A stretch of DNA of 61,003 nt from Candidatus Woesearchaeota archaeon. GTDB taxonomy: Archaea; Nanobdellota; Nanobdellia; Woesearchaeales; UBA10216. Shown here piece by piece: positions 1 to 61,003 of this stretch. The notes beneath the pieces were generated by a model. It did not search any database, had not been told where the DNA came from, and worked only from the letters and a program-made list of their open reading frames with translations. The stretch is from contig JACPBX010000031.1 of assembly GCA_016180085.1 (NCBI GenBank), positions 1 to 61,003 on the forward strand, in the 5' to 3' direction. How positions within the stretch are numbered: the first letter of the stretch is position 1; each line of letters starts with the position of its first letter. A program made the translations under genes and the position numbers.

Positions 1-366
1 TCTGGGAACAACTATGTTGTCACCTTCCTGAAGTTCTTTAACAGGGAAAGCTCTAACCTTGGAGTTTTTAAGTGCAAAAACAGAGTGTGATCCTGTTACA
101 TTTACTTTTCTGCCGCCGACTGTTTCAATCTCAAAAAGTTTATCCCTTAGAACGTGCCTGTGAACTTTGCTGGCAGGCTTAAATGACATTTTGAAATTTT
201 TATCGTCATAAACTAGAACCTCGCAGCCACCTATTTTAGCAGATTCAGCGCCGTCTTCCATAAAGGGATTATTTTCTTCTATAACTTTATCAATAAACTC
301 TCCTATCTTTACTAATTGCACTTCACCGTTTTTCCTTATTAGCACAGGCTCATTGTACTCTACCGA
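1..366 (-). mobile_element. Intein (N-terminal splicing region) in top6B
   Basis: After EAVDN the frame continues SVEYNEPVLIRKNGEVQLVKIGEFID (block A-like) and later LFEIETVGGRKVNVTGSHSVF (block B TxxH) instead of the expected Top6B sequence. Confidence 0.88.
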
Positions 367-528
367 ATTATCAACCGCCTCCTTCACTGCCGTGAGCAGC
401 GATTTCCTCTTGTTGTCAAAGCCAAGGAGGTGCCTGTTCTTCTCGAAGAATTCCGCAATTGAGATTGCCTTCTGCCTTTCGGCAAGCTGGTATGCAGTTA
501 TTTCTGTATCTGTTGGCTTCGTAACCAT
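1..528 (-). CDS. top6B: DNA topoisomerase VI subunit B, N-terminal part (runs off window edge; intein-interrupted)
   Basis: Manual translation from ATG at 528: MVTKPT...QKAISIAEFFEKNRHLLGFDNKRKSLLTAVKEAVDN. This is the Top6B N-terminus with the GHKL ExxDN motif. Not in the ORF track because it is truncated. Confidence 0.92.
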   Translation of the reverse strand, partial: MVTKPTDTEITAYQLAERQKAISIAEFFEKNRHLLGFDNKRKSLLTAVKEAVDNSVEYNEPVLIRKNGEVQLVKIGEFIDKVIEENNPFMEDGAESAKIGGCEVLVYDDKNFKMSFKPASKVHRHVLRDKLFEIETVGGRKVNVTGSHSVFALKNSKVRAFPVKELQEGDNIVVPR

Positions 529-633
529 GATTATCACTGCGTTCTGCTGCCGCTACAGGCTAATTGCAGCTATTATGATAAAAAAAGTGCACATATAAAA
601 ATTAATATGTTTGCGATCCAGAGCCATTCAGAA

Positions 634-1182
634 TCATTCAAAGCTGCCGATTATTTTTTTCCTCTTCAGCTCCCTTCTTTTTTTCTCAAGCCAGCGGTAG
701 ACTGTTGAGTGCTGGCTGCCGCCGAGCAGCATTTCGATTGCCCGTTTGCACACGCCCACATTGTCAATCTCGCCTATGATTGTTATTGTTTTCCCGTAAA
801 CAGAGACATGGCAGTCTGTCAGCTCCTCCATCACCTGCCGCGCCTTTCCTTCAGCTCCGATAACCCTTCCCCTCAGCCTCATCTCATGCTTTTTTGTCTT
901 GGCATAATTTGTAATGTCTATCTGCTCGGAAGCATAATCCTGCTTCAGCAGGAGCTTGGCAAGCTCCGGGTTAAAGCCCCTTCCTATCGCCAACACCACT
1001 TCCCTTGCAGTGTAAAGGCCCAAAGCGTCCTCGCCTGTTATGAAAACATCGCCTTCCGCAGAGTCAATCTGGAGGCTGGTGCCTGTAGCTTCCTCTATCT
1101 CCTTCTTCACCTTCCCATGGGTGCCTATCACGACAGCAACCCGGGCAAGCGGAATCTTAAGCCCATAGGAATAATCAGCCAT
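634..1182 (-). CDS. KH-domain RNA-processing protein (Dim2/Pno1 family)
   Basis: Two KH motifs (VIGTHG, RVIGAEGKAR) and AIGRGF; lies upstream of top6B. Confidence 0.9.
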   Translation of the reverse strand: MADYSYGLKIPLARVAVVIGTHGKVKKEIEEATGTSLQIDSAEGDVFITGEDALGLYTAREVVLAIGRGFNPELAKLLLKQDYASEQIDITNYAKTKKHEMRLRGRVIGAEGKARQVMEELTDCHVSVYGKTITIIGEIDNVGVCKRAIEMLLGGSQHSTVYRWLEKKRRELKRKKIIGSFE

Positions 1183-1221
1183 AGCGCTCTGGAAGAAAGC
1201 GGTTTCTTAAATAGTTTCACT

Positions 1222-1560
1222 TTAGAGAGACTTTGACTCTTCCTGCTTTGAGGAATGAAGCCTTTTCTCGCTCAGGCTTTTCAGCTGCACAAAGAAGTAT
1301 TCCAGGCAGTCAACAGCGCAGAACGTCGCCCTCTTCTTGAGGTCCTTTGGCCCGAATATCAGGGTATATTCGTGGTTCACGCTCAGGTTCACCATGCCTC
1401 CGCAGGTCGCGCACGTCCTCGCCTGCGACTCATTCACTTCCTTAATCTTGTTCGTGACGAGCTGCTTTATTACCGTGCCGCCCCCGAACAGGTCTCTCTG
1501 GAGGTCAACAAGCTCCTCGTAGTCAAGCATCCCGATGGCGTCACTTACCTTCTTGCGCAT
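1222..1560 (-). CDS. Hypothetical protein with CxxC...CxxxC putative zinc site
   Basis: CATC and FCAVDC motifs; GAGGTG RBS before ATG at 1560. Confidence 0.7.
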   Translation of the reverse strand: MRKKVSDAIGMLDYEELVDLQRDLFGGGTVIKQLVTNKIKEVNESQARTCATCGGMVNLSVNHEYTLIFGPKDLKKRATFCAVDCLEYFFVQLKSLSEKRLHSSKQEESKSL

Positions 1561-1823
1561 CCTGCACACCTCAATTAACGCAACAACACACTAAATGCAA
1601 TGGCTGAACAGCTGCAAATAGCTGCAACTAGTGCAACACCAAGCACAAAGGAGTATACTCTTTAGTATACTCATATATAAATATTATGCTTATGGGTGGA
1701 GGTTCTCGGTGCTTCTGGCTGCCAAGGGGCTGTTAAGCTTACTAAGATTATTATCTTACTAAACTTATTATATAAGTATATAAGGGAAGCACGGAGTTTC
1801 ATCACTTGGAGCATGATAGGAAC

Positions 1824-2663
1824 ATGATTGCGATAATAACGTCGTCAAAGGATTCGGCAGGCGCAACGATAAAACAGCAGCTGCTGAAGAGTTACGGTTT
1901 TACCGAGTTAAAGGGCGAAAGCTTTGACGGCTTTCCCATTTTCAGCCTGCAGATAGAGGATTCCGAAGCGCGCCTGTTCACGGCTGCTGATGATTCTATA
2001 CGCTGCGAGGGCATTGACAAAAGAATCCCCGCTGCCGAATTGTTTGTTTTCGCGACAAGGCATTACAGCAGTGCCGGCGTCCCTGCCTTGGCCACGCATT
2101 CAATAGGCAACTGGGGGAAGGCAGAGCTTGGCGGGAAGGATGGAACAATCTGCCCAAGCCCGGCTGCCCTTATCAAGCTTTTTCTGCAGAACCTTGAGGC
2201 TGTTGCAAAAAGCGAGAGCTATAATGGCGAGGTTGTGCAGGAGGCAACGCACCACGGTCCTTACGTTGAAAAGCCGGCAGCTTTCATTGAGGTTGGCAGC
2301 AGCGAAAATGAGTGGAAAAATGAAAAATTTGCCTCAATGGTTGCCGATTCGCTGATTGGGGGGCTTGGCGACTATGTTACCTTAAGCGCGGATTACGAAC
2401 CGGTTGTTGCCATTGGCGGCCTTCATTATGCCAGAAGTTTCAGGAAGCTCATGCTTGACAAAGATTCCAAATATGCTGTTGCCCACATCTGCCCGAAGCA
2501 CAACCTCAGCAGCCTTACTCCTGAATTGCTGCAGCAGGCAATGAGTTCCTGCCATCCCAAAAAAGCAGCTGCTGTCGCGCTTGACTGGAAAGGGCTGGGC
2601 ACAGAGAAGCAGCGCATCGTAAAACTCCTAGAAGGCACAGGAATCGGATACTTCAAAACTTAG
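1824..2663 (+). CDS. dtdA: D-aminoacyl-tRNA deacylase (archaeal DTD2)
   Basis: FATRH, THSIGN, EATHHGP, FIEVGS and IGGLHYA motifs. Confidence 0.92.
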   Translation: MIAIITSSKDSAGATIKQQLLKSYGFTELKGESFDGFPIFSLQIEDSEARLFTAADDSIRCEGIDKRIPAAELFVFATRHYSSAGVPALATHSIGNWGKAELGGKDGTICPSPAALIKLFLQNLEAVAKSESYNGEVVQEATHHGPYVEKPAAFIEVGSSENEWKNEKFASMVADSLIGGLGDYVTLSADYEPVVAIGGLHYARSFRKLMLDKDSKYAVAHICPKHNLSSLTPELLQQAMSSCHPKKAAAVALDWKGLGTEKQRIVKLLEGTGIGYFKT

Positions 2664-2718
2664 CACAGCAGCGCAGCTGCAATCTTTAAAAAAAATGTTA
2701 CTGCTGCAAAACTCAGAA

Positions 2719-3075
2719 TCACCAATTATAAGTTCTTGAACGATTGGGAAATGGGTCATGGCACCCACCAGGGTAAGCAACACGGACAACTCCAGCAGCA
2801 AAAATGTCTCTGGTCTGACGTAACTCTTTTACTCTTGGATTACCTTTAAGTGCAAGGATAGCCGCTGCGGGGCCGGTTACCTGGTATGCTTTCTCTCCTG
2901 TTAATTGATGATTTACCGCAATGCGATGTTCAACAACATCTTCTCCCGTCAATCCTAGACCGCTCAAATCGGCCTTAAACGCTTCAAAATCAGCACTATT
3001 TGCAAGTGAGACAAGCACGGAAAAACTTCCAGTTGGGCTTTCATTCAAACGTCTTTCAAGTTCCGGTTGTATCAT
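2719..3075 (-). CDS. Hypothetical protein (orphan)
   Basis: 118-aa ORF with a TATA-like element about 25 nt upstream. Confidence 0.55.
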   Translation of the reverse strand: MIQPELERRLNESPTGSFSVLVSLANSADFEAFKADLSGLGLTGEDVVEHRIAVNHQLTGEKAYQVTGPAAAILALKGNPRVKELRQTRDIFAAGVVRVAYPGGCHDPFPNRSRTYNW

Positions 3076-3202
3076 TCTGCCGGAAGAAATGCTGAACAGT
3101 TTTTATAGTTTTTGGTCTTGGGTCTTGACGCACGTTATTATAGCACACCAAAACCTTTAAATATGAAAAGGGTTGCACGCAGCCAAACTCGAGGTGAGGC
3201 TA

Positions 3203-3343
3203 ATGCATATGCAATCGCGTGGCGTATATGGCTTATACGGCTTATTGGGAGCTGACAAGGAAGGGTTTGACGAAGACCTCGGTGGCGATGACGAAGAGGG
3301 CGACGATTTTGACGACGCCACAGGCGACGACGACGAGTGGTAA
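3203..3343 (+). CDS. Small, highly acidic protein (46 aa)
   Basis: TTTAAATA box at ~3156, GAGGTGA RBS at 3191-3197; translation MHMQSRGVYGLYGLLGADKEGFDEDLGGDDEEGDDFDDATGDDDEW. Confidence 0.65.
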   Translation: MHMQSRGVYGLYGLLGADKEGFDEDLGGDDEEGDDFDDATGDDDEW

Positions 3344-3430
3344 TCACATTCCTTCTTTAATTTTCTTTCCTTTATCTTTTCATTAACAGAAGAGAAGGGT
3401 TTTTATAGCGCTGGTCCTTGCAGGTTTCAG

Positions 3431-4177
3431 ATGGAACCAATTAAAAAAATACTAATTGCCGAGGATGGCAGGAAGTTCTACGTCCGCAACATCAACGAGG
3501 ACTTCCACACCCAGTTTGGCTTTGTTGGCATGCCCGCGCTGGTAAAGGCGAAAGCCGGGGATGTTGTGAAGACAAACACAGGGAAGGAGTTTTTCGTTTT
3601 TGAACCGTCATTCATTGACGTCTATGGAAAGATAAAGAGGGCCCCGCAAATAATCCCAAGGAAGGATGTCGCTGCCATAATTGCAGAGACCGGCATAGGC
3701 AGGGGCAGCATTATTGTGGATGCAGGCACCGGCTCAGGAGCCCTTGCATTATTCCTTGCCAACGTTGCGAAGAAGGTCATAACTTACGAAATTCGCGAAG
3801 ACTTCGCCAAGGTAGCTGCAGAAAATGTTGCTACAGTTGGGCTTAAGAACATCACTATAAAAAAAAAGAGCGTCTATGACGGCATCGATGAGAAAAGCGT
3901 TGACGTTGTAACCCTTGACCTGCCTGAGCCCTGGAAGGCTGTTGGGCCGGCAACGGAAGCGCTGAAAATTGGCGGCTTTATTGTTTCTTATTCCCCGACA
4001 ACGCCGCAGGTGAGCGATTTCATTGCTGCTGCGGCGAAGGTTAAAGGACTGGTCCATCTCAAAACCATCGAAATCATTGAGAGGGAGTGGGAGTTCAACG
4101 ACCGCGTGGTAAGGCCCCTGTCGCAGCAGATAGGGCATTCAGGGTTTCTGACGTTTGTGAGGAAAATTCATAAATGA
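3431..4177 (+). CDS. trmI: tRNA (adenine-N1)-methyltransferase TrmI
   Basis: PQIIPRKD, DAGTGSGAL, LDLPEPW and GHSGFL motifs. Confidence 0.93.
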   Translation: MEPIKKILIAEDGRKFYVRNINEDFHTQFGFVGMPALVKAKAGDVVKTNTGKEFFVFEPSFIDVYGKIKRAPQIIPRKDVAAIIAETGIGRGSIIVDAGTGSGALALFLANVAKKVITYEIREDFAKVAAENVATVGLKNITIKKKSVYDGIDEKSVDVVTLDLPEPWKAVGPATEALKIGGFIVSYSPTTPQVSDFIAAAAKVKGLVHLKTIEIIEREWEFNDRVVRPLSQQIGHSGFLTFVRKIHK

Positions 4178-4198
4178 TTCTCATTCACTTGTCGCACC

Positions 4199-4882
4199 AT
4201 GCTCTTTGCAATGTCTTTGGAACAGCTTTTAACTTTGGCAGAAAAAGATAAAGTTGCTGCTGTGAAAGCTGCCGAAATTATTATAGTGCCGTGGAGTCGT
4301 GCACTTTGGCATAACTTTAGAACTTTCTTCTCGAACGGGGTAAACGGCCCTTATTATGGCAGCACAGGATCTGAACCATCAGAAAGCTTATCTTACATTT
4401 TGTCAAATGCCGATCAGATGCCTAGAGAGAGGAGATTCGTTTTTGACAGGAATGGCGCCTTCTACATGCAGAATATTCAGCCATGCCTTGAACAAGGGCT
4501 CTTGTTAGATGGCGAATCGAATCGTGTCCGTTTAATTAGGACTGAAATGGATGGCAACATAACTAAAGTTGTGATCGGACTTGTGCCCCCTGAGGCAACT
4601 GAACATAGCTATGCTACAGACACCCATATCAGTGATAGGGATGGCAGCATTACAAAAGTACAAAGGCAAAGGCCGAAGCATACAGCGTACGTCTATGTAG
4701 AGTGCGGCGACGATAAGATGCCGTGCCTAGCAGACGATATTGACAGAGGACTTCCGTTTTCTGCCCTGAAGCCCATCATATACTTCGCCGCGCCATTACC
4801 TGATTCGTTTCGAAGTGTTGTGAATTATAATAGAATGATACTCATAGCCTTGGACCAATCTACTAATAAACATCCTTCCTAA
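4199..4882 (+). CDS. Hypothetical protein (orphan)
   Basis: 227-aa ORF between trmI and glmU with a convergent overlap onto the glmU end. Confidence 0.6.
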   Translation: MLFAMSLEQLLTLAEKDKVAAVKAAEIIIVPWSRALWHNFRTFFSNGVNGPYYGSTGSEPSESLSYILSNADQMPRERRFVFDRNGAFYMQNIQPCLEQGLLLDGESNRVRLIRTEMDGNITKVVIGLVPPEATEHSYATDTHISDRDGSITKVQRQRPKHTAYVYVECGDDKMPCLADDIDRGLPFSALKPIIYFAAPLPDSFRSVVNYNRMILIALDQSTNKHPS

Positions 4883-6074
4883 CAACCTCCCCAGGCAGCG
4901 TCGTCTTTCCCGGCCAGATTTTCCTTCCGGGATAGATTGAGGTGTGGACGCCTGTTTTTGCTCTATCGCCCATTATGGTGCCGAACTTCCTTCTTTCTGT
5001 GCTTATCAATTCGCCTTTGGCCATTGACTTCACAGGACCGTTGTCATGCCTCAGATTCGCGGTTATCGTGCCTGCCCCGAAATTGACGCTTTTGCCTATC
5101 ACAGAATCGGCGCAGTAGCTGAGGTGCCCGATAACAGCCCCATCCATGAGTATTGCGTTCTTGACCTCAACAGCATTCCCGATTCTGCAGTGGTTTCCAA
5201 TGGCTGTGCATGGCCTTATGAAGCAGTTGGGCCCTATCACGCAATCTTCTCCGATAACAACAGGCCCTTCAATGTATGCACCATTCCTTATGAGCGTGCC
5301 TCTTCCGACATCCACGAAACCTTTCAGCGTTGCATACTTTTCTATTTTTGCAGTTGCCGCTATCTGCAGCCTATCTTTTTGCCTTTGCCTCAGGAGTAAC
5401 TCGTTTGCCTCCAGTAAGGACCACGGGTACGTTATCGGCTGCCAGAACCCTGCTTCCTCAACGCTGACTTTTTGGGTTTTTGACAGTTCACTTACAGCAT
5501 CTGTTATCTCATATTCGCCTCTGCCGCTTTTCTTCATTTTTCGCAGCAGCTGAAATATTGAGCCAGGCATAGCATAACAGCCCGTATTTGCCAGGCCGCT
5601 GCCTCTTTCATCAGGCTTTTCTATTATGCCTTTAAGCGTGCCTTTCTCGGCAACGACCTTTCCAAAGCTGTTGATGTTTTGGACTTTCTTGGCAAGGATA
5701 CAGCTGCCATGCTTCAGGCATTTTTTTATGTCGCTGCTGCTGTAGAGGTCATCGCCCATAATAACCAGAAACTTTTTCTCCGCGGCAACAAACTTCTCTG
5801 CCTGCAGCAGCGCATGCCCTGTCCCGAGCTGCTCGGTTTGGAATGCATATGCAAGTTTAATTCCGTGGTAGCGGTCTTTGAATGCCGTCATTATTTCTTC
5901 GCTGCCGAAGCCGACGACAATCACGACTTCATCAACGATTTTTGTCTGTTGCAGCTGCCGAAGGTTATACTCAAGAACAGTTGTATTTGCAACGGTGAGC
6001 ATCACCTTTGACCTGTTTATTGTCAGGGGATGCAGCCGCGTTGATTTCCCTGCCGCGAGTATAACCGCTTTCAT
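4863..6074 (-). CDS. glmU: Bifunctional sugar-1-phosphate nucleotidyltransferase/acetyltransferase (archaeal GlmU)
   Basis: LAAGKSTRLHP NTP-transferase motif plus hexapeptide repeats; operon with glmM and glmS. Confidence 0.9.
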   Translation of the reverse strand: MKAVILAAGKSTRLHPLTINRSKVMLTVANTTVLEYNLRQLQQTKIVDEVVIVVGFGSEEIMTAFKDRYHGIKLAYAFQTEQLGTGHALLQAEKFVAAEKKFLVIMGDDLYSSSDIKKCLKHGSCILAKKVQNINSFGKVVAEKGTLKGIIEKPDERGSGLANTGCYAMPGSIFQLLRKMKKSGRGEYEITDAVSELSKTQKVSVEEAGFWQPITYPWSLLEANELLLRQRQKDRLQIAATAKIEKYATLKGFVDVGRGTLIRNGAYIEGPVVIGEDCVIGPNCFIRPCTAIGNHCRIGNAVEVKNAILMDGAVIGHLSYCADSVIGKSVNFGAGTITANLRHDNGPVKSMAKGELISTERRKFGTIMGDRAKTGVHTSIYPGRKIWPGKTTLPGEVVRKDVY

Positions 6075-6086
6075 TTTCGTTTTCTT

Positions 6087-7427
6087 TTATGCTCCTATTT
6101 CTTTTTTTGCTGCAGCTGCTATTTCTTCCGCAAGCCTTTTTATTTCTTCTTTGCCGTTCCCTTCCAGCATTATCCTCAGCATGTTCTGCGTTCCCGAATA
6201 CCTTATCAGCGAGCGCCCTTTCAGCCTTGGGAGCTGTTTTTCGGCTTCTGCAATAGCCGCAGATGTCAGGGAAAGGCTGCTGAGCTCTCTCTTTTCCTTT
6301 ACTTCCACGTTTATTAAGGCTTGCGGTTTTTTGGTGAATTCGGCTAGCTTGGAGAATGGCAGGCCGGACTCCTTCAGCAATGCAAGTATGTGAATGGCAG
6401 CAAGAATGCCATCCCCTGCAGTATTGTTCCCCATGATTATGTGCCCGGACTGCTCCCCGCCCAGGCTGTAGCCATGCTTTCTCATTTCCGCATAGACGTG
6501 CTTGTCGCCGTTTTGCACCCTGACAGTTTTAACTCCGGCCAGTGCAAGCTCATCATCAAAGGCCGTGTTAGTGTACTCCGTAACAACAACCGCGTTATTG
6601 CTGAGACTGCCCCTTCGCAGCATGCCCTTGGCAAGGGCCAGTATTATCGCGTCGCCATTAATCACATTTCCTTTCTCGTCGACCATGATGAGCCTGTCAG
6701 AGTCGCCATCAAAAGCTATCCCACACGATGCTTTTGTTGCTATGACTTCCTTTTGCAGCTGTTGGGGATTCAGTGCGCCGCAGTCCTTGTTGATGTTACT
6801 GCCATCAGGCTTGTTGTTGATTAGTGTTGCGGCAGCGCCAAGGCTTGCAAATACGCCGGCAGCCCTATATGCTGTGCCGTTTGCCGCATCAACAACAACA
6901 TTAAGCCCGGCCAGTTTGGGTCTTCCAGCTGATTCAACCAAAAACGCAAGGTACTCAGCCTCTGCCTTTGCAAAAGCTTTCACAGTGCCCTTGCGGCTTC
7001 TTTCTGCCCTTGCGCCTAGGCTGTTTTCGACAAAGGCCTCTTCCTTTTCGCTTAGCTTCTCCCCGTTTTGTGTGAAGAACTTGATGCCGTTTTCCTCGGC
7101 AGGGTTGTGGCTTGCTGAAATCATTATGCCGCCGTCAGCCTTAAGGTGCTTTGTAAGGCAAGCCACTGCCGCTGTTGGGAGCACTCCAAGCAATTGCACA
7201 TCCACGCCAACGTCCGTGAGCCCTGCAGCAATTGCCTGCTCAATCATGGCGCATGAAGCCCTCGTGTCCTTTCCCAGAACAACGGACGGGTTCTTTTTCC
7301 CGTGAGCAATCTTCCTGATTAAATTCGCGTAACCGGCAGCTATTTTCCTGATGCTGCCCGGAGTGAGCGGTTCCTGCCCCGGCGTTCCCCTTATGCCGTC
7401 TGTCCCGAAAAGCTTGGGCTGCATCAC
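6087..7427 (-). CDS. glmM: Phosphoglucosamine mutase
   Basis: FGTDGIRG, ISASHNP, DGDSDR and GGEQSGH motifs. Confidence 0.92.
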   Translation of the reverse strand: MMQPKLFGTDGIRGTPGQEPLTPGSIRKIAAGYANLIRKIAHGKKNPSVVLGKDTRASCAMIEQAIAAGLTDVGVDVQLLGVLPTAAVACLTKHLKADGGIMISASHNPAEENGIKFFTQNGEKLSEKEEAFVENSLGARAERSRKGTVKAFAKAEAEYLAFLVESAGRPKLAGLNVVVDAANGTAYRAAGVFASLGAAATLINNKPDGSNINKDCGALNPQQLQKEVIATKASCGIAFDGDSDRLIMVDEKGNVINGDAIILALAKGMLRRGSLSNNAVVVTEYTNTAFDDELALAGVKTVRVQNGDKHVYAEMRKHGYSLGGEQSGHIIMGNNTAGDGILAAIHILALLKESGLPFSKLAEFTKKPQALINVEVKEKRELSSLSLTSAAIAEAEKQLPRLKGRSLIRYSGTQNMLRIMLEGNGKEEIKRLAEEIAAAAKKEIGA

Positions 7428-8212
7428 GCTTCCCCCACTGCTTTTAGCAGTTCCATGTGTAATGGTGCAGTTGCCGCTGCCAGGATATTCCTGGAGCTGG
7501 GCTGCCAGGGTTTCCCGCTGAAGTCAGTAACAATTCCCCCGGCTTCCCTTATTATGAGCGTCGAGGCTGCATAATCCCAGGGCGAGCTTCCAGCCCGAGC
7601 ATACCCGTCCACCCTGCCAGCAGCTATTTGGGTAGTAGCCGTTGTTGCGCTGCCCCATACCCGTAAGCTCCTGACTTTCAAGGCCAGGCCAGCAATAAGG
7701 CGAAGCATGGCTAGCCTTTCTTCATTTTCATATGCAAAATCGCAGCAGATTATTGCGCCAGCCAACGCATTGGTTGCTGCGACCGTGATCCTTTTATCGT
7801 TAAGAAACGCTCCCCTATCCTTGATAGCCCGGTATACCTCCAAGGTAACAGGGTTATATACTAAGCCTGCCAGCAGTTCGTTTTCCCGGCATAATGCGAT
7901 TGAAATATTGAATTGGCTGTTTCCCCGGCTGAAGTTATTTGTACCGTCAAGGGGGTCAACGTACCACACAAAATCGCTGCCTTCTTTTGGCTTGGCTTCC
8001 TCAGTAACTATTCTGTGGGAAGGAAACTTTTCGCTGATTGCAGCCCTTATCAAGGCATCAGCTTCCTTATCCGCATTGGTAACAATATTTCTAAAGTTGC
8101 CCTCTTTTATCTGGACAGTCAGGCTTCGCCGAAAATGCTTAAGCAGTGCAGCGCCGGCTTCTTTTGCTGCCGACTCTGCAACAGCCTGCGCTTCCGCAAG
8201 AAAATCCGCCAT
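7424..8212 (-). CDS. Inositol monophosphatase / FBPase family protein
   Basis: EE, WYVDPLDGTNNF and PWDYAA motifs. Confidence 0.9.
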   Translation of the reverse strand: MADFLAEAQAVAESAAKEAGAALLKHFRRSLTVQIKEGNFRNIVTNADKEADALIRAAISEKFPSHRIVTEEAKPKEGSDFVWYVDPLDGTNNFSRGNSQFNISIALCRENELLAGLVYNPVTLEVYRAIKDRGAFLNDKRITVAATNALAGAIICCDFAYENEERLAMLRLIAGLALKVRSLRVWGSATTATTQIAAGRVDGYARAGSSPWDYAASTLIIREAGGIVTDFSGKPWQPSSRNILAAATAPLHMELLKAVGEA

Positions 8213-8223
8213 ATTGCCGTTCC

Positions 8224-8886
8224 TTACTTAATCTGCTGCCCGAGCTTTGCCCAGTCGTCAAGAAACTGCTTCAGCCCTGCATCAGTCAATGGATGCTTGT
8301 AGAGCTGCTCGATGACCTTGAACGGGCACGTTGCAACATCCGCACCAATGAGGGCTGCCTGCTTTACATGGTCAGCATGCCTTACAGATGCGAATAGTAT
8401 CTTTGTCTTGAAATCGTAGTTGTCGTAGATTTGCCTTATCTCCTCAACCAGCTCAACTCCGTCCTGGCCAATGTCATCCAATCTTCCAACGAACGGGCTG
8501 ATTATGTATGCCCCTGCCTTTGCAGCCAAAAGGGCCTGGTTTGCGGAAAAGCACAGCGTTACGTTAACCCTTATTCCCTCCTTTGCAAGGGTTTTAACAG
8601 CTTTCAGCCCGTCAGGCAGCAGCGGGATTTTGACAACAACGTTCTTGTGAACTTTCGCAAGGATTCTTGCCTCATGAAGTATATCCTCATATTTCACCGC
8701 AACTACTTCTGCAGACACATCGCCCTGGACAATCTCACAAATCTCCTTGACAATCGTCTTGAAGTCCTTGCCCTTGTCCTTCTCCTTGGCAACAAGGCTC
8801 GGGTTGGTTGTGACTCCATCCAAGATTCCCCAGTCGTTTACCTGCCTTATCTCGTCGATGTTTGCAGTGTCTATGAATATTTCCAT
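8224..8886 (-). CDS. tal: Transaldolase (short TalC/FSA family)
   Basis: DTA, GVTTNPS and VVVKIP Schiff-base Lys. Glu in SAEV and Phe in SPFVGR are the transaldolase-type residues. Confidence 0.88.
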
Positions 8887-8987
8887 TTTTTACCCCCTCC
8901 AATAAATTTTGCTGAATTCAGCACTGTTTTTATTGTTTTCGTTACAGAGCTGGTTATTTGGCAGTTACGCTCTTGGCAAGATAAACT

Positions 8988-10799
8988 TTACTTCGTTGTA
9001 ATTACTTTTGCCAGATTCCTCGGATAGTCCGGATTTATGCCGCGTAAGACTGCTATGTGATAGGCAAGTATCTGGACAGGGATTATGCTCACAATCGGGC
9101 TTGCGTTTCCAACGTCAGGCACCTTGAGCCAGTAGTCAAACACCTCGTTGTTTTCAGGGGCTATCCCTATTATGTATCCCCCTCTGGCCTTTACCTCTGC
9201 CGCATTGCTTATCATGTCCTGCTTTGTCTCGTCATTTGCCACAATGGCGATGCACGCCGTTCCATCCTCAATCAGGGCCAAGGGCCCGTGCTTCAGCTCC
9301 CCGCCTGCAAAGCCCTGCGCGTGGGTGTAGCAGGTCTCCTGCAGCTTTATTGCAGCCTCGAGCGCTATCGGGTAATTCAGGCCCCTTCCTATGATGAACG
9401 CGTCTTTCTTATCGACCAGCTGCAAAGCGAGTTTTTTTATGTGCTCCTCATACCTTGGGTTAAGCATGTCGTTGACAGCGCTCGCGGCATTCATAAGCAG
9501 CAGTTTTCCTTCTTGTAATTTTCCTGCTGTTGCGTACGCGAGCAAAGTCAGGACAGCAAGCTGGGCTGTGGTGGCTTTAGTGCTGACAACAGCCCTTTCG
9601 GCTCCGGCGTTTACCATGAAGAAATCATCGCTGACCCTCATCATCGTCGAGCCGAAAACGTTAAGCAGCGACACGACCCTTACGCTCTTTGATTTGGCAA
9701 CGTCGATTGCTTCAAGGACGTCCGCTGTCTCGCCGCTCTGGGAAACAGCAATCATGAGCGTTTTTGGGGTGAGGTAATGCTGGTAATTGGCAAATTCCGA
9801 AGCAACAACCGAATTTATGTGCTTTCTCGCAATCTTGGAAAAAAGGTACTCGCCAACAACGCACGTCTTCCCGGCCGTCCCGCAGCCCACGAGGAAAGTT
9901 CCGAAAGCGTTTTTTACCTCATTGGCAACAGCAAGGAGTTTCGCATCATCCTGGTTTATCGCCCTTGAAAGCGTGCTCTTCTGCTCCATAATCTCCTTTA
10001 TGAGGAAATGGTCATACCCTTCCTTTTCTGTGCTTCCGTGGTGCCAGTGTATTTCGACAATCCTCTTCACCAGCTCATTCCCGCTCATGAGGTTGAAGAA
10101 GGCTACTTTGCCGTCAACAACAGCCATCTCGTTGTCGTCAAGGTACATGACCTTGTTGGTATAGTCCAGAAAAGCTGTGACGTCAGAAGCTATGAAGAAC
10201 TCCTCATTGCTGTTCTCATGCATTCCCATGATTAGGGGAGCTCCTTTTCTGGCAGCTGCCATCTGCCCGGTTTCGGAATTAACTGCGACAAAGGCTGACC
10301 TCCCTTTCAGGGTGTTTGCTGCCCTCCTCACCGCAGCAACAAAATCCAAGCTCTCTTTGGACATGATTTCCTCAATCAGGTGGGGGATTACTTCAGTATC
10401 TGTCTTGGAGAGGAATTTGTGGCTGCCCAGCCCCGAGCGAATCTCCTGGTGGTTGTCAACTATGCCGTTATGCACAACAGCTATTTTGCCGGAACAGTCA
10501 AGGTGGGGATGGGCATTCTGCTCTGTGACCCCGCCATGCGTGCTCCAGCGCGTGTGGCCAACGGCTACATGGCTTTCCCCCCGTATGGCTTCGCTGACAT
10601 AATCCCAGTTTATCTCGCCTATCTTGCCAACACGTTTGATAACGGAAAATGACCTTCCGGCATTTTCGGCGCTTTCAGGGTTGTCAGCCAATGCAACAAT
10701 GCCCCAGGAATCATATCCGCGGTATTCAAGCTTCTTAAGGCCCTCAAGAACGACACTGGCAGCCGGCTTATTCCCAGCGTAAGCAATTATCCCGCACAT
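8988..10799 (-). CDS. glmS: Glutamine--fructose-6-phosphate transaminase
   Basis: MCGI start, EYRGYDS, GHTRWSTHG, SQSGETAD, ELKHGP and PRNLAK motifs. Confidence 0.96.
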   Translation of the reverse strand: MCGIIAYAGNKPAASVVLEGLKKLEYRGYDSWGIVALADNPESAENAGRSFSVIKRVGKIGEINWDYVSEAIRGESHVAVGHTRWSTHGGVTEQNAHPHLDCSGKIAVVHNGIVDNHQEIRSGLGSHKFLSKTDTEVIPHLIEEIMSKESLDFVAAVRRAANTLKGRSAFVAVNSETGQMAAARKGAPLIMGMHENSNEEFFIASDVTAFLDYTNKVMYLDDNEMAVVDGKVAFFNLMSGNELVKRIVEIHWHHGSTEKEGYDHFLIKEIMEQKSTLSRAINQDDAKLLAVANEVKNAFGTFLVGCGTAGKTCVVGEYLFSKIARKHINSVVASEFANYQHYLTPKTLMIAVSQSGETADVLEAIDVAKSKSVRVVSLLNVFGSTMMRVSDDFFMVNAGAERAVVSTKATTAQLAVLTLLAYATAGKLQEGKLLLMNAASAVNDMLNPRYEEHIKKLALQLVDKKDAFIIGRGLNYPIALEAAIKLQETCYTHAQGFAGGELKHGPLALIEDGTACIAIVANDETKQDMISNAAEVKARGGYIIGIAPENNEVFDYWLKVPDVGNASPIVSIIPVQILAYHIAVLRGINPDYPRNLAKVITTK

Positions 10800-11075
10800 G
10801 AGCAATCACAACAACAAAGTTTCAGATAAAAATGATTAGGCAGCATGTGTGGCTTTGTTGAGGTGTTGAGGCTCTATAGAAGCATAACCGCATGCCGCCT
10901 TAACAAGGCACTATCGCAGGCACATATAAAAGCATTACTAAAAGCACTTCAAGCCCATTAAAAAAAGATTTTTAACATTGGCAGGTGAAGTCCGGGGAAG
11001 TTTTACAAAAAAGAAAAAATTTATAAGTAAGCCTATTCTTACCAGTAATACCAGGAAGATTTTTGGTGAAAACTT

Positions 11076-11339
11076 ATGGACGTTGTCAGCGTGTCTTCCA
11101 AAGGCCAAATCGTAATACCTGAGAAGGTAAGGAAAAAGTTGAGGATAAAGGCTGGTTCCCGGCTTGTCCTGCTCGAGAAAGAAGATTCCATATTATTGAA
11201 GATGGAAGATGCTATCATAAGGCAACTCGAGGAAGCTGAAAGAAAAGAGGATATCGGCTGGCTTATCCTTGGCGAAAAATCCCTTGAAAATGTTTGGGAT
11301 AACCCAAAAGACGAAAAAGCCTGGAAGAGGTACCTGTAA
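11076..11339 (+). CDS. AbrB/MazE family antitoxin
   Basis: VSSKGQIVIPEKVRKKL motif; upstream of a MazF-like gene. Confidence 0.88.
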   Translation: MDVVSVSSKGQIVIPEKVRKKLRIKAGSRLVLLEKEDSILLKMEDAIIRQLEEAERKEDIGWLILGEKSLENVWDNPKDEKAWKRYL

Positions 11340-11341
11340 GA

Positions 11342-11680
11342 ATGAAGCAGCGAAGCATCATTCTGGTCCCTTTCCCGTTCTCAGACCAGTCAGGGCAGAA
11401 GGTCAGGCCAGCCCTTATTATTTCTAATGACGAATACAACAGCTCCAGCGACGACGTAATTGTCTGCGCGGTAACTACCAACATAAAGCCTTCAAAATAC
11501 TCGGTCCTGATAGGCCAAAATGACCTTGAAAGCGGCATACTTTATGAAAAATCAGCAGTAAAAGCAGAAAGCCTGCTCAAGATTAAGAAATCCCTTATTC
11601 TGAAAACCATCGCGACCATTAACATGCAAACATTATCAAAGGTAACCGCTATAGTTAAAGCATTGCTCAACCCTGCTTGA
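11342..11680 (+). CDS. PemK/MazF family toxin
   Basis: LVPFPFSD...KVRPALIIS motif. Confidence 0.9.
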   Translation: MKQRSIILVPFPFSDQSGQKVRPALIISNDEYNSSSDDVIVCAVTTNIKPSKYSVLIGQNDLESGILYEKSAVKAESLLKIKKSLILKTIATINMQTLSKVTAIVKALLNPA

Positions 11681-11683
11681 ACC

Positions 11684-13228
11684 TTACCTGTTGAACACTA
11701 CAATAACCATGTTGACAAACTTGCCCTTGTAAAGCACAGGCCTCTTGGTAATGATAACGTTCTTTGCAGGAACACTTGCCTCGGCTTTTATGGGGGTGTA
11801 TGCCTTGCCCATGCAGCAGTCAACATACTGCCCTCCAGGCATCTGCGTCAGGCCGAACGTGCCGTCACAGGCCTGTTTGGTTGCATCGCTGTCAAACCAG
11901 CACAGACCTTTCCCGTGGCAGGTTGCATCGCAAAGGTTTGAACCGGCCTTCGTGCAATCATCCTCGCAGTCGCCCAGCGCCTGCACAAGGACAAAGTCGG
12001 AGGTGGTGGTTCCTCCGTCGTATACCGGCACGGCATAATTGGTCTTTGCCTCATAGCCGCTTTTTGAAGCAGCAACATCACGGTCACCTGTAGGAACATT
12101 GCCTATGGAATACGTGCCGTCAGCAGCTGTTGTTGCTGTCAATGGCGGATTCATGCCCAAAACCCTGACAAGCGCTCCTGAAACAACATCTGTGATGTTG
12201 CTTACTATGCCGCTTATCGAGCCTGATGCGCCTCTCCACTGGCCTGGGCTGGCAGCCTGGTCAGCGTAGGAAGGAAAAGCTGTGCCTCCTGTCTTCTGGC
12301 TGGACTGCACAGCCGCCCTTGTAGCAGCAGCAACGCAAGAGCTTCCTGTCCACTCACATTTCACCTTGCTTTCGCCGCTTGTGCAAGCACTCTGCGTTTT
12401 TTTACCAGAGCAGAATCCCGTGTTTTCTGCCACAACACCAGCAATGGCAGCATTCACATCATAATAGCACTGGCCACTGAATACGCAGTCTGTATCAGAG
12501 TCGCAGCACTTCTTGTCGCTTGGAAGGTCTGTGCAGGCGCCAAGCGCACAGTCCCTGAACCTGTTGAACTCTCCAGCGTCATCGCTGCAGCACGTTGTTG
12601 CAGCAACCTCGCTCCCAGTGCCAAGGTTCCAGTTGCCCGTCCCGACAGCCGCATCACACGCAGCCTGGGAAACATCACCATCATAGTACAGGCACTGCGA
12701 AGTGCACTTCCCAGAAGCAGCAAAGCTCCCGGCAGTTAACTCATCGCACTGGCTGCTTGCGCCGCAGCCTGCCTCGCAGCTGCCTCCCCCGTACTGGGCC
12801 GCAGGGTTATTCTGGACCTTATTAGCATCGCACGTTACACACTTACTATTGCTCACATCGCACTTCACTCCGGAACAGCAGTTCGCATCACTGGTGCACG
12901 CCCCTCCAGGGCTCTGGCAGTTCACGCATGCTCCAGCATTGCAGAAATACCCAGCACCATTGCATAGCGTTCCGTCAGGCTGGTTCACAATCGTGCATCC
13001 CCCTCCTGACTGCCATTGCTTGCACACGCCAGGGCTGCCAGGACAGGAAGCGCACTCGAAGTTGAAGCAGTACTGGCCTGTGAGACACTCCGAATTGAAG
13101 TCACACCTCTTTATACCAACACTAATAGGCCCAGAGCCCTCCCATCCCTGGGCAAGAGCAGCGTCTGGTAAAAGCATCAGCAAAAAACCTGAAATTAGCA
13201 CAATTGACAGCAAAAGCAGCTTTCCCAT
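11684..13228 (-). CDS. Secreted Cys-rich protein with a carboxypeptidase-regulatory-like beta-sandwich domain
   Basis: Signal peptide; dense Cys modules; GSISGIV...GALV...TAADGTYSI...ASKSGY domain. Confidence 0.75.
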   Translation of the reverse strand: MGKLLLLSIVLISGFLLMLLPDAALAQGWEGSGPISVGIKRCDFNSECLTGQYCFNFECASCPGSPGVCKQWQSGGGCTIVNQPDGTLCNGAGYFCNAGACVNCQSPGGACTSDANCCSGVKCDVSNSKCVTCDANKVQNNPAAQYGGGSCEAGCGASSQCDELTAGSFAASGKCTSQCLYYDGDVSQAACDAAVGTGNWNLGTGSEVAATTCCSDDAGEFNRFRDCALGACTDLPSDKKCCDSDTDCVFSGQCYYDVNAAIAGVVAENTGFCSGKKTQSACTSGESKVKCEWTGSSCVAAATRAAVQSSQKTGGTAFPSYADQAASPGQWRGASGSISGIVSNITDVVSGALVRVLGMNPPLTATTAADGTYSIGNVPTGDRDVAASKSGYEAKTNYAVPVYDGGTTTSDFVLVQALGDCEDDCTKAGSNLCDATCHGKGLCWFDSDATKQACDGTFGLTQMPGGQYVDCCMGKAYTPIKAEASVPAKNVIITKRPVLYKGKFVNMVIVVFNR

Positions 13229-13306
13229 GCTTACCTAACCCTCTTTTTGCAATACTTAACTAACAATCAAATACTAGGCTTCTAATATAAATATGTTTTG
13301 GAATGT

Positions 13307-15484
13307 TCAGTTGCAGAAAGAGCCGTCGCCCCTTCTGGCTGGTAAAGTGTTAACCTGTTCATAAGTGCCGAAAATGTTGCAGGAGTTTATGCCTTTTTGG
13401 TTCGCGTTAAAAATGCTGTCACCACTATAATGCCACTTCTGACCATGGACAATAACCAAGCCGGCGTTAGTTTCTCCAGGGATTATGCCTTCGGCAGGGA
13501 TGCCTAAAGACCTGAGAGCAGCGGTAATGCCGGTTATATTATGCCCGCTGTCTGTTTGCCTGACAAGCGGTATTGCCCACGCAGGCGGATCAACTGAGTT
13601 CTGTGAAAAAACACCCCCGTAAAGGCTTGCAAAATTAGTATCGCCGCCAGTAAAGTGAGTTACATTCCCCAAGTACCATTCCATAATCCTGAGCACTGCT
13701 GTGCGCTCGTCTTTCGCATCGCCAACAATGCCCTTTGCCCATTGGTACGTGCTCAGGTAAGTGCCGTCAGGCCTTTTTGTTTTGTCCATATAAGAGACGC
13801 TGCGGTCGGCAAATGCTGTAGTGCTTCCGCTGTTCATTGTTGGCTCCCGGCTGAGCAGCAGCCACAATTCATTTTTGTTGTTTGCCAATAAAGGCCTAAT
13901 CAACAGGCTCTGGCTGTCTTTCCAGACAAGGTCTGATATTGTTTTTAGCCACTCTCTCATGATGTTGCCTTCTGAGCCAACCATGTTAAAGTAAGCAATG
14001 GAGCCGTTCCCGTTTGGGGTTCCTGCTTCAAGCACGTTCCATGTCCTGCCGTTGTAATAAAAACTCTGCCCCGGATAAACGCCAAGCGCATCAAGGACCG
14101 CGTCAAGGTCGTTGCTTGGCATCTCACCCTTATTCATCATCAGGTTTACCATTGTGGCAACAGCTTGCCAGCTGTTTTTCGTTGCTTCCCTTGTAGGCCA
14201 CTTTTTGGCATCAAACGGGACAAAGGTTGTCCGGTAAACAAAACCGCTGGGATACTTGCCCTCAACCACCTTTCCACCGTCAACAACTGTTCCCCACTCA
14301 ACCACATCGCCTTTCTCGCTGAACGTTTTCCAAAGCGGCGAGCTGTCAGCCATAAAGGCGTTTAATGCGTCAAAGGAAGTTATTGTTTTTGCCTCTTTGG
14401 CTGCAACGGATTTTATTATTGAGCCAAGATTGTAAGTCTCAGAGCTTTCAAGCCGGATAGTTTTGTCAGGCATGTTCCAAACTGCTTTCTTCAACTCCGA
14501 ATGGTAGTTCTTTGTCTGCATGGTCGTAGCAGCAGCCACCAGGTCAGTCAGCGGAACAGTCTTATTGGTAAAGTAAGTCGACTTGACCATTGCCAGCTGG
14601 ACTTCCAGAGGATTGGCAGCAACTGCCTTGATGAAAGCCTCCTCTGTGCTGTCAAGGATTCCATCCAAGCCAAGAACTGAAACGCCACTAATTACTTCAG
14701 CAGAAGTTATCCCTATAGCCGGACTCGTAGCATACACGACAGCAAGGTTTGGCTTGGGAGTTGGTGTGAATGTTGGCGGGAGTGGCGTCGCTGTCGGCTT
14801 TGGCGTTGGACTGGGCGTAGGAGACGGCGTAGGCGATGGCGTCGGTGAAGGTGTAGGGCTGGGAGTAGGTGACGGCGTAGGGCTAGGAGTAGGCGAAGGC
14901 GTGTAGGTAAAAGTGGCTGTTGGCGGCACAGGCGTAGGCGGCGGAGTAGGCGAAGGCGTTGGAACTGGCAACGTAGCATACTCAACAGGAGTTGGCGGCT
15001 GCAACGGGAAAGGCGTCAGAGTGTCAACTGGGACCTTTGTAGCTGTTGCAGTGTAGGTTGCTATTGCCGTGAAGGTCAGCTGCTCTGTCGGCCCGGCAGT
15101 GACCGGGCTTGGCGTTGGTTCGCTTGTTGGGACTACAGTCACAACTCCGTTTCCCGTCAAGCATGCGACCGCCAGGCCTGCTCCAAAACCTGCCAGCGTT
15201 GCTCTCACTCGAGGGGGCAGAACCTTTCGAACAACACTCCCAAAACCACTAGCAGGATAACTTCCCCGCACTTGCCCTGACTCGTAGTTTTGAACCGGAT
15301 GTTTCAGCAGAGGCACATCGCGGGCTCCGGAATCGTAAGCTTCAGAAGGCTCCGCAACTGCAACTACAGGAGTCTCCCTAGCCAGCTCTTCAACGGTTTT
15401 TTGATGGCTCCGCCTATCCCAGTGCGGCTTATTCAAAGGGCTGTGCTGTCCCCTCCCGTTCAGAGTACTGGCATGAAGCACCAT
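13307..15484 (-). CDS. Membrane-anchored Pro/Thr-rich surface protein with a C-terminal transglutaminase-like region
   Basis: Hydrophobic segment ending LAVAC, TPSP stalk and ALRSLGIPA motif. Confidence 0.7.
14760..14965 (-). repeat. Coding (TPSP)n tandem repeat
   Basis: 12-bp periodic repeat encoding TPSPTPSP... Confidence 0.9.
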
Positions 15485-15599
15485 GAGGGCAGCACCAGAC
15501 TTTGGAGTATTTAAAGGTTTCGGTTTTGTCGTTATTAGGCAGGGGTGAAAAATGGTACGGGGTGGTGTTGAATCTGGAAAGCGAAAGGTTTAAATACAA

Positions 15600-15619
15600 G
15601 TTATCAGTATAGTGATAAC
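15600..15619. promoter_or_regulatory. Palindromic operator GTTATCA-N6-TGATAAC
   Basis: 7-bp inverted repeat between the TTTAAATA box and the ATG of the HTH gene. Confidence 0.6.
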
Positions 15620-16264
15620 ATGGAACTGCAGATTGTGAATCCGCATGTTGTGAAGATACTGATTGCCGCAAGGGACGTTGACTCAATAAATGCCGTTGCC
15701 AAACGCACGGGCATCTCTTTCGGCTGGACTTATAAGTGGGTGAAGGAGTTAGCCAGGGCAGGGGTGTTTCAGGCAAGCCGCATGAGGCTAACGCTGAATA
15801 AGGGCAACGCCATGTACAAGTTGACTCTGGCTTACATAAGAAAAGTCTTTGGCAATGACGCCTATTTCTATTACTCTGTGTTGCCTTTGATGGGCGTCAC
15901 TTATTGCTTTGTGAAGACTGATGCTGTCTTTGTATGGACAAAAGGGGGCTACCAGATTGGGAGGAGCAAAGACTATTATCCCGTATTTGTCAAGGTGAGG
16001 GCACGTGACAGGAAAATCTTTGGCTATTACGTGCAGAAGCTGGGCTTGCGCGTCAATGCGAAGAAGGGAGTGTTTTTCAGGCCGGAGTTTGCCGATGAGT
16101 TCAAATTTGAAATATGCAGCGGGATTCCTGTAGAGCCCCTTGACGATACCATTGGCTTTATGCAAAGGCATTTCTATAACTTCCAGCCGGCTTTGGAGAT
16201 GATTCAGGAAATGTACGGGAAAGTGCTGGGTGTTAAGTATAAGGAAACGACTGCCTGGGGGTAG
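15620..16264 (+). CDS. HTH-domain protein, putative antitoxin/regulator partner of the downstream nucleotidyltransferase
   Basis: N-terminal HTH (SINAVAKRTGISFGWTYKWVKEL); tightly coupled to the next gene. Confidence 0.65.
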   Translation: MELQIVNPHVVKILIAARDVDSINAVAKRTGISFGWTYKWVKELARAGVFQASRMRLTLNKGNAMYKLTLAYIRKVFGNDAYFYYSVLPLMGVTYCFVKTDAVFVWTKGGYQIGRSKDYYPVFVKVRARDRKIFGYYVQKLGLRVNAKKGVFFRPEFADEFKFEICSGIPVEPLDDTIGFMQRHFYNFQPALEMIQEMYGKVLGVKYKETTAWG

Positions 16265-16266
16265 CG

Positions 16267-16947
16267 ATGTTTGACACGTTTATTAGGCGGGAAAACAGGA
16301 TTTTTGAAATCCTGCAGGAATTTGCAGACGCTGGGTTGGAATTTGTTATTGTAGGAGGTTATGCCGTTTCCGCATACAAGCACAGGTTTTCAGTGGATGC
16401 CGATATTGTGGTAAAAAGTGATGATATGGAAAAATTTGCGCAAATTCTGGCAAAAAGCAAGTTCGTTAAAACTATTTCTAAGCAGCTTGAAAACGAATAC
16501 TCATCACAGTTTGTCCGTTATGAAAAGAAAGACGAATTGCCTGTAAGCTTCGATATGCTTATCGATGGCATGGGAGTGAGGCAGACAAATGCTGCATTTG
16601 GCTATGACCTGCTCAGAAGCTATTCGGAAAAAAAGAAAATAAAGGGGATTGAAAAAGAGGTTGTGCTGCTGGTGCCGAGAAGGGAGCTTTTAGTTGCGAT
16701 GAAGCTGCATGCGGGCAGGGCAACTGACCTGCGGGACTCTGCTGCCTTATGCAAAGGGCTGGACCTTGCCCTTATCCAGAAAGTCATCCGAAGAGGCGAC
16801 ACAGCTCCCGTCAAAGAGAGCATCGCGAAGCTCATGTCATTGCTTAACGACACCAACTTTATTAATTCGTTTAAAGGGATTTTCCTCGAAAAGAAATACG
16901 ACCTTGACGTCCAAGAAATAAAAAAACTGCAGAAACTCACTCTTTAA
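16267..16947 (+). CDS. AbiEii-like nucleotidyltransferase
   Basis: GGYAV...RFSVDADI motif and C-terminal MKLHAGRATDLRD. Confidence 0.75.
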   Translation: MFDTFIRRENRIFEILQEFADAGLEFVIVGGYAVSAYKHRFSVDADIVVKSDDMEKFAQILAKSKFVKTISKQLENEYSSQFVRYEKKDELPVSFDMLIDGMGVRQTNAAFGYDLLRSYSEKKKIKGIEKEVVLLVPRRELLVAMKLHAGRATDLRDSAALCKGLDLALIQKVIRRGDTAPVKESIAKLMSLLNDTNFINSFKGIFLEKKYDLDVQEIKKLQKLTL

Positions 16948-16955
16948 AGCAAAAT

Positions 16956-17426
16956 TTACGTCTTTTCCTTAGCCACAGACAGGTCTTTGGCGTCAAGGAG
17001 GACTGCCCCGGACTGGTGGGAAGAGGCGAGCCAGACCAGTTTTGTGCCTTCAGCAACGGGCTGCCCTGCCACGAAAGGCCTTATTGTACCGTCAGCAGCT
17101 TCAGCCATGAGGCCAAACGAGCTTATATCGCTGCCATAGTTCTGAATCACGAAGTCAAGGGCGGGCTGGCACGGCACAACATCGTCAGGAATGTCAGCAT
17201 ATTTTTCACAAATTGCCTGTGTAACACCAGCCGGGAGCGAAGGCCTTGCTGGTTCTGCTGGCTCGGTTGCCTGCGAAGGCTGGGCTGCAATTTCAGCAGC
17301 CTGTTCAGCTGTCTCGTTTGGCGTTGCCGGCCTGGCTCCGAACAATGCGAAGATGTAAATGGCAACAACAGCAGCTACTGCAAAGATGCCAATCACAGCT
17401 AGTTTTTTAAGATTATCATAAAGCAT
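16956..17426 (-). CDS. Membrane-anchored protein with two Cys and a possible PepSY-like domain (module gene C)
   Basis: N-terminal TM, Pro/Ala linker, C...C...Y..I...W...VLLDA pattern. Confidence 0.7.
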   Translation of the reverse strand: MLYDNLKKLAVIGIFAVAAVVAIYIFALFGARPATPNETAEQAAEIAAQPSQATEPAEPARPSLPAGVTQAICEKYADIPDDVVPCQPALDFVIQNYGSDISSFGLMAEAADGTIRPFVAGQPVAEGTKLVWLASSHQSGAVLLDAKDLSVAKEKT

Positions 17427-17440
17427 TAGGAAACCTCCCT

Positions 17441-20425
17441 TCAGCCCGTAAATGCAAAGCCAACCACCTTAACCGGGCTCGGCCACGAATCAGTCGGCGT
17501 ATCGGAAAACGTGCTGGTGCACTGCGCAACTTTGCACTTACCCTGCCACGTTGAAATACAGGTGCACTGCCCGTTAGCAATGCTCATCTTCCTGCTATCA
17601 GGCCCTCCATTCACAACCCAGTTGCCCGACGTGTCCTGAACGCCAACCCACACGCCAGCACCTGCATTGAAAAAGTCACCATTCTCATCCTCAATCTGCA
17701 CCCAATACTTGTAAGGCTTGCCCTTCGCCATGAAGCTGGAGCTTCGCTCACCATACTGATTCACAACATACAAGGCATTGGTATGCGATCTGGTATCCAC
17801 GCAGCTGTAGCCGTTCCCTGAAAGTGACGGGCCTTTAGGAACCCCTGTCCCAATGTTATTGTCATAGTCAATGCATTGGCCCCAACTTACTGCACCCTCA
17901 ACACCCTCGGTTGTGCAGCAGGACATGAAATGGTCACCAGCAGAAGATAAATCCCCCCCACCATCACAATAATACCCGACCTCTCCCTTATTCACAGTCC
18001 ACGAGCACTGCTTTGCAGAAGTGCAGTAAAAATCAACAGTTAAGCCATAAACGCTTTGGCCATGAGCATCAGAACCGCTGTAGCCGCACAAGTCAGGACA
18101 GTCAGAATCAGAAACACACTGCACACACTTACTCCCATCATACTTCAAGCCGTAGGGCCACGCACCAGTCTGGTAGCACTCAGCCTGGCAATTGGCTGTC
18201 TGGCCTTCAGTACATCTCAAGCTGTTGGGAATATCTGTATCGCAACCAGCAGGATTGCTGCTGCACGACTTTTGAACGCATGCCTTATTTGAGTCACAGT
18301 AATAGCCCGAAGCGCAGTCCGAGCTGGTTCTGCACTGCACGCAGTTTGGCGAAGGGAATGTTGGAACGCTCTCACAGTAAGGCTTGGGCGCAGAGCACGT
18401 CCTGATACTCTCCTGGGCATCGTTGCAGTCAGTTCCCCCGCAGCTGCTGTCGATAAGCCCATCCGCGTCATCGTCGCATCCTACGATTAGCTGGCAGCTG
18501 CTCCACTGGCAGCCGCTGCAAATCTTGTGGTAGCCTGTTGTGCAGCCAGTTGCCGTAGTTGAACTCCCCTCACACTTTTCCGGGGGGTCTTGGACAGTGC
18601 CATCACCGCAGGAACCGCAATTACTGGTGTCATACACGTATCCTGAGCAGCCTGAGTTGCACCTGTACTTGCCAGAAACAGACGGATAGCCTCCTGGGCA
18701 GCTTACGCTAACAGGACTGCAGGTAGACCCGGATGGATCGTTGCCGTTGCCGCCGCAGAAGGAGGTGCCCCAGTCGCAGGTCTCATCGCCCTCTGCGACC
18801 CCGTTGCCGCATGCCTGGCATGTACCGCCAACGCAATCACCGCTCACGCACTCTGAATTGGAATCACAGCCGTAGCCGTTGTCGCACATGCTGTTGCTCC
18901 CAGCGCAGTACTTGTCAGGATCAACAGTTCCATCACCGCACCACCCGGAATTTTTATGGCTAGAACAAGACTCCTGGCAACCGCCCAAAGAAGTGCAGGA
19001 CAGCCCGCTGCAACAGCCAGAACTGCATGAGCCTCCCTCTCCGGAACAGCATGCCTGGGTGTTGCACGACCTGCTTCCACCAACAGGCCCGCAAAGCTGG
19101 CTGCCGCCACAACTGGCAGCAGAACAAGTCTGCGTACCACCACCACACGAAACACTACAAGCACCCCAAACACCATTCACAGGAGAGCAGCATGAGCCGC
19201 CAGAACATGTCTGGCCAGACAAACAAAGGCCTGTGCAGGTGTTATCAGTAGTATAACCAGTGCTGCAATCAGAATAAGTGTTATAACTCTGACAGGGATT
19301 AACAACACTGCAGCTGGAACTGGCAGTGCAGGTCACACAACTCCCACCAGAGCACCGGCCAGACGAACACAAGCTAGTGCAGCTGTTATCAGTAGTATAA
19401 CCAGTACTGCAATCAGAATAAGTATTATACTTCTGGCAAGGATTCACACTACTGCAAAAACTACTTGGTGTGCAGGTCACACAACTCCCACCAGAACAAC
19501 TTCCAGACGAGCACAAGCTAGTGCAGGTGTTATCAGTAGTATAGCTACTGCTGCAATCAGAATACTGGTTATACCTCTGGCAAGCATTAAGAGTACTGCA
19601 CCAGCTAGTGGCTGAGCAGCACGGTTGGGTATTGCACGACGAAGTTCCGATAGGCCCACAAAGCTGACTGCCACCACAGCTGGCAGCAGAACAAGTCTGC
19701 GTACCACCACCACACGAAACACTACAAGCACTCATAACACCATTAACAGGAGAACAGCACGCTTGGGTATTGCACGACTGCGAAGAACTGCCGGAACAGC
19801 CAGAACCACCACATGAAGGAGAAGGATTATTACACGTCCTAGTCTGCGTACCACCACCACACGAAACACTACAAGCACTCCAGGCACTCCAACCACCATT
19901 AACAGGAGAACAGCACGCTTGGGTATTGCACGACTGCGAAGAACTGCCGGAACAGCCAGAACCACCGCATGAAGGAGACGGGTTCGTGCACGTCCTAGTC
20001 TGCGTACCACCACCACAGGAAGCACTGCAGGTGCTCCAGGCACTCCAACCGCCGTTAACAGGAGAACAGCACGCTTGGGTGTTGCACGACTGCGAAGAAC
20101 TGCCGGAACAGCCAGAACCACCGCATGAAGGAGACGGGTTCGTGCACGTCCTGGTCTGCGTACCACCACCACACGAAACACTGCAAGCACTCCAGGCACT
20201 CCAACCACCATTAACAGGAGAACAGCACCTGTCATCGTAAGTGCAGTCTCCACAGCCACTGCCGCAGCCACCGTAATCATAACAATCATTCCAGCAAACA
20301 GCTTTTGCCGGCTGTGTGTTAATGGTGAAAAGAAGAGCAGCCAGTGCAGCTAAAGCTACGAGGGTGATAAGAACTGGCAGAACAGGGAATGCTGCTGCAG
20401 GCTTCGCCGATTTTTTATCTTTCAT
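17441..20425 (-). CDS. Secreted Cys-rich protein with thrombospondin type-1 repeats (module gene B2)
   Basis: Signal peptide ending AKA; repeats [24 protein letters not shown]; CGNG...ETCD Cys modules. Confidence 0.88.
19193..19620 (-). repeat. Three tandem 144-bp Cys-rich coding repeats
   Basis: GTGCAG..GTTATCAGTAGTATA recurs at 19233, 19377 and 19521 (unit CQxYNxYSDCSxxYTTDNxCTxLC). Confidence 0.9.
19741..20229 (-). repeat. Three tandem 156-bp TSP1-coding repeats
   Basis: AGAACAGCAC recurs at 19751, 19907, 20063 and 20219; units are near-identical. Confidence 0.92.
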
Positions 20426-20441
20426 GGACTCGTCACTCTTG

Positions 20442-20912
20442 TTAGTCTGGCTTTATAAATACCCCGGAAACGTATTTTTCTCCTGATGGGGATGTCAGTA
20501 AAAACAGGTGTGTTACTGTAGCGCCAACACCAGGAGGCAGTGTGAGCACAACCCGTTTAACGCTTGCGTCACCGAATTTGCCAACTATGTAATCTGGCGG
20601 GGTTTGTTTTGATATTGGCAATTCTTTGCTTTTGCCCTCGCTTGTGAGTGTGATGCTTGTTTTGGAAATTTTGCTTATGGTGCCAGCGTAGATTACTACA
20701 ACGTTACCTGTGTCGTTGCTTACGTAACTGCTAACCGGCTGAAGCTCCCCAGAGAGTTGTTCAGCCTGGTTTTCGATGATCGCCTGTGCCTCTGGCTTTG
20801 CCGCAAACGGCAGCTTGTCAAACACAAGCAGCAGGATTATGCCAACTATAAGCACTGCTGCCGCTGCAAACGGCATGTAGCTTCCCCTTTTTCCTGAAGT
20901 TCCGGCAGGCAT
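20442..20912 (-). CDS. Membrane-anchored beta-rich protein (module gene A2)
   Basis: TM segment; clear paralog of 23723..24205 (shared [15 protein letters not shown], SGEKxVxGVFIxPD). Confidence 0.8.
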
Positions 20913-21027
20913 CTTGGCAGTTCGCTAAACCTTTTTTAATGCACATTTATATGCATAACTCGCAAAATTGGCAGCACTAAATAATTACACTTTTTCATAT
21001 TCAGATTCTTTATGGCAAACTTCATCT

Positions 21028-21621
21028 TCATCTTAGCGTGCTTTGGTTTATGAGCTCTGAAGTAGCAGCGTCCTTGACAACAACAGAGTTCTCTGCCGCG
21101 CTTACCGTAACAAGCCGCCTGCCCTGCTTTGTCATCAGGGTAAGCACAAACGCGTTCGTTTCTTTTTGCCGTTCCACTTTCTCAATGGTTCCGGGATATT
21201 TGCTGCCGACTAAAAGCGTGATTTCATCGCAGGCTTTCCTGTCACCGGCTTCAAATTCGCTGCAAAGTTCGTTTGGAGGCGGCTGTGAGGCAGACGGGGC
21301 TTGTTCTGGTTTCTCTGAAACCTGCAATTCTGAGCTGCGCTGCGAGGTAAATGAGTCTGTTAAGACCAGAAGGATGACAGCAACAAAGCCCACAACGACT
21401 ACTGGCAGAACCGAAGTCGGCCCTTTTGGCATGCCTCTTTGCATGCTGTTTTGCATGCCAAAGGCTCTCCTGCGCTGGTTTGAAAGGCTCAAAGGCTTCA
21501 TCTTGTCAACCTGGGCTACAGCTGAAGCAGGGTAACCTAGCTTAGCAAGGTATTTCTTAACCTCCTCTTTCGTGTGCCCTCTTTTTAGCTGCGCCTCAAT
21601 CCAAGGGGTGAGGTCAGGCAT
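21028..21621 (-). CDS. Membrane protein with a C-terminal two-Cys domain resembling gene C
   Basis: N-terminal WIEAQLKRGHTKEEVKKYLAKLGY helical domain, TM, then C...C...KYPGTI region. Confidence 0.7.
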   Translation of the reverse strand: MPDLTPWIEAQLKRGHTKEEVKKYLAKLGYPASAVAQVDKMKPLSLSNQRRRAFGMQNSMQRGMPKGPTSVLPVVVVGFVAVILLVLTDSFTSQRSSELQVSEKPEQAPSASQPPPNELCSEFEAGDRKACDEITLLVGSKYPGTIEKVERQKETNAFVLTLMTKQGRRLVTVSAAENSVVVKDAATSELINQSTLR

Positions 21622-21715
21622 TCCAATGCTAAATTGGCAGTGCTGTTTATAAAAATATTGATTTTTGGCACTGCCTAGCAGCGGCAGTGAGGCAGGTTGA
21701 CCTTACCAGTGAAAT

Positions 21716-21766
21716 TTACGTCTTTTCCCCACTCACAGCCAGTTTTTTGAGATTATCACACAACAT
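21716..21766 (-). pseudogene. Internally deleted remnant of gene C (16 codons)
   Basis: MLCDNLKKLAVSGEKT* joins the N-terminus (MLYDNLKKLAV) and C-terminus (EKT*) of 16956..17426; flanking DNA also matches. Confidence 0.85.
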
Positions 21767-21778
21767 TAGGAAAAACCT

Positions 21779-23710
21779 TCAGCCAGTCCATGCCCAGCCA
21801 ACCACCTTAACCGGGCTCGGCCACGAATCAGTCGGCGTATCGCTGAACGTGCTCTGGCACTGCGCAACTTTGCACTTGCCCTGCCACGTTGAAATACAGG
21901 TGCACTGCCCGTTAGCAATGCTCATCTTCCTGCTGTCTGGCGCGCTGGCGGGTGCGCCTTCGACGACCCAGTTGCCTGACGTGTCCTGAACGCCAACCCA
22001 CACGCCAGCACCTGCGTTGAAAAAGTCACCATTATCGTCCTTAATCTGCACCCAGTACTTGTAAGGCTTGCCCTTCGCCATGAAACTGGAACTCTGCTCG
22101 CCAAACTGGTTCACAACATACACGGCATTGGTATGCGACCAGCTGTCAATACAGCTATAACCGTTCCCTGAAATGCCTGGCCCAAGAGGATAACCGGTAG
22201 AAGGGTTGCTGTCGTAATCTATGCAGCTGCCCGAGACATAATGAGTTGCGGCGGTGTCACGGCCCAGAGTCGTGCAACATGACTGCGTGTAATCGCCAGT
22301 AGCTGGATTGTAGAACCAGTCACTATTACTGTCATCACAGTAAAACCCCGCTTCTCCCTTACTCACAGTCCACGAGCACTGCTTGGCAGCACTGCAGTAA
22401 AAGTCAGTGGTTAAGCCATAAACGCTTTGCCCATGAGCGTCACTGCCGCTGTAGCTGCAAGGGTCAGGGCAGTCAGAATCAGAAACGCACTGCACGCACT
22501 TGCCGCTGCCAGAATCATACTTCAAGCCGTAAGGCCAGGCGCCTGTCTGGTAGCACTCAGCCTGGCAATTGGCACTTTGGCCCTCAGTGCATTTGTTTGC
22601 GTTTGCCATGTCAGTATCACATCCAGTAGGGTTGCTGCTGCAAGTTTTCTGCACGCACGTATTGCTCGTTGTGCAGTAGTAGCCGGAATCGCAGTCAGCG
22701 TTTGTCACGCAGTCAATGCAGCTGCCCAACCACGAGCAGGTGTCAGGCAGGCAATACTTTTTGTAACCTGACTCGCACCCTGTCGCAGTGCTGGATGAGC
22801 CCTCACAGTCCTCAGGCGGGCTCTGGACTGTGGTGTCGCCGCAATAGCCGCAGCCGCTCGTGTCCTCATCATAGCCTGTGCAGCCTGAATTGCACCTATA
22901 CTTGCCAGTAACCGAAGGGTAGCTGTTTGGGCATGAAACAGTGCGAGTGCACGTCTGGCTGCTCCATGCCCCGCCGTTGCCGCCTGTGCCGCACACAACG
23001 CCGCTTCCTGAAGAGCCCCAATCACAGGTCTCAGTACCCTCCGCAACGCCATTGCCGCATGTCTGGCAGGACTGCGTGTTGCATGACTGTGAGGAATCTC
23101 CTGTGCATCCAGAACCGCCGCACGCCGGAGACGGATTGGTGCAGGTCCTGGTCTGGGTACCGCCGCCACACGAAACAGTACAAGCACTCCAAGCGCTCCA
23201 GCCGCCATTCACATTTTTTGACGAGTCTGTGGCGCAACCTGTTCCCGGGTCGCAGTACTCGCAGCTGCTGCACGATGAACCACCGCTGCAACTGCCATAA
23301 CTGCCCCAGGTGCAGTCTGCCTGGCAGCTTCTGGTCTTAGAGCCGCCACAGTTGGAACTGGTCCAGCAGGACGCTGAACTTGAGCCCGAGCAGCCCGTGT
23401 TGCATGACTGAGAAGAACTGCCAGAACAATCATCACCGCCGCACGCCGGAGACGGGTTCGTGCACGTCCTGGTCTGGGTTCCCCCGCAAGTACTGCTGCA
23501 AGCACTCCAACCTGACCAGCCGCCGTTAACTTTCACATCATCATATGTGCAGTCTCCGCAGCCAGAGCCGCAGCCGCCGTAATCCTCACAATCACCCCAG
23601 CAAACGGCCTTAGCCTCCCTAGCGTTGATGGCAAAAAAAAGCAGGACCATGGCCGCCAGTGCCGCGAGCGCAACCACCGTGTTTTTAATCCGAAGTGTCA
23701 TGAAGGTCAC
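21779..23710 (-). CDS. Secreted Cys-rich TSP1-repeat protein (module gene B1)
   Basis: Paralog of 17441..20425: same mature N-terminus ([23 protein letters not shown]) and near-identical C-terminal domain. Confidence 0.88.
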   Translation of the reverse strand: MTFMTLRIKNTVVALAALAAMVLLFFAINAREAKAVCWGDCEDYGGCGSGCGDCTYDDVKVNGGWSGWSACSSTCGGTQTRTCTNPSPACGGDDCSGSSSQSCNTGCSGSSSASCWTSSNCGGSKTRSCQADCTWGSYGSCSGGSSCSSCEYCDPGTGCATDSSKNVNGGWSAWSACTVSCGGGTQTRTCTNPSPACGGSGCTGDSSQSCNTQSCQTCGNGVAEGTETCDWGSSGSGVVCGTGGNGGAWSSQTCTRTVSCPNSYPSVTGKYRCNSGCTGYDEDTSGCGYCGDTTVQSPPEDCEGSSSTATGCESGYKKYCLPDTCSWLGSCIDCVTNADCDSGYYCTTSNTCVQKTCSSNPTGCDTDMANANKCTEGQSANCQAECYQTGAWPYGLKYDSGSGKCVQCVSDSDCPDPCSYSGSDAHGQSVYGLTTDFYCSAAKQCSWTVSKGEAGFYCDDSNSDWFYNPATGDYTQSCCTTLGRDTAATHYVSGSCIDYDSNPSTGYPLGPGISGNGYSCIDSWSHTNAVYVVNQFGEQSSSFMAKGKPYKYWVQIKDDNGDFFNAGAGVWVGVQDTSGNWVVEGAPASAPDSRKMSIANGQCTCISTWQGKCKVAQCQSTFSDTPTDSWPSPVKVVGWAWTG

Positions 23711-23722
23711 TCTGTATCTTCT

Positions 23723-24205
23723 TCAATCTGGATTTATGAATACGCCTGTGACTTGTTTTTCTCCTGACAGCGAGGCTACCCAAAAGAGGTGCGTTACATT
23801 TGACCCAACTTTCGGCAGTCCGGATAGCGTAATCCTGTCCCCGGACTCGCTGCCAAATTTGCCCACGATGTAGTCCGGCGGGCTTTCTGCCGGAATTGGA
23901 AATTCCTTGCTGCTGCCGGCTCTTTCCAGCGTAATGCTGCTTTCAGAAACCTTGCTGATGACGCCAGAGTATATTTCCACCCTTTGCCCGGTTGAGTCGC
24001 TTATGTAGCTGTTAAACGGCTGAAGTTCATCCTGAGGGCTTTTTGCCGCTGATTGCTGGTTCGCAGCCTCTTTCTCCCCAACAGGCAACCTGCCTGTCAT
24101 CAGCACCACTATTATGCCGATTATGAGCACTGCTGCGACCGCCAGTGGCTTGTAGTCCACTGCCTTTTTGCCTGAGATTTTTGCATGAATCCCTGAAATG
24201 TTCAC
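23723..24205 (-). CDS. Membrane-anchored beta-rich protein (module gene A1)
   Basis: Paralog of 20442..20912; directly upstream of B1. Confidence 0.8.
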   Translation of the reverse strand: MNISGIHAKISGKKAVDYKPLAVAAVLIIGIIVVLMTGRLPVGEKEAANQQSAAKSPQDELQPFNSYISDSTGQRVEIYSGVISKVSESSITLERAGSSKEFPIPAESPPDYIVGKFGSESGDRITLSGLPKVGSNVTHLFWVASLSGEKQVTGVFINPD

Positions 24206-24317
24206 CAGCCTCTTTTCAGCCTGTTAATTGGGCGCCGCATATATAAAAATATCGGTTTGTGTTATGCCATTTTGTAAGCGACAAAACTATTTAAACTTCA
24301 ATGCTGTTGCTTTTGCC

Positions 24318-24881
24318 ATGATTAAGAAAGAAGCCCGCATCCTGGGCATTGATGACAGCCCCTTTGACAAGTTCAAAGATGGGAAAGTTTTGATAATCGG
24401 GACTTTCTTTCGTGGAGGAAGCAGCCTGGACGGCGTTATGACAACCACAGCAGCGGTTGACGGCATTGATGCGACAGTAAAAATCACCAGGATGATAAAA
24501 AAGAGCAAATTCTACACCCAGTTGAGGGCAATAATGCTTAACGGCATAGCAGTTGGTGGCTTCAATGTCATAGATATCCGGCAGCTGCACCGGAAAACAA
24601 AAATCCCCGTCATCGTTGTCATGCGTGACTATCCCGAGATAGGCAAAATAAAAGCCACGCTTGCAGGACTCGGAATGAAAGGAAAAGTCGGGCTGATAGA
24701 AAAAGCCGGCAAAATCAGCAAAGTCGATAACGTCTATGTGCAAATAAGCGGCTGCAGCCTGGAAAAAGCTAAAGAGTTTCTGAGGATTTCCTGCACCAGA
24801 AGCCACATCCCGGAGCCCATAAGGGCAGCCCACCTGATAGCTGCAGGGATAAAGCTTGGGGAGAGCAAGGGAAAGGCGTAA
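24318..24881 (+). CDS. DUF99 family protein (endonuclease V-like fold)
   Basis: RILGIDDSPF, VDGIDAT, GGFNVID and PEPIRAAHLIA motifs. Confidence 0.9.
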   Translation: MIKKEARILGIDDSPFDKFKDGKVLIIGTFFRGGSSLDGVMTTTAAVDGIDATVKITRMIKKSKFYTQLRAIMLNGIAVGGFNVIDIRQLHRKTKIPVIVVMRDYPEIGKIKATLAGLGMKGKVGLIEKAGKISKVDNVYVQISGCSLEKAKEFLRISCTRSHIPEPIRAAHLIAAGIKLGESKGKA

Positions 24882-24939
24882 ACTTCACTGCAACGAAAAG
24901 CGTAACATTTATATAACAGATGTTACAATAAGATAACAC

Positions 24940-25488
24940 ATGTTACAAAAAAGTAGCATTGAGAGGGTTGCGGAAGTTTTCTTCATCAGTCCTATGACAA
25001 GCCATTACCTAAGGGAGATAAGCAAAAAAGCAGGCATAGCGCACACTTCTGTCAAAAGAGACTTGCTAAAACTGGTAAGGCTGGGGCTAATAGAAGAAAA
25101 AATTGAGCGAAGAGGAGGCAGAAGATTTCCTGTTTATGTTGCGAGGAGGGATGCAAAAGAATTTAGGCGTGGAAAGAGGGGAAAGATGGTTTATAACCTC
25201 TCTTCCGTGCTTGAATCAGGGCTTATAGAACATCTGGAAGAAAAGCTCACCCCAAAAACGATTGTCCTCTTCGGGAGCTATCGTAGGGGCGAAGATATCG
25301 AAGGTAGCGATATAGACTTTTTTGTCGAGTGCAAAGAAGAACCAGTGAATCTCACCAAGTTTGAAAACAAACTGGGAAGGAAGATAGAGTTGCATTTCAA
25401 TGAGGACTTCATCAATTACTCAAAAGAGCTAAAAAACAACATAATAAATGGTATTGTCTTGTCTGGCTTCCTGGAGGGATATAAGTGA
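24940..25488 (+). CDS. HTH + minimal nucleotidyltransferase (MNT) antitoxin
   Basis: YLREISKKAGIAHTSV HTH; LFGSYRRGEDIEGSDID motif. Confidence 0.88.
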   Translation: MLQKSSIERVAEVFFISPMTSHYLREISKKAGIAHTSVKRDLLKLVRLGLIEEKIERRGGRRFPVYVARRDAKEFRRGKRGKMVYNLSSVLESGLIEHLEEKLTPKTIVLFGSYRRGEDIEGSDIDFFVECKEEPVNLTKFENKLGRKIELHFNEDFINYSKELKNNIINGIVLSGFLEGYK

Positions 25489-25901
25489 TAGTTAAAGTTC
25501 AGCCGGATATGCAGAAATCACAAGCACTCCGAAAAATAGCAGAGGTGACTCTAGAAAGGATAAAAGATACAGACATCGACAAGTACCCCAGCAACATTCT
25601 CGTGGATTACTATGAAACCATCCATAAGTTGCTTGAAGCCATTACCTCAATAGAAGGCACCAAAATAAAAGGAGAAGGTGCTCACCAGGAACTCATTGAT
25701 TATGTTACAAAGAATTACAGCCTTGATGAGCAAACAAGGCAGCTATTGCAGCAGATGCGTGATTACAGGAACCGCATTTCCTATGAAGGGCTAATGATAA
25801 ACAAGAATTATATCCTGCTGAATGAGAAGAAGCTGAAAGAGATTATTGAGCTGCTGCTTGACAAGCTTTCAAAGCTTGGCGAAGGCAAGGGTAAGGCGTA
25901 A
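25485..25901 (+). CDS. HEPN-domain protein
   Basis: All-helical 138 aa with RNRISYEG motif; overlaps the MNT stop codon. Confidence 0.75.
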   Translation: MIVKVQPDMQKSQALRKIAEVTLERIKDTDIDKYPSNILVDYYETIHKLLEAITSIEGTKIKGEGAHQELIDYVTKNYSLDEQTRQLLQQMRDYRNRISYEGLMINKNYILLNEKKLKEIIELLLDKLSKLGEGKGKA

Positions 25902-26068
25902 AACAGTAGCAAAAGCAGCAGGAAATTGTTTTCGGCTTTGCCGTTTTTCTTCCAAAATTTTGGCTTTTTCCCGGCAAATTTGCGGCGGCTACCGGTAAAG
26001 TTACGAAAGTGCCGTAATTTCGACGACAAATCGGCAGAAAGGCATTTTAATTCTGAACATTACAAAGG

Positions 26069-27484
26069 ATGTTGGTGATGTCGATGAAGCGGTTAATGGT
26101 ATTGTTCGTTATGTTCATTGCAGTTGCGGCTGCACTCGCTGTTGTGCTCGGGGCAAACGCGGCAGTGGCCGCAGCTGCAAACGAACCAGGCAATGTAATA
26201 ATCTCGCAGGTCCTTTATGACCCTGTAGGTTCAGAGTCCGGTGGGGAGGCCGTTGAGCTTTACAACCCGGCAGCTTCTTCTGTGAACATAAGCAATTGGG
26301 TTCTGGCTACGGAAACCTCTCCAACGGATGCCATTATCCCAAATGGCGCAGCCATTTGCAGCGGCTGCTACTTTCTCGTTGCAGACTCAAACTGGTCAAA
26401 TGCAAGGGGCAATTCTTCATGGCCAAACGCTGACTTTGAGGAAGCCGTAACCTTGGCTAATAGTGACGCTGGCGTGGCCTTAAAGGACTCAAACGGCACA
26501 GCTGTGGATGCTGTTGGCTGGGGCAATCCTGCGAATATCGGTGCTGGTTTGTTTGAGGGCGTTCCCAGCAGCGGCAGCAGCAGCGGGAATGCGTTGGTGA
26601 GAAGAATTGTGAATGGCAGCTACCTTGACACAAATAACAATTCCAACGATTTCATTGAGGCAACGCCGAATTTCCATAACAGCAGTTCTTCAGTTTCTAA
26701 AACGGCAAGCACAAATGCAGAAATTCAGATTATGATAATTGTTTCAGGCTCAGGCCCGTCTATAAGCTCGCTGAACATTTTAACCGATGATGACAGCTTT
26801 CTGTCAGGAAGCCAGATAAGTCCCGTCCCGAATAAAAATAAAACAATAGCAGTTGAAGCTGTCGTTGCTGATGACAACGGGGCTTCAGACATCGCCTCAG
26901 TTATCCTGGCTTTTAATTCTGCCAATTTAACAGTTGCTATGGCAAAAAAGAGCGATATTAACGCAACAGCGGCAATTTATTCAGCCTCTTTTAACCTTTC
27001 AAGCCACTTCGCAGCAGGGAATTATACCATCACGGCAGCAGCGGCAGACAATTCAGGGTTTTCTGCAAATTCGTCAGCAAGCTTTGAATACCTCACAATG
27101 ACGGCAGTTGAGGTTGATGCGAGTTCGATAACGCTCTTTGCATCCCCGGGCTCAACATACGAAGTGGCTGGCGACGAATCAACTGCAACAGCAACCAACA
27201 TAACCGTATTCAACTCCGGAAATGTGCAGCTGGACTTTGACGTGTTGTCAACAAACTTCACCTCAGGCAGCAGCACCATAGAAGCGCCAAGGCTCCGGTA
27301 CACTTTCAACGGCAACTACGATAACAGCTCTTTTGCAGGAAACATGACAAATGCCAAAGCAAGGAAGGATGTAAACCTCAATCCCGGCTCGATGGCAGGG
27401 CTCAGCCTGAGGCTCAGCTTGCCTCTGGCAACTTCCCCGGGAAATTACTCCGGGAAAATATCGCTGGTCGCGGTGAATTCGTAA
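26069..27484 (+). CDS. Secreted lamin-tail-domain (LTD) protein with Ig-like domains
   Basis: Signal peptide; VIISQVLYDP...EAVELYNP...VNISNW...LKDSNGTAVDAVGWG. Confidence 0.82.
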   Translation: MLVMSMKRLMVLFVMFIAVAAALAVVLGANAAVAAAANEPGNVIISQVLYDPVGSESGGEAVELYNPAASSVNISNWVLATETSPTDAIIPNGAAICSGCYFLVADSNWSNARGNSSWPNADFEEAVTLANSDAGVALKDSNGTAVDAVGWGNPANIGAGLFEGVPSSGSSSGNALVRRIVNGSYLDTNNNSNDFIEATPNFHNSSSSVSKTASTNAEIQIMIIVSGSGPSISSLNILTDDDSFLSGSQISPVPNKNKTIAVEAVVADDNGASDIASVILAFNSANLTVAMAKKSDINATAAIYSASFNLSSHFAAGNYTITAAAADNSGFSANSSASFEYLTMTAVEVDASSITLFASPGSTYEVAGDESTATATNITVFNSGNVQLDFDVLSTNFTSGSSTIEAPRLRYTFNGNYDNSSFAGNMTNAKARKDVNLNPGSMAGLSLRLSLPLATSPGNYSGKISLVAVNS

Positions 27485-28068
27485 TGCAGCGCTCTTTCTT
27501 TACTTATTATTTTCTATTTCTGCTTTTGGCAGCAGCAACTGTAGCCATAAATGCTTCGCAAAACGCCAATGCTGCCGGTTTTGGCGTTTCCCCATCCAAC
27601 ATGGAATTCATTGTTGAAAAAGGCTCGCAGGCGTCAAGGCAGCTCATGCTTTACAACACGAATGAAGAGGCTGCCGAGTTCACAGCCATGAGCAGCAATC
27701 CGGAAACCACGAAGGTCTCGCCAGAGAGAGGCACAGTGCCGGGGGAAGGCACCACTTCAATTACGGTTACCGCGAGAGGGATTAAAAAGAATAAAGAAGG
27801 TAAAAGCGAAGGGGAAATAGTTATAAGCTTTGACAACCGCAACATCGACGCTGACAGGGAGGTAAGCCTCTCGCTTGGCACTGCTGTTGCAGTGAAAGTG
27901 GATGTCGTGAAAGGCGCGGCTTTGGCTGTAAACGCCATTATTGGCGTGATAGTCTCGGCAAGCATTGTCATGGCGGGATTGGCGGCGTATTATGCAACAA
28001 GAAGAAGGGCAGGAAAGCCGTCAACCGATTTTCATTCTGCTTACGACCTTTACATGGCGCGCAGGTAG
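27484..28068 (+). CDS. Ig-like surface protein with a C-terminal membrane anchor
   Basis: Signal peptide, GFGVSPS start, C-terminal TM followed by RRR. Confidence 0.72.
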   Translation: MQRSFFTYYFLFLLLAAATVAINASQNANAAGFGVSPSNMEFIVEKGSQASRQLMLYNTNEEAAEFTAMSSNPETTKVSPERGTVPGEGTTSITVTARGIKKNKEGKSEGEIVISFDNRNIDADREVSLSLGTAVAVKVDVVKGAALAVNAIIGVIVSASIVMAGLAAYYATRRRAGKPSTDFHSAYDLYMARR

Positions 28069-28122
28069 CAGACCAAAAGCAAAACCCAAAAATTTATATA
28101 TATACATATGAATATCTATGCT

Positions 28123-28368
28123 ATGGCAAGGACGATAATGATTGCTGACAGGATTTATGAGGAGTTGAAGAAGGCAAAAGGCAGCGATAAAAGCTTCAGT
28201 GACGTGATAGGTGAAGCTCTTGAAGCGTCAAAGCCTAAGAAGACTATAGCTGGAGTTTTGAAGTATGCTGGTATCCTTAAGGGCGATACAGAGTACGACG
28301 AATTAATGAAGTGGTCAAAAAAGAGATGGAAAGAATGGCAGGATAGATCATGGAAAAAATCTGTTTAG
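28123..28368 (+). CDS. VapB-type antitoxin
   Basis: MARTIMIADRIYEELKKAKGSDKSFSDVI; upstream of a PIN gene. Confidence 0.85.
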   Translation: MARTIMIADRIYEELKKAKGSDKSFSDVIGEALEASKPKKTIAGVLKYAGILKGDTEYDELMKWSKKRWKEWQDRSWKKSV

Positions 28369-28666
28369 ATACATCAATTTGCATTGATTTAATAAAAACA
28401 GGCAACAAAAGGGCACTATCTCCTTTTTTAACTGCCGAGGCTTTTTTAAGTTCAATGACCCTTTTTGAATTAAGGCTTAGGACGCACAACTTGGAGGAGG
28501 CCGAATTGTTCATTAGCACATTCGAAATATTGGCGTTTGACAAGAAAGCAGCCGAGGAAGCAAGCAACATAGAGAAGGACTTGAAAAGCAGGGGGGCCTT
28601 AATCGGGCGGGAAGACATTTCTCGAGGATTAAAGGGCTTAAGCTGGTTAAGCTGCATCACGAATAA
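28350..28666 (+). pseudogene. VapC/PIN toxin with internal deletion and frameshift
   Basis: CLDTS...IGREDI in one frame; the expected tail RHFSRIKGLKLVKL lies in another frame from 28613; the intervening PIN segment is absent. Confidence 0.8.
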
Positions 28667-30474
28667 TAGAACCTCCCCTGCGCCTTCTGCTCTCTGTCAA
28701 GCCTTGATTCCGGCGAATTAATCCTCGGCCTGTTTGAGTCCTTGTCGCGCCTCAGCGTGATGTTAAGGCTGCGGAGGAAGCTGTTCATTCCGTCCTCCAT
28801 TGAGAAAGGCCCTTTTGCTTCCCCTTTTATCGCCGGCTCGCCTTCGAACACCATCAGCATGTCGGATATGTAATCGACAAGCAGCAGGTCGTGGTCAACA
28901 ACCAAGGCGGTTTTGCCGTGCACATCCATTCTCTCGCGCAGCAGCTTTGAAACAGCAATGCGCTGCTCAACGTCAAGGTACGCTGCCGGCTCATCCAGCA
29001 AATAGAGGTCGGCATCCTCTGCAAGGCATTTAGCAATCATAACCCTTTGCAGTTCCCCTCCTGACAATTCGCTGACCTTTTTCAGCAGCAACGGCTCAAT
29101 TTCCAGCCTAGCCATAAGCTGTGCGTCATTCTGCGCTTTTGCCAGTATGTTTGTCACCTGCTCATCTGCTTTTTCAGTCGCGTGGATATACTGCGGCTTG
29201 TACGAAATCCTCACGCTCGCGCCTATGCTGCCGACGTCAGGCTTTATCTCCCCTGCCAGCATCCTGACAAAGGTTGTTTTCCCAAGCCCGTTTTCCCCAA
29301 GAACTCCGATGACGTGCTTTTTAGGCAGCTCTCCCGCAGCGGCAGTGAAGCGGAATTTTCCTAATTTCTTGCTGAAGTCACCCCACTTGACAAGGCCTTC
29401 CTTGCCGATGACCTTCTTTGGCGGCTTAGTCTCGAACCTTATCTCGTGCTGCCTGAAGCGCATGTTTTCCTCCTTTAGGTAACCTTCAAGATAGGTGTTT
29501 ATCGCTGTCCTTGTTGGCCTTGGCTTGCTTGCTATCCCGTAAGCGCCAGCCTCGCCGTACATTATGTGCACAGAATCCGCAAGGTAATCCATGACAATCA
29601 GGTCGTGCTCTACCGCAACAACGGCTGTTTCAGGCTTTGCCAGTTTCCTGATGTACTGGCTGGCCTTTATCCTCTGCTTTATGTCAAGGTAGGATGTTGG
29701 CTCATCAAACACGAAAACGTTTGAGCTCTGACTGTCTTTGAGCACGGCAGCGGCAATGGCTATCCGCTGCAGCTCCCCTCCCGAGACCTGACCTATCTCG
29801 GTTTCGAGGACATTTCCTATTCCCAGCTCTTCTGCAACAGCAGCGATTTTTTTGCTGTCGCTGCAGACTTTGTGCAACAGCTGCTGCGCCGTGCCTTTGA
29901 ACGTTTTCGGAATCGCATCAACCGCCTGCGGCTTCATTGACACCCTTATTTTTCCATCGCGCACTTTCTCAAAGAACACCTGTGCTTCGGAGCCCTTGAA
30001 CATCTTAATCAACTTGTTGATGGGCTCTTTTTCTTCTTCTTTTTTCCCTTTCGCTTCAGTAGCTGTTGCAGCCGCCTCTTTTATCCCGAAATTCGGCATC
30101 ACCATCTGCGCAATTATTTTGACTGCCGTGCTTTTGCCAATGCCGTTGATGCCCAGTATCCCGTTTACCTGCCCAAACAGAGGCACGGCCAGGCTGAACA
30201 GAGAGAATCCGTCTATTCCAAACCGGTGCACTGGCTTTTCAGTGAGCTTCTCGGGCAGCTTCACCATGTGGATTGCGCCGAAAGGGCACTTCTTTACAGT
30301 AATGCTTTCAGCGTCAGTGCAAACCTCTTCGTTCACTTGGGCTTTGCCGTCAGGCCCTATAACAAAAACTTCGTTGCCCATCCTGTTTCCAGGGCTAACC
30401 CTGATGCACAGATAACCTCCACAGCCCTGGGGGTTGCACTTGTCCTTCTCTATTACCGCTATTCTCCTTGCCAT
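28657..30474 (-). CDS. rli: Ribosome recycling ATPase ABCE1/RLI
   Basis: N-terminal Fe-S domain and two ABC cassettes (GINGIGKST, SGGELQR twice, DEP). Confidence 0.95.
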   Translation of the reverse strand: MARRIAVIEKDKCNPQGCGGYLCIRVSPGNRMGNEVFVIGPDGKAQVNEEVCTDAESITVKKCPFGAIHMVKLPEKLTEKPVHRFGIDGFSLFSLAVPLFGQVNGILGINGIGKSTAVKIIAQMVMPNFGIKEAAATATEAKGKKEEEKEPINKLIKMFKGSEAQVFFEKVRDGKIRVSMKPQAVDAIPKTFKGTAQQLLHKVCSDSKKIAAVAEELGIGNVLETEIGQVSGGELQRIAIAAAVLKDSQSSNVFVFDEPTSYLDIKQRIKASQYIRKLAKPETAVVAVEHDLIVMDYLADSVHIMYGEAGAYGIASKPRPTRTAINTYLEGYLKEENMRFRQHEIRFETKPPKKVIGKEGLVKWGDFSKKLGKFRFTAAAGELPKKHVIGVLGENGLGKTTFVRMLAGEIKPDVGSIGASVRISYKPQYIHATEKADEQVTNILAKAQNDAQLMARLEIEPLLLKKVSELSGGELQRVMIAKCLAEDADLYLLDEPAAYLDVEQRIAVSKLLRERMDVHGKTALVVDHDLLLVDYISDMLMVFEGEPAIKGEAKGPFSMEDGMNSFLRSLNITLRRDKDSNRPRINSPESRLDREQKAQGRFYYS

Positions 30475-30567
30475 ATTAATCGGAGTGAAGATTTGGATGA
30501 TGGTTTAAATTAGTTGCGGCTTTTCCGGCAACAGGTTTTTATATGATTAAAAACTTCCATAGGCTGT

Positions 30568-31467
30568 ATGAAGCGCAGCCTTATGGACGAGGTCGGGGTA
30601 TTGCTGCTGAGGCACGGCTACACTGTAAAAAGCCTCACGAGGGCAAGCTTTGACATCGTGGCAAGGAAGGGCTCGCATGTGCTTCTTATCAAGGTGCTTG
30701 AGGACGCCAACAGCATCAGCGAGGACTACGCAAGCTCCATGAAGGGCCTTGGCAGCTACATCGATGCCTCGCCTGTGGTTATCGCTGAAAAAGCCGGGCA
30801 CGCCCTGGAAGACGGGGTTGTTTACTCAAGGTTTGGCGTTTACACGTTCAATTACAGCACGTTCAGCAGCTGCCTTGAAAACAGGTTCCCCATAATCATA
30901 AGCACGAAGGCAGGCTTCACCGCATCCGTCGTTGGCGAGAAGCTGAGACGGCAGAGGGAGGAAAAAGGGCTCTCCCTTGGAGCAATATCCGGGAAGGTTG
31001 GCGTTTCAAAGAGGATGATTTCAAAGTACGAGTCAAACGATGCAGACGTTTCACTGAGAAGCGCCATTGCCCTGAACAGGCTTTTCGGCAGCGGCATATT
31101 CAACAAGGTCGATGTCTTCGCAGTAGCCAGGGAAACCGCGAGCAAAAACCCTTCAGTCATTGCAAGGAAATACGACGAGCTGGGATTCCGGGCAGCGGAC
31201 ACGAAAAAGGCGCCTTTCGACGTCATTGCAAAGCTGGAGAAAGAGCTCATACTCACCGATGTTTCCCCGAAAAAGGGAGCGAATCCCCAGCTTGAGTCGC
31301 TGCAGCAGCTGCTTGGCGCAGATGCCCTGGTGATTTTAGACAAAAAGGCAGCAACCAGCTCATACACTGAAAAGAATAAAAAGAAGCTGCCATCCCTGCA
31401 GAAAAGGGACTTTTTGGACTTTAATTCGGCAAAGGAGCTTATCAGGTTTTTGAAGGAGTTTGAATAA
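30568..31467 (+). CDS. Conserved archaeal Cro/C1-type HTH transcriptional regulator
   Basis: FDIVARK...LIKVL N-domain; HTH LRRQREEKGLSLGAISGKVGVSKRMISKYE; KKAPFDVIA. Confidence 0.85.
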   Translation: MKRSLMDEVGVLLLRHGYTVKSLTRASFDIVARKGSHVLLIKVLEDANSISEDYASSMKGLGSYIDASPVVIAEKAGHALEDGVVYSRFGVYTFNYSTFSSCLENRFPIIISTKAGFTASVVGEKLRRQREEKGLSLGAISGKVGVSKRMISKYESNDADVSLRSAIALNRLFGSGIFNKVDVFAVARETASKNPSVIARKYDELGFRAADTKKAPFDVIAKLEKELILTDVSPKKGANPQLESLQQLLGADALVILDKKAATSSYTEKNKKKLPSLQKRDFLDFNSAKELIRFLKEFE

Positions 31468-31474
31468 GCCTGTT

Positions 31475-31837
31475 TTACCTGCTTTTCTCCAGGTATTGCT
31501 TGTGAACTACAACAGTAACATGATCTAATCCATTATTGGAGGCTATACGGAGTAAGTCTTCCAATACCAGCCTACCGGTTGGGTTTAGTAACTCATATCC
31601 TGAACCGTTCGGTGATGGCTCAAGTATTACTGGAAAAGGCTGAATCTGTTCATTGCCTGGCTCATTGCCTGCCGCGTTCTGCACATCCGGCAGCACAAAA
31701 TGAGCCAACAGCTTCACTCTGCCGTAACCGCCGGAGATTTGCTTTAGTATTTGCGATTCAAGCTTCATCAATCCAACTGACGAGCCGTCCGGGCGCTGCA
31801 GTTCAGCGGGGAATTGAGTCAGGTAAACAAGTTTCAT
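31475..31837 (-). CDS. Hypothetical protein (120 aa)
   Basis: Non-overlapping 3' part of the 327-aa track ORF, starting at MKLVYLTQ. Confidence 0.5.
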   Translation of the reverse strand: MKLVYLTQFPAELQRPDGSSVGLMKLESQILKQISGGYGRVKLLAHFVLPDVQNAAGNEPGNEQIQPFPVILEPSPNGSGYELLNPTGRLVLEDLLRIASNNGLDHVTVVVHKQYLEKSR

Positions 31838-32003
31838 TTTGCTGCTCCTGCCCCCTTTTCTGAACAGCTTTCTAAATTTTCTAAACCTTCCAAATAAGCA
31901 GGGTAAGCTGATTTTGTTTAAAAAGGTTTGGCGAGAAATACAGGAACCCAACCTGAAATCATAGTGGGAAATCTTTATAAACAGCCTCGGCTGCCGCAGC
32001 AGC

Positions 32004-33884
32004 ATGCCAAAAAGCAGCGAGCCAAAAGGCAGTGAAAAGGCAGGGAAGATTGAGAAGCTCGTTCCTGACACATCAGTCATAATTGAAGGAATGGTCAGCA
32101 GAAAGATAAAATCCGGTGAGATAAAGCCCTCTGCGGTTGTTATCCACGAGGCAGTCATTGCTGAGCTTGAGCACCAAGCCAACACGAACAAGACCATCGG
32201 CTTTCTGGGCCTTGACGAAATCAAAAGATTGAAGGAACTTTCTGACGAGTTTGGTTTCACATTAGAATTCGCAGGTGTAAGGCCGCACGCTGCCGAGATA
32301 AGGCACGCAAAGCTTGGCGAGATTGACGCGCTGATAAGGCAGCTCGCCTTTGAGACAGACGGAACCCTGATGACAGCTGACAAGGTCCAAGCAGAGGTTT
32401 CCAGGGCTAAGAACATTCCTACGATTTTTGTTGAGATTGAGCAGATGCAGCATGCCATAAGGCTTGAAAGCTACTTTGACGAGGCAACAATGAGCGTGCA
32501 CCTCAGGGAGAACGTTGCGCCGAAGGCAAAGAAGGGAGTGCCGGGAAACTGGTCTTTCACAGAGATTGCTGACAAGCCGTTGTCAAGGGAAGAAGTAAAG
32601 GAGATGTCCCGGGAAATCATTGAGGAAGCCGGAGTTAGAAGGGACGGCTTTGTTGAGATTGAACGGCCAGGCTCAACCATTGTGCAGCTCGGCCCTTACA
32701 GGATTGTCATCACAAGGCCTCCATTGTCTGACGGCTGGGAGATAACAGCTGTAAGGCCTGTGAAGAAGCTGGCCCTGGATGACTACAAACTTTCTGACAA
32801 GCTCAGGCACCGCATAAAAGAGCAGGCAGAGGGAATACTCATTGCAGGCTCGCCAGGGGCCGGGAAATCCACTTTCGCTCAGGCACTTGCTGAGCATTAC
32901 GCGTTGCAGGACAAAATTGTAAAAACAGTTGAAGCTCCCCGTGATCTGCTTCTGCCTGATAGCATAACTCAGTATGCAATCAGCCACGGCTCACCGCAGG
33001 AAATCCATGACATACTGCTCTTGTCAAGGCCTGACTACACAATCTTTGATGAAATGAGGAACACAGCAGACTTCCAGCTCTTTGCAGATCTCAGGCTTGC
33101 AGGCATAGGTTTAGCCGGTGTTGTCCACGCCACAAACCCGATAGACGCCATCCAGCGCTTTGTTGGGAGGATTGAGCTGGGTGTTATCCCGCAAATAATT
33201 GATACCGTCATTTTCATAAAAAACGGCTTTGTGGGAAAAGTGCTAAGCCTGAACATGACTGTCAAGGTTCCTGAAGGAATGACCGAGGCAGACCTCGCAA
33301 GGCCTGTTGTTGTTGTCAATGATTTCGAAACGGGCAAGCTGGAATACGAGCTTTACAGCTACGGAGAGGAAACGGTTGTAATTCCGGTAAGCAGCCTTGC
33401 CAGAAGCAGGAGCCCGATTCAAAAATTCGCGGCAACCGCCATTGAGGATAAGCTGAAGGAATACGTCAGCAGCGCAAGGGTCGAGATGGCTTCTGACAAC
33501 AAATGCATAGTTTACGTTCCTGAAAAAGAGATAGCCAGGCTTATTGGCAAAGAAGGAAGGAACATTGCTGCAATCGAGGAAAGGCTTGGGGTGGGCATTG
33601 ATGTCCAGCCATTAAGCGCAAAGAGGGCAGCGGCTGCAGCCAGTGAAGGCGAAGACGAGAACATCGCGTTTGATGCCCAGATAGGCAAGAAGCACGTCGG
33701 GTTCTCTGTTGACGGCATCTTCGCCAACAAAAACGTCAAAATCTACGTTGACGGCGATTACGTGATGACTGCAAATGTCGGCAAGGACGGTATCTTCAAG
33801 ATTTCAAGGAAGAACAAGATTGGCAAGGTCATTGCCGATGCTGTCAGCTCAGGGTCTGGGCTGAAGGTTACCTTGGTAAGCTAA
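32004..33884 (+). CDS. PIN-domain ATPase with KH domain (PINA-like)
   Basis: VPDTSVII PIN domain, GSPGAGKST Walker A, FDEMR, LIGKEG KH motif. Confidence 0.9.
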   Translation: MPKSSEPKGSEKAGKIEKLVPDTSVIIEGMVSRKIKSGEIKPSAVVIHEAVIAELEHQANTNKTIGFLGLDEIKRLKELSDEFGFTLEFAGVRPHAAEIRHAKLGEIDALIRQLAFETDGTLMTADKVQAEVSRAKNIPTIFVEIEQMQHAIRLESYFDEATMSVHLRENVAPKAKKGVPGNWSFTEIADKPLSREEVKEMSREIIEEAGVRRDGFVEIERPGSTIVQLGPYRIVITRPPLSDGWEITAVRPVKKLALDDYKLSDKLRHRIKEQAEGILIAGSPGAGKSTFAQALAEHYALQDKIVKTVEAPRDLLLPDSITQYAISHGSPQEIHDILLLSRPDYTIFDEMRNTADFQLFADLRLAGIGLAGVVHATNPIDAIQRFVGRIELGVIPQIIDTVIFIKNGFVGKVLSLNMTVKVPEGMTEADLARPVVVVNDFETGKLEYELYSYGEETVVIPVSSLARSRSPIQKFAATAIEDKLKEYVSSARVEMASDNKCIVYVPEKEIARLIGKEGRNIAAIEERLGVGIDVQPLSAKRAAAAASEGEDENIAFDAQIGKKHVGFSVDGIFANKNVKIYVDGDYVMTANVGKDGIFKISRKNKIGKVIADAVSSGSGLKVTLVS

Positions 33885-33918
33885 GAAATTTGCTAAGCTA
33901 TTCTATTTTTGTTTAAGC

Positions 33919-35193
33919 TTATTTAAGCACTTCAAGAACCCCTCCTGCTGGCCAGGTTAAGGGATTCCTAGGAATAAACACGATGTTTTGTGGGTTGTAA
34001 GCCTGTGCCCCGTTTGCAAAAATCGGGACAAATTGTTCATACGCTTTGTCATATGTTTCAAAAATGCTGATTGCCTTGCCCAGCCATTTGGCATACTCCT
34101 CTGCTGCCCCGGGCTTTGTGGCAAAATATCCTGCCAATTCAAGCAACCCCATAAACCACTCGCCATTCTCTGCAGTGGAGGGATGCCGGTTTTTGTCAGA
34201 AGTGCCATCAAGCCCTTGGTACCAATCCCCAAAATACCTTGTCAAGCCCATAACTCTGGGCACTCCATTTACGGTTCCGAGGGCGGCTATTGCCTGGGGC
34301 ACTATCCTGTCCATTGTTGAGTCAGTAACCACGTCATAACGTCTTATCCACAGTTGCGCAAGGTCCACATCCCGATTATCAGTTTCCCTCAGGGGCAATA
34401 ACCGTTCTTCCAGTTTTCTTCTGCCCTTGCCTATAGCCTCTGAAAGCCCTGGAACCCTGCGCTTCCTAGCTGCTTCCAGACCGCCTAGGCTTGCTGCAAG
34501 GTTTGTAGTGTAAATCTTGGGCTCCTCCTCCCATCCATTGGCAAAAGGCTTTTCAAAGCAGCCTATCGCAACAAGGTACTGAGCTGCTTTTTGGTAAAGG
34601 CAGGAATACTTTTGCACTTCGGGGTCTCTTCTTCTTGACAACGACACCAACCAGGGCGCGCTGTAAATAAGAAGCTCGCCGAGCCATTGAGGCTCCTGCG
34701 TGTTGCTCCATTTTCCCTCTATCCTTCCAAGTGTTTCAGGATCAACCCTTGGTGAAATACAAAACTCATTGCTGTAAGCGGTTGGTTGCTTGATGACTTC
34801 GTCCATTACGCTTTCATATTTTTGCAGAATTCCGAACAGGCCGCGCCAGAGGCTGTCTATAACTTCGCTAAGAAAAAGTTTTTCATGGGATTTGAAATCA
34901 ATGCATGGCGATGAGAAGTCTTTGGGCAGGGCCTGCAGGCCGAGGAGCACGCGTATCATGTCGCGACCCCAGCTGGCACTGTATTGGCCATTTGCTGATG
35001 CCTCTCCAGCCCTGACAAGCAGAGTGTCGTCCTCACGCCAAACAAATTGCTTGACTATTTGCTCAAGAGCTTTATCCCTCAGTGCCTGAAGCTTATGAGC
35101 AGTATAAAGCAAGCTAGCAGAATGGAACTGTCTCTCTGACTGTTGCGGTTCAGAAACTGCAACGCTTGCTTGCACACCCATCCTAAATGTCAT
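33919..35193 (-). CDS. Six-hairpin glycosidase, GH15/phosphorylase-kinase-like
   Basis: WGRD, GWEEE, DLAQL, RYFGDWY and EW motifs in the expected order. Confidence 0.65.
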   Translation of the reverse strand: MTFRMGVQASVAVSEPQQSERQFHSASLLYTAHKLQALRDKALEQIVKQFVWREDDTLLVRAGEASANGQYSASWGRDMIRVLLGLQALPKDFSSPCIDFKSHEKLFLSEVIDSLWRGLFGILQKYESVMDEVIKQPTAYSNEFCISPRVDPETLGRIEGKWSNTQEPQWLGELLIYSAPWLVSLSRRRDPEVQKYSCLYQKAAQYLVAIGCFEKPFANGWEEEPKIYTTNLAASLGGLEAARKRRVPGLSEAIGKGRRKLEERLLPLRETDNRDVDLAQLWIRRYDVVTDSTMDRIVPQAIAALGTVNGVPRVMGLTRYFGDWYQGLDGTSDKNRHPSTAENGEWFMGLLELAGYFATKPGAAEEYAKWLGKAISIFETYDKAYEQFVPIFANGAQAYNPQNIVFIPRNPLTWPAGGVLEVLK

Positions 35194-35296
35194 ACTTTGG
35201 AAGATGTCATATTTATATCTTGTTATACACGGCTATGCACACGGTCTGCAAATCTTGCAAAAACATTTATATTAGCACTCTAACAGCAGTTTTGAC

Positions 35297-36589
35297 ATGC
35301 TCGACATCAAATTCATCAAAGCCAATCCCGCAGTTGTGAGGAAGGACCTTGAGCGGAGGCAGGACAAGGAGAAGCTGCCATGGGTTGACGAGGTCGTTAA
35401 GAAGCACGATGAGTGGAAGAGGTTTAAGCTGGATGTTGACAAGCTCAGGCATGGCCGCAACCTCTTAACAGCAGAGATAAGCAAGCTTCACAAGCAGAAG
35501 AAGGACATCGCTGCGAAAATAAAGGAAGCCAGGGAGATGGCTGAAAAGGTAGAAGCTTCTGATGAGAAGCTGCGGCAGCTGCAGGAAAGGGTTGATTTTA
35601 TTCTACAGCGGCTGCCAAATATACTGCACGACTCGGTTCCGGCAGGCAAAGACGATACCGAAAACAAGGAAATAAGAAGATGGGGAACCCCGAAAAAGCC
35701 CTCATTTCCCCTTAAAAACCACGGCGAACTCCTCGAGCAGCTCGGCTTGGCTGATTTTGAGCGAGCCACAAAAATTTCAGGGGCAGGCTTTCATTTCCTG
35801 AAAGGCGATTTTGTAAAGCTGGAGCTTGCCCTGATTAACTTCGCGGCTGCAGCGATAGAGAAAAAGGGATTTACGCTGATTGAACCCCCTTTGATGATGC
35901 AGAGGAAGCCGTATGAAGGCGTTACCGACATTGCCGCTTTCGAGAATGTCATGTACAGGATTGACGAGGGCAGGAAGGATGAGGAGAGCAGCTACCTCAT
36001 CGCAACTTCGGAGCACCCCATAGCAGCGATGCTGATGAACGAAACCCTGGATGAAAAGGAGCTGCCGCTGAAGTTCTGTGGCATTAGCAACTGTTTCAGA
36101 AGGGAGATTGGCAGCCACGGCATTGACACTCGCGGCCTGTTCAGGGTCCATCAGTTCAATAAGGTGGAAATGTTTGTTTTCTGCAAGCCAGAGGATTCCT
36201 GGAAGCTGCACGAAGAGCTGCTGAAGAATGCCGAAGAGTTGCTGCAGCAGCTGAAAATCCCGTATAGAGTCGTAAGCGTTTGCACTGGCGACATCGGTTC
36301 GGTTGCCGCAAAGAAATACGACCTGGAAGCGTGGTTCCCAAGGCAAAATAATTTCCGCGAGGTAGTAAGCTGCAGCAACTGCACATCCTACCAGGCAGCA
36401 TCGCTGAATATAAGGTACCCCAACGGCAAAACAGGAGAGAAGGAATACGTCCACACATTAAACTCCACAGCAATCGCAACGGGAAGGACGATGGTCGCCA
36501 TCATTGAGAATTACCAGAACAAGGACGGCACAATAACCGTGCCTGACGTGCTTGTGCCTTACGTGGGCAAGAAAACTATTGGGAAGTAA
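35297..36589 (+). CDS. serS: Serine--tRNA ligase
   Basis: MLDIKFI, LIATSEHP, FRRE, FRVHQFNKVE, EVVSCSNC and HTLNST motifs. Confidence 0.97.
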   Translation: MLDIKFIKANPAVVRKDLERRQDKEKLPWVDEVVKKHDEWKRFKLDVDKLRHGRNLLTAEISKLHKQKKDIAAKIKEAREMAEKVEASDEKLRQLQERVDFILQRLPNILHDSVPAGKDDTENKEIRRWGTPKKPSFPLKNHGELLEQLGLADFERATKISGAGFHFLKGDFVKLELALINFAAAAIEKKGFTLIEPPLMMQRKPYEGVTDIAAFENVMYRIDEGRKDEESSYLIATSEHPIAAMLMNETLDEKELPLKFCGISNCFRREIGSHGIDTRGLFRVHQFNKVEMFVFCKPEDSWKLHEELLKNAEELLQQLKIPYRVVSVCTGDIGSVAAKKYDLEAWFPRQNNFREVVSCSNCTSYQAASLNIRYPNGKTGEKEYVHTLNSTAIATGRTMVAIIENYQNKDGTITVPDVLVPYVGKKTIGK

Positions 36590-36701
36590 GCCAACAGTTG
36601 GCAGCGTAGTATGTTACTCAGTTACATATTCTTTATATACTTGGTAACATATGTCATTAAGTACCATAAAATTTATATACTCAGTAACATAAACATTCTG
36701 C

Positions 36702-37115
36702 ATGAAGGAAGAGGAACATTTTAACGCGTATAGCGAGCACCGCTCTGTCATTGATTGGGCGATTGACAAAGGCGTTGAACAGTCACAAAGGACAATAGCC
36801 ATGCACGCCTCCAGAGGGGCTGTTGAGCTTTTGTCGTTTTATCTTCATAAAGCCAAGAAGATAGACCAAGGTTTTCAGGTTAACCACAGGTGGTTCAAGA
36901 GCCCGCAAGCAGGCAGGAAGCTTCCGGAGTTTGAGAAGAAGGAAGTAATCGTGCCTAAGCTGGTTGAGCTCGAAAACAACTGCGAGAACCTGACGTACGG
37001 CTCGCAAAAGCCGGCAAGCGAAATCAAGGAAGTTGTTGAGCTGTTTAACGAAGTGGAAAAGCTACTGAAGGAGTTGGCAGGGGATGAAAAGCATGAAAAG
37101 CGAGACCAGGAATAA
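36702..37115 (+). CDS. HEPN-like protein
   Basis: Helical 137 aa with ENLTYG motif; paired with an MNT gene. Confidence 0.65.
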   Translation: MKEEEHFNAYSEHRSVIDWAIDKGVEQSQRTIAMHASRGAVELLSFYLHKAKKIDQGFQVNHRWFKSPQAGRKLPEFEKKEVIVPKLVELENNCENLTYGSQKPASEIKEVVELFNEVEKLLKELAGDEKHEKRDQE

Positions 37116-37731
37116 GCTTGTTGCGTATGCGATGCACTTTGCATCCTTCCTTGTAGAGCGAGGGGTAAAGTCGAGAAAGATTGTGCTGTTTGGCTCTGTG
37201 GCGAGCGGAGAATTTGACAGGGAAAGCGATATAGACATTTTTGTCGATGCAGACAAAACCGAAGGAAAAGCAGTGCTTGGATTATTGAGCAGCTTTGAGA
37301 AAACGTTTGGCGAAAAGTGGAGGCTTAAAGGCATTGCAAATCAGTTATCAGTTACTGTAGGCGATTTAAATTCAAAGGAGTGGGAAGACGTCAGGAGAGC
37401 AATTCAAAGCTATGGTTTGACCCTTTACGGGCAGTATGAAGGGCTTCCCAAAGGCATTAGGCCCTTTGTGCTCTTCAGCCTTGACTTCAAGGGCATAAGC
37501 AGGCCCCGCAAGGTTGGGCTTTGGCGGAAGCTGTATGGCTATGCGCAGAAGGTAGGCAAAAAAAGCTACAAAACAGAGGGCCTGTTAGGGCGCCTTGGCG
37601 GCGCTAAGGTGGATAGGGGCGTTGTTCTCGTTCCGGCTGCAGGTGCTGCGGAACTCAAAGGCTTTTTGGGAAAGAATAAGATAAGCTTCAGGCTGGTTGA
37701 GTTTTGGAGCGACCAGCTCTCTTCCAAGTAA
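37084..37731 (+). CDS. MNT nucleotidyltransferase with an extra C-terminal domain
   Basis: LFGSVASGEFDRESDIDIFV motif. Confidence 0.85.
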   Translation: MKSMKSETRNKLVAYAMHFASFLVERGVKSRKIVLFGSVASGEFDRESDIDIFVDADKTEGKAVLGLLSSFEKTFGEKWRLKGIANQLSVTVGDLNSKEWEDVRRAIQSYGLTLYGQYEGLPKGIRPFVLFSLDFKGISRPRKVGLWRKLYGYAQKVGKKSYKTEGLLGRLGGAKVDRGVVLVPAAGAAELKGFLGKNKISFRLVEFWSDQLSSK

Positions 37732-37755
37732 AGTTGTGCCTTACGTGGGCAAGAA

Positions 37756-37873
37756 CACAATTCGGCACAAGTCGGCAGTATAGCCGACTGTGCAATCCTA
37801 CCGAAGCAGGATTTGCAGCAGCCGAATGTGCCCAGTCGCAGCAGCGACTTGGGGATTATTGGGAAATAATTCC
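37756..37873. repeat. Cluster of nested and consecutive inverted repeats
   Basis: Five stems are readable by eye (detailed in findings). Confidence 0.75.
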
Positions 37874-37922
37874 GGCTTTCTCACAACAAACTATATAAAC
37901 ATTCCAGCCATCTTTGCCGAGT

Positions 37923-38993
37923 ATGACTTTTTTCGGCAGCACAGGCAGCAGCGGCGAGTCCCTGTTTAGAAACCCGATTGGGCTTGACTACGACTACCAG
38001 CCAAAGGTCGTCAAGTACAGGGAAGCCGAGATGAAGCAGGTAGCCGCTGCAGTCAGGCCCCTGTTTCAGAAAAGGAGCGGCCGCAATGTCTTTGTTTACG
38101 GCCCTTCCGGTGTTGGAAAAACAGTAGCCGTGAGGAACCTGTTGCAGGAGCTTGAGCAGGAAACCGATGAGATTGTGCCTTTCTACATCAACTGCTGGAA
38201 AAACGACACCACGTTCAAGATGCTTCTTGAGATGTGCAGTGCCATCAGTTACAGGTTCACCCAGAACAAGAGGACAGAGGAGCTTTTTGAGGTTGTCAAA
38301 AAAGAAGTCAACAAAAAAGCAGCTGTTTTTGTCCTTGACGAGGTTGACAAGATAGATGACATAGACTTCCTCTACAACATGATTGAAGAGGTGTTCAACA
38401 AGTCAATAATCCTCATAACCAACAGGAAGGACTGGCTTGCCGAGCTGGACAGCAGGATAAAATCCCGCTTGACAGCAGAGATTCTGGAATTCAGGCCTTA
38501 CAACCTGACAGAGACAAGGGGCGTCTTGCAGCAGCGCATGGAGTTTGTGTTCTCACCCGGAGTCTGGGACGACGCTGCTTTTGAGGCTGTTGTCCAGAAA
38601 GCGCTCGGCATGCAGGACATCCGCTCTGGGCTTTACCTCATGAAAGAGGCAGCCAACGTTGCTGAGGAGCGGAATTCCGGAAAAATAGCCGCAACTGATG
38701 TTGCTGCAGCCACAAAAAAGCTTGAGGAGTTCAGCATAAAAAAGACAGAGGAACTGGAAGACGAAACCCGCTTCATACTGAACATCGTAAAGAAGAACTC
38801 CGGCCTGAAGATTGGCGAAGTCTACAGCGCCTATAAGGAAGCCGGGGGCGAGATGGTCTACAAGACGTTCCAGAGGAGGATCGCGAAGCTTGAGGATGAC
38901 AGGTTCATTGCAACTGAAAAAGTCACTGGCGGCAGCGAGGGCAGCACCACCATAATCAAGTTTGGCCAGGAAAAGAAGCTGACGGAGTTCTGA
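37923..38993 (+). CDS. cdc6: Orc1/Cdc6 family AAA+ ATPase
   Basis: GPSGVGKT, YINCW, VLDEVD and LDSRIKSRL motifs; C-terminal winged helix. Confidence 0.92.
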   Translation: MTFFGSTGSSGESLFRNPIGLDYDYQPKVVKYREAEMKQVAAAVRPLFQKRSGRNVFVYGPSGVGKTVAVRNLLQELEQETDEIVPFYINCWKNDTTFKMLLEMCSAISYRFTQNKRTEELFEVVKKEVNKKAAVFVLDEVDKIDDIDFLYNMIEEVFNKSIILITNRKDWLAELDSRIKSRLTAEILEFRPYNLTETRGVLQQRMEFVFSPGVWDDAAFEAVVQKALGMQDIRSGLYLMKEAANVAEERNSGKIAATDVAAATKKLEEFSIKKTEELEDETRFILNIVKKNSGLKIGEVYSAYKEAGGEMVYKTFQRRIAKLEDDRFIATEKVTGGSEGSTTIIKFGQEKKLTEF

Positions 38994-39036
38994 GGGTTCT
39001 GAAATCTTTATAAACAAATCCGCATTACCATTGTTC

Positions 39037-39585
39037 ATGGACTTGGAAGGTAAGATAAACGGATCAAGGTACGGGCTTATGAAAGTTGCCACTAACATTG
39101 CCACCTTAGCTGCGGTTGGTTGCGCACTGGCAGGCTTTGGTTTCTTAGTCCACTTTAGCGCTGGCATTAACAAGGAAGACACAAGGCAAGCAGTTGTTAT
39201 TGAAGGAACCGGGCAAAGGATTGAATACCTTGCTAGGACTCCGAGGAAAGGATCTTTGAGGCTGGTGCCGTGGAATGATGATAACGGCCATGCAATTATG
39301 AGAGCTTATGATTCAAGCGGCGTTGAGGTCCTGAAGGGCGTTGATGAGGACTACAACGGCAGCTTCTCTGACGAAGGAGACAAGTTGACTATACGTGTTG
39401 ATGGTAAAACAGTGAAATGCTTTTTTGACAGGGGGGTCAACTCAAAGGGTGAAGAGTTTGCTTTTGTGGCTTCAGATGACCCCATAACAAATGCAATGGT
39501 AGAGGGTGCAAGAGGATACTGCAGCACCAAAGTGGCTTCTGCAAACAGTCTTTATCTGCAGACAAGACAACAGCTAAATCACTAG
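39037..39585 (+). CDS. Hypothetical membrane-anchored protein
   Basis: TTTATAAA box upstream; N-terminal hydrophobic segment. Confidence 0.6.
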   Translation: MDLEGKINGSRYGLMKVATNIATLAAVGCALAGFGFLVHFSAGINKEDTRQAVVIEGTGQRIEYLARTPRKGSLRLVPWNDDNGHAIMRAYDSSGVEVLKGVDEDYNGSFSDEGDKLTIRVDGKTVKCFFDRGVNSKGEEFAFVASDDPITNAMVEGARGYCSTKVASANSLYLQTRQQLNH

Positions 39586-39863
39586 GAGTACCTTATGTCA
39601 AACCCCTCAAACTCGCCGGTTGCCTGTTCTTCCTTCAAGTCAATCTCGCTGACGAACGCCATCAGGGGCCCTTTCCTGAACTTCTTCTCGAATTCCCTGA
39701 GCTGCTTTTCTTCTCCTTCGGCAACGATTTCAACACTGCCATCTTTCAGGTTCCTGGCATAGCCGCTGACGCCAAGCCCCTCGGCTTCCCTCCTGACGAA
39801 TTCCCTGTAGAAGACGCCCTGCACCTTTCCCTTGGCTATCGCGTGGATTCGTTTCAGTGCCAT
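39582..39863 (-). CDS. acyP: Acylphosphatase
   Basis: GKVQGVFYR and GYARNLKDGSVE motifs. Confidence 0.93.
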   Translation of the reverse strand: MALKRIHAIAKGKVQGVFYREFVRREAEGLGVSGYARNLKDGSVEIVAEGEEKQLREFEKKFRKGPLMAFVSEIDLKEEQATGEFEGFDIRYS

Positions 39864-39941
39864 TTTTGCTGCAGCTGCACTTTTGCGTTTTAAAGTTTGC
39901 GGTGAAAAGTTTTTAAACCATAAATGCAACTGGTGATTGCA

Positions 39942-40418
39942 ATGACTGGTGCTATTGCTAGTGCTAAAGTTGCCGCGGCATTTTTGTTAGGAGTGGTAGC
40001 CATTGTTGTCGCTGGCTGCGCCACTTACCAGACCGGGCAGCAGGCTGAGGCGCCTCAGGTTTCGCAGTCAAATGCTTCGAACATTTCAGAAGCCATACCG
40101 AAGGAAGGCTGTAACTACAATAATCCGCCATGTTCTGAGGACTATGACTGCGTTAACAACACGTGCTCGCTGAAAACAGGCTGCAGCCATGATAATCCGC
40201 CGTGCGCAGCCAGCTACGATTGCATCAATAACAGCTGCGTGTTAAAGCAGGGCTGTAAGTATAACAACCCGGGCTGCGGCTTAAACAGCAGCTGCATCAA
40301 CAACTCCTGCACACCTATAGGCTGCAAGCACAGCAACCCTCCCTGCAACTCAAGCCAGATATGCCAGAACAACAAGTGCTTTGAGCACATATTAAGCAGC
40401 GGTGGCGGCGGCTACTAA
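39942..40418 (+). CDS. Putative lipoprotein with four Cys-rich repeats
   Basis: VVAGC lipobox-like motif; four GCx3NPxC...CxNNxC repeats. Confidence 0.75.
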   Translation: MTGAIASAKVAAAFLLGVVAIVVAGCATYQTGQQAEAPQVSQSNASNISEAIPKEGCNYNNPPCSEDYDCVNNTCSLKTGCSHDNPPCAASYDCINNSCVLKQGCKYNNPGCGLNSSCINNSCTPIGCKHSNPPCNSSQICQNNKCFEHILSSGGGGY

Positions 40419-40483
40419 ACCGTTTCTGCAGCTATATACGGTAAATATTTATAGTTCAAAAACCACGCCAGCAGCGTTAGGTT

Positions 40484-40669
40484 ATGGGGGTTGGTAGTAT
40501 GGAACAGGGCACTTGCATAAGGTGCGGAATGGAGATAGCCAGAAGTTCACGCTACCCTGACCTGTGCAGGGAGTGCGAGCGCTCGATGAGCGAGGAGGAG
40601 ATATTGACCCATTGGTCAATACGCATCGGCTTTGCCGATGCTGTTTTCGCAATAATGGATTCAGCATAA
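40484..40669 (+). CDS. Small CxxC...CxxC zinc-finger protein
   Basis: CIRC and CREC; TATA-like element upstream. Confidence 0.55.
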   Translation: MGVGSMEQGTCIRCGMEIARSSRYPDLCRECERSMSEEEILTHWSIRIGFADAVFAIMDSA

Positions 40670-40685
40670 GGAGGGGTGGTGTTTT

Positions 40686-40904
40686 ATGGGAAGCAGTTTG
40701 GTTGCCAGTATGGAAACAAGGCCAATTAGGGGAAAACCTGCTATGGAGCACGAAGGCGTCGGCTACGAAGAAGATGACATGGAGGCTACGCAAGAACCGC
40801 AGCAGCAAACTGGCATGGAGCTTCTTATGCGGAGAAGCTATAGCATCCCAAAGAGGCCTGGCGTGAAGGTTGAGAGGACAGTCTGGGCCTACCGCGAGAG
40901 GTAA
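40686..40904 (+). CDS. Small hypothetical protein
   Basis: AGGAGG RBS directly after the previous stop codon. Confidence 0.55.
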   Translation: MGSSLVASMETRPIRGKPAMEHEGVGYEEDDMEATQEPQQQTGMELLMRRSYSIPKRPGVKVERTVWAYRER

Positions 40905-40973
40905 AAAGCTGCCAAAGATTAACGAAGGTTAAAGGCGAAATATTTATATGGCTGAGGGCGGATTTCTTTAATA

Positions 40974-42203
40974 ATGAACCGGTGGCTTGTTGGTCTGGGA
41001 GTTGCGGCTATTGTCCTTCCTCTGATAATTTTCGTTGGAAACCTCAAGATAGAAGTTGGCGAAGGTCCTGAGGGGGAAGTGGAAGGAAGCCTGGAAAGCG
41101 CTTCCACTCCTGAAGCTGCTGAACAGGGAGAAAATGCGCAGGCAGCAGCGCTCTCAACAGCTGCGGCAACCGGGGCAACAGCGATTGCAAAAGTGAACAA
41201 GCCGGCCGAGGCTTCTCCCAAGGCGGCTGAGCTTGTCGGGATTTCAGACTGGATAAATTCAGAGCCGCTTAAGCTCGCTGACCTGAAGGGCAAGGTTGTT
41301 CTTGTTGACTTCTGGACTTACACGTGCATAAACTGCGTAAGGACATTGCCATACCTTACCATGTGGCATGACAAATACGCAGACAAAGGGCTTGTAATAA
41401 TAGGCGTCCATTCCCCTGAGTTCGATTTTGAAAAGGACCTTGAAAACGTGAATAAGGCAGTTGCCAAGCATTCGATAAAATACCCTGTTGCGCTTGACAA
41501 TGACCACAGCACGTGGAGGGCATTCAGGAACAACTACTGGCCGCACAAGTACCTAATTGATATTGATGGCAGGGTGAGGTATGACCACATAGGAGAGGGC
41601 GGCTATGACAGGACAGAGAGAGCCATTCAGGAACTGCTTAAGGAAAGGGCTGAAAAAATTGGCGAGAAGGTTGCAATCCCTGAAGGCATGAGCCTTCCAA
41701 AGGATGCTGTCGGGATTGATTTTGCCTCGATAGCCACCCCTGAAATTTATTTTGGCTACGAGTTTGCGAGGGTCAACCTTGGGAATGAGCAGGGCTTCGT
41801 GCCCGGTGAGGTTGTCACTTACGCAGCACCAGACTCCTACGCCAGCCTTACGCCAAATGTTGCTTTCGTTGAAGGCGAGTGGAGGAACAATCCGGAAGCC
41901 CTGGAACTTGTCTCTGATGAAGGCAGAATCCTGCTTAAGTATACTGCCAAGGCAGTTAACGTCGTTGCGGGGCAGGGCGTGATACCGGCTGTTGTGTACG
42001 TGAGCCTTGACGGAAAGCCTGCAAATTCAACAAATAAGGGAAGCGATGTGGAAATTGCCAGAACAGAGGCAGGCGGAGCTGTTGCGGTTATTGACGAGCA
42101 GCGCCTCTACAACGTTGTTAACGATAACAGCTACAGCACCAGGGTGCTGGAGCTGGCAGTAACCGGAAAAGGCTTCAGGATTTACACGTTTACGTTTGGG
42201 TAA
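40974..42203 (+). CDS. Membrane-anchored thioredoxin-family protein (DipZ-like)
   Basis: DFWTYTCINC, GVHSPEF, HIGEGGY, TPEIYFG and C-terminal YTFTFG. Confidence 0.9.
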   Translation: MNRWLVGLGVAAIVLPLIIFVGNLKIEVGEGPEGEVEGSLESASTPEAAEQGENAQAAALSTAAATGATAIAKVNKPAEASPKAAELVGISDWINSEPLKLADLKGKVVLVDFWTYTCINCVRTLPYLTMWHDKYADKGLVIIGVHSPEFDFEKDLENVNKAVAKHSIKYPVALDNDHSTWRAFRNNYWPHKYLIDIDGRVRYDHIGEGGYDRTERAIQELLKERAEKIGEKVAIPEGMSLPKDAVGIDFASIATPEIYFGYEFARVNLGNEQGFVPGEVVTYAAPDSYASLTPNVAFVEGEWRNNPEALELVSDEGRILLKYTAKAVNVVAGQGVIPAVVYVSLDGKPANSTNKGSDVEIARTEAGGAVAVIDEQRLYNVVNDNSYSTRVLELAVTGKGFRIYTFTFG

Positions 42204-42243
42204 GAATGAGCTTTAATGCTGACTTATTCTATGGAAAAAAATA

Positions 42244-43308
42244 TCAAACCCTGTGATATCTTAAGATTCTTTCATCTAATTTTCTTAGCAATTTGGCTGT
42301 TTTTGGCCCGGCGTCTGTAAAGAGGTATATTGCAGCTCCGGAAGCAATAGTCCAAGCGGCACTTGCAAAAAATAGTCCTAATTCTTTTGGATCGCTCGAA
42401 TATGAATAGGCTGCACCTCCAACACCTGCACCAGTAGCTAAAATACTTGCCCAATACAGAGTATTCCAAGGCTTTTCATTAAATTGCAATGCGGCATACC
42501 ACTGCGTAGATCTTGTAATCCAGCCTCTATCTGAACTCCTAAGTAATTCTAATGTTTCTTGTATTCTTCTTCTATCTCCTTGGGGCAATTCTCCTTTCTT
42601 CAAGAGAAATTCATATCCTCGTTCTATCTGTTTTAATGTCCTGTCAATTTTGTGTGTTACTTCAAAACACTTTCCGATTCTTGCTTCTGGGAATTCGTTA
42701 GTATTCCTGACGTTTTCGTAGACTTGTGGAGCTGTAGCATCTTCTATCAGGTTTAGCACGTCTTTAAGCTGCATAAATCCTGTTGCTATGCTACCGTAAG
42801 CTTCGGCTGCGGAAGCAGGTTTGTTGCCTTCTTTTTTATGAGTAGGTGTCAATCCATTGTTTACAGTAACTGAAACATTTTGCTCGTCAAAAGCATAATG
42901 TGCGCCTTCGTAAAGCAAAGCTTCTTCTATAGCTTGTTCAGCTCGAGATTCAGCAGTTGTTGCTAGCTGTCTTAAAGCAACAGCAGCCAACAGCCTCATA
43001 GCACTGACATAGGGTTCAGAAAATTCATCTATTCTTTTTACCGTATCATGCAAGCCGTCGTAGATTTCACTCTTTTCTTTCGGATTACCGTCCATCATTT
43101 TCGGTTTCCAAGCGTGCCTCAAAGCTATTAGACCATCAACATACTCTTCCAGTCCTTTTTTCGCGGTTCTCTCTAAAGTTCTTTTATCTACTCTTAATTG
43201 ACGCAATATCGAGCTGATATCTTGATTTGCTGCTTCCGACTGCGTTAATCTTTCTATGGCTGCGTCTAGTGTAGATTCTGAATACAGGTTTCTAACCCAA
43301 AAGTTCAT
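42244..43308 (-). CDS. Hypothetical helical protein with two C-terminal TM segments (AT-richer than neighbours)
   Basis: Long ORF with its own TATA box. Confidence 0.65.
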   Translation of the reverse strand: MNFWVRNLYSESTLDAAIERLTQSEAANQDISSILRQLRVDKRTLERTAKKGLEEYVDGLIALRHAWKPKMMDGNPKEKSEIYDGLHDTVKRIDEFSEPYVSAMRLLAAVALRQLATTAESRAEQAIEEALLYEGAHYAFDEQNVSVTVNNGLTPTHKKEGNKPASAAEAYGSIATGFMQLKDVLNLIEDATAPQVYENVRNTNEFPEARIGKCFEVTHKIDRTLKQIERGYEFLLKKGELPQGDRRRIQETLELLRSSDRGWITRSTQWYAALQFNEKPWNTLYWASILATGAGVGGAAYSYSSDPKELGLFFASAAWTIASGAAIYLFTDAGPKTAKLLRKLDERILRYHRV

Positions 43309-43475
43309 CCTCACATTTACTATTTAACAGTGATGACTTTAAAAACCTTTCGGTGCCTTCGCCGGCCATTCTACGTATTTTTGGGTTTCAAGCTGCTGCT
43401 TTTGCAGCTACGAATGAAAATTGAATAAAGAAAAACAAAAAAAAGAATTAAGCTGGAACGACGAATAAGCTGTTC

Positions 43476-43598
43476 TTATTCTCTCCTGCTTCCTCTGTGC
43501 TTTGAATAGCAGTCCCTGCAATAAACAGGCCTGCCTTCAGCCGGCTTGAAAGGCACCTCAGACTGTGCCCCACATTCGGAGCAAGTTATCTGCCCCAC
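43476..43598 (-). CDS. CxxC-x17-CxxC zinc-ribbon microprotein
   Basis: Manual translation (GTG)GQITCSECGAQSEVPFKPAEGRPVYCRDCYSKHRGSRRE. Confidence 0.8.
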   Translation of the reverse strand: MGQITCSECGAQSEVPFKPAEGRPVYCRDCYSKHRGSRRE

Positions 43599-43665
43599 GA
43601 TACTACTGCGAGAAATCCTGTATGCGCTTTAGGGGTAAATTTGAATATATAAAGGTATGCTTTTT

Positions 43666-44277
43666 TCAAGCTTGGGCTGGGGCTTTTTTGCCACAGTACA
43701 GCTGCCGCAAGGCACCCACAAGGTAAAAATTTTCTCGAATAAACCCATCCCTGCTCGGGTCTGACTTAAGGCTGAAAGCATGCATCCAGTCAAGGATTAC
43801 CGGCCTTGCCGGCTTTCCGGAGTCCGCAAAGAAGTCAGCATCTTCAGGGAGAGACAAACCCCTATCGTGAACCTGTCTTACCATGGCTTCAAGCTGACCG
43901 AAAAACTCCTCAGGCAGCGGGGAAACGTCACATAAGTTTCTTAAGCCGCGGTAGTGCTGGAACAGCATAGCTGACGAGAACTGCAGTTCGCCGTTGGCAA
44001 ATGCCCGTTCCCGGGCAATCACACTTGCCTTTTCCGGAATCGCTACTCCGACCTGTGATTCGGTAATCGAACATTCAAAAAAGTCAAAGGGCTCAGGAAC
44101 GCCTTGGATGCCCTTCAGCTTTTTAAGCACTTCAAATTCCGTTCTGCTTAACGCAACAGCATCTGGGCGCTTAAAGTACAGCTTCGCGGCAGCTGCCCTG
44201 CCTTTGTAGTCTGCTGCAAGAACTATAGCTGTGCTTCCGTAGCTGATATACCACAGATTCCTGAAAGGAAGGTTCAC
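43666..44277 (-). CDS. Divergent protein-kinase-like fold protein
   Basis: GSTAIV loop, AAKL lysine, EFEVLKKL helix, VHDRG and VILDW. Confidence 0.6.
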   Translation of the reverse strand: MNLPFRNLWYISYGSTAIVLAADYKGRAAAAKLYFKRPDAVALSRTEFEVLKKLKGIQGVPEPFDFFECSITESQVGVAIPEKASVIARERAFANGELQFSSAMLFQHYRGLRNLCDVSPLPEEFFGQLEAMVRQVHDRGLSLPEDADFFADSGKPARPVILDWMHAFSLKSDPSRDGFIRENFYLVGALRQLYCGKKAPAQA

Positions 44278-44348
44278 ATAAGCAGTTAATCACTGTCGGC
44301 TTTTAAAGGTAACCCACTGGACACGCTCGTTGCCACCAGCTGGCTTTT

Positions 44349-44900
44349 CTAAGTTCGATGCATCCTCGTCGCTTGCAAGTGTGGCAAGTTTTCGTGGCCT
44401 AGGCTCCTGGCAGCCTCAACAATTTTACTGCTGATATAAGCTCTCCTTTGTGCAAAATCAGCAGGGTTAGGCACTACGACAACAGAAGTATCTCGCGTTC
44501 CTTGCCCATACGCAACAGTTACTATTTTTTGTCGCGTAACTATCATCCCCAAAAAACTAGGATCTTCTGCAATTTCCCTCTTGAAATAAGCCAAGTCATT
44601 ACCCGCCAAATAATCTATATTGCCGCTTGGGTGGGTGTGCCAATCAATGTATCCGTATGGTGGGTTGTCTTTGAGGAATCTTTCCATAATTCTCCATCTT
44701 GCGTCCTCCGGCCTTACTTCATAACGATGTCCTCTTCCCAGCATAAACAAACCGTCGACTCTTAGTCTAACAAGATGCCTTACAGGCAGGGGTACATAAA
44801 ATAAAGCGCCAACAGTTTCCTGCTCCAATCCTGCAAACGTCTTGAGTCTTTCTTCCAGCGTTCTTGGTAGCAGAATTTTCCTTTGAAGATTTTGTGCCAT
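44349..44900 (-). CDS. JAB/MPN (Mov34) domain protein
   Basis: ETVGALF and WHTHP...NDL (E...HxH...D) motifs. Confidence 0.7.
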   Translation of the reverse strand: MAQNLQRKILLPRTLEERLKTFAGLEQETVGALFYVPLPVRHLVRLRVDGLFMLGRGHRYEVRPEDARWRIMERFLKDNPPYGYIDWHTHPSGNIDYLAGNDLAYFKREIAEDPSFLGMIVTRQKIVTVAYGQGTRDTSVVVVPNPADFAQRRAYISSKIVEAARSLGHENLPHLQATRMHRT

Positions 44901-45044
44901 TAAGAAGCCTATGATTGGCGCATTTATAAATCTTTCTTTTTTGACCACTCATCAGTAACGAACGCACTGGACACTGGACATGCCCGGCTAGGGTATTTAA
45001 GCAACTTCTGCAGTTGTGAATGGTTGAAACGGAGGTGATGTTAC

Positions 45045-45239
45045 ATGGCCATGCCAACCATGTTGAGTGTAAGTGCGGTAAGTGAGCTTTTTTTCAGCCA
45101 CATAAAGGAGCTTAGCGTCCAGAGCCTCAGGGAGCTTAAGGACGGCAGGCAGAGGGCTGAGCTGAGGCTTGTGCGTGGCTTCAGGGATTTCAGCGAGTTG
45201 CAGTCCACCTCTACTGCTTCTAGACTTGTAAGGGCATAG
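45045..45239 (+). CDS. Small hypothetical protein (64 aa)
   Basis: TATTTAA box and GGAGGTGA RBS. Confidence 0.6.
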   Translation: MAMPTMLSVSAVSELFFSHIKELSVQSLRELKDGRQRAELRLVRGFRDFSELQSTSTASRLVRA

Positions 45240-45330
45240 CAGGGCATAGCCCGCTTGAGTTGTGGGTTGGGGGTGGGGCTACTTCTGCCACAACAAATAT
45301 TTTATATTCCTCCTTTATCTTGCCGCAGTC

Positions 45331-45903
45331 GTGGAAATCGTCACAAAGGAAGAGTTTCTTCTGGAGAAGATAAAGTACTTCAAGCTTATCAGCCAGGGCG
45401 CTGTGTTCATATACCCGACAGACACCATTTACGGCATTGGCTGCGATGCCACAAACGAAGCAGCCGTAAAACGGATACGCAGCATAAAACAGCGGAGCTC
45501 CATGCCTTTCTCTGTCATTGCGCCTTCAAGGAGGTGGGTATCGGAAAACTGCCAGCTCTCGCCGGAAGGGGAAAAATGGCTTGGAAGGCTTCCCGGGCCG
45601 TACACGCTTATTTTCAGGCTGAAAAACAAGTCAGCCATTGCGGCAGCTGTAAACCTGGGCGGCAACACCCTGGGCATACGGATGCCAGAACATTGGATAA
45701 GGGGCGTTGTTGCAGAGCTCGAACTTCCCGTAATCAGCACAAGCGCAAACATCACAGGCGAGCCCTACATGGCTTCCATAGAAGACCTTGACGACTCAAT
45801 CAGGCAGAAGGTGGACTTCATCGTTTACGAGGGCGAAAAGCAGGGCAAGCCATCAACCATAGTCAAGCTGTTTGAGAGGGAAGTTGAGGTTGTGGAGAGG
45901 TAA
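45331..45903 (+). CDS. tsaC: L-threonylcarbamoyladenylate synthase (TsaC/Sua5, single domain)
   Basis: YPTDTIYGIGC, PGPYT, GIRMP, STSANITG and PSTIV motifs. Confidence 0.92.
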   Translation: MEIVTKEEFLLEKIKYFKLISQGAVFIYPTDTIYGIGCDATNEAAVKRIRSIKQRSSMPFSVIAPSRRWVSENCQLSPEGEKWLGRLPGPYTLIFRLKNKSAIAAAVNLGGNTLGIRMPEHWIRGVVAELELPVISTSANITGEPYMASIEDLDDSIRQKVDFIVYEGEKQGKPSTIVKLFEREVEVVER

Positions 45904-45972
45904 GCCAAAAAAAGTTTATCCCTGCAACAAACAGTCAGGCTGAAGCCCGGCCGCTTTGACTTTAGTGGGCTA

Positions 45973-46644
45973 TTATTTATAACTGCATTCTGCCGCGTTT
46001 AGTTGTACGTAGCGTCTGTTTGCAGGCCGCTTCCCTGCGCCTACGCCTAGAATATCGGGAGCTGTTGCTAATCCTAATTCCTCTAGTATTTCCTGTAAGC
46101 CGATCAAGCGCGAGTTACGGGCAAGCTCTTTCCGCCTAGCCGCGTAAGATTCAAAGGTAGGCGGAGGTTGGTCTCCGTTACCAACTACTCTTTTATGTCC
46201 TGTGCCGTAAGTTACAATGTAGTTAACAAGATGCGGCACCTTCCCAAACTCGTCGCGAAGAAAGAAAAACACACGGTAAGGCAACTGGGTTTCTTTCCCT
46301 TTCTCTTCAGGAGTCTTAAGCTTAGCAAGACGCTCATTAAGACCACGGTGAATATCATGCAGACAGGATTGCAGCCATACTTGATGGCGCTTCTGATCTG
46401 TTGGCGGCAACTTGAATGTATTTTTACCGTACACTGCAGCGTGAAGACCATTGACGGTGAAACAAATGAGCTCATAAAGCTGCTCAGGGGTTGCTCTTCC
46501 GAGTATCGGATGCTCACCACTCATCCTTTCGATAATATCAGCTAGGACTGGCTGTTCCCAAAGCCTTGTGCCAATTCGGGGCACACCGCTTTGGGGCGAA
46601 CTGCCTGCTTCCTCTAGCACTTTTATTTCTAGTACGTCGCCCAT
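45973..46644 (-). CDS. Hypothetical protein (orphan)
   Basis: 223-aa ORF with its own TTTAAATA box. Confidence 0.6.
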   Translation of the reverse strand: MGDVLEIKVLEEAGSSPQSGVPRIGTRLWEQPVLADIIERMSGEHPILGRATPEQLYELICFTVNGLHAAVYGKNTFKLPPTDQKRHQVWLQSCLHDIHRGLNERLAKLKTPEEKGKETQLPYRVFFFLRDEFGKVPHLVNYIVTYGTGHKRVVGNGDQPPPTFESYAARRKELARNSRLIGLQEILEELGLATAPDILGVGAGKRPANRRYVQLNAAECSYK

Positions 46645-46765
46645 TGTGCTTCCCTACAAGCATATGTAGGTCAATATTTAAATCTTTCTATTTTTATCAC
46701 TATTTAGTGGCTACTTTATTGAGGCAGCGATGGTTTTATATACTAGCCCAGCCTACCCGTAAGCT

Positions 46766-47386
46766 ATGAAAATCCTTGCAGCAGGCTGCATCCATAGCAA
46801 CAGCACATTAATTGAATCCCTTGCAGAGCAGGCGGAGAAGGAGAACGTTGATTTGGTTGTGCTGTGCGGCGACCTGACCTATGGCGAGCAGAGCACTGAC
46901 AACATCATAGGCCCGTTTGTAAAGAAGGGCAAAAAGGTTGCCCTCGTTCCTGGCAACCACGAAACCGTTGCAACTGCAGAGTTTCTCGCCAAAAAATACG
47001 GCGCTGTCAACCTTCACGGCTACCACCTTAAGCATGAAAACGCTGATGGAACCGGAACTGTCGGCTTCTTTGGCTGCGGGGGAGCAAACATAGGGCTGTT
47101 TCAGCTGCCGGAAGAAGAAATATTCTACACCCTTTACAAGGCCCACAAGGGCGTAAAGGACGCCAGGAAGCGCATCATGGTAACGCATGTGCATCCAAAG
47201 GACACAATGATTGAGCAGTTTTCTGACTTTGTGCGGGGCAGCAGCGGCGTAAAGAAGGCAATAGACATCCTAAAGCCTGACCTTTTGCTGTGCAGCCATG
47301 TCCACGAGGCATCCGGCCTGGAAGAAACTGTTGGCACGACAAGGGTCATCAATGTCAGCAAAGTTGGAAAGGTTATTGAGGTTTGA
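46766..47386 (+). CDS. Calcineurin-like metallophosphoesterase
   Basis: CIH (variant of DxH), GDL, GNHE, TH and HVHE motifs. Confidence 0.88.
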   Translation: MKILAAGCIHSNSTLIESLAEQAEKENVDLVVLCGDLTYGEQSTDNIIGPFVKKGKKVALVPGNHETVATAEFLAKKYGAVNLHGYHLKHENADGTGTVGFFGCGGANIGLFQLPEEEIFYTLYKAHKGVKDARKRIMVTHVHPKDTMIEQFSDFVRGSSGVKKAIDILKPDLLLCSHVHEASGLEETVGTTRVINVSKVGKVIEV

Positions 47387-47984
47387 GTTCTGCGAGCTTT
47401 TTGCTGAGCGTGAGGGTTGCGGCCCTCATTTTCAGATAAGCCTGTTCTCCGCCGTTGTCGCTTTGCAGCGGGAGCAGGTCGTAACTGACAAGGTCAACAC
47501 CATCTTTGGGCGTGAATGGCAGGCTGCGATGCCATGCCCCCATCTCTTCCAGTAGCGCTTCATATAATAGAGCCCACGTTCCCATGCTTCTCAAGGGAAA
47601 CGTTATTTGACCAGGGGTTATCTGTCCTTTGAAAGGAGTTTCGCCATACGCAGTGCCAACTATTATGCCGTTGGCAATGTAGTGGTCTGGTGTTTTGGAG
47701 AACACCACGCGCAGGAGGCTCTCCAAGCCCTGTGCCTCGCCTCCTCCAACCAGTGTGCTTCTGAGCACGTGCTGCGCCTGGCTATCGGCAGGCGAACCAC
47801 GGCTCTGCACATAATGCCGTATAACTTTCCCTACAACTTCGTCAAGCCATTTTTGATATTCGGTCTGGGAAGGCTGAAAAGGTTTTTTGGGAAAGTCGTC
47901 CAACATTTTTACCAGATCGGGATGCCTCCCAAGCAGGGCATCTACCCATTGATTCAACTCGCCAGGGTCCTTTTCAGGTGTCAT
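47373..47984 (-). CDS. Hypothetical protein (orphan)
   Basis: 203-aa ORF directly downstream of rtcB with an AGGAG RBS. Confidence 0.6.
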   Translation of the reverse strand: MTPEKDPGELNQWVDALLGRHPDLVKMLDDFPKKPFQPSQTEYQKWLDEVVGKVIRHYVQSRGSPADSQAQHVLRSTLVGGGEAQGLESLLRVVFSKTPDHYIANGIIVGTAYGETPFKGQITPGQITFPLRSMGTWALLYEALLEEMGAWHRSLPFTPKDGVDLVSYDLLPLQSDNGGEQAYLKMRAATLTLSKKLAELKPQ

Positions 47985-48011
47985 CAGTCTCTGCTCCTAA
48001 CTTTTAACTTT

Positions 48012-50942
48012 TTATCCCTTCACTACTCCCAAAGGCGTCAGCCTTGCTACCAGCTTTCCCAGCTTTGCCTCGTTGGAAACCCGGCAGACTTCGTCAACGT
48101 CCTTGTAAGCCGGAACGTGCTCCTCTGCTATGCCTTTCCAGCTTGCTGCCTTCACAAGTATGCCGCGCTGCTCCAGCTCTTTTGCTACAGCCTCTCCCCT
48201 GAACCTGTGAATTGCCTCTGCCCTGGACATCTCCCTTCCTGCGCCATGCGCTGTGCTGCCCCAGCTCCTCTCCTCTGCCTCATTAGTGCCGACAAGAACG
48301 TAACTTGCAGTGCCCATAGTTCCCGGAATAAAAACCGGCTGCCCAACATCACGATACACTTCGTTGACCTCTTCTCTTCCAGGGCCAAAGCTTCTGGTAG
48401 CGCCTTTCCTGTGCACGCAAAGCTCTTTCAGCTCTCCATCAACCTTGTGTTTCTCGATTTTGCCGATGTTGTGGCAGACGTCATAGACCTGCTTCATGCC
48501 GTGGTCAGTGCCCATGACCTTTTTGAAGCTGTCACGAATCCAGTGCACAATCATCTGCCTGTTTGCGAATGCGTAGTTCATTCCTGCGCACATTGCCTTG
48601 AAGTATTTCTGGCCGAGTTCAGAGTTGAATGGCGCGTTAATCAGCTCCCGGTCTGGCAGGTCAGCAAAGCCATACTTCTTCTCCATTTCGCGGATGTAGT
48701 CTGAAGCCACCTGGTGGCCCAGGCCTCGGCTTCCGCAGTGGACCATCACAGTTACCTGGCCTTTGCCGGTTATTCCAAAAGCCGCTGCTGTTTTTTCATC
48801 ATAAACAGCATCCACAGCCTGTATTTCCAAAAAGTGGTTGCCAGCTCCCAGTGTTCCGAGCTGCGGTTTGCCCCGGGCAATTGCCGTGTGCGAAACGAAC
48901 TGGGGGTCTGCCTGCTTCATGTAGCCATACTCTTCTGTTGCTGCCAAATCGTCCTTGGTGCCGTAGCCCTGTTCCAGGCTCCAGCGGGAGCCTTTTGCAA
49001 GGATTTCGTTCATCTCAGCATCAGAAAGCCTTGTCAGGCCTCCTCTGCCTACCCCTGAAGGGACCTCAGCAAAAAGAGTGTCAAGAAGCTGCTTGAGCTT
49101 TGGCTTTATGTCGTCTGGAGTCCAGTCTGTGCGAACGAGGCGGACGCCGCAGTTTGAAACTACCATGCCATTCGCAAGGAAGTTGTGGTTTTTCTGTATA
49201 GTAAAATCGTAGACTTGTTCCACTCCTGCGGGGGTGACGCTGGCTATTGTATCAAAAAGGACGCCAGTATGCTGTAAATCCGTTTGGCACGCTCGGACAA
49301 ACTCGTTGAAGGAAATGAAGTTCAGCGTTATACGGGAGGGAGTATTTTCATAGAGGCAGCGCTCGATGAATCGCTCGTTTGCAATACGAGAAATAAGGAG
49401 TTTTTTTATTTCAGATGGGCGCAACTGCTTCTGTTTGAGCTCCTTGACCATGTGCGCAATCGCAGTTCTTTGCGCGGTTAACGCTTGCTTCTTTAGGATA
49501 TACAGGACGGCAATGTTGGCCAATGCTGCCCTTTTCCCATTATACTCAAATCCAATTGTCCTATACAGAGTGAGCAGGTTATCTTCATCTGCTGAGAGAA
49601 TCAGTCTAAGCCGATAGGTTTCCCCCTGCTTGTTCCTGAACTCCTTTCTTTGGGCAAGCTTATTGGTTTTGACGCCAAGGTCATCTAACAGTTGCATGAT
49701 ATCAACCATGAATGACCTTCCGGCTTCAAGCACACTTGCTGTTTTGTTTTGACCAAATACAGGGGAATAAAAACCGGTTTTTGTGTGAGTTTTCGGGGTG
49801 GTGAGTTCTGCGCCAAACAAGCCTGCCAAAAAAAGCCGCTTAATCCATTGTGGCGCTGTTTTAACCCATGCTGGAATAGAATAGCCTGTGGATGCTTTTT
49901 TTCCTAGCGGCATGCCTAAAGCAACAAAGAGTTTTGCCAAGGATGTCGAAGATACATGAAGCTCATAGTTCGTGGAAGTGAACGATTTGGTACCGTACTG
50001 GTCTGTAATTTTATGGTCAGGGGTTCGTTCATAGATGCTGGCAGTATAGCCTATTTTTTCCAAGTCACCCTGCATTAGCTCCAGGTCTTTTTTTTCGCCA
50101 TACACATGTATTTGTCCTTTTTTTGCAGAGAAGTAAACGATGCCATCCCCAAAGAGGTAGCCTAGGATCTTCGTAAGGTAAGGGAGAGCTGCAGAATTCT
50201 CGCGAAGCGGCAGGAGGCCCCTTTTTTTTAGTTGGACGATACATTCCTGGGAAACAATAGACGTTTCGTCAACGATAATCCTAGGAGAAGGGTCTGCGTA
50301 GGCAGTGCCGAAAAAGGGGTATACACTAACAGAGTTGCCAGGTTTTAGCTCGCCCAAGGATAACATTCCCGCCCGTGTAAGGAAAGGATGCTCAAGAGTT
50401 GCGCGAATAGTGAATCCGGCCTCTGTGATAAGCTCATAGACCTGCTGGGGAGCGGTCTTTTTCATGAAAAAGAGTGGTAGGTCTGTTTCAAGGCTCTTCA
50501 TTTGATGGTTGTAAGAGAGAATCGGGAGGGCAGCAAATCGTTTAAGCAAAAGTGAGCTTGATTGGGAAGCGTCGGTAGAAAAGTCCTGTTCAAAGTCTTT
50601 GATTGGCTTGTGAAAGCCCAATTCTGTAAGGACAAAGCTATCGCCCGTAATGCAGTTGACATCGTAGCCAATGCCGCCTGGTGAGATTATCCCCTCGTTT
50701 GTGTCAAATGCTGCAACGCCGCCGATTGGAAAACCATAGCCCTCATGGGCATCAGGCATCACATAAGAATATTTTTGAATTCCCTTGAGATGAGCAACAT
50801 TTGCTGCCTGCATCAAAGTCCTATCCTGCTGTATCTTCTGTACCAGCTTCTCAGATGCGAAGATTCTCGCAGGCACTCTCATGCCTCCATGCTTGGGTAT
50901 TTCCCACTCGTACTCTGATATTTTCTTTAGTTCCATTGCCAT
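48012..50942 (-). CDS. rtcB: RNA-splicing ligase RtcB, intein-containing
   Basis: MPDAHEGYGFPIG, GYDVN|CGVR, GNHFLE, HCGSRG, HRKGATR and HGAGR motifs. Confidence 0.96.
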   Translation of the reverse strand: MAMELKKISEYEWEIPKHGGMRVPARIFASEKLVQKIQQDRTLMQAANVAHLKGIQKYSYVMPDAHEGYGFPIGGVAAFDTNEGIISPGGIGYDVNCITGDSFVLTELGFHKPIKDFEQDFSTDASQSSSLLLKRFAALPILSYNHQMKSLETDLPLFFMKKTAPQQVYELITEAGFTIRATLEHPFLTRAGMLSLGELKPGNSVSVYPFFGTAYADPSPRIIVDETSIVSQECIVQLKKRGLLPLRENSAALPYLTKILGYLFGDGIVYFSAKKGQIHVYGEKKDLELMQGDLEKIGYTASIYERTPDHKITDQYGTKSFTSTNYELHVSSTSLAKLFVALGMPLGKKASTGYSIPAWVKTAPQWIKRLFLAGLFGAELTTPKTHTKTGFYSPVFGQNKTASVLEAGRSFMVDIMQLLDDLGVKTNKLAQRKEFRNKQGETYRLRLILSADEDNLLTLYRTIGFEYNGKRAALANIAVLYILKKQALTAQRTAIAHMVKELKQKQLRPSEIKKLLISRIANERFIERCLYENTPSRITLNFISFNEFVRACQTDLQHTGVLFDTIASVTPAGVEQVYDFTIQKNHNFLANGMVVSNCGVRLVRTDWTPDDIKPKLKQLLDTLFAEVPSGVGRGGLTRLSDAEMNEILAKGSRWSLEQGYGTKDDLAATEEYGYMKQADPQFVSHTAIARGKPQLGTLGAGNHFLEIQAVDAVYDEKTAAAFGITGKGQVTVMVHCGSRGLGHQVASDYIREMEKKYGFADLPDRELINAPFNSELGQKYFKAMCAGMNYAFANRQMIVHWIRDSFKKVMGTDHGMKQVYDVCHNIGKIEKHKVDGELKELCVHRKGATRSFGPGREEVNEVYRDVGQPVFIPGTMGTASYVLVGTNEAEERSWGSTAHGAGREMSRAEAIHRFRGEAVAKELEQRGILVKAASWKGIAEEHVPAYKDVDEVCRVSNEAKLGKLVARLTPLGVVKG
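49152..50654 (-). mobile_element. 501-aa intein with LAGLIDADG homing endonuclease
   Basis: Starts CITGDS; contains ATLEHPF, LGYLFGDG and FLAGLFGAE; ends VYDFT...NHNFLANGMVVSN before the extein Cys. Confidence 0.93.
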
Positions 50943-50992
50943 TCTTTCGTTTTCACCTCCGCCGCGTTTTGGCAGCTGCGTTGGTTTAAAAA

Positions 50993-51730
50993 TTATTTGA
51001 CATGCGCCACGATTGTCTCAGCAAAATGTTTCGGCTTGTGGAATGGCCAGTAGTGGTCTCCGTCAACAATTGCCAGTTTGGAGTTTCGTATCATTTTGTT
51101 CAGGACTTCGGCTGCTGTCGCAGGGAAAACATCGTCCTTTGAGCACCATATTATGGCTGTTTCTACGGGTATCTTCTGGAACAGGTAGCAGCAGTGCGTT
51201 TTTGTGCTTGCCCTTATCTCCCTGAACAGCTTTCGCCTTCCCGAATGCCCCATGCCAGCCATGAAAGCTGCTGACGATGCATACCTGTGGAAGAAATGGC
51301 TGACTTTGCCGCGGGCCAGCATAAGCAGCGAGCTCCTTACAAGGTTAGCAAGCATTTTTGCAAAAGAGGCCTGCCTTGGAACTCCTGCTGTGTTTATCAG
51401 CACCAGCTTTGAAACGAGCTTTTTGTCGTGGGAAATCAAGCCAGCTACCGCTCCCCCAAATGATATTCCGACAACAGCTGCTTTTGTGATGCCAAGCTTT
51501 TTGGCTAAGGTCCTGACGGACCCTGCTACCCCGCCAATGCTGCTGCATTTCATGTCAAACATGTAAGGCGCATAAACAGTAAAGTGTTCAGCAAGGAGCT
51601 CAAGCGCATGCCTGTAAGTTGGAGGCTGCGCAGGCCAGCCGTGAAGGAACAGCAAAGGCTTGCCTCGGCCGCCGTAAAGGTACCGCACTTTTGTGCCGTT
51701 TAAAGGAATCTGTCTTGTTTCGAGTTTCAT
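50993..51730 (-). CDS. Alpha/beta hydrolase
   Basis: FLHGW and GISFGG nucleophile; Asp in KDD; His in GDH; start overlaps the archease stop. Confidence 0.88.
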   Translation of the reverse strand: MKLETRQIPLNGTKVRYLYGGRGKPLLFLHGWPAQPPTYRHALELLAEHFTVYAPYMFDMKCSSIGGVAGSVRTLAKKLGITKAAVVGISFGGAVAGLISHDKKLVSKLVLINTAGVPRQASFAKMLANLVRSSLLMLARGKVSHFFHRYASSAAFMAGMGHSGRRKLFREIRASTKTHCCYLFQKIPVETAIIWCSKDDVFPATAAEVLNKMIRNSKLAIVDGDHYWPFHKPKHFAETIVAHVK

Positions 51731-52152
51731 ATGTCCACCACAACCTGCACAATCCACTGCTTGCCTTCCTGCTTTACAAGCATGCTGTTGTACGTGCACG
51801 CCTTGACCTGGGGCCCGACTGTTTCGTAGTTTTTTGCCTCGTCACCAGCAGCAACTGCTGTTAGCGAGTATTTTTTGCCCTCGCGGTTAATTTTAATGTT
51901 CTTGAGCTTTGAAAGGAAAAAATTGTCAGTGTCAAGCAGGATTATGAACTGCTCAAGGAAGCTCTGCAGCAGCGACTCCTTATCGGTTCCTTCAGCGGCA
52001 ATGGTTTTAGTGACTTTGGGCTTGACTTCTTTGGTTTCAACCATAACGTTAAACATAGCTGTAGCCGCATTGGCAAACGCCTCTTCGAGAGTTTTGCCGT
52101 AAGCCCTGAACTTCACGTCTGCCGTGTGGGGCAGGTACTCGTACTGTTTCAT
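51727..52152 (-). CDS. Archease
   Basis: HTADV, VKACTY and C-terminal VVVDI. Confidence 0.93.
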   Translation of the reverse strand: MKQYEYLPHTADVKFRAYGKTLEEAFANAATAMFNVMVETKEVKPKVTKTIAAEGTDKESLLQSFLEQFIILLDTDNFFLSKLKNIKINREGKKYSLTAVAAGDEAKNYETVGPQVKACTYNSMLVKQEGKQWIVQVVVDI

Positions 52153-52237
52153 GCTTTTAGGTTGATGCTGTTGCCTTTTTTAATCTTTGTTGCAAAGCTT
52201 AATATAGTTCAAAGGCTGCGGCAGACAAGACCAGTTT

Positions 52238-52519
52238 ATGATAATAACCATAGACACGGAAAGGAGCAACCCTGAGGAGATCAGGAAAGCTGTGAAGATT
52301 CTCGTATCTCTGGAAGAGTCCACTTGGGAGATAAGGGGCGTCATCAGGATGCTTTATGACGTCCTGGCTGCAAAGGTCAACGAGGAGCGGAGGAGGTATA
52401 GGGAGATTATTCGCAAACACGCCAGAACCAGCCCTAACAGAAATAAGGGTGCAAGGCAGGGAGCAGAGCGGGGAGTTGCCAGAAGCGGGGGAATGTTCCA
52501 GGGAGTTGAGATAGGATGA
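52238..52519 (+). CDS. Hypothetical protein (N-terminus paralogous to 53028..53333)
   Basis: MIITIDTERSNPEEIRKAVKILVSL. Confidence 0.6.
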   Translation: MIITIDTERSNPEEIRKAVKILVSLEESTWEIRGVIRMLYDVLAAKVNEERRRYREIIRKHARTSPNRNKGARQGAERGVARSGGMFQGVEIG

Positions 52520-52529
52520 GGAAACGACG

Positions 52530-52955
52530 ATGAAGGACAGAAAGGAATACATTGTCGAGAAGTTCATGGCAAAGCACGTCTTAACAGTCTCGTCTGATGT
52601 TACTGTCACTGAATGCGCCAAGGCTATGGCAAGGCGGAAGGTCAGCAGCGCCGTCATTACAGCCAGGGGCAGGATTGTTGGGATAGTCACCGAAAACGAC
52701 ATATCCCGAAAGTCTGTCGCTGCAGGCCTTGATGCAAAAAGCACAAAGGTAAGCCGGATAATGTCGAAGGACGTGGTTACAATCCCTCCTGAAACTCCTC
52801 TTTACGATGCCATGATAAGGCTGGGGCAGAAAAGGATAAAGCACCTGCCTGTGGTGAAGAACGGGAAGCTGGTTGGCATAATAACAGCCATGGACATGCT
52901 CAGGGTGCAGCCAGCTTACATAGACATACTGTCATATCCGCTGCTTCAGGGGTAA
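52530..52955 (+). CDS. CBS-domain pair protein
   Basis: IVGIVTENDI and HLPVV...LVGIITAMD motifs. Confidence 0.9.
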   Translation: MKDRKEYIVEKFMAKHVLTVSSDVTVTECAKAMARRKVSSAVITARGRIVGIVTENDISRKSVAAGLDAKSTKVSRIMSKDVVTIPPETPLYDAMIRLGQKRIKHLPVVKNGKLVGIITAMDMLRVQPAYIDILSYPLLQG

Positions 52956-53027
52956 AGAGCGCAAAAAAAACAAAACCGCAAAAGTTAAATAACCGGCAAT
53001 TAATTGCTGCCGTTAAAAAGGTGCATT

Positions 53028-53333
53028 ATGAAAATAAGCATAGACACAAAAGAGGACTCCCCGGAAGAGATAAGGAAGCTGATAAGGATGCTCTTGGCGC
53101 TTGTTGGCGACAGCAGCGGCTACAGCGAAAAAACACCTCCATCCACTGGCGAGGGCTTGTTTGACATGTTCGGCGACCCGGCAGCTTCCACGACAGAACA
53201 GCAGCAGATTGGGAAAAGCCAGGGCGATGGAATCACTGACATTAACGACTTTCTGGAGAAATCCGGTGATTCCTCGCAGCAGAAGCCGGGCAGCGGTGAT
53301 GATGACGAAGACATCAGGGTTGTGCCTTACTGA
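53028..53333 (+). CDS. Hypothetical protein with acidic tail
   Basis: MKISIDTKEDSPEEIRKLIRMLLAL; AAGGTG RBS. Confidence 0.7.
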   Translation: MKISIDTKEDSPEEIRKLIRMLLALVGDSSGYSEKTPPSTGEGLFDMFGDPAASTTEQQQIGKSQGDGITDINDFLEKSGDSSQQKPGSGDDDEDIRVVPY

Positions 53334-53588
53334 AATATTTAGTAAAAAAGGGAGTGCCGGCATTTTATTAGCAGCGGCATTTGTTTTTGTAATACTGTCG
53401 CTCTTGATGCGGCATTTTTGTCCTGACAGAAATCTGTTGGCAACGCTGTTAGTAATCGGAGTCGTAGTAGCACTATCCTTAGCAATATTCGGCACCGGTG
53501 ATTTGTTTTCAACATTTTCAGGCCCTAGCCTTTTTACCGGTTTAATTCTGGCCCTGTTTCTCGCACTCGTATTCAAAGGAGTGGCGTG

Positions 53589-53987
53589 CTAAGACTTTGT
53601 CCAGAAGTAAAGCCTCACGACCAGCCTTGTTGAGTTTGTGGTGTTCCCGGCAACGAACATGGAGTTAGCATACACCCTCGTTGCTGGAAGGCCTGATATT
53701 GCCGCATTTGGATTCTCAGAGAGGTTCACTTTGAACTCATACTTGTCTTCCAAGTTGCGGTCAACAGTTTGGTTTATGCATGTGAAATTCTGCTGGATGA
53801 TGCAATTCCTGAAGTTATCATTCCCTCTCAGGGCAGCGAGCACATTGGCTGGTGTCTGGAATGCCGCCTGCTCCCTTTGCTGCGGGATAAAAATAGTGAG
53901 GAATATGAAGGTTATGAATATGGCTATGAACGCTTCAATCGTCCTGAACACTCCCTGTTTGTTGGCACTTAGCCTGTTGTTCACCAT
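53589..53987 (-). CDS. Pilin-like protein with a class III signal peptide
   Basis: KQG|VFRTIEAFIAIFITFIFL. Confidence 0.7.
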   Translation of the reverse strand: MVNNRLSANKQGVFRTIEAFIAIFITFIFLTIFIPQQREQAAFQTPANVLAALRGNDNFRNCIIQQNFTCINQTVDRNLEDKYEFKVNLSENPNAAISGLPATRVYANSMFVAGNTTNSTRLVVRLYFWTKS

Positions 53988-55276
53988 CCTTTTATCCTCA
54001 GCTTGTGCTTTGTCTTTAAGCCGTACTTGTCAAGGACAAACACGTCCTTTTCCCTGGCAAAAACGTTTGTCACCCCTGGGGCTTTCGGCTGGTAGTTGAA
54101 CGCCAGAACTCCATCCGCGTCGTAAAGGGCAAAGGCAAATTCCTTGGAGCTTGGATAGCTCCAGCTTCCCTTAAGCGCATCATAATCAGTTTCGTTCAGT
54201 TTCCTGTAAAGCGCTTTCGAGATGCCTGTGATGTTTTCAGCAATGCCAAAAGCTGCCTTGTGGGGGGAAACATATTTGAGCGTGCTGTTGAAATCGCCAG
54301 AATGGAACAGTATGTCATATCTTGTTTCGTTTTTCATGGCAAAATCAAGGCTTAGCCTTGCTGTTGAGTTGCCTGAGCAGAAGCTTATGTTTGTTCCTTC
54401 CGGCACTATGAATGTTACCCCGCTTATGTCATCGTAGAAGTCTACATAACCGGCTATGCTGGCTGTGCATGTCTGCGCTGAGGAGTTTATCGCTCCTGAA
54501 ACAGCATTGTTTATGTGGAATGATGTGTAGTTCCTGAGCGTTGCCGAGACAACTATGTTATGGGGCTCTTTCGCGTCAGTGCTCACATAGTTTAGGATTC
54601 TTGAAAAGCCAGCCACCACAAAGGATGTGTGGCTGAGTTGCGGGAACGTTGCCTTGTACTTGCCTGACAGTGCTGTTACATTGGCTTCTGTTGTTGCTGT
54701 TTCCGGCCTTAGAGCCAGCCCTTCCATGCTTATGTTGAAGTCGCTGAGCCGTTCCTTGTCAAAGTGGCCTACACTGGCAAGCATTGAGTTCTGGAATTTT
54801 GCAGAGAACCTTTGTGAGTTGACAGAGGCTTCTTGGCCGGTTGCCGTCAGGTCAAGGCTGGCGAACGGGATGGTGTAGTTTTCAGAAGAGGTCACAAGCT
54901 CAAACATGTTCCTTCCCGGGTTGAGCGCTCTTACGAATATCAGCTTGCTGTCTTTGCTGTCAAAGCTCATATTGTCAGTAAAGGAAAAGTTCTTCCAGCT
55001 ATACGGAAAGCCCACTATTATTGGTTCGGTTCCTGACAGGTTTGAAAAGACTATGAGGGGCAGCCTCTGGACCTGCCAGTTTGCGGATTCCTCTATGCCG
55101 TCAGCCACATTTTCAAGCAGCGCATCAGTAACGCTTTGCTGCACAGGCAGCTGCCTTATTGCGATGAAAAATACTCCTATATAGATGAGAAACAGCCCAA
55201 GGCTGATTATCCAGTCAAGGTCAATAGCTATTGCCTTCTTTGATAAGTGCAAAGCTGGTATACGCCTCTTTTTCAT
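53981..55276 (-). CDS. Large pilin-like/surface protein with a class III signal peptide
   Basis: KKA|IAIDLDWIISLGLFLIYI; many NxS/T sequons. Confidence 0.68.
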   Translation of the reverse strand: MKKRRIPALHLSKKAIAIDLDWIISLGLFLIYIGVFFIAIRQLPVQQSVTDALLENVADGIEESANWQVQRLPLIVFSNLSGTEPIIVGFPYSWKNFSFTDNMSFDSKDSKLIFVRALNPGRNMFELVTSSENYTIPFASLDLTATGQEASVNSQRFSAKFQNSMLASVGHFDKERLSDFNISMEGLALRPETATTEANVTALSGKYKATFPQLSHTSFVVAGFSRILNYVSTDAKEPHNIVVSATLRNYTSFHINNAVSGAINSSAQTCTASIAGYVDFYDDISGVTFIVPEGTNISFCSGNSTARLSLDFAMKNETRYDILFHSGDFNSTLKYVSPHKAAFGIAENITGISKALYRKLNETDYDALKGSWSYPSSKEFAFALYDADGVLAFNYQPKAPGVTNVFAREKDVFVLDKYGLKTKHKLRIKGW

Positions 55277-55387
55277 TCACGGTTCCTTCGCAGCTGCTGC
55301 GGCGGCCGCAGCTTTAACTATTATGCGCTTAACACGTAACTTCCAATTCGGAAATTATTTAAAGGTTGTGGGATTTTCGTGCTGGAA

Positions 55388-56065
55388 ATGAAAAAGGCAG
55401 GCTGTAAAGGCACTAAAGATACCATGGCAACCTCATCTATCATTTGCCTTGTTCTCATAATCATGGTTTTAGCAGCCCTGATTGTAGGCTGCGCCAGAGG
55501 AAAAATTGGGCCAGAAGAGAAAGGCAGGGAGGTTGCTGCCATTGTTAACGGCGCAAGGATTTATTTTAGCGATGTAAATGAGGAGTATGCCTCCCTGGCG
55601 CCTGAGCAAAAGGCTAACGTAACAAAGGCGGATGCGCTCTCATTCCTGATAGAGAGGGAAATCCTGTACCAGCAAGCGCTTAAGGAAGGCTTCAGGGCAA
55701 CAGCAGAAGAGGTTGAGAGCGAGTATCTGGTTTTCGCTGCATTGAGCAACCTCACAGAAGCAGAGCTGAAATCCCAGCTTGCTGCGAGGAACAGCTCGGT
55801 GGAAAAGCTGAAATCAGTGCTTCTGAAGCAGGTTTTGATTATTAAGCTGCTCGACAAAAAAGTCCCACGCCAATTTGTGATAAGGCATGAGGACGTGGAA
55901 GCAGTTTACAACGCCAGTTTCCGCCAAACAGGCCTTTCCTTCGAGCAGTCCGAGAATGCCATAGTCGAGCTTCTTTCAGCGCAGCGCCAGAAAGCCGGCA
56001 GGGAAAGGTACATAGAATCCCTTAAGGAAATGGCAGACGTGCTGATAGTGGCTGTGCCGAGCTAG
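55388..56065 (+). CDS. SurA N-terminal-domain chaperone-like lipoprotein
   Basis: IVGC, VAAIVNGARI and LIEREILYQQA motifs. Confidence 0.75.
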   Translation: MKKAGCKGTKDTMATSSIICLVLIIMVLAALIVGCARGKIGPEEKGREVAAIVNGARIYFSDVNEEYASLAPEQKANVTKADALSFLIEREILYQQALKEGFRATAEEVESEYLVFAALSNLTEAELKSQLAARNSSVEKLKSVLLKQVLIIKLLDKKVPRQFVIRHEDVEAVYNASFRQTGLSFEQSENAIVELLSAQRQKAGRERYIESLKEMADVLIVAVPS

Positions 56066-56107
56066 CCCCGGCTCATACAGCCGGCTTACAGCCAGATAAA
56101 AGCATTC

Positions 56108-57532
56108 TCACAGCTCGGCCAGCGTTGCAACCGCAAGTCTGGTTTCTTCGGGCTTTACCTTTGAGTCCATGGCAACAACGCATTTCACGCCTGCCATTTC
56201 TGCCGCTTTAATGAGCTCGTGGTCAATTGTCCCGTCAAGCACGATAGCGTAAACATTGTTGAGGCTTCTCAGTGTTGACTGGAGCTCGGCAAGCGGCACC
56301 TTTCCAAGAATGTTAAGCTTCTCGTCAAAAAGGTACGCTCCCCTTGTCCCAATGAGCGCCCCGGATATCTCCCTGAACACGCTCTTCTCGCTTTGGGAGA
56401 GCTGCTTCTGCTCGCGCTCGCGCTGTTGTTCAGGCTGTTGTTCAAACCTTGGTTCTTTGTCAACTCTGTCAAACCTTTGTTCCCTCTCAAACCGCTGTTC
56501 CCTCGGCAACGGCCTGCGGCTCTGGCTCTGGCCCTGCATCATCTGCGGCCTCCTCGTTGCCATCGCTACAGGTGCCATTGGAGCACGCTCCTGCCGGAAT
56601 TCCTCTCTGGGCTTGAATTGATCCCTCGGCCTGAATCCTTCCTTGCTGTTCTGTGAAGCCTGCGCTGCCTGGTCTTTTTCCGCCAGCTTTTCTATCCTCT
56701 CAGCCCTTTCAAGCCTGAGCTGCTCCGGAACCACCCTTGCCCTGAGCGCCTGGTGAATTTCCTTCTTCTCAAGCTCCTCGACCTCTTTTCCATCAGGAGC
56801 TTTCGTCACAAAGTCAACCTGAGCAACGTCAATAAGCTCCTTCAGTATTAGGTCGCCTCCCCTGTCGCCATCAACAAAAGCCGTAATCTCCTTCTTTTTG
56901 CTGAGCTCGACTATTGTTCCCGGAACCGATGTGCCGTTCATGCCTATAACGTTCTTGAAGCCGTGCTTCAGAAGGTTTAGCACATCTGCCCGGCCTTCCA
57001 CCACAATGACTTCGTCGCTGTCAGCAACAGCCGGCCCGGAGGGAAGCCTGTCAGTTCCGTATTCTACCACTTCCATTACCCTGACTGCCTGCGATACCTC
57101 CTCGGCAAGCTCCTGGGAGTCCGGCAGGACATTATCCATCAGGTTCTTGAGAAGCTCCTTAGCCCTTTCGACAACATAGCTGCGCTTGCTAACCCTGACG
57201 TCCTCTATCCTTTCAACCTTGAGCTTGGCGTTGCACGGCCCTATCCTCTGGATTATCTCAAGTGCGGCTGCCACTATGGTTGTCTCTGCCTTGTCAAGGG
57301 ATGACGGGATGGTTATTGCACCAGCCGTCTTGCCGCTCCTTGTTTCTGTATCTACCTCTATCCTTCCAATCCTTCCGGACCTTTGGAGTTCCCTCAATTC
57401 AAGGTCTGCGCCAAGAAGGCCCTCTGTCTGGCCGAATATTGCGCCGATGACATCAGGCCTGTCAACCACGCCGTCTATCTGGATGGTTGAGTGTATTATG
57501 TACTTTGCAGATACTGGACTTATCTTTCCCAT
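56108..57532 (-). CDS. dnaG: Archaeal DnaG
   Basis: DVIGAIFGQTEGLLG; TOPRIM motifs VEGRADV and DGDRGG. Confidence 0.95.
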   Translation of the reverse strand: MGKISPVSAKYIIHSTIQIDGVVDRPDVIGAIFGQTEGLLGADLELRELQRSGRIGRIEVDTETRSGKTAGAITIPSSLDKAETTIVAAALEIIQRIGPCNAKLKVERIEDVRVSKRSYVVERAKELLKNLMDNVLPDSQELAEEVSQAVRVMEVVEYGTDRLPSGPAVADSDEVIVVEGRADVLNLLKHGFKNVIGMNGTSVPGTIVELSKKKEITAFVDGDRGGDLILKELIDVAQVDFVTKAPDGKEVEELEKKEIHQALRARVVPEQLRLERAERIEKLAEKDQAAQASQNSKEGFRPRDQFKPREEFRQERAPMAPVAMATRRPQMMQGQSQSRRPLPREQRFEREQRFDRVDKEPRFEQQPEQQREREQKQLSQSEKSVFREISGALIGTRGAYLFDEKLNILGKVPLAELQSTLRSLNNVYAIVLDGTIDHELIKAAEMAGVKCVVAMDSKVKPEETRLAVATLAEL

Positions 57533-57821
57533 TTCAAATCGCCTCGTGTTTAGTGTTTTGCACTGAGGCCAGCTTTTAGAACAAGTCACAACTTTTGGTT
57601 AAACTTAACCACGCTTTTCATAGCGTTTTTTGATTGACCTTTTTCTCAAAAAGGTCACATGAACGTAAATCAAAAGGCTTTTCCTTTGAAACTTGATACG
57701 GCTCTTTGCCGCTATGATAGTTGTGCTTGTTACTTTCTGGCGCTTTGTGCCCTAAATTTTGCTATTTTTGTTATGGTTCTTGGGATTTCCAAAACCTTCT
57801 TGATTATGAATGAAAATTGTT

Positions 57822-57995
57822 GCCCGACACTAACCCCCGGATTCCTGGCCAGCTATTGAGCGAGCTTGTCCGGGTAACTCTGTACCGGGCCGAGTGCATA
57901 TTGTGGCTCCTGCTTCATCCACGGCCATCCCGGCCGAGTCACAGAAGGACCGAATATGCACTCTCGTTGAATACGTACTGCCTAGAGTGTCAAGC
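57822..57995 (-). ncRNA. Candidate structured ncRNA (~175 nt), family unknown
   Basis: 10-bp terminal stem with G-U pairs valid on the minus strand, 11-bp perfect internal stem and further hairpins. Confidence 0.45.
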
Positions 57996-58083
57996 CCATT
58001 AATAAAGTTTTGTATAGTGCAGTAGTCACTTAATAGTGGCAAAAAGGGAAAGGTTTATAAAGGGGAGTGAATATGCGCATCGT

Positions 58084-58776
58084 ATGGGCGTTGAGCTTAA
58101 ATTCGCTGAAAGCGACGTCAGGGAGGTGTATTTTGGCTCTGGAAGGCGGCGCATGCTTGCAAGCTTGCATATTGGAGATGCCGATGGCGCAGCCAAATAC
58201 AGCCCGGACCTGTTCCTGCAGACCTTTACGGCCGTGAGAGGCGCTTTCGGCAGGAGTGAGAAACTTTTCAATTCTTATCTTGAAGGCTTGCTTGGAAAGC
58301 AGGAGTATGAGCTGTTCCAATCCTCCATTGACGGGTTTGAAGGGACTTACAGGGCTCTTGTTATCGAAGCAGGAGCATATATAATGCCTGGTTTGGCTGA
58401 GCCTCTTATAAAGGAGGCACAGTCGCGTTCAGGCAGCCTTTTTGGTAGGAAATCCGGCAGCATGTTTGATGAACTTGTGGCAGGGCATTTTGGGCAACTC
58501 AGGACGTTTGCAGGAATCTACATAACTTTATCAACTCAACGGCCGGATTTTGGAAAAATTGCTGAAAACAACGGCGCATATTTGCTTCGGAGGAGAAATC
58601 CAAGCGAGGTTTTGAAGACCTTTTGGGAGATTGGCATTGGAGGCACGCTCAATCTATTACTGATTGCCAACATGGCTTATGGGCCCCGCTCTTCCGAATT
58701 CTTATCTACAGTGAAAGGGGGAAAGATGACACAGCTTATAGGAGGGCTATATCAGAGGCTATACCCTGACCAGTGA
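58084..58776 (+). CDS. Hypothetical protein (orphan)
   Basis: GAAAGGTTTATAAA BRE/TATA about 23 nt upstream of the ATG. Confidence 0.6.
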   Translation: MGVELKFAESDVREVYFGSGRRRMLASLHIGDADGAAKYSPDLFLQTFTAVRGAFGRSEKLFNSYLEGLLGKQEYELFQSSIDGFEGTYRALVIEAGAYIMPGLAEPLIKEAQSRSGSLFGRKSGSMFDELVAGHFGQLRTFAGIYITLSTQRPDFGKIAENNGAYLLRRRNPSEVLKTFWEIGIGGTLNLLLIANMAYGPRSSEFLSTVKGGKMTQLIGGLYQRLYPDQ

Positions 58777-58848
58777 TGCTGCGCTTAAATTAGTAATTAA
58801 CATTATAGTGCGAAAACTCTATAAAGGCGGCACAACCTTTCTTCAGTC

Positions 58849-59577
58849 ATGGCAAAGAAGTTCCGTGAGCGTTTCAAGACCCTGAACGACGTTTTTGACC
58901 AGTTTACAATCCGCAACCTGTTCGTTTTGAGCAGCAAGGACCATTTTGTCGATGGCACAATGAGTCCCCTCTCGATAGGCAAGGAGGCAAATATTTTCAC
59001 TGCGGCAGCCAAGGATGGTGACAGTAGAATCGTTATAAAAATATACCGCCTTGAGACCTGCGATTTCAACAAGATGTACAGCTACCTGGCCCTTGACCCG
59101 AGGTATACGAACTTGAAGAAGAAAAAGAGGGAGGTAATATTTGCGTGGTGCCAGAGGGAGTTCCGTAACTTGATGGCTTGCCGGGAGGCAGGCGTCAGGG
59201 CGCCATTGCCGCTGGCCTTCCTGAAGAATATTCTTGTAATGACCCAGGTTGGCGAGGACTCCCCAGCGCAAAAGATGAAGGACGACGTTCCGAAGCAGCC
59301 GCAAAAATTCTTTGCCGAAATAATCGGGGAAATGAAAAAACTCTACCGCTACGGCTACACCCATTCTGACCTGTCAAAATTCAACATCCTAAACCTTGAC
59401 CAGCGTCCGGTCCTGATAGACTTCTCGCAGATGCTGCCGATGAACGCGCCGCATGCTTACGAGTACCTGAAGCGCGATGTTGAGAACGTGGCTGACTTCT
59501 TCAGGAGGCTTGGCGTGAAGATTGACAACGAAAAAGTCTACAAGGAAATTGTTGCTGTTGGCACGAAGAAGGTTTAG
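58849..59577 (+). CDS. rio1: RIO1 family serine/threonine kinase
   Basis: SIGKEANIF, IKIY, EFRNL, HSDLSKFNIL and IDFSQ motifs. Confidence 0.93.
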   Translation: MAKKFRERFKTLNDVFDQFTIRNLFVLSSKDHFVDGTMSPLSIGKEANIFTAAAKDGDSRIVIKIYRLETCDFNKMYSYLALDPRYTNLKKKKREVIFAWCQREFRNLMACREAGVRAPLPLAFLKNILVMTQVGEDSPAQKMKDDVPKQPQKFFAEIIGEMKKLYRYGYTHSDLSKFNILNLDQRPVLIDFSQMLPMNAPHAYEYLKRDVENVADFFRRLGVKIDNEKVYKEIVAVGTKKV

Positions 59578-59615
59578 TTTTTCATAATGGAATTTTCATA
59601 ATAAAAAAGAAAAAG

Positions 59616-59694
59616 GTCCTCAAGCATGTGCTTGAGGACGCTGTCCTTTTTTTGCCTTCATTGTTGGTTGTTGGGGGTGGTAAATGAAGGCAAA
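59616..59694. terminator. Two hairpins with flanking T/A tracts between convergent rio1 and ftsZ
   Basis: GTCCTCAAGCA/TGCTTGAGGAC (59616-59639) and TTTGCCTTCATT/AATGAAGGCAAA (59651-59694). Confidence 0.65.
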
Positions 59695-59700
59695 GAAAGC

Positions 59701-60768
59701 TCACCTAGTCGGTGAATGTGAGTTCTTTTGGCCCATTGCGCGGGCCTGGGCACGCTGCTTGTCAACCTTTCCGAGTATCCACGGGCTCTTGACGCCTGTA
59801 ATGATTGTCATTACGGTTATCTTGCCTTTCATCGGCTCGCTGACCCTGGCTCCCCAGATGACGTTCGCATCCTCGTCCAGGCTTTCTGTAACAAGCTCGC
59901 CTATCCTGTTGATTTCGTCAAGGGTCATGTCCGGTCCTCCGCTTACGTGGATAAGTGCTCCGGTTGCTCCCTTGTAGCTTATGTCAAGCAGGGGATTGCT
60001 TAATGCGCCCTGGACTGCCTCTTCCACTCGGTTGTTTGTGTCAGAGCTTCCAACGCCTATGGCAGCTACCCCGCCGTTGCTCATGATTGCCTTGACATCC
60101 GCAAAGTCAAGATTGACAAGGGATGGCACGGCAATGGTCTCAACAATGCCCTTTATCATGGTCGCAATCAGTTCATTTGCAACGGCGAATGCCTGCTCAA
60201 TCGGCAAATTGCCGGCTATCTGAACAAGGCGGTTGTTGTCAATAACTATAACTGTGTCAGAAACCTGCCTTAGCTGCTGCAGGCCGAACTCTGCCTTGTC
60301 AATCCTTGCCCTTTCTATCTTGAAAGGCATGGTGACAGTGCCAATTACTATGGCATCGTTTTCCTTTGCCACTTTGGCAACTACCGGTGCTGAGCCTGTG
60401 CCTGTGCCTCCGCCCATGCCAGCGCAGACAAACACCATGTCTGCCCCTTTGAGCGCTTCTTTAATGTCCTGCAGTGCCTCTTTTGCGGCTTCTGCACCCT
60501 TTTCAGGGTATCCTCCGCAGCCCAATCCGCGGGTAAGATCCCTTCCTATGAGGAACTTCTTGTCAGCATAAGAAATGTCAAGATGCTGCTTGTCTGTGTT
60601 GCACGCGATTATCTCTGCGCCTTTTATGCCTTTCTTGTAGAGCCACGACACCATGTTGTTGCCTGCTCCCCCGGCACCGATAACCTTGATATTTGCCTGG
60701 CCCACCATTGCCTGCGCTACGTCTAAATCCTGTGCACTCTTCAGTGCGTCCTGCACGATAAAGTCCAT
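59701..60768 (-). CDS. ftsZ: Cell division protein FtsZ (FtsZ2-like)
   Basis: GAGGAGNN, GGGTGTG and NLDFAD motifs; FKIERAR and IDNNRL resemble archaeal FtsZ2. Confidence 0.95.
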   Translation of the reverse strand: MDFIVQDALKSAQDLDVAQAMVGQANIKVIGAGGAGNNMVSWLYKKGIKGAEIIACNTDKQHLDISYADKKFLIGRDLTRGLGCGGYPEKGAEAAKEALQDIKEALKGADMVFVCAGMGGGTGTGSAPVVAKVAKENDAIVIGTVTMPFKIERARIDKAEFGLQQLRQVSDTVIVIDNNRLVQIAGNLPIEQAFAVANELIATMIKGIVETIAVPSLVNLDFADVKAIMSNGGVAAIGVGSSDTNNRVEEAVQGALSNPLLDISYKGATGALIHVSGGPDMTLDEINRIGELVTESLDEDANVIWGARVSEPMKGKITVMTIITGVKSPWILGKVDKQRAQARAMGQKNSHSPTR

Positions 60769-61003
60769 CTCAATCCACCCCGCTTTCGCAGTTTTGTTGT
60801 TTTTGACTGTTTGGACAAAACACACAACCGAGAATCAAACCACTGCTGCAACATATGCTTTTCTTTAGCTATTTTCTGCAACAGTAAAGTTTAAATACAC
60901 AGTTATGTATATTTCCAGCTAGAACGAGCAGTTTCGATGTCCAGTCGAACTGTCTGTTGAATTGTCCAACGAATTGTCCGATAATGTTTGATTAAACCCG
61001 GTC

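Follow-up and report, generated by a model that had tools for sequence, protein, structure and literature searches.

Two small gene cassettes in a Candidatus Woesearchaeota genome lie directly behind the stop codons of housekeeping genes, each between two copies of its host gene's final bases. Our analysis supports the proposal of a first-pass annotation that these are discrete, integrase-free units lodged in gene 3′ ends, with the gene end left intact. The proximal copy of the repeat preserves the host gene, and the distal copy is the displaced gene end, still joined to its old downstream DNA. As to how the units arrived, we give about an even chance to recombinase-independent insertion with a long, variable target duplication at conserved gene ends.

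Two cassettes between copies of a host gene end

The window, by which we mean the whole stretch of 61,003 nucleotides analyzed, belongs to a 1-Mb groundwater genome that is 82.8% complete and is coded G000 among its relatives. The first target is an Endo_dU gene (site 1):

24228..24881, + strand: Endo_dU (endonuclease dU) family gene, target 1 (Pfam PF01949, E 6.7e-56)
24851..24882, + strand: repeat copy 1, the final 31 nt of Endo_dU with the stop codon plus 1 nt; functional gene end
24883..24939, + strand: cassette 1 promoter/operator, a TATA-like tttatata between GTAACAT and ATGTTAC (read from sequence)
24940..25488, + strand: MNT1, N-terminal wHTH plus minimal nucleotidyltransferase; putative antitoxin/repressor (NTP_transf_2 E 1e-10, Polbeta)
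25485..25901, + strand: HEPN-like partner 1, putative toxin (HepT-like_2 E 0.0035, below cut-off)
25871..25902, + strand: repeat copy 2, the original end of Endo_dU, displaced and now forming the 3′ terminus of the HEPN-like ORF
25903..26068, no strand: host intergenic DNA upstream of the LTD-domain gene, outside cassette 1 (aligns with empty-site DNA of G007 and G002)

Here the direct repeat (24851-24882 against 25871-25902) is identical at 28 of 32 positions, and the final 10 codons and stop of partner 1 are themselves repeat copy 2. The cassette promoter region is kept in two relatives, G001 and G006. The second target is serS (site 2):

35297..36589, + strand: seryl-tRNA synthetase (serS), target 2 (Pfam tRNA-synt_2b E 6.1e-44, Seryl_tRNA_N)
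36552..36589, + strand: repeat copy 1, the final 38 nt of serS with the stop codon
36590..36701, + strand: cassette 2 promoter/operators, two tttatata boxes between ATGTTAC/GTAACAT inverted repeats
36702..37115, + strand: HEPN-like partner 2, putative toxin (Pfam: no match)
37084..37731, + strand: MNT2, minimal nucleotidyltransferase plus ~100-aa C-terminal extension (NTP_transf_2 E 5.5e-9)
37734..37869, + strand: repeat copy 2, the displaced serS end, split in two (37734-37758 plus 37857-37869; gapped alignment)
37759-37856: REP-like hairpin element, 98 nt, inserted within copy 2
37914..38993, + strand: orc1/cdc6, downstream host gene and conserved serS neighbor (Cdc6_lid and AAA domains)

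Without gaps, this repeat (36552-36583 against 37734-37765) is identical at 29 of 32 positions. The gapped alignment (36552-36589 against 37734-37758 plus 37857-37869) extends it to the serS stop codon with 36 of 38 positions identical, and its score of 26.06 was reached by none of 2000 random 180-nt genome windows (maximum 12.5). The REP-like hairpin belongs to a family with further copies elsewhere in the genome, and metagenome contigs reach a depth of 900–1500 at position 37779 inside it. The palindrome-rich DNA that had been counted as part of each unit is thus host intergenic DNA at site 1 and this hairpin at site 2.

Both units measure ~1.0–1.15 kb and begin directly after the host stop codon, and a Pfam scan finds only the two cassette genes in each insert. 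As annotated, gene order is reversed between them, with MNT1 first at site 1 and the partner first at site 2. Also as annotated, the window has no integrase or transposase Pfam domain among the scanned ORFs of at least 90 aa; Rfam gave no match in the window.

Both nucleotidyltransferases score above the PF01909 cut-off and have GSx(n)DxD motifs (GSYRRGEDIEGSDID and GSVASGEFDRESDID), so that the MNT label, taken as an NTP_transf_2 fold plus this catalytic motif, fits both predicted proteins. MNT1 has a Lrs14-like HTH, and it matches MntA_antitoxin (E 1.1e-6) below the cut-off (NCBIfam MntA equivalog 28.4 vs 60). For the partners, the HEPN label is modestly supported by family and structure-model matches. 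The Rx4-6H motif is absent from partner 1, and in partner 2 the sequence RTIAMH lies at residues 30–35, near the N-terminus. A single-sequence AF2 model of partner 2 (pLDDT 77) has 4–5 helices, and its best Foldseek matches are HEPN proteins, at E 0.2–1. HEPN-type proteins make up most of the top eight VIA-align matches (Z 9.2–11.2, rmsd 3.1–3.4, 107–121 residues aligned), in a range (Z below ~13) where the program warns that helical bundles may have merely a common arrangement. A phmmer search against PDB sequences returned no HEPN match for partner 1 or 2. Of the MNT/HEPN content first annotated, the MNT half stands on PF01909 and motif, and the HEPN half is more tentative, the HepT-like_2 match of partner 1 being below cut-off. 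Together, gene-pair architecture, family matches, and operator-rich promoters suggest that the units are putative toxin–antitoxin (TA)-type pairs.

The promoters are, as reported, rich in ATGTTAC/GTAACAT. The motif occurs 69 times in the genome, and all four neighboring pairs within 60 nt fall in the two cassette promoters. The cassette 2 layout recurs in homologous cassettes from other families and in contig L144. We read the motif as the cassettes' own operator and not as a recombination site.

Gene-end repeats against the genomic background

Repeats of this kind stand out across the genome. From 938 crude ORF-based calls, 914 gene tails were scanned against the DNA 100–3100 nt downstream, and serS (24.5) and Endo_dU (22.0) ranked first and second. 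Scores of at least 18 were obtained for 5 of 914 tails, vs 0 of 914 in reverse-complemented downstream DNA; an upstream-DNA control gave 2 of 789. Flanking repeats scoring at least 20 surround 3 of 19 TA-marker genes in the genome vs 15 of 682 other genes, and three of those 15 are partner genes in these very cassettes. The enrichment around TA genes that had been predicted is accordingly present. Weaker repeats had also been claimed around other genes. The trmI-linked ORF (4199-4882) scores 13.0 and the 223-aa gene (45973-46644) scores 13.0, or 15.5 when taken with Sua5; all are at background level (reverse-complement control mean 11.2; 29 of 701 genes at ≥14). No JAB gene was identified in the Pfam scans.

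That the repeats reflect chance similarity, paralogous C-terminal motifs, or an assembly artifact is extremely improbable. Causes of this kind do account for some high-scoring tail repeats: a DLPxMVGGC C-terminal motif common to two paralogs underlies the C41 14516/14843 pair, and the C35 and C31 pairs sit in paralogous genes. The tail-scan and random-window controls contradict this explanation for the cassettes, however, and the same structures are found in other genomes. Metagenome contigs from three runs cover all of cassette 1, and one contig covers cassette 2 from within copy 1 past copy 2, in both cases with 0 differences, although these runs come from the study to which the likely source sample belongs and so are not independent of the assembly.

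Empty sites and the origin of the two copies

Relatives supply the empty-site alleles that the first-pass annotation had called for. Among loci examined in detail, orc1 adjoins serS without insert at 5 of 20 (G008, G014, G016, G018, and G023), with one metagenome strain in addition; Endo_dU adjoins the LTD gene without insert at 4 of 24 (G007, G002, G018, and G012); and 1 of 7 genus proS loci is empty (G006). More generally, serS was found in 37 of 40 relatives and Endo_dU in 26 of 40. Both observations on which the annotation had staked its reading, repeat enrichment and empty sites, were therefore made. In metagenome contigs from the same groundwater runs, the serS end (36585) is joined to the orc1 promoter (37897) via 38 other letters; this is the empty allele of a close strain. 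At site 1, copy 2 together with the DNA behind it is colinear with the end of Endo_dU and the sequence that follows it in G007 and G002, where the site is empty; at site 2 of G001, the corresponding stretch is colinear with G006. Because the distal copy continues into empty-site sequence, it is the displaced original gene end.

Similar arrangements exist at other ends. On another contig, the proS end carries a UPF0175/DUF3368 pair with a 46-nt gene-end repeat, and a further UPF0175 pair lies between 33-nt repeats of the tRNA-His 3′ end. The insertion point is 0–1 nt past the stop codon in each of the three protein-gene cases of G000. At proS, 9–13 of 42 nt separate the functional copy (type A) from the displaced one (type B), whereas only 3 of 42 separate the displaced copy of G005 from the functional end of G008. 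It looks as if the new proS end arrived with the insert. Each of the two copies at sites 1 and 2 looks like host sequence. The original statement that cassettes regenerate gene ends therefore needs qualifying: a foreign-looking functional copy is seen at proS only. At serS, copies 1 and 2 differ at 3 of 31 nt in G000 and at 2 of 31 in G001, and between these genomes the orthologous copies show 7 (copy 1) and 11 (copy 2) differences.

These comparisons bear on homology-facilitated illegitimate recombination. Here linear DNA from a relative would be anchored on one side by the homologous gene, and its free cassette end would be joined by microhomology some tens of nucleotides before the stop codon, so that the gene end would be duplicated and copy 1 would be donor-derived. 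The divergent functional end at proS fits such a scheme, as does an AAGCTT microhomology at the right junction of cassette 1. So do the many inserts at the serS and Endo_dU hot spots that lack a repeat, as would result from joins made beyond the stop codon. However, serS upstream of the repeat has no donor-like tract (G000 is closest to G005 in every 150-nt window, at 79–94% identity), and G000-specific changes are common to both serS copies. The model alone also leaves unexplained why one cassette family occurs at unrelated targets. We consider this route quite improbable.

Repeats and targets in other families

HEPN2–MNT2 homologs from other families have repeats scoring at least 19 (28–73 nt) at 5 of 23 evaluable loci, a level reached by 1 of 23 in the reverse-complement control. 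Each repeat-flanked unit is 1119–1180 bp long, and its repeat lies 0–20 nt past the last stop codon. The targets are the ABCE1 start, the 3′ ends of three convergent genes, and one AT-rich site. In the cassette-1 family, 2 of 26 valid loci score at least 18 and 2 more score 14–15.5, with all four repeats lying 1–13 nt from the unit end. Repeat lengths are 20, 28, 29, 32, 32, 33, 34, 38, 41, 46, and 73 nt, rising to ~95 nt at serS in L144, a metagenome contig. No common core was found among the 12 repeats: AT-rich ones aside, no k-mer of 6 or more bases occurs in three or more of them. Among the 34 genes inserted at three hot spots in relatives, at least 9 are TA-type by Pfam (PIN ×4, ParE, MazE, HepT, Fic, and UPF0175), and none has an integrase or transposase domain.

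The sole tyrosine recombinase of the 82.8%-complete genome is a XerA equivalog on another contig (NF040815, 268.7 bits vs a cut-off of 220). Resolvase, Y1_Tnp, TnpB-type, and DDE_Tnp_1 models gave no match in the same genome, and because of its incompleteness a recombinase may have been missed.

It has to be asked, then, whether an integrase encoded elsewhere (by a virus or a plasmid, or XerA) acted in trans and left the repeats as attL/attR cores, or whether larger elements decayed, losing their integrase along with other genes, to leave an addictive TA pair. Integrative elements are classically recognized by 30- to 50-bp repeats and a regenerated gene or tRNA 3′ end, and one of the present cases is a tRNA-His 3′ end. 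Elements inserted by site-specific integration also typically accumulate in tandem at a single site. The integron-integrase model gives the XerA-type protein 223.9 bits, albeit below the cut-off of 265, and the incompleteness of the genome leaves some room. Against this, the same minimal unit with the same edges recurs at independent loci with different targets, whereas larger elements decaying at random would not end at identical edges each time. The hot-spot inserts contribute no recombinase, G000 has neither a second tyrosine recombinase nor a serine recombinase, and the repeats vary from 20 to 95 nt around no shared core. A search of IMG/VR viral contigs gave no close MNT1 or MNT2 homolog, with no relative confirmed and a single weak, partial match. 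We regard this explanation as unlikely. Mobilization in trans, the first of the two routes originally suggested, is accordingly the less supported, and recombination or repair by host functions fits better. The window by itself did not suffice to settle the mechanism, as its annotators had said, and the wider data narrow it.

Apparent reuse of gene-end sites

Both cassettes are present in G000 and G001 and absent from the other eight genus members searched. The same cassette, site, and repeat boundary are found in G000, G001, and L144, with an identical right junction in G000 and L144. In L144, the left side of the cassette has a ~95-nt piece of serS but no adjoining serS gene, so that the serS-end duplication differs in length from the 38 nt of G000. 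The last cassette gene runs in frame into copy 2 at site 1 of G000 and G001, at site 2 of G001, and ancestrally in G006. In G008, the order of proS tail types A and B is swapped relative to G000, G005, and G007, and the proS array has three gene-end copies bounding two cassettes.

Most of these patterns would fit a portable homology arm of Campbell type. A circle formed by recombination between the repeats would carry one copy of a conserved gene end, and RadA-dependent host recombination would cross this 30- to 95-nt arm with the recipient gene end, recreating two repeats. Conserved gene ends would be used because they are similar across species, and new targets would arise rarely, through imprecise excision. 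Shared boundaries, the L144 fragment, the tandem G008 array, and in-frame entry into copy 2 agree with the model, as does the fact that the targets are ends of highly conserved genes and a tRNA. The two orders of proS types are those left by crossovers on either side of the variable stretch. Nonetheless, nearly every repeat-flanked cassette across the order has a different target. The creation of new targets must then be at least as frequent as reuse, and an illegitimate step is still needed. The lineage-specific changes shared by the serS copies require a near-identical donor or added conversion, and the variable duplication length at serS is a further difficulty. No circle or excision junction of the cassettes was seen in the metagenome contigs examined, which are Logan contigs from which rare variants are dropped. 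On balance we think this model doubtful.

A broader version can be stated tentatively, as a proposal that is less likely than not. In small-genome archaea, conserved gene ends would be integrase-free slots, and a 30- to 95-nt copy of such an end would travel with each addiction cassette as a portable arm. Host recombination machinery would insert, stack, swap, and remove cassettes at the serS, proS, Endo_dU, tRNA-His, and similar ends, and addiction would block their loss. If so, such slots would be a functional analog of the integron without integrase or attC, and would offer a general route for the movement of solitary TA modules.

Recombinase-independent insertion with long target duplication, the reading we prefer, would proceed as follows. 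The unit would be a self-contained, self-repressed transcription unit consisting of a promoter with operators, two genes, and nothing more. Host break repair or replication template switching would insert it directly past a conserved host stop codon without a dedicated integrase, duplicating the final ~30–55 nt of the gene. The two copies would then act as short homologous repeats. Gene conversion between them may occur, and their recombination would cause precise loss, producing empty sites and hybrid gene ends. The repeats may also serve as landing pads where cassettes stack or replace each other, giving three-copy arrays; the patterns described above point to each of these steps. Since TA addiction would penalize loss by recombination between repeats, it would also explain why addiction modules are the genes that remain in slots.

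Several observations weigh against this preferred mechanism. No repeat pair is 100% identical, and no fresh target duplication has been caught. The divergent functional end at proS is better matched by an end brought in from a donor than by fill-in duplication, and insertion so close behind the stop codon is not predicted by a random staggered break. The G008 array and the identical G000/L144 right junction agree with recombination taking place at the repeat. The presence of both cassettes in G000 and G001 alone among the genus members searched, moreover, is poorly explained by simple vertical descent and random loss.

Comparison with known systems

In content, the units resemble the type VII HEPN–MNT (HepT–MntA) toxin–antitoxin systems (PMC11586414, PMC4621449). 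The likeness lies in a GSx(n)DxD nucleotidyltransferase with a ~135-aa all-helical partner, overlapping genes, and an autoregulated-looking promoter. Unlike in those systems, the partners lack Rx4-6H (partner 1) or have it near the N-terminus only (partner 2), and Pfam/NCBIfam scores fall below cut-offs. MNT1 also has an additional wHTH, MNT2 has a further C-terminal domain, and toxicity here is putative.

Integrative elements with tyrosine integrases target the 3′ ends of tRNA or protein genes and regenerate them. Like them, our cassettes target the very 3′ end of conserved genes or a tRNA, retain a functional end, have repeats of tens of bases, and show tandem accretion. They differ in that the insert, the window, and the 34 inserted genes contain no integrase, and none was seen to be supplied by the 82.8%-complete genome; in that no conserved att core unites the 12 repeats; and in that the insert is a promoter with two genes.

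Many gene cassettes of chromosomal integrons are TA pairs. Like them, the units described here are small, often TA, and arranged in arrays separated by short repeated sites. Unlike them, they have their own promoters and apparently no adjacent IntI/attI, and their separators look like copies of a host coding end rather than attC hairpins.

The closest precedent is insertion with long target duplication of restriction–modification (RM) systems, reportedly described by Nobusato et al. in 2000. In a later study (PMC2853133, Furuta, Abe & Kobayashi 2010), bacterial RM systems lacking mobility genes insert with variable target duplications of >30 bp, a start or stop codon frequently lies within the repeats, and some genes are fused. 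Our cassettes match that account: they are addiction-type units without a mobility gene, and they are bounded by repeats of variable length that exceed 30 bp and are single-copy at empty sites (site 1, 32 nt; site 2, 38 nt; proS, 46 nt). Here too, repeats often span a start or stop codon, the target gene survives, and genes are fused at junctions. In contrast to RM insertions, the present ones occur in an archaeon with a small genome, their repeats are imperfect, slots seem to be reused (with arrays of up to three gene-end copies), and insertion falls at the stop codon in all three G000 protein-gene cases. The cargo (MNT/HEPN-like, UPF0175/DUF3368, Fic, ParE, or PIN) is also not a DNA-cutting RM system but TA-type, with RNA-directed or nucleotidyltransferase proteins. 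This weakens the published idea that DNA breakage by the cargo drives insertion. We have not found insertion with long target duplication of archaeal TA modules in print. Because their cargo is not RM, we place these cassettes outside the RM set, as a variant of insertion with long target duplication.

Gene-end repeats around two TA-type cassettes

Two discrete TA-type transcription units of the window sit at gene termini, each enclosed by a long terminus duplication of variable length and unaccompanied by a recombinase. The functional host gene end (copy 1) precedes each cassette, and a second, distal copy (copy 2) lies beyond it.

Features of the two sites (window coordinates)
24228-24881, Endo_dU, host gene of site 1
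24940-25488, MNT1
25485-25901, HEPN-like partner 1
24851-24882 and 25871-25902, site 1 repeat, 28/32 identical
35297-36589, serS, host gene of site 2
36702-37115, HEPN-like partner 2
37084-37731, MNT2
36552-36583 and 37734-37765, site 2 repeat, 29/32 identical
36552-36589 and 37734-37758 plus 37857-37869, gapped site 2 repeat, 36/38 identical

Both ungapped repeats are as the first-pass annotation had described them. The gapped alignment, in which the second serS copy is broken by 98 nt, reaches the serS stop codon, and its score was matched by 0 of 2000 random 180-nt genome windows. Each of 914 gene tails (last 45 nt, +5) was compared with the DNA 100-3100 nt downstream, and the site 2 and site 1 repeats ranked first and second (24.5 and 22.0); gene calls here and throughout are crude and ORF-based (938 genes in the genome). 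Scores of at least 18 were reached by 5/914 tails, by 0/914 with reverse-complemented downstream DNA, and by 2/789 with upstream DNA. Metagenome contigs with 0 differences cover all of cassette 1, and cassette 2 from inside copy 1 to past copy 2. Set beside these controls and contigs, artefact or chance is scarcely credible as an explanation. The weaker repeats claimed around other genes scored at background level, and the JAB gene named among them was not identified in the window.

The assembly holding the window as contig C15 (998,598 bp, 45 contigs, 82.8% complete) has archaeal gene content (Orc1/Cdc6, ABCE1, an archaeal-type ProRS, the XerA_Arch equivalog, and RtcB with an intein), and the window DNA is present in groundwater metagenome runs. 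The RtcB tRNA ligase gene (48012-50942, minus strand) carries its intein with a LAGLIDADG domain (Pfam Intein_splicing, LAGLIDADG_3). Most strong direct repeats in the window stem from two very large, internally repetitive TSP_1 (thrombospondin type 1) proteins (17441-23710, minus strand). Further TA-type genes in the window lack flanking repeats: MazF/PemK, an AbiEii-like pair, and a VapB and PIN pair. Together with a 626-aa PIN-ATPase-KH protein, they lie at 11342-11680, 15620-16947, 28108-28721, and 32004-33884.

Cassette genes and operators

Both units encode NTP_transf_2-family nucleotidyltransferases with a GS...DxD motif, MNT1 having an N-terminal wHTH and MNT2 a C-terminal extension, and each is paired with a ~137-aa helical protein. 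The MNT half of the original MNT/HEPN assignment stands, and the HEPN label of the partners has modest support. Partner 1 has a sub-threshold HepT-like_2 match and lacks the Rx4-6H motif; partner 2 has no Pfam match, and phmmer searches of both against PDB sequences returned nothing relevant. The best matches to a single-sequence AF2 model of partner 2 (pLDDT 77) are HEPN proteins (Foldseek E 0.2-1), with VIA-align Z values of 9.2-11.2, a range that the tool deems ambiguous for helical bundles.

The motif ATGTTAC/GTAACAT occurs 69 times in the genome, and all four of its neighbouring pairs (at most 60 nt apart) belong to the two cassette promoters, where they flank TATA-like boxes. We rejected it as a terminal repeat or shared recombination signal because it clusters on the left, promoter side only and is kept as an operator in homologous cassettes elsewhere. 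This operator motif (24883-24939 and 36590-36701; loci L025 and L008 in the related genome G001) is shared though the cassette proteins are barely similar: only the NTase core of the MNT1 and MNT2 cassette proteins aligns (E 5e-6). Both cassettes co-occur in the genome under study (G000) and in G001 and are absent from eight other genus members searched; co-occurrence and a common operator motif could reflect cross-regulation or co-dependence. The C-terminal extensions of two cassette genes (the HEPN-like ORF of G000 and MNT2 of G001) are fossil ends of neighbouring housekeeping genes, a practical matter for annotation.

Empty, filled, and displaced alleles

Empty, filled, stacked, and swapped alleles exist among relatives. 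The related genomes are one per species and many are fragmented, and kinship means that counts among them are not independent. Empty-site alleles occur at serS (orc1 directly after serS in 5/20 loci examined; the gene is found in 37/40 related genomes), at Endo_dU (an LTD-domain gene directly after it in 4/24 loci examined; 26/40 genomes), and at proS in G006. Of the other serS loci, that of G001 holds the same HEPN-like/MNT cassette as G000 (73% and 67% amino acid identity) with its own repeat (32/34), four have 0.57-1.0 kb of other DNA before orc1 without a repeat, and nine lack orc1 within 1.5 kb, G010 among them with a 39-nt repeat around a 230-bp remnant. After Endo_dU, G001 carries the same cassette 1 (73% and 74%), G006 carries a distant cassette (44% and 40%) at the same junction with a ~85% identical promoter, and some of the remaining loci have unrelated genes in the slot. 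In other metagenome contigs, 38 letters of different sequence separate serS (36585) from the orc1 promoter (37897); these represent a close strain with an empty site. The Logan contigs of the metagenome runs showed neither a circle junction nor a repeat recombinant; these contigs, the source of all our metagenome junction evidence, cannot reveal rare junctions, and this null is not evidence against excision.

These alleles bear on which copy is ancestral. At site 1, the Endo_dU end of empty-site genomes, with its downstream DNA, aligns to copy 2 and the DNA beyond that copy; copy 1 is followed by the cassette promoter. The second serS copy of G001 and the DNA following it align with the serS end and downstream PIN gene of G006. 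Because copy 2 and its downstream DNA match empty-site sequence, the distal copy is the original gene end, displaced by the cassette.

Over 31 nt, the two serS copies differ by 3 nt in G000 and 2 nt in G001; between these genomes copy 1 differs by 7 and copy 2 by 11, and the cassette proteins are ~30% diverged. This concerted change reflects either copies homogenised by conversion or a separate duplication in each lineage at the same boundary. Such lineage-specific changes common to both copies favour true target duplication over gene ends supplied by a donor. A donor tract in serS was rejected, as sliding-window identity shows no affinity switch. Separately, serS and orc1/cdc6 are conserved neighbours across the family (window 36590-37913). 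The short spacer upstream of orc1 is a possible archaeal replication origin; if it holds one, the cassettes insert beside an origin.

Palindrome-rich DNA, originally counted as part of the cassette architecture, proved external to it. At site 1 it is host intergenic DNA, present at empty sites, and at site 2 it is a separate 98-nt element of three hairpins, which interrupts the second repeat copy. BLAST places related double hairpins (CCCAARTCG-loop-CGAYTGGG, then CCCAGTCG-loop-CGACTTGGG) on at least 7 other contigs, and a looser search on ~10; most follow directly on gene 3' ends, and their depth in metagenome contigs is 900-1500 versus 30-60 nearby. The hairpins are a separate, REP/MITE-like repeat family, with two or three in a row, of which one copy is inserted into the displaced serS end.

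Copies of the hairpin family (contig:position)
Window, 37759-37856
C20:48898; C29:637; C35:18759; C36:45978 and 49948
C39:5870; C7:2419; C3:6120; C41:25824; C14:62464

Slot reuse at proS and other repeat-flanked genes

The third-best genuine tail repeat (46 nt) lies at proS on contig C37, around a UPF0175 and DUF3368 (PIN-like) pair in opposite orientation. Among the genus members examined, a second proS-end copy lies downstream in G000, G001, G002, G005, G007, and G008.

Contents of the proS slot
G000 and G008: UPF0175 and PIN-like genes
G002: UPF0175 alone
G005: distant PIN-like/UPF0175 pair, other orientation
G007: Fic/DOC gene
G001: UPF0175 remnant and another small pair
G008, locus L139: proS 3' end copies at 365-424, 1078-1123, and 2006-2054; RelE-like pair, then UPF0175/PIN-like pair

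The proS tail has two types: in G000, G005, and G007 the functional end is of type A and the displaced one of type B, and G008 has the reverse, with a functional type B end and a displaced A-like copy. The displaced copy of G005 differs by 3/42 nt from the functional end of G008 and by 13/42 from its own functional end; the single end of G006 resembles, by eye, a mix of both types. In G008, three gene-end copies bound two tandem cassettes, a layout similar to that of an integron array but without an integrase. Given the swapped tail types, the three-copy array, and the differing contents, copies at proS are exchanged and the slot is reused. Here the functional end looks foreign, which, like the arrays and shared junctions, speaks for a donor-supplied, homology-driven variant of insertion.

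Repeats are enriched near TA genes genome-wide: among 701 genes of at most 1.5 kb scored for flanking repeats, 3/19 TA-marker genes and 15/682 others reached a score of at least 20, which the reverse-complement control reached once. Three of these 15 are cassette partners, and most others are paralog edges or repeated regulatory palindromes. Repeats of that score are missing at 16/19 TA-marker genes, the VapB/PIN pair of the window among them. Across the 1 Mb genome there are 17 PIN and 6 NTP_transf_2 matches. On C41 (25759-27141), a UPF0175 and 176-aa pair lies, without an integrase, between a 33-nt tRNA-like 3' fragment and the intact tRNA-His whose 3' end that fragment repeats. On C14 (28685-32235), two diverged copies of a P-loop-kinase unit stand on either side of a TumE-family toxin pair (30776-31413). 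The genes of these copies have diverged further than their edges (53 nt of the dCTP deaminase end, and 38 nt), and the TumE pair may have been inserted with a target duplication of great length.

Other candidate repeats were set aside. Those at C14 28685/31421 and 30699/32198 are edges of the duplicated unit around the TumE pair, that at C41 14516/14843 is a paralogous C-terminal motif, that on C11 comes from a promoter palindrome duplicated next to a Fic gene, those on C35 and C31 are paralogs, and a 22-nt match around AdoHcy hydrolase on C36 is probably chance. The C29 and C1 repeats are a repeated AACCTTTTT...AAAAAGGTT palindrome. This AACCTTTTT-CGC-AAAAAGGTT element (C29:50506-50539 and 52044-52077; C1:23059-23095 and 23535-23569), one copy of which lies directly upstream of a tRNA-like sequence not called by ARAGORN, may be a promoter or terminator.

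Cassettes across the order

MNT2 homologs occur in 25/151 sampled genomes of the order. Of 29 loci fetched, 23 were evaluable, and five of these have flanking repeats scoring at least 19 (73, 32, 41, 28, and 34 nt); the reverse-complement control gave 1/23, at an AT-rich locus. The unit between the repeats measures 1119-1180 bp in those five loci and in G000 and G001; it starts 7-45 nt ahead of the first operator and ends 0-20 nt past the MNT stop codon. Targets vary: ABCE1 is hit at its promoter and opening 10 codons, three convergent genes are hit at their 3' ends and then gain their stop codons from the junction, and one further site is AT-rich. MNT1 homologs occur in 105/151 genomes (a tally that includes G154, an unpublished genome used for this count alone). 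Of 29 loci, 26 were valid; two have repeats of at least 18 and two more score 14-15.5, with no control reaching 18, and all four repeats lie 1-13 nt after the unit end and 37-100 nt before its start. Self-matching rows from contig-end loci were dropped (MNT2 loci, L047 and L056; MNT1 loci, L122), loci L065, L066, L069, L121, and L133 were left out for too-short flanks, and L070 had no match.

The recurrence of one minimal unit at unrelated targets speaks against its being what is left of larger integrated elements, and the many different targets across the order favour true target duplication over the donor-supplied variant. Metagenome contig L144 (172-270 and 1403-1436) bears a cassette 82-91% identical to cassette 2, nearer that of G000 (HEPN-like protein 91.5%, MNT2 82%), with TA-like genes to its right. 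Its right junction is the same as in G000, and its left side is a degenerate ~95-nt serS fragment bounded by unrelated DNA, not by serS. Two origins fit this: another insertion, with a longer duplication, or movement of a cassette along with its repeats. A portable homology arm as the main route is unlikely, though a serious contender.

The absence of an integrase or transposase, noted for the window, extends to the 82.8% complete genome apart from XerA: its one PF00589 protein passes the archaeal XerA equivalog (268.7 bits, cut-off 220), and Resolvase, Y1_Tnp, TnpB-type zinc ribbon, and DDE_Tnp_1 have no match. At the three hot spots, 34 inserted genes of relatives were free of integrase and transposase domains; Pfam families among them are PIN (4), ParE, MazE, HepT, Fic, and UPF0175. 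On IMG/VR viral contigs, scans with MNT2 and MNT1 gave 0 confirmed close homologs, the 1 match being weak and partial. Within the window, Rfam and tRNA scans each gave 0 matches. A recombinase acting in trans, or decayed elements, is a quite improbable source of the cassettes. A k-mer test of 12 repeats turned up nothing in common but AT-rich k-mers; GCAAG, which the eye picks out in four repeats of G000, does not occur in the serS repeat of G001. Anchored illegitimate recombination seems a shade less probable still.

Mechanism and relation to known insertions

We give an even chance to the general reading, insertion with long duplication and without an integrase, because two observations favour donor-supplied ends and two favour true target duplication. 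Host repair or recombination may have made the insertion; the repeats would then recombine with each other, and addiction would favour retention of the cassette. A 2026 study of TA acquisition states that TA integration "remains unclear" and has 0 occurrences of "direct repeat" in its main text (PMC13617665). At this locus and among its relatives, the same gene ends recur as filled, empty, stacked, and hybrid alleles, which provides concrete junctions in several forms.

The nearest described process is "insertion with long target duplication," known from bacterial RM systems; its authors suggested that DNA breakage by the cargo might drive insertion (PMC2853133). By family, the cargos here are not DNA endonucleases, which speaks for a process independent of the cargo. 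Among the papers searched that use the term "long target duplication," no paper deals with TA modules or with archaea, and one TA review does no more than cite the original paper of 2000. If our reading is true, the process extends beyond RM systems of bacteria, both to archaea and to TA modules that target RNA. Such an extension would argue against the cargo's own DNA cutting as the driver of such insertions and would point instead to host repair or recombination, with addiction as a survivorship filter.
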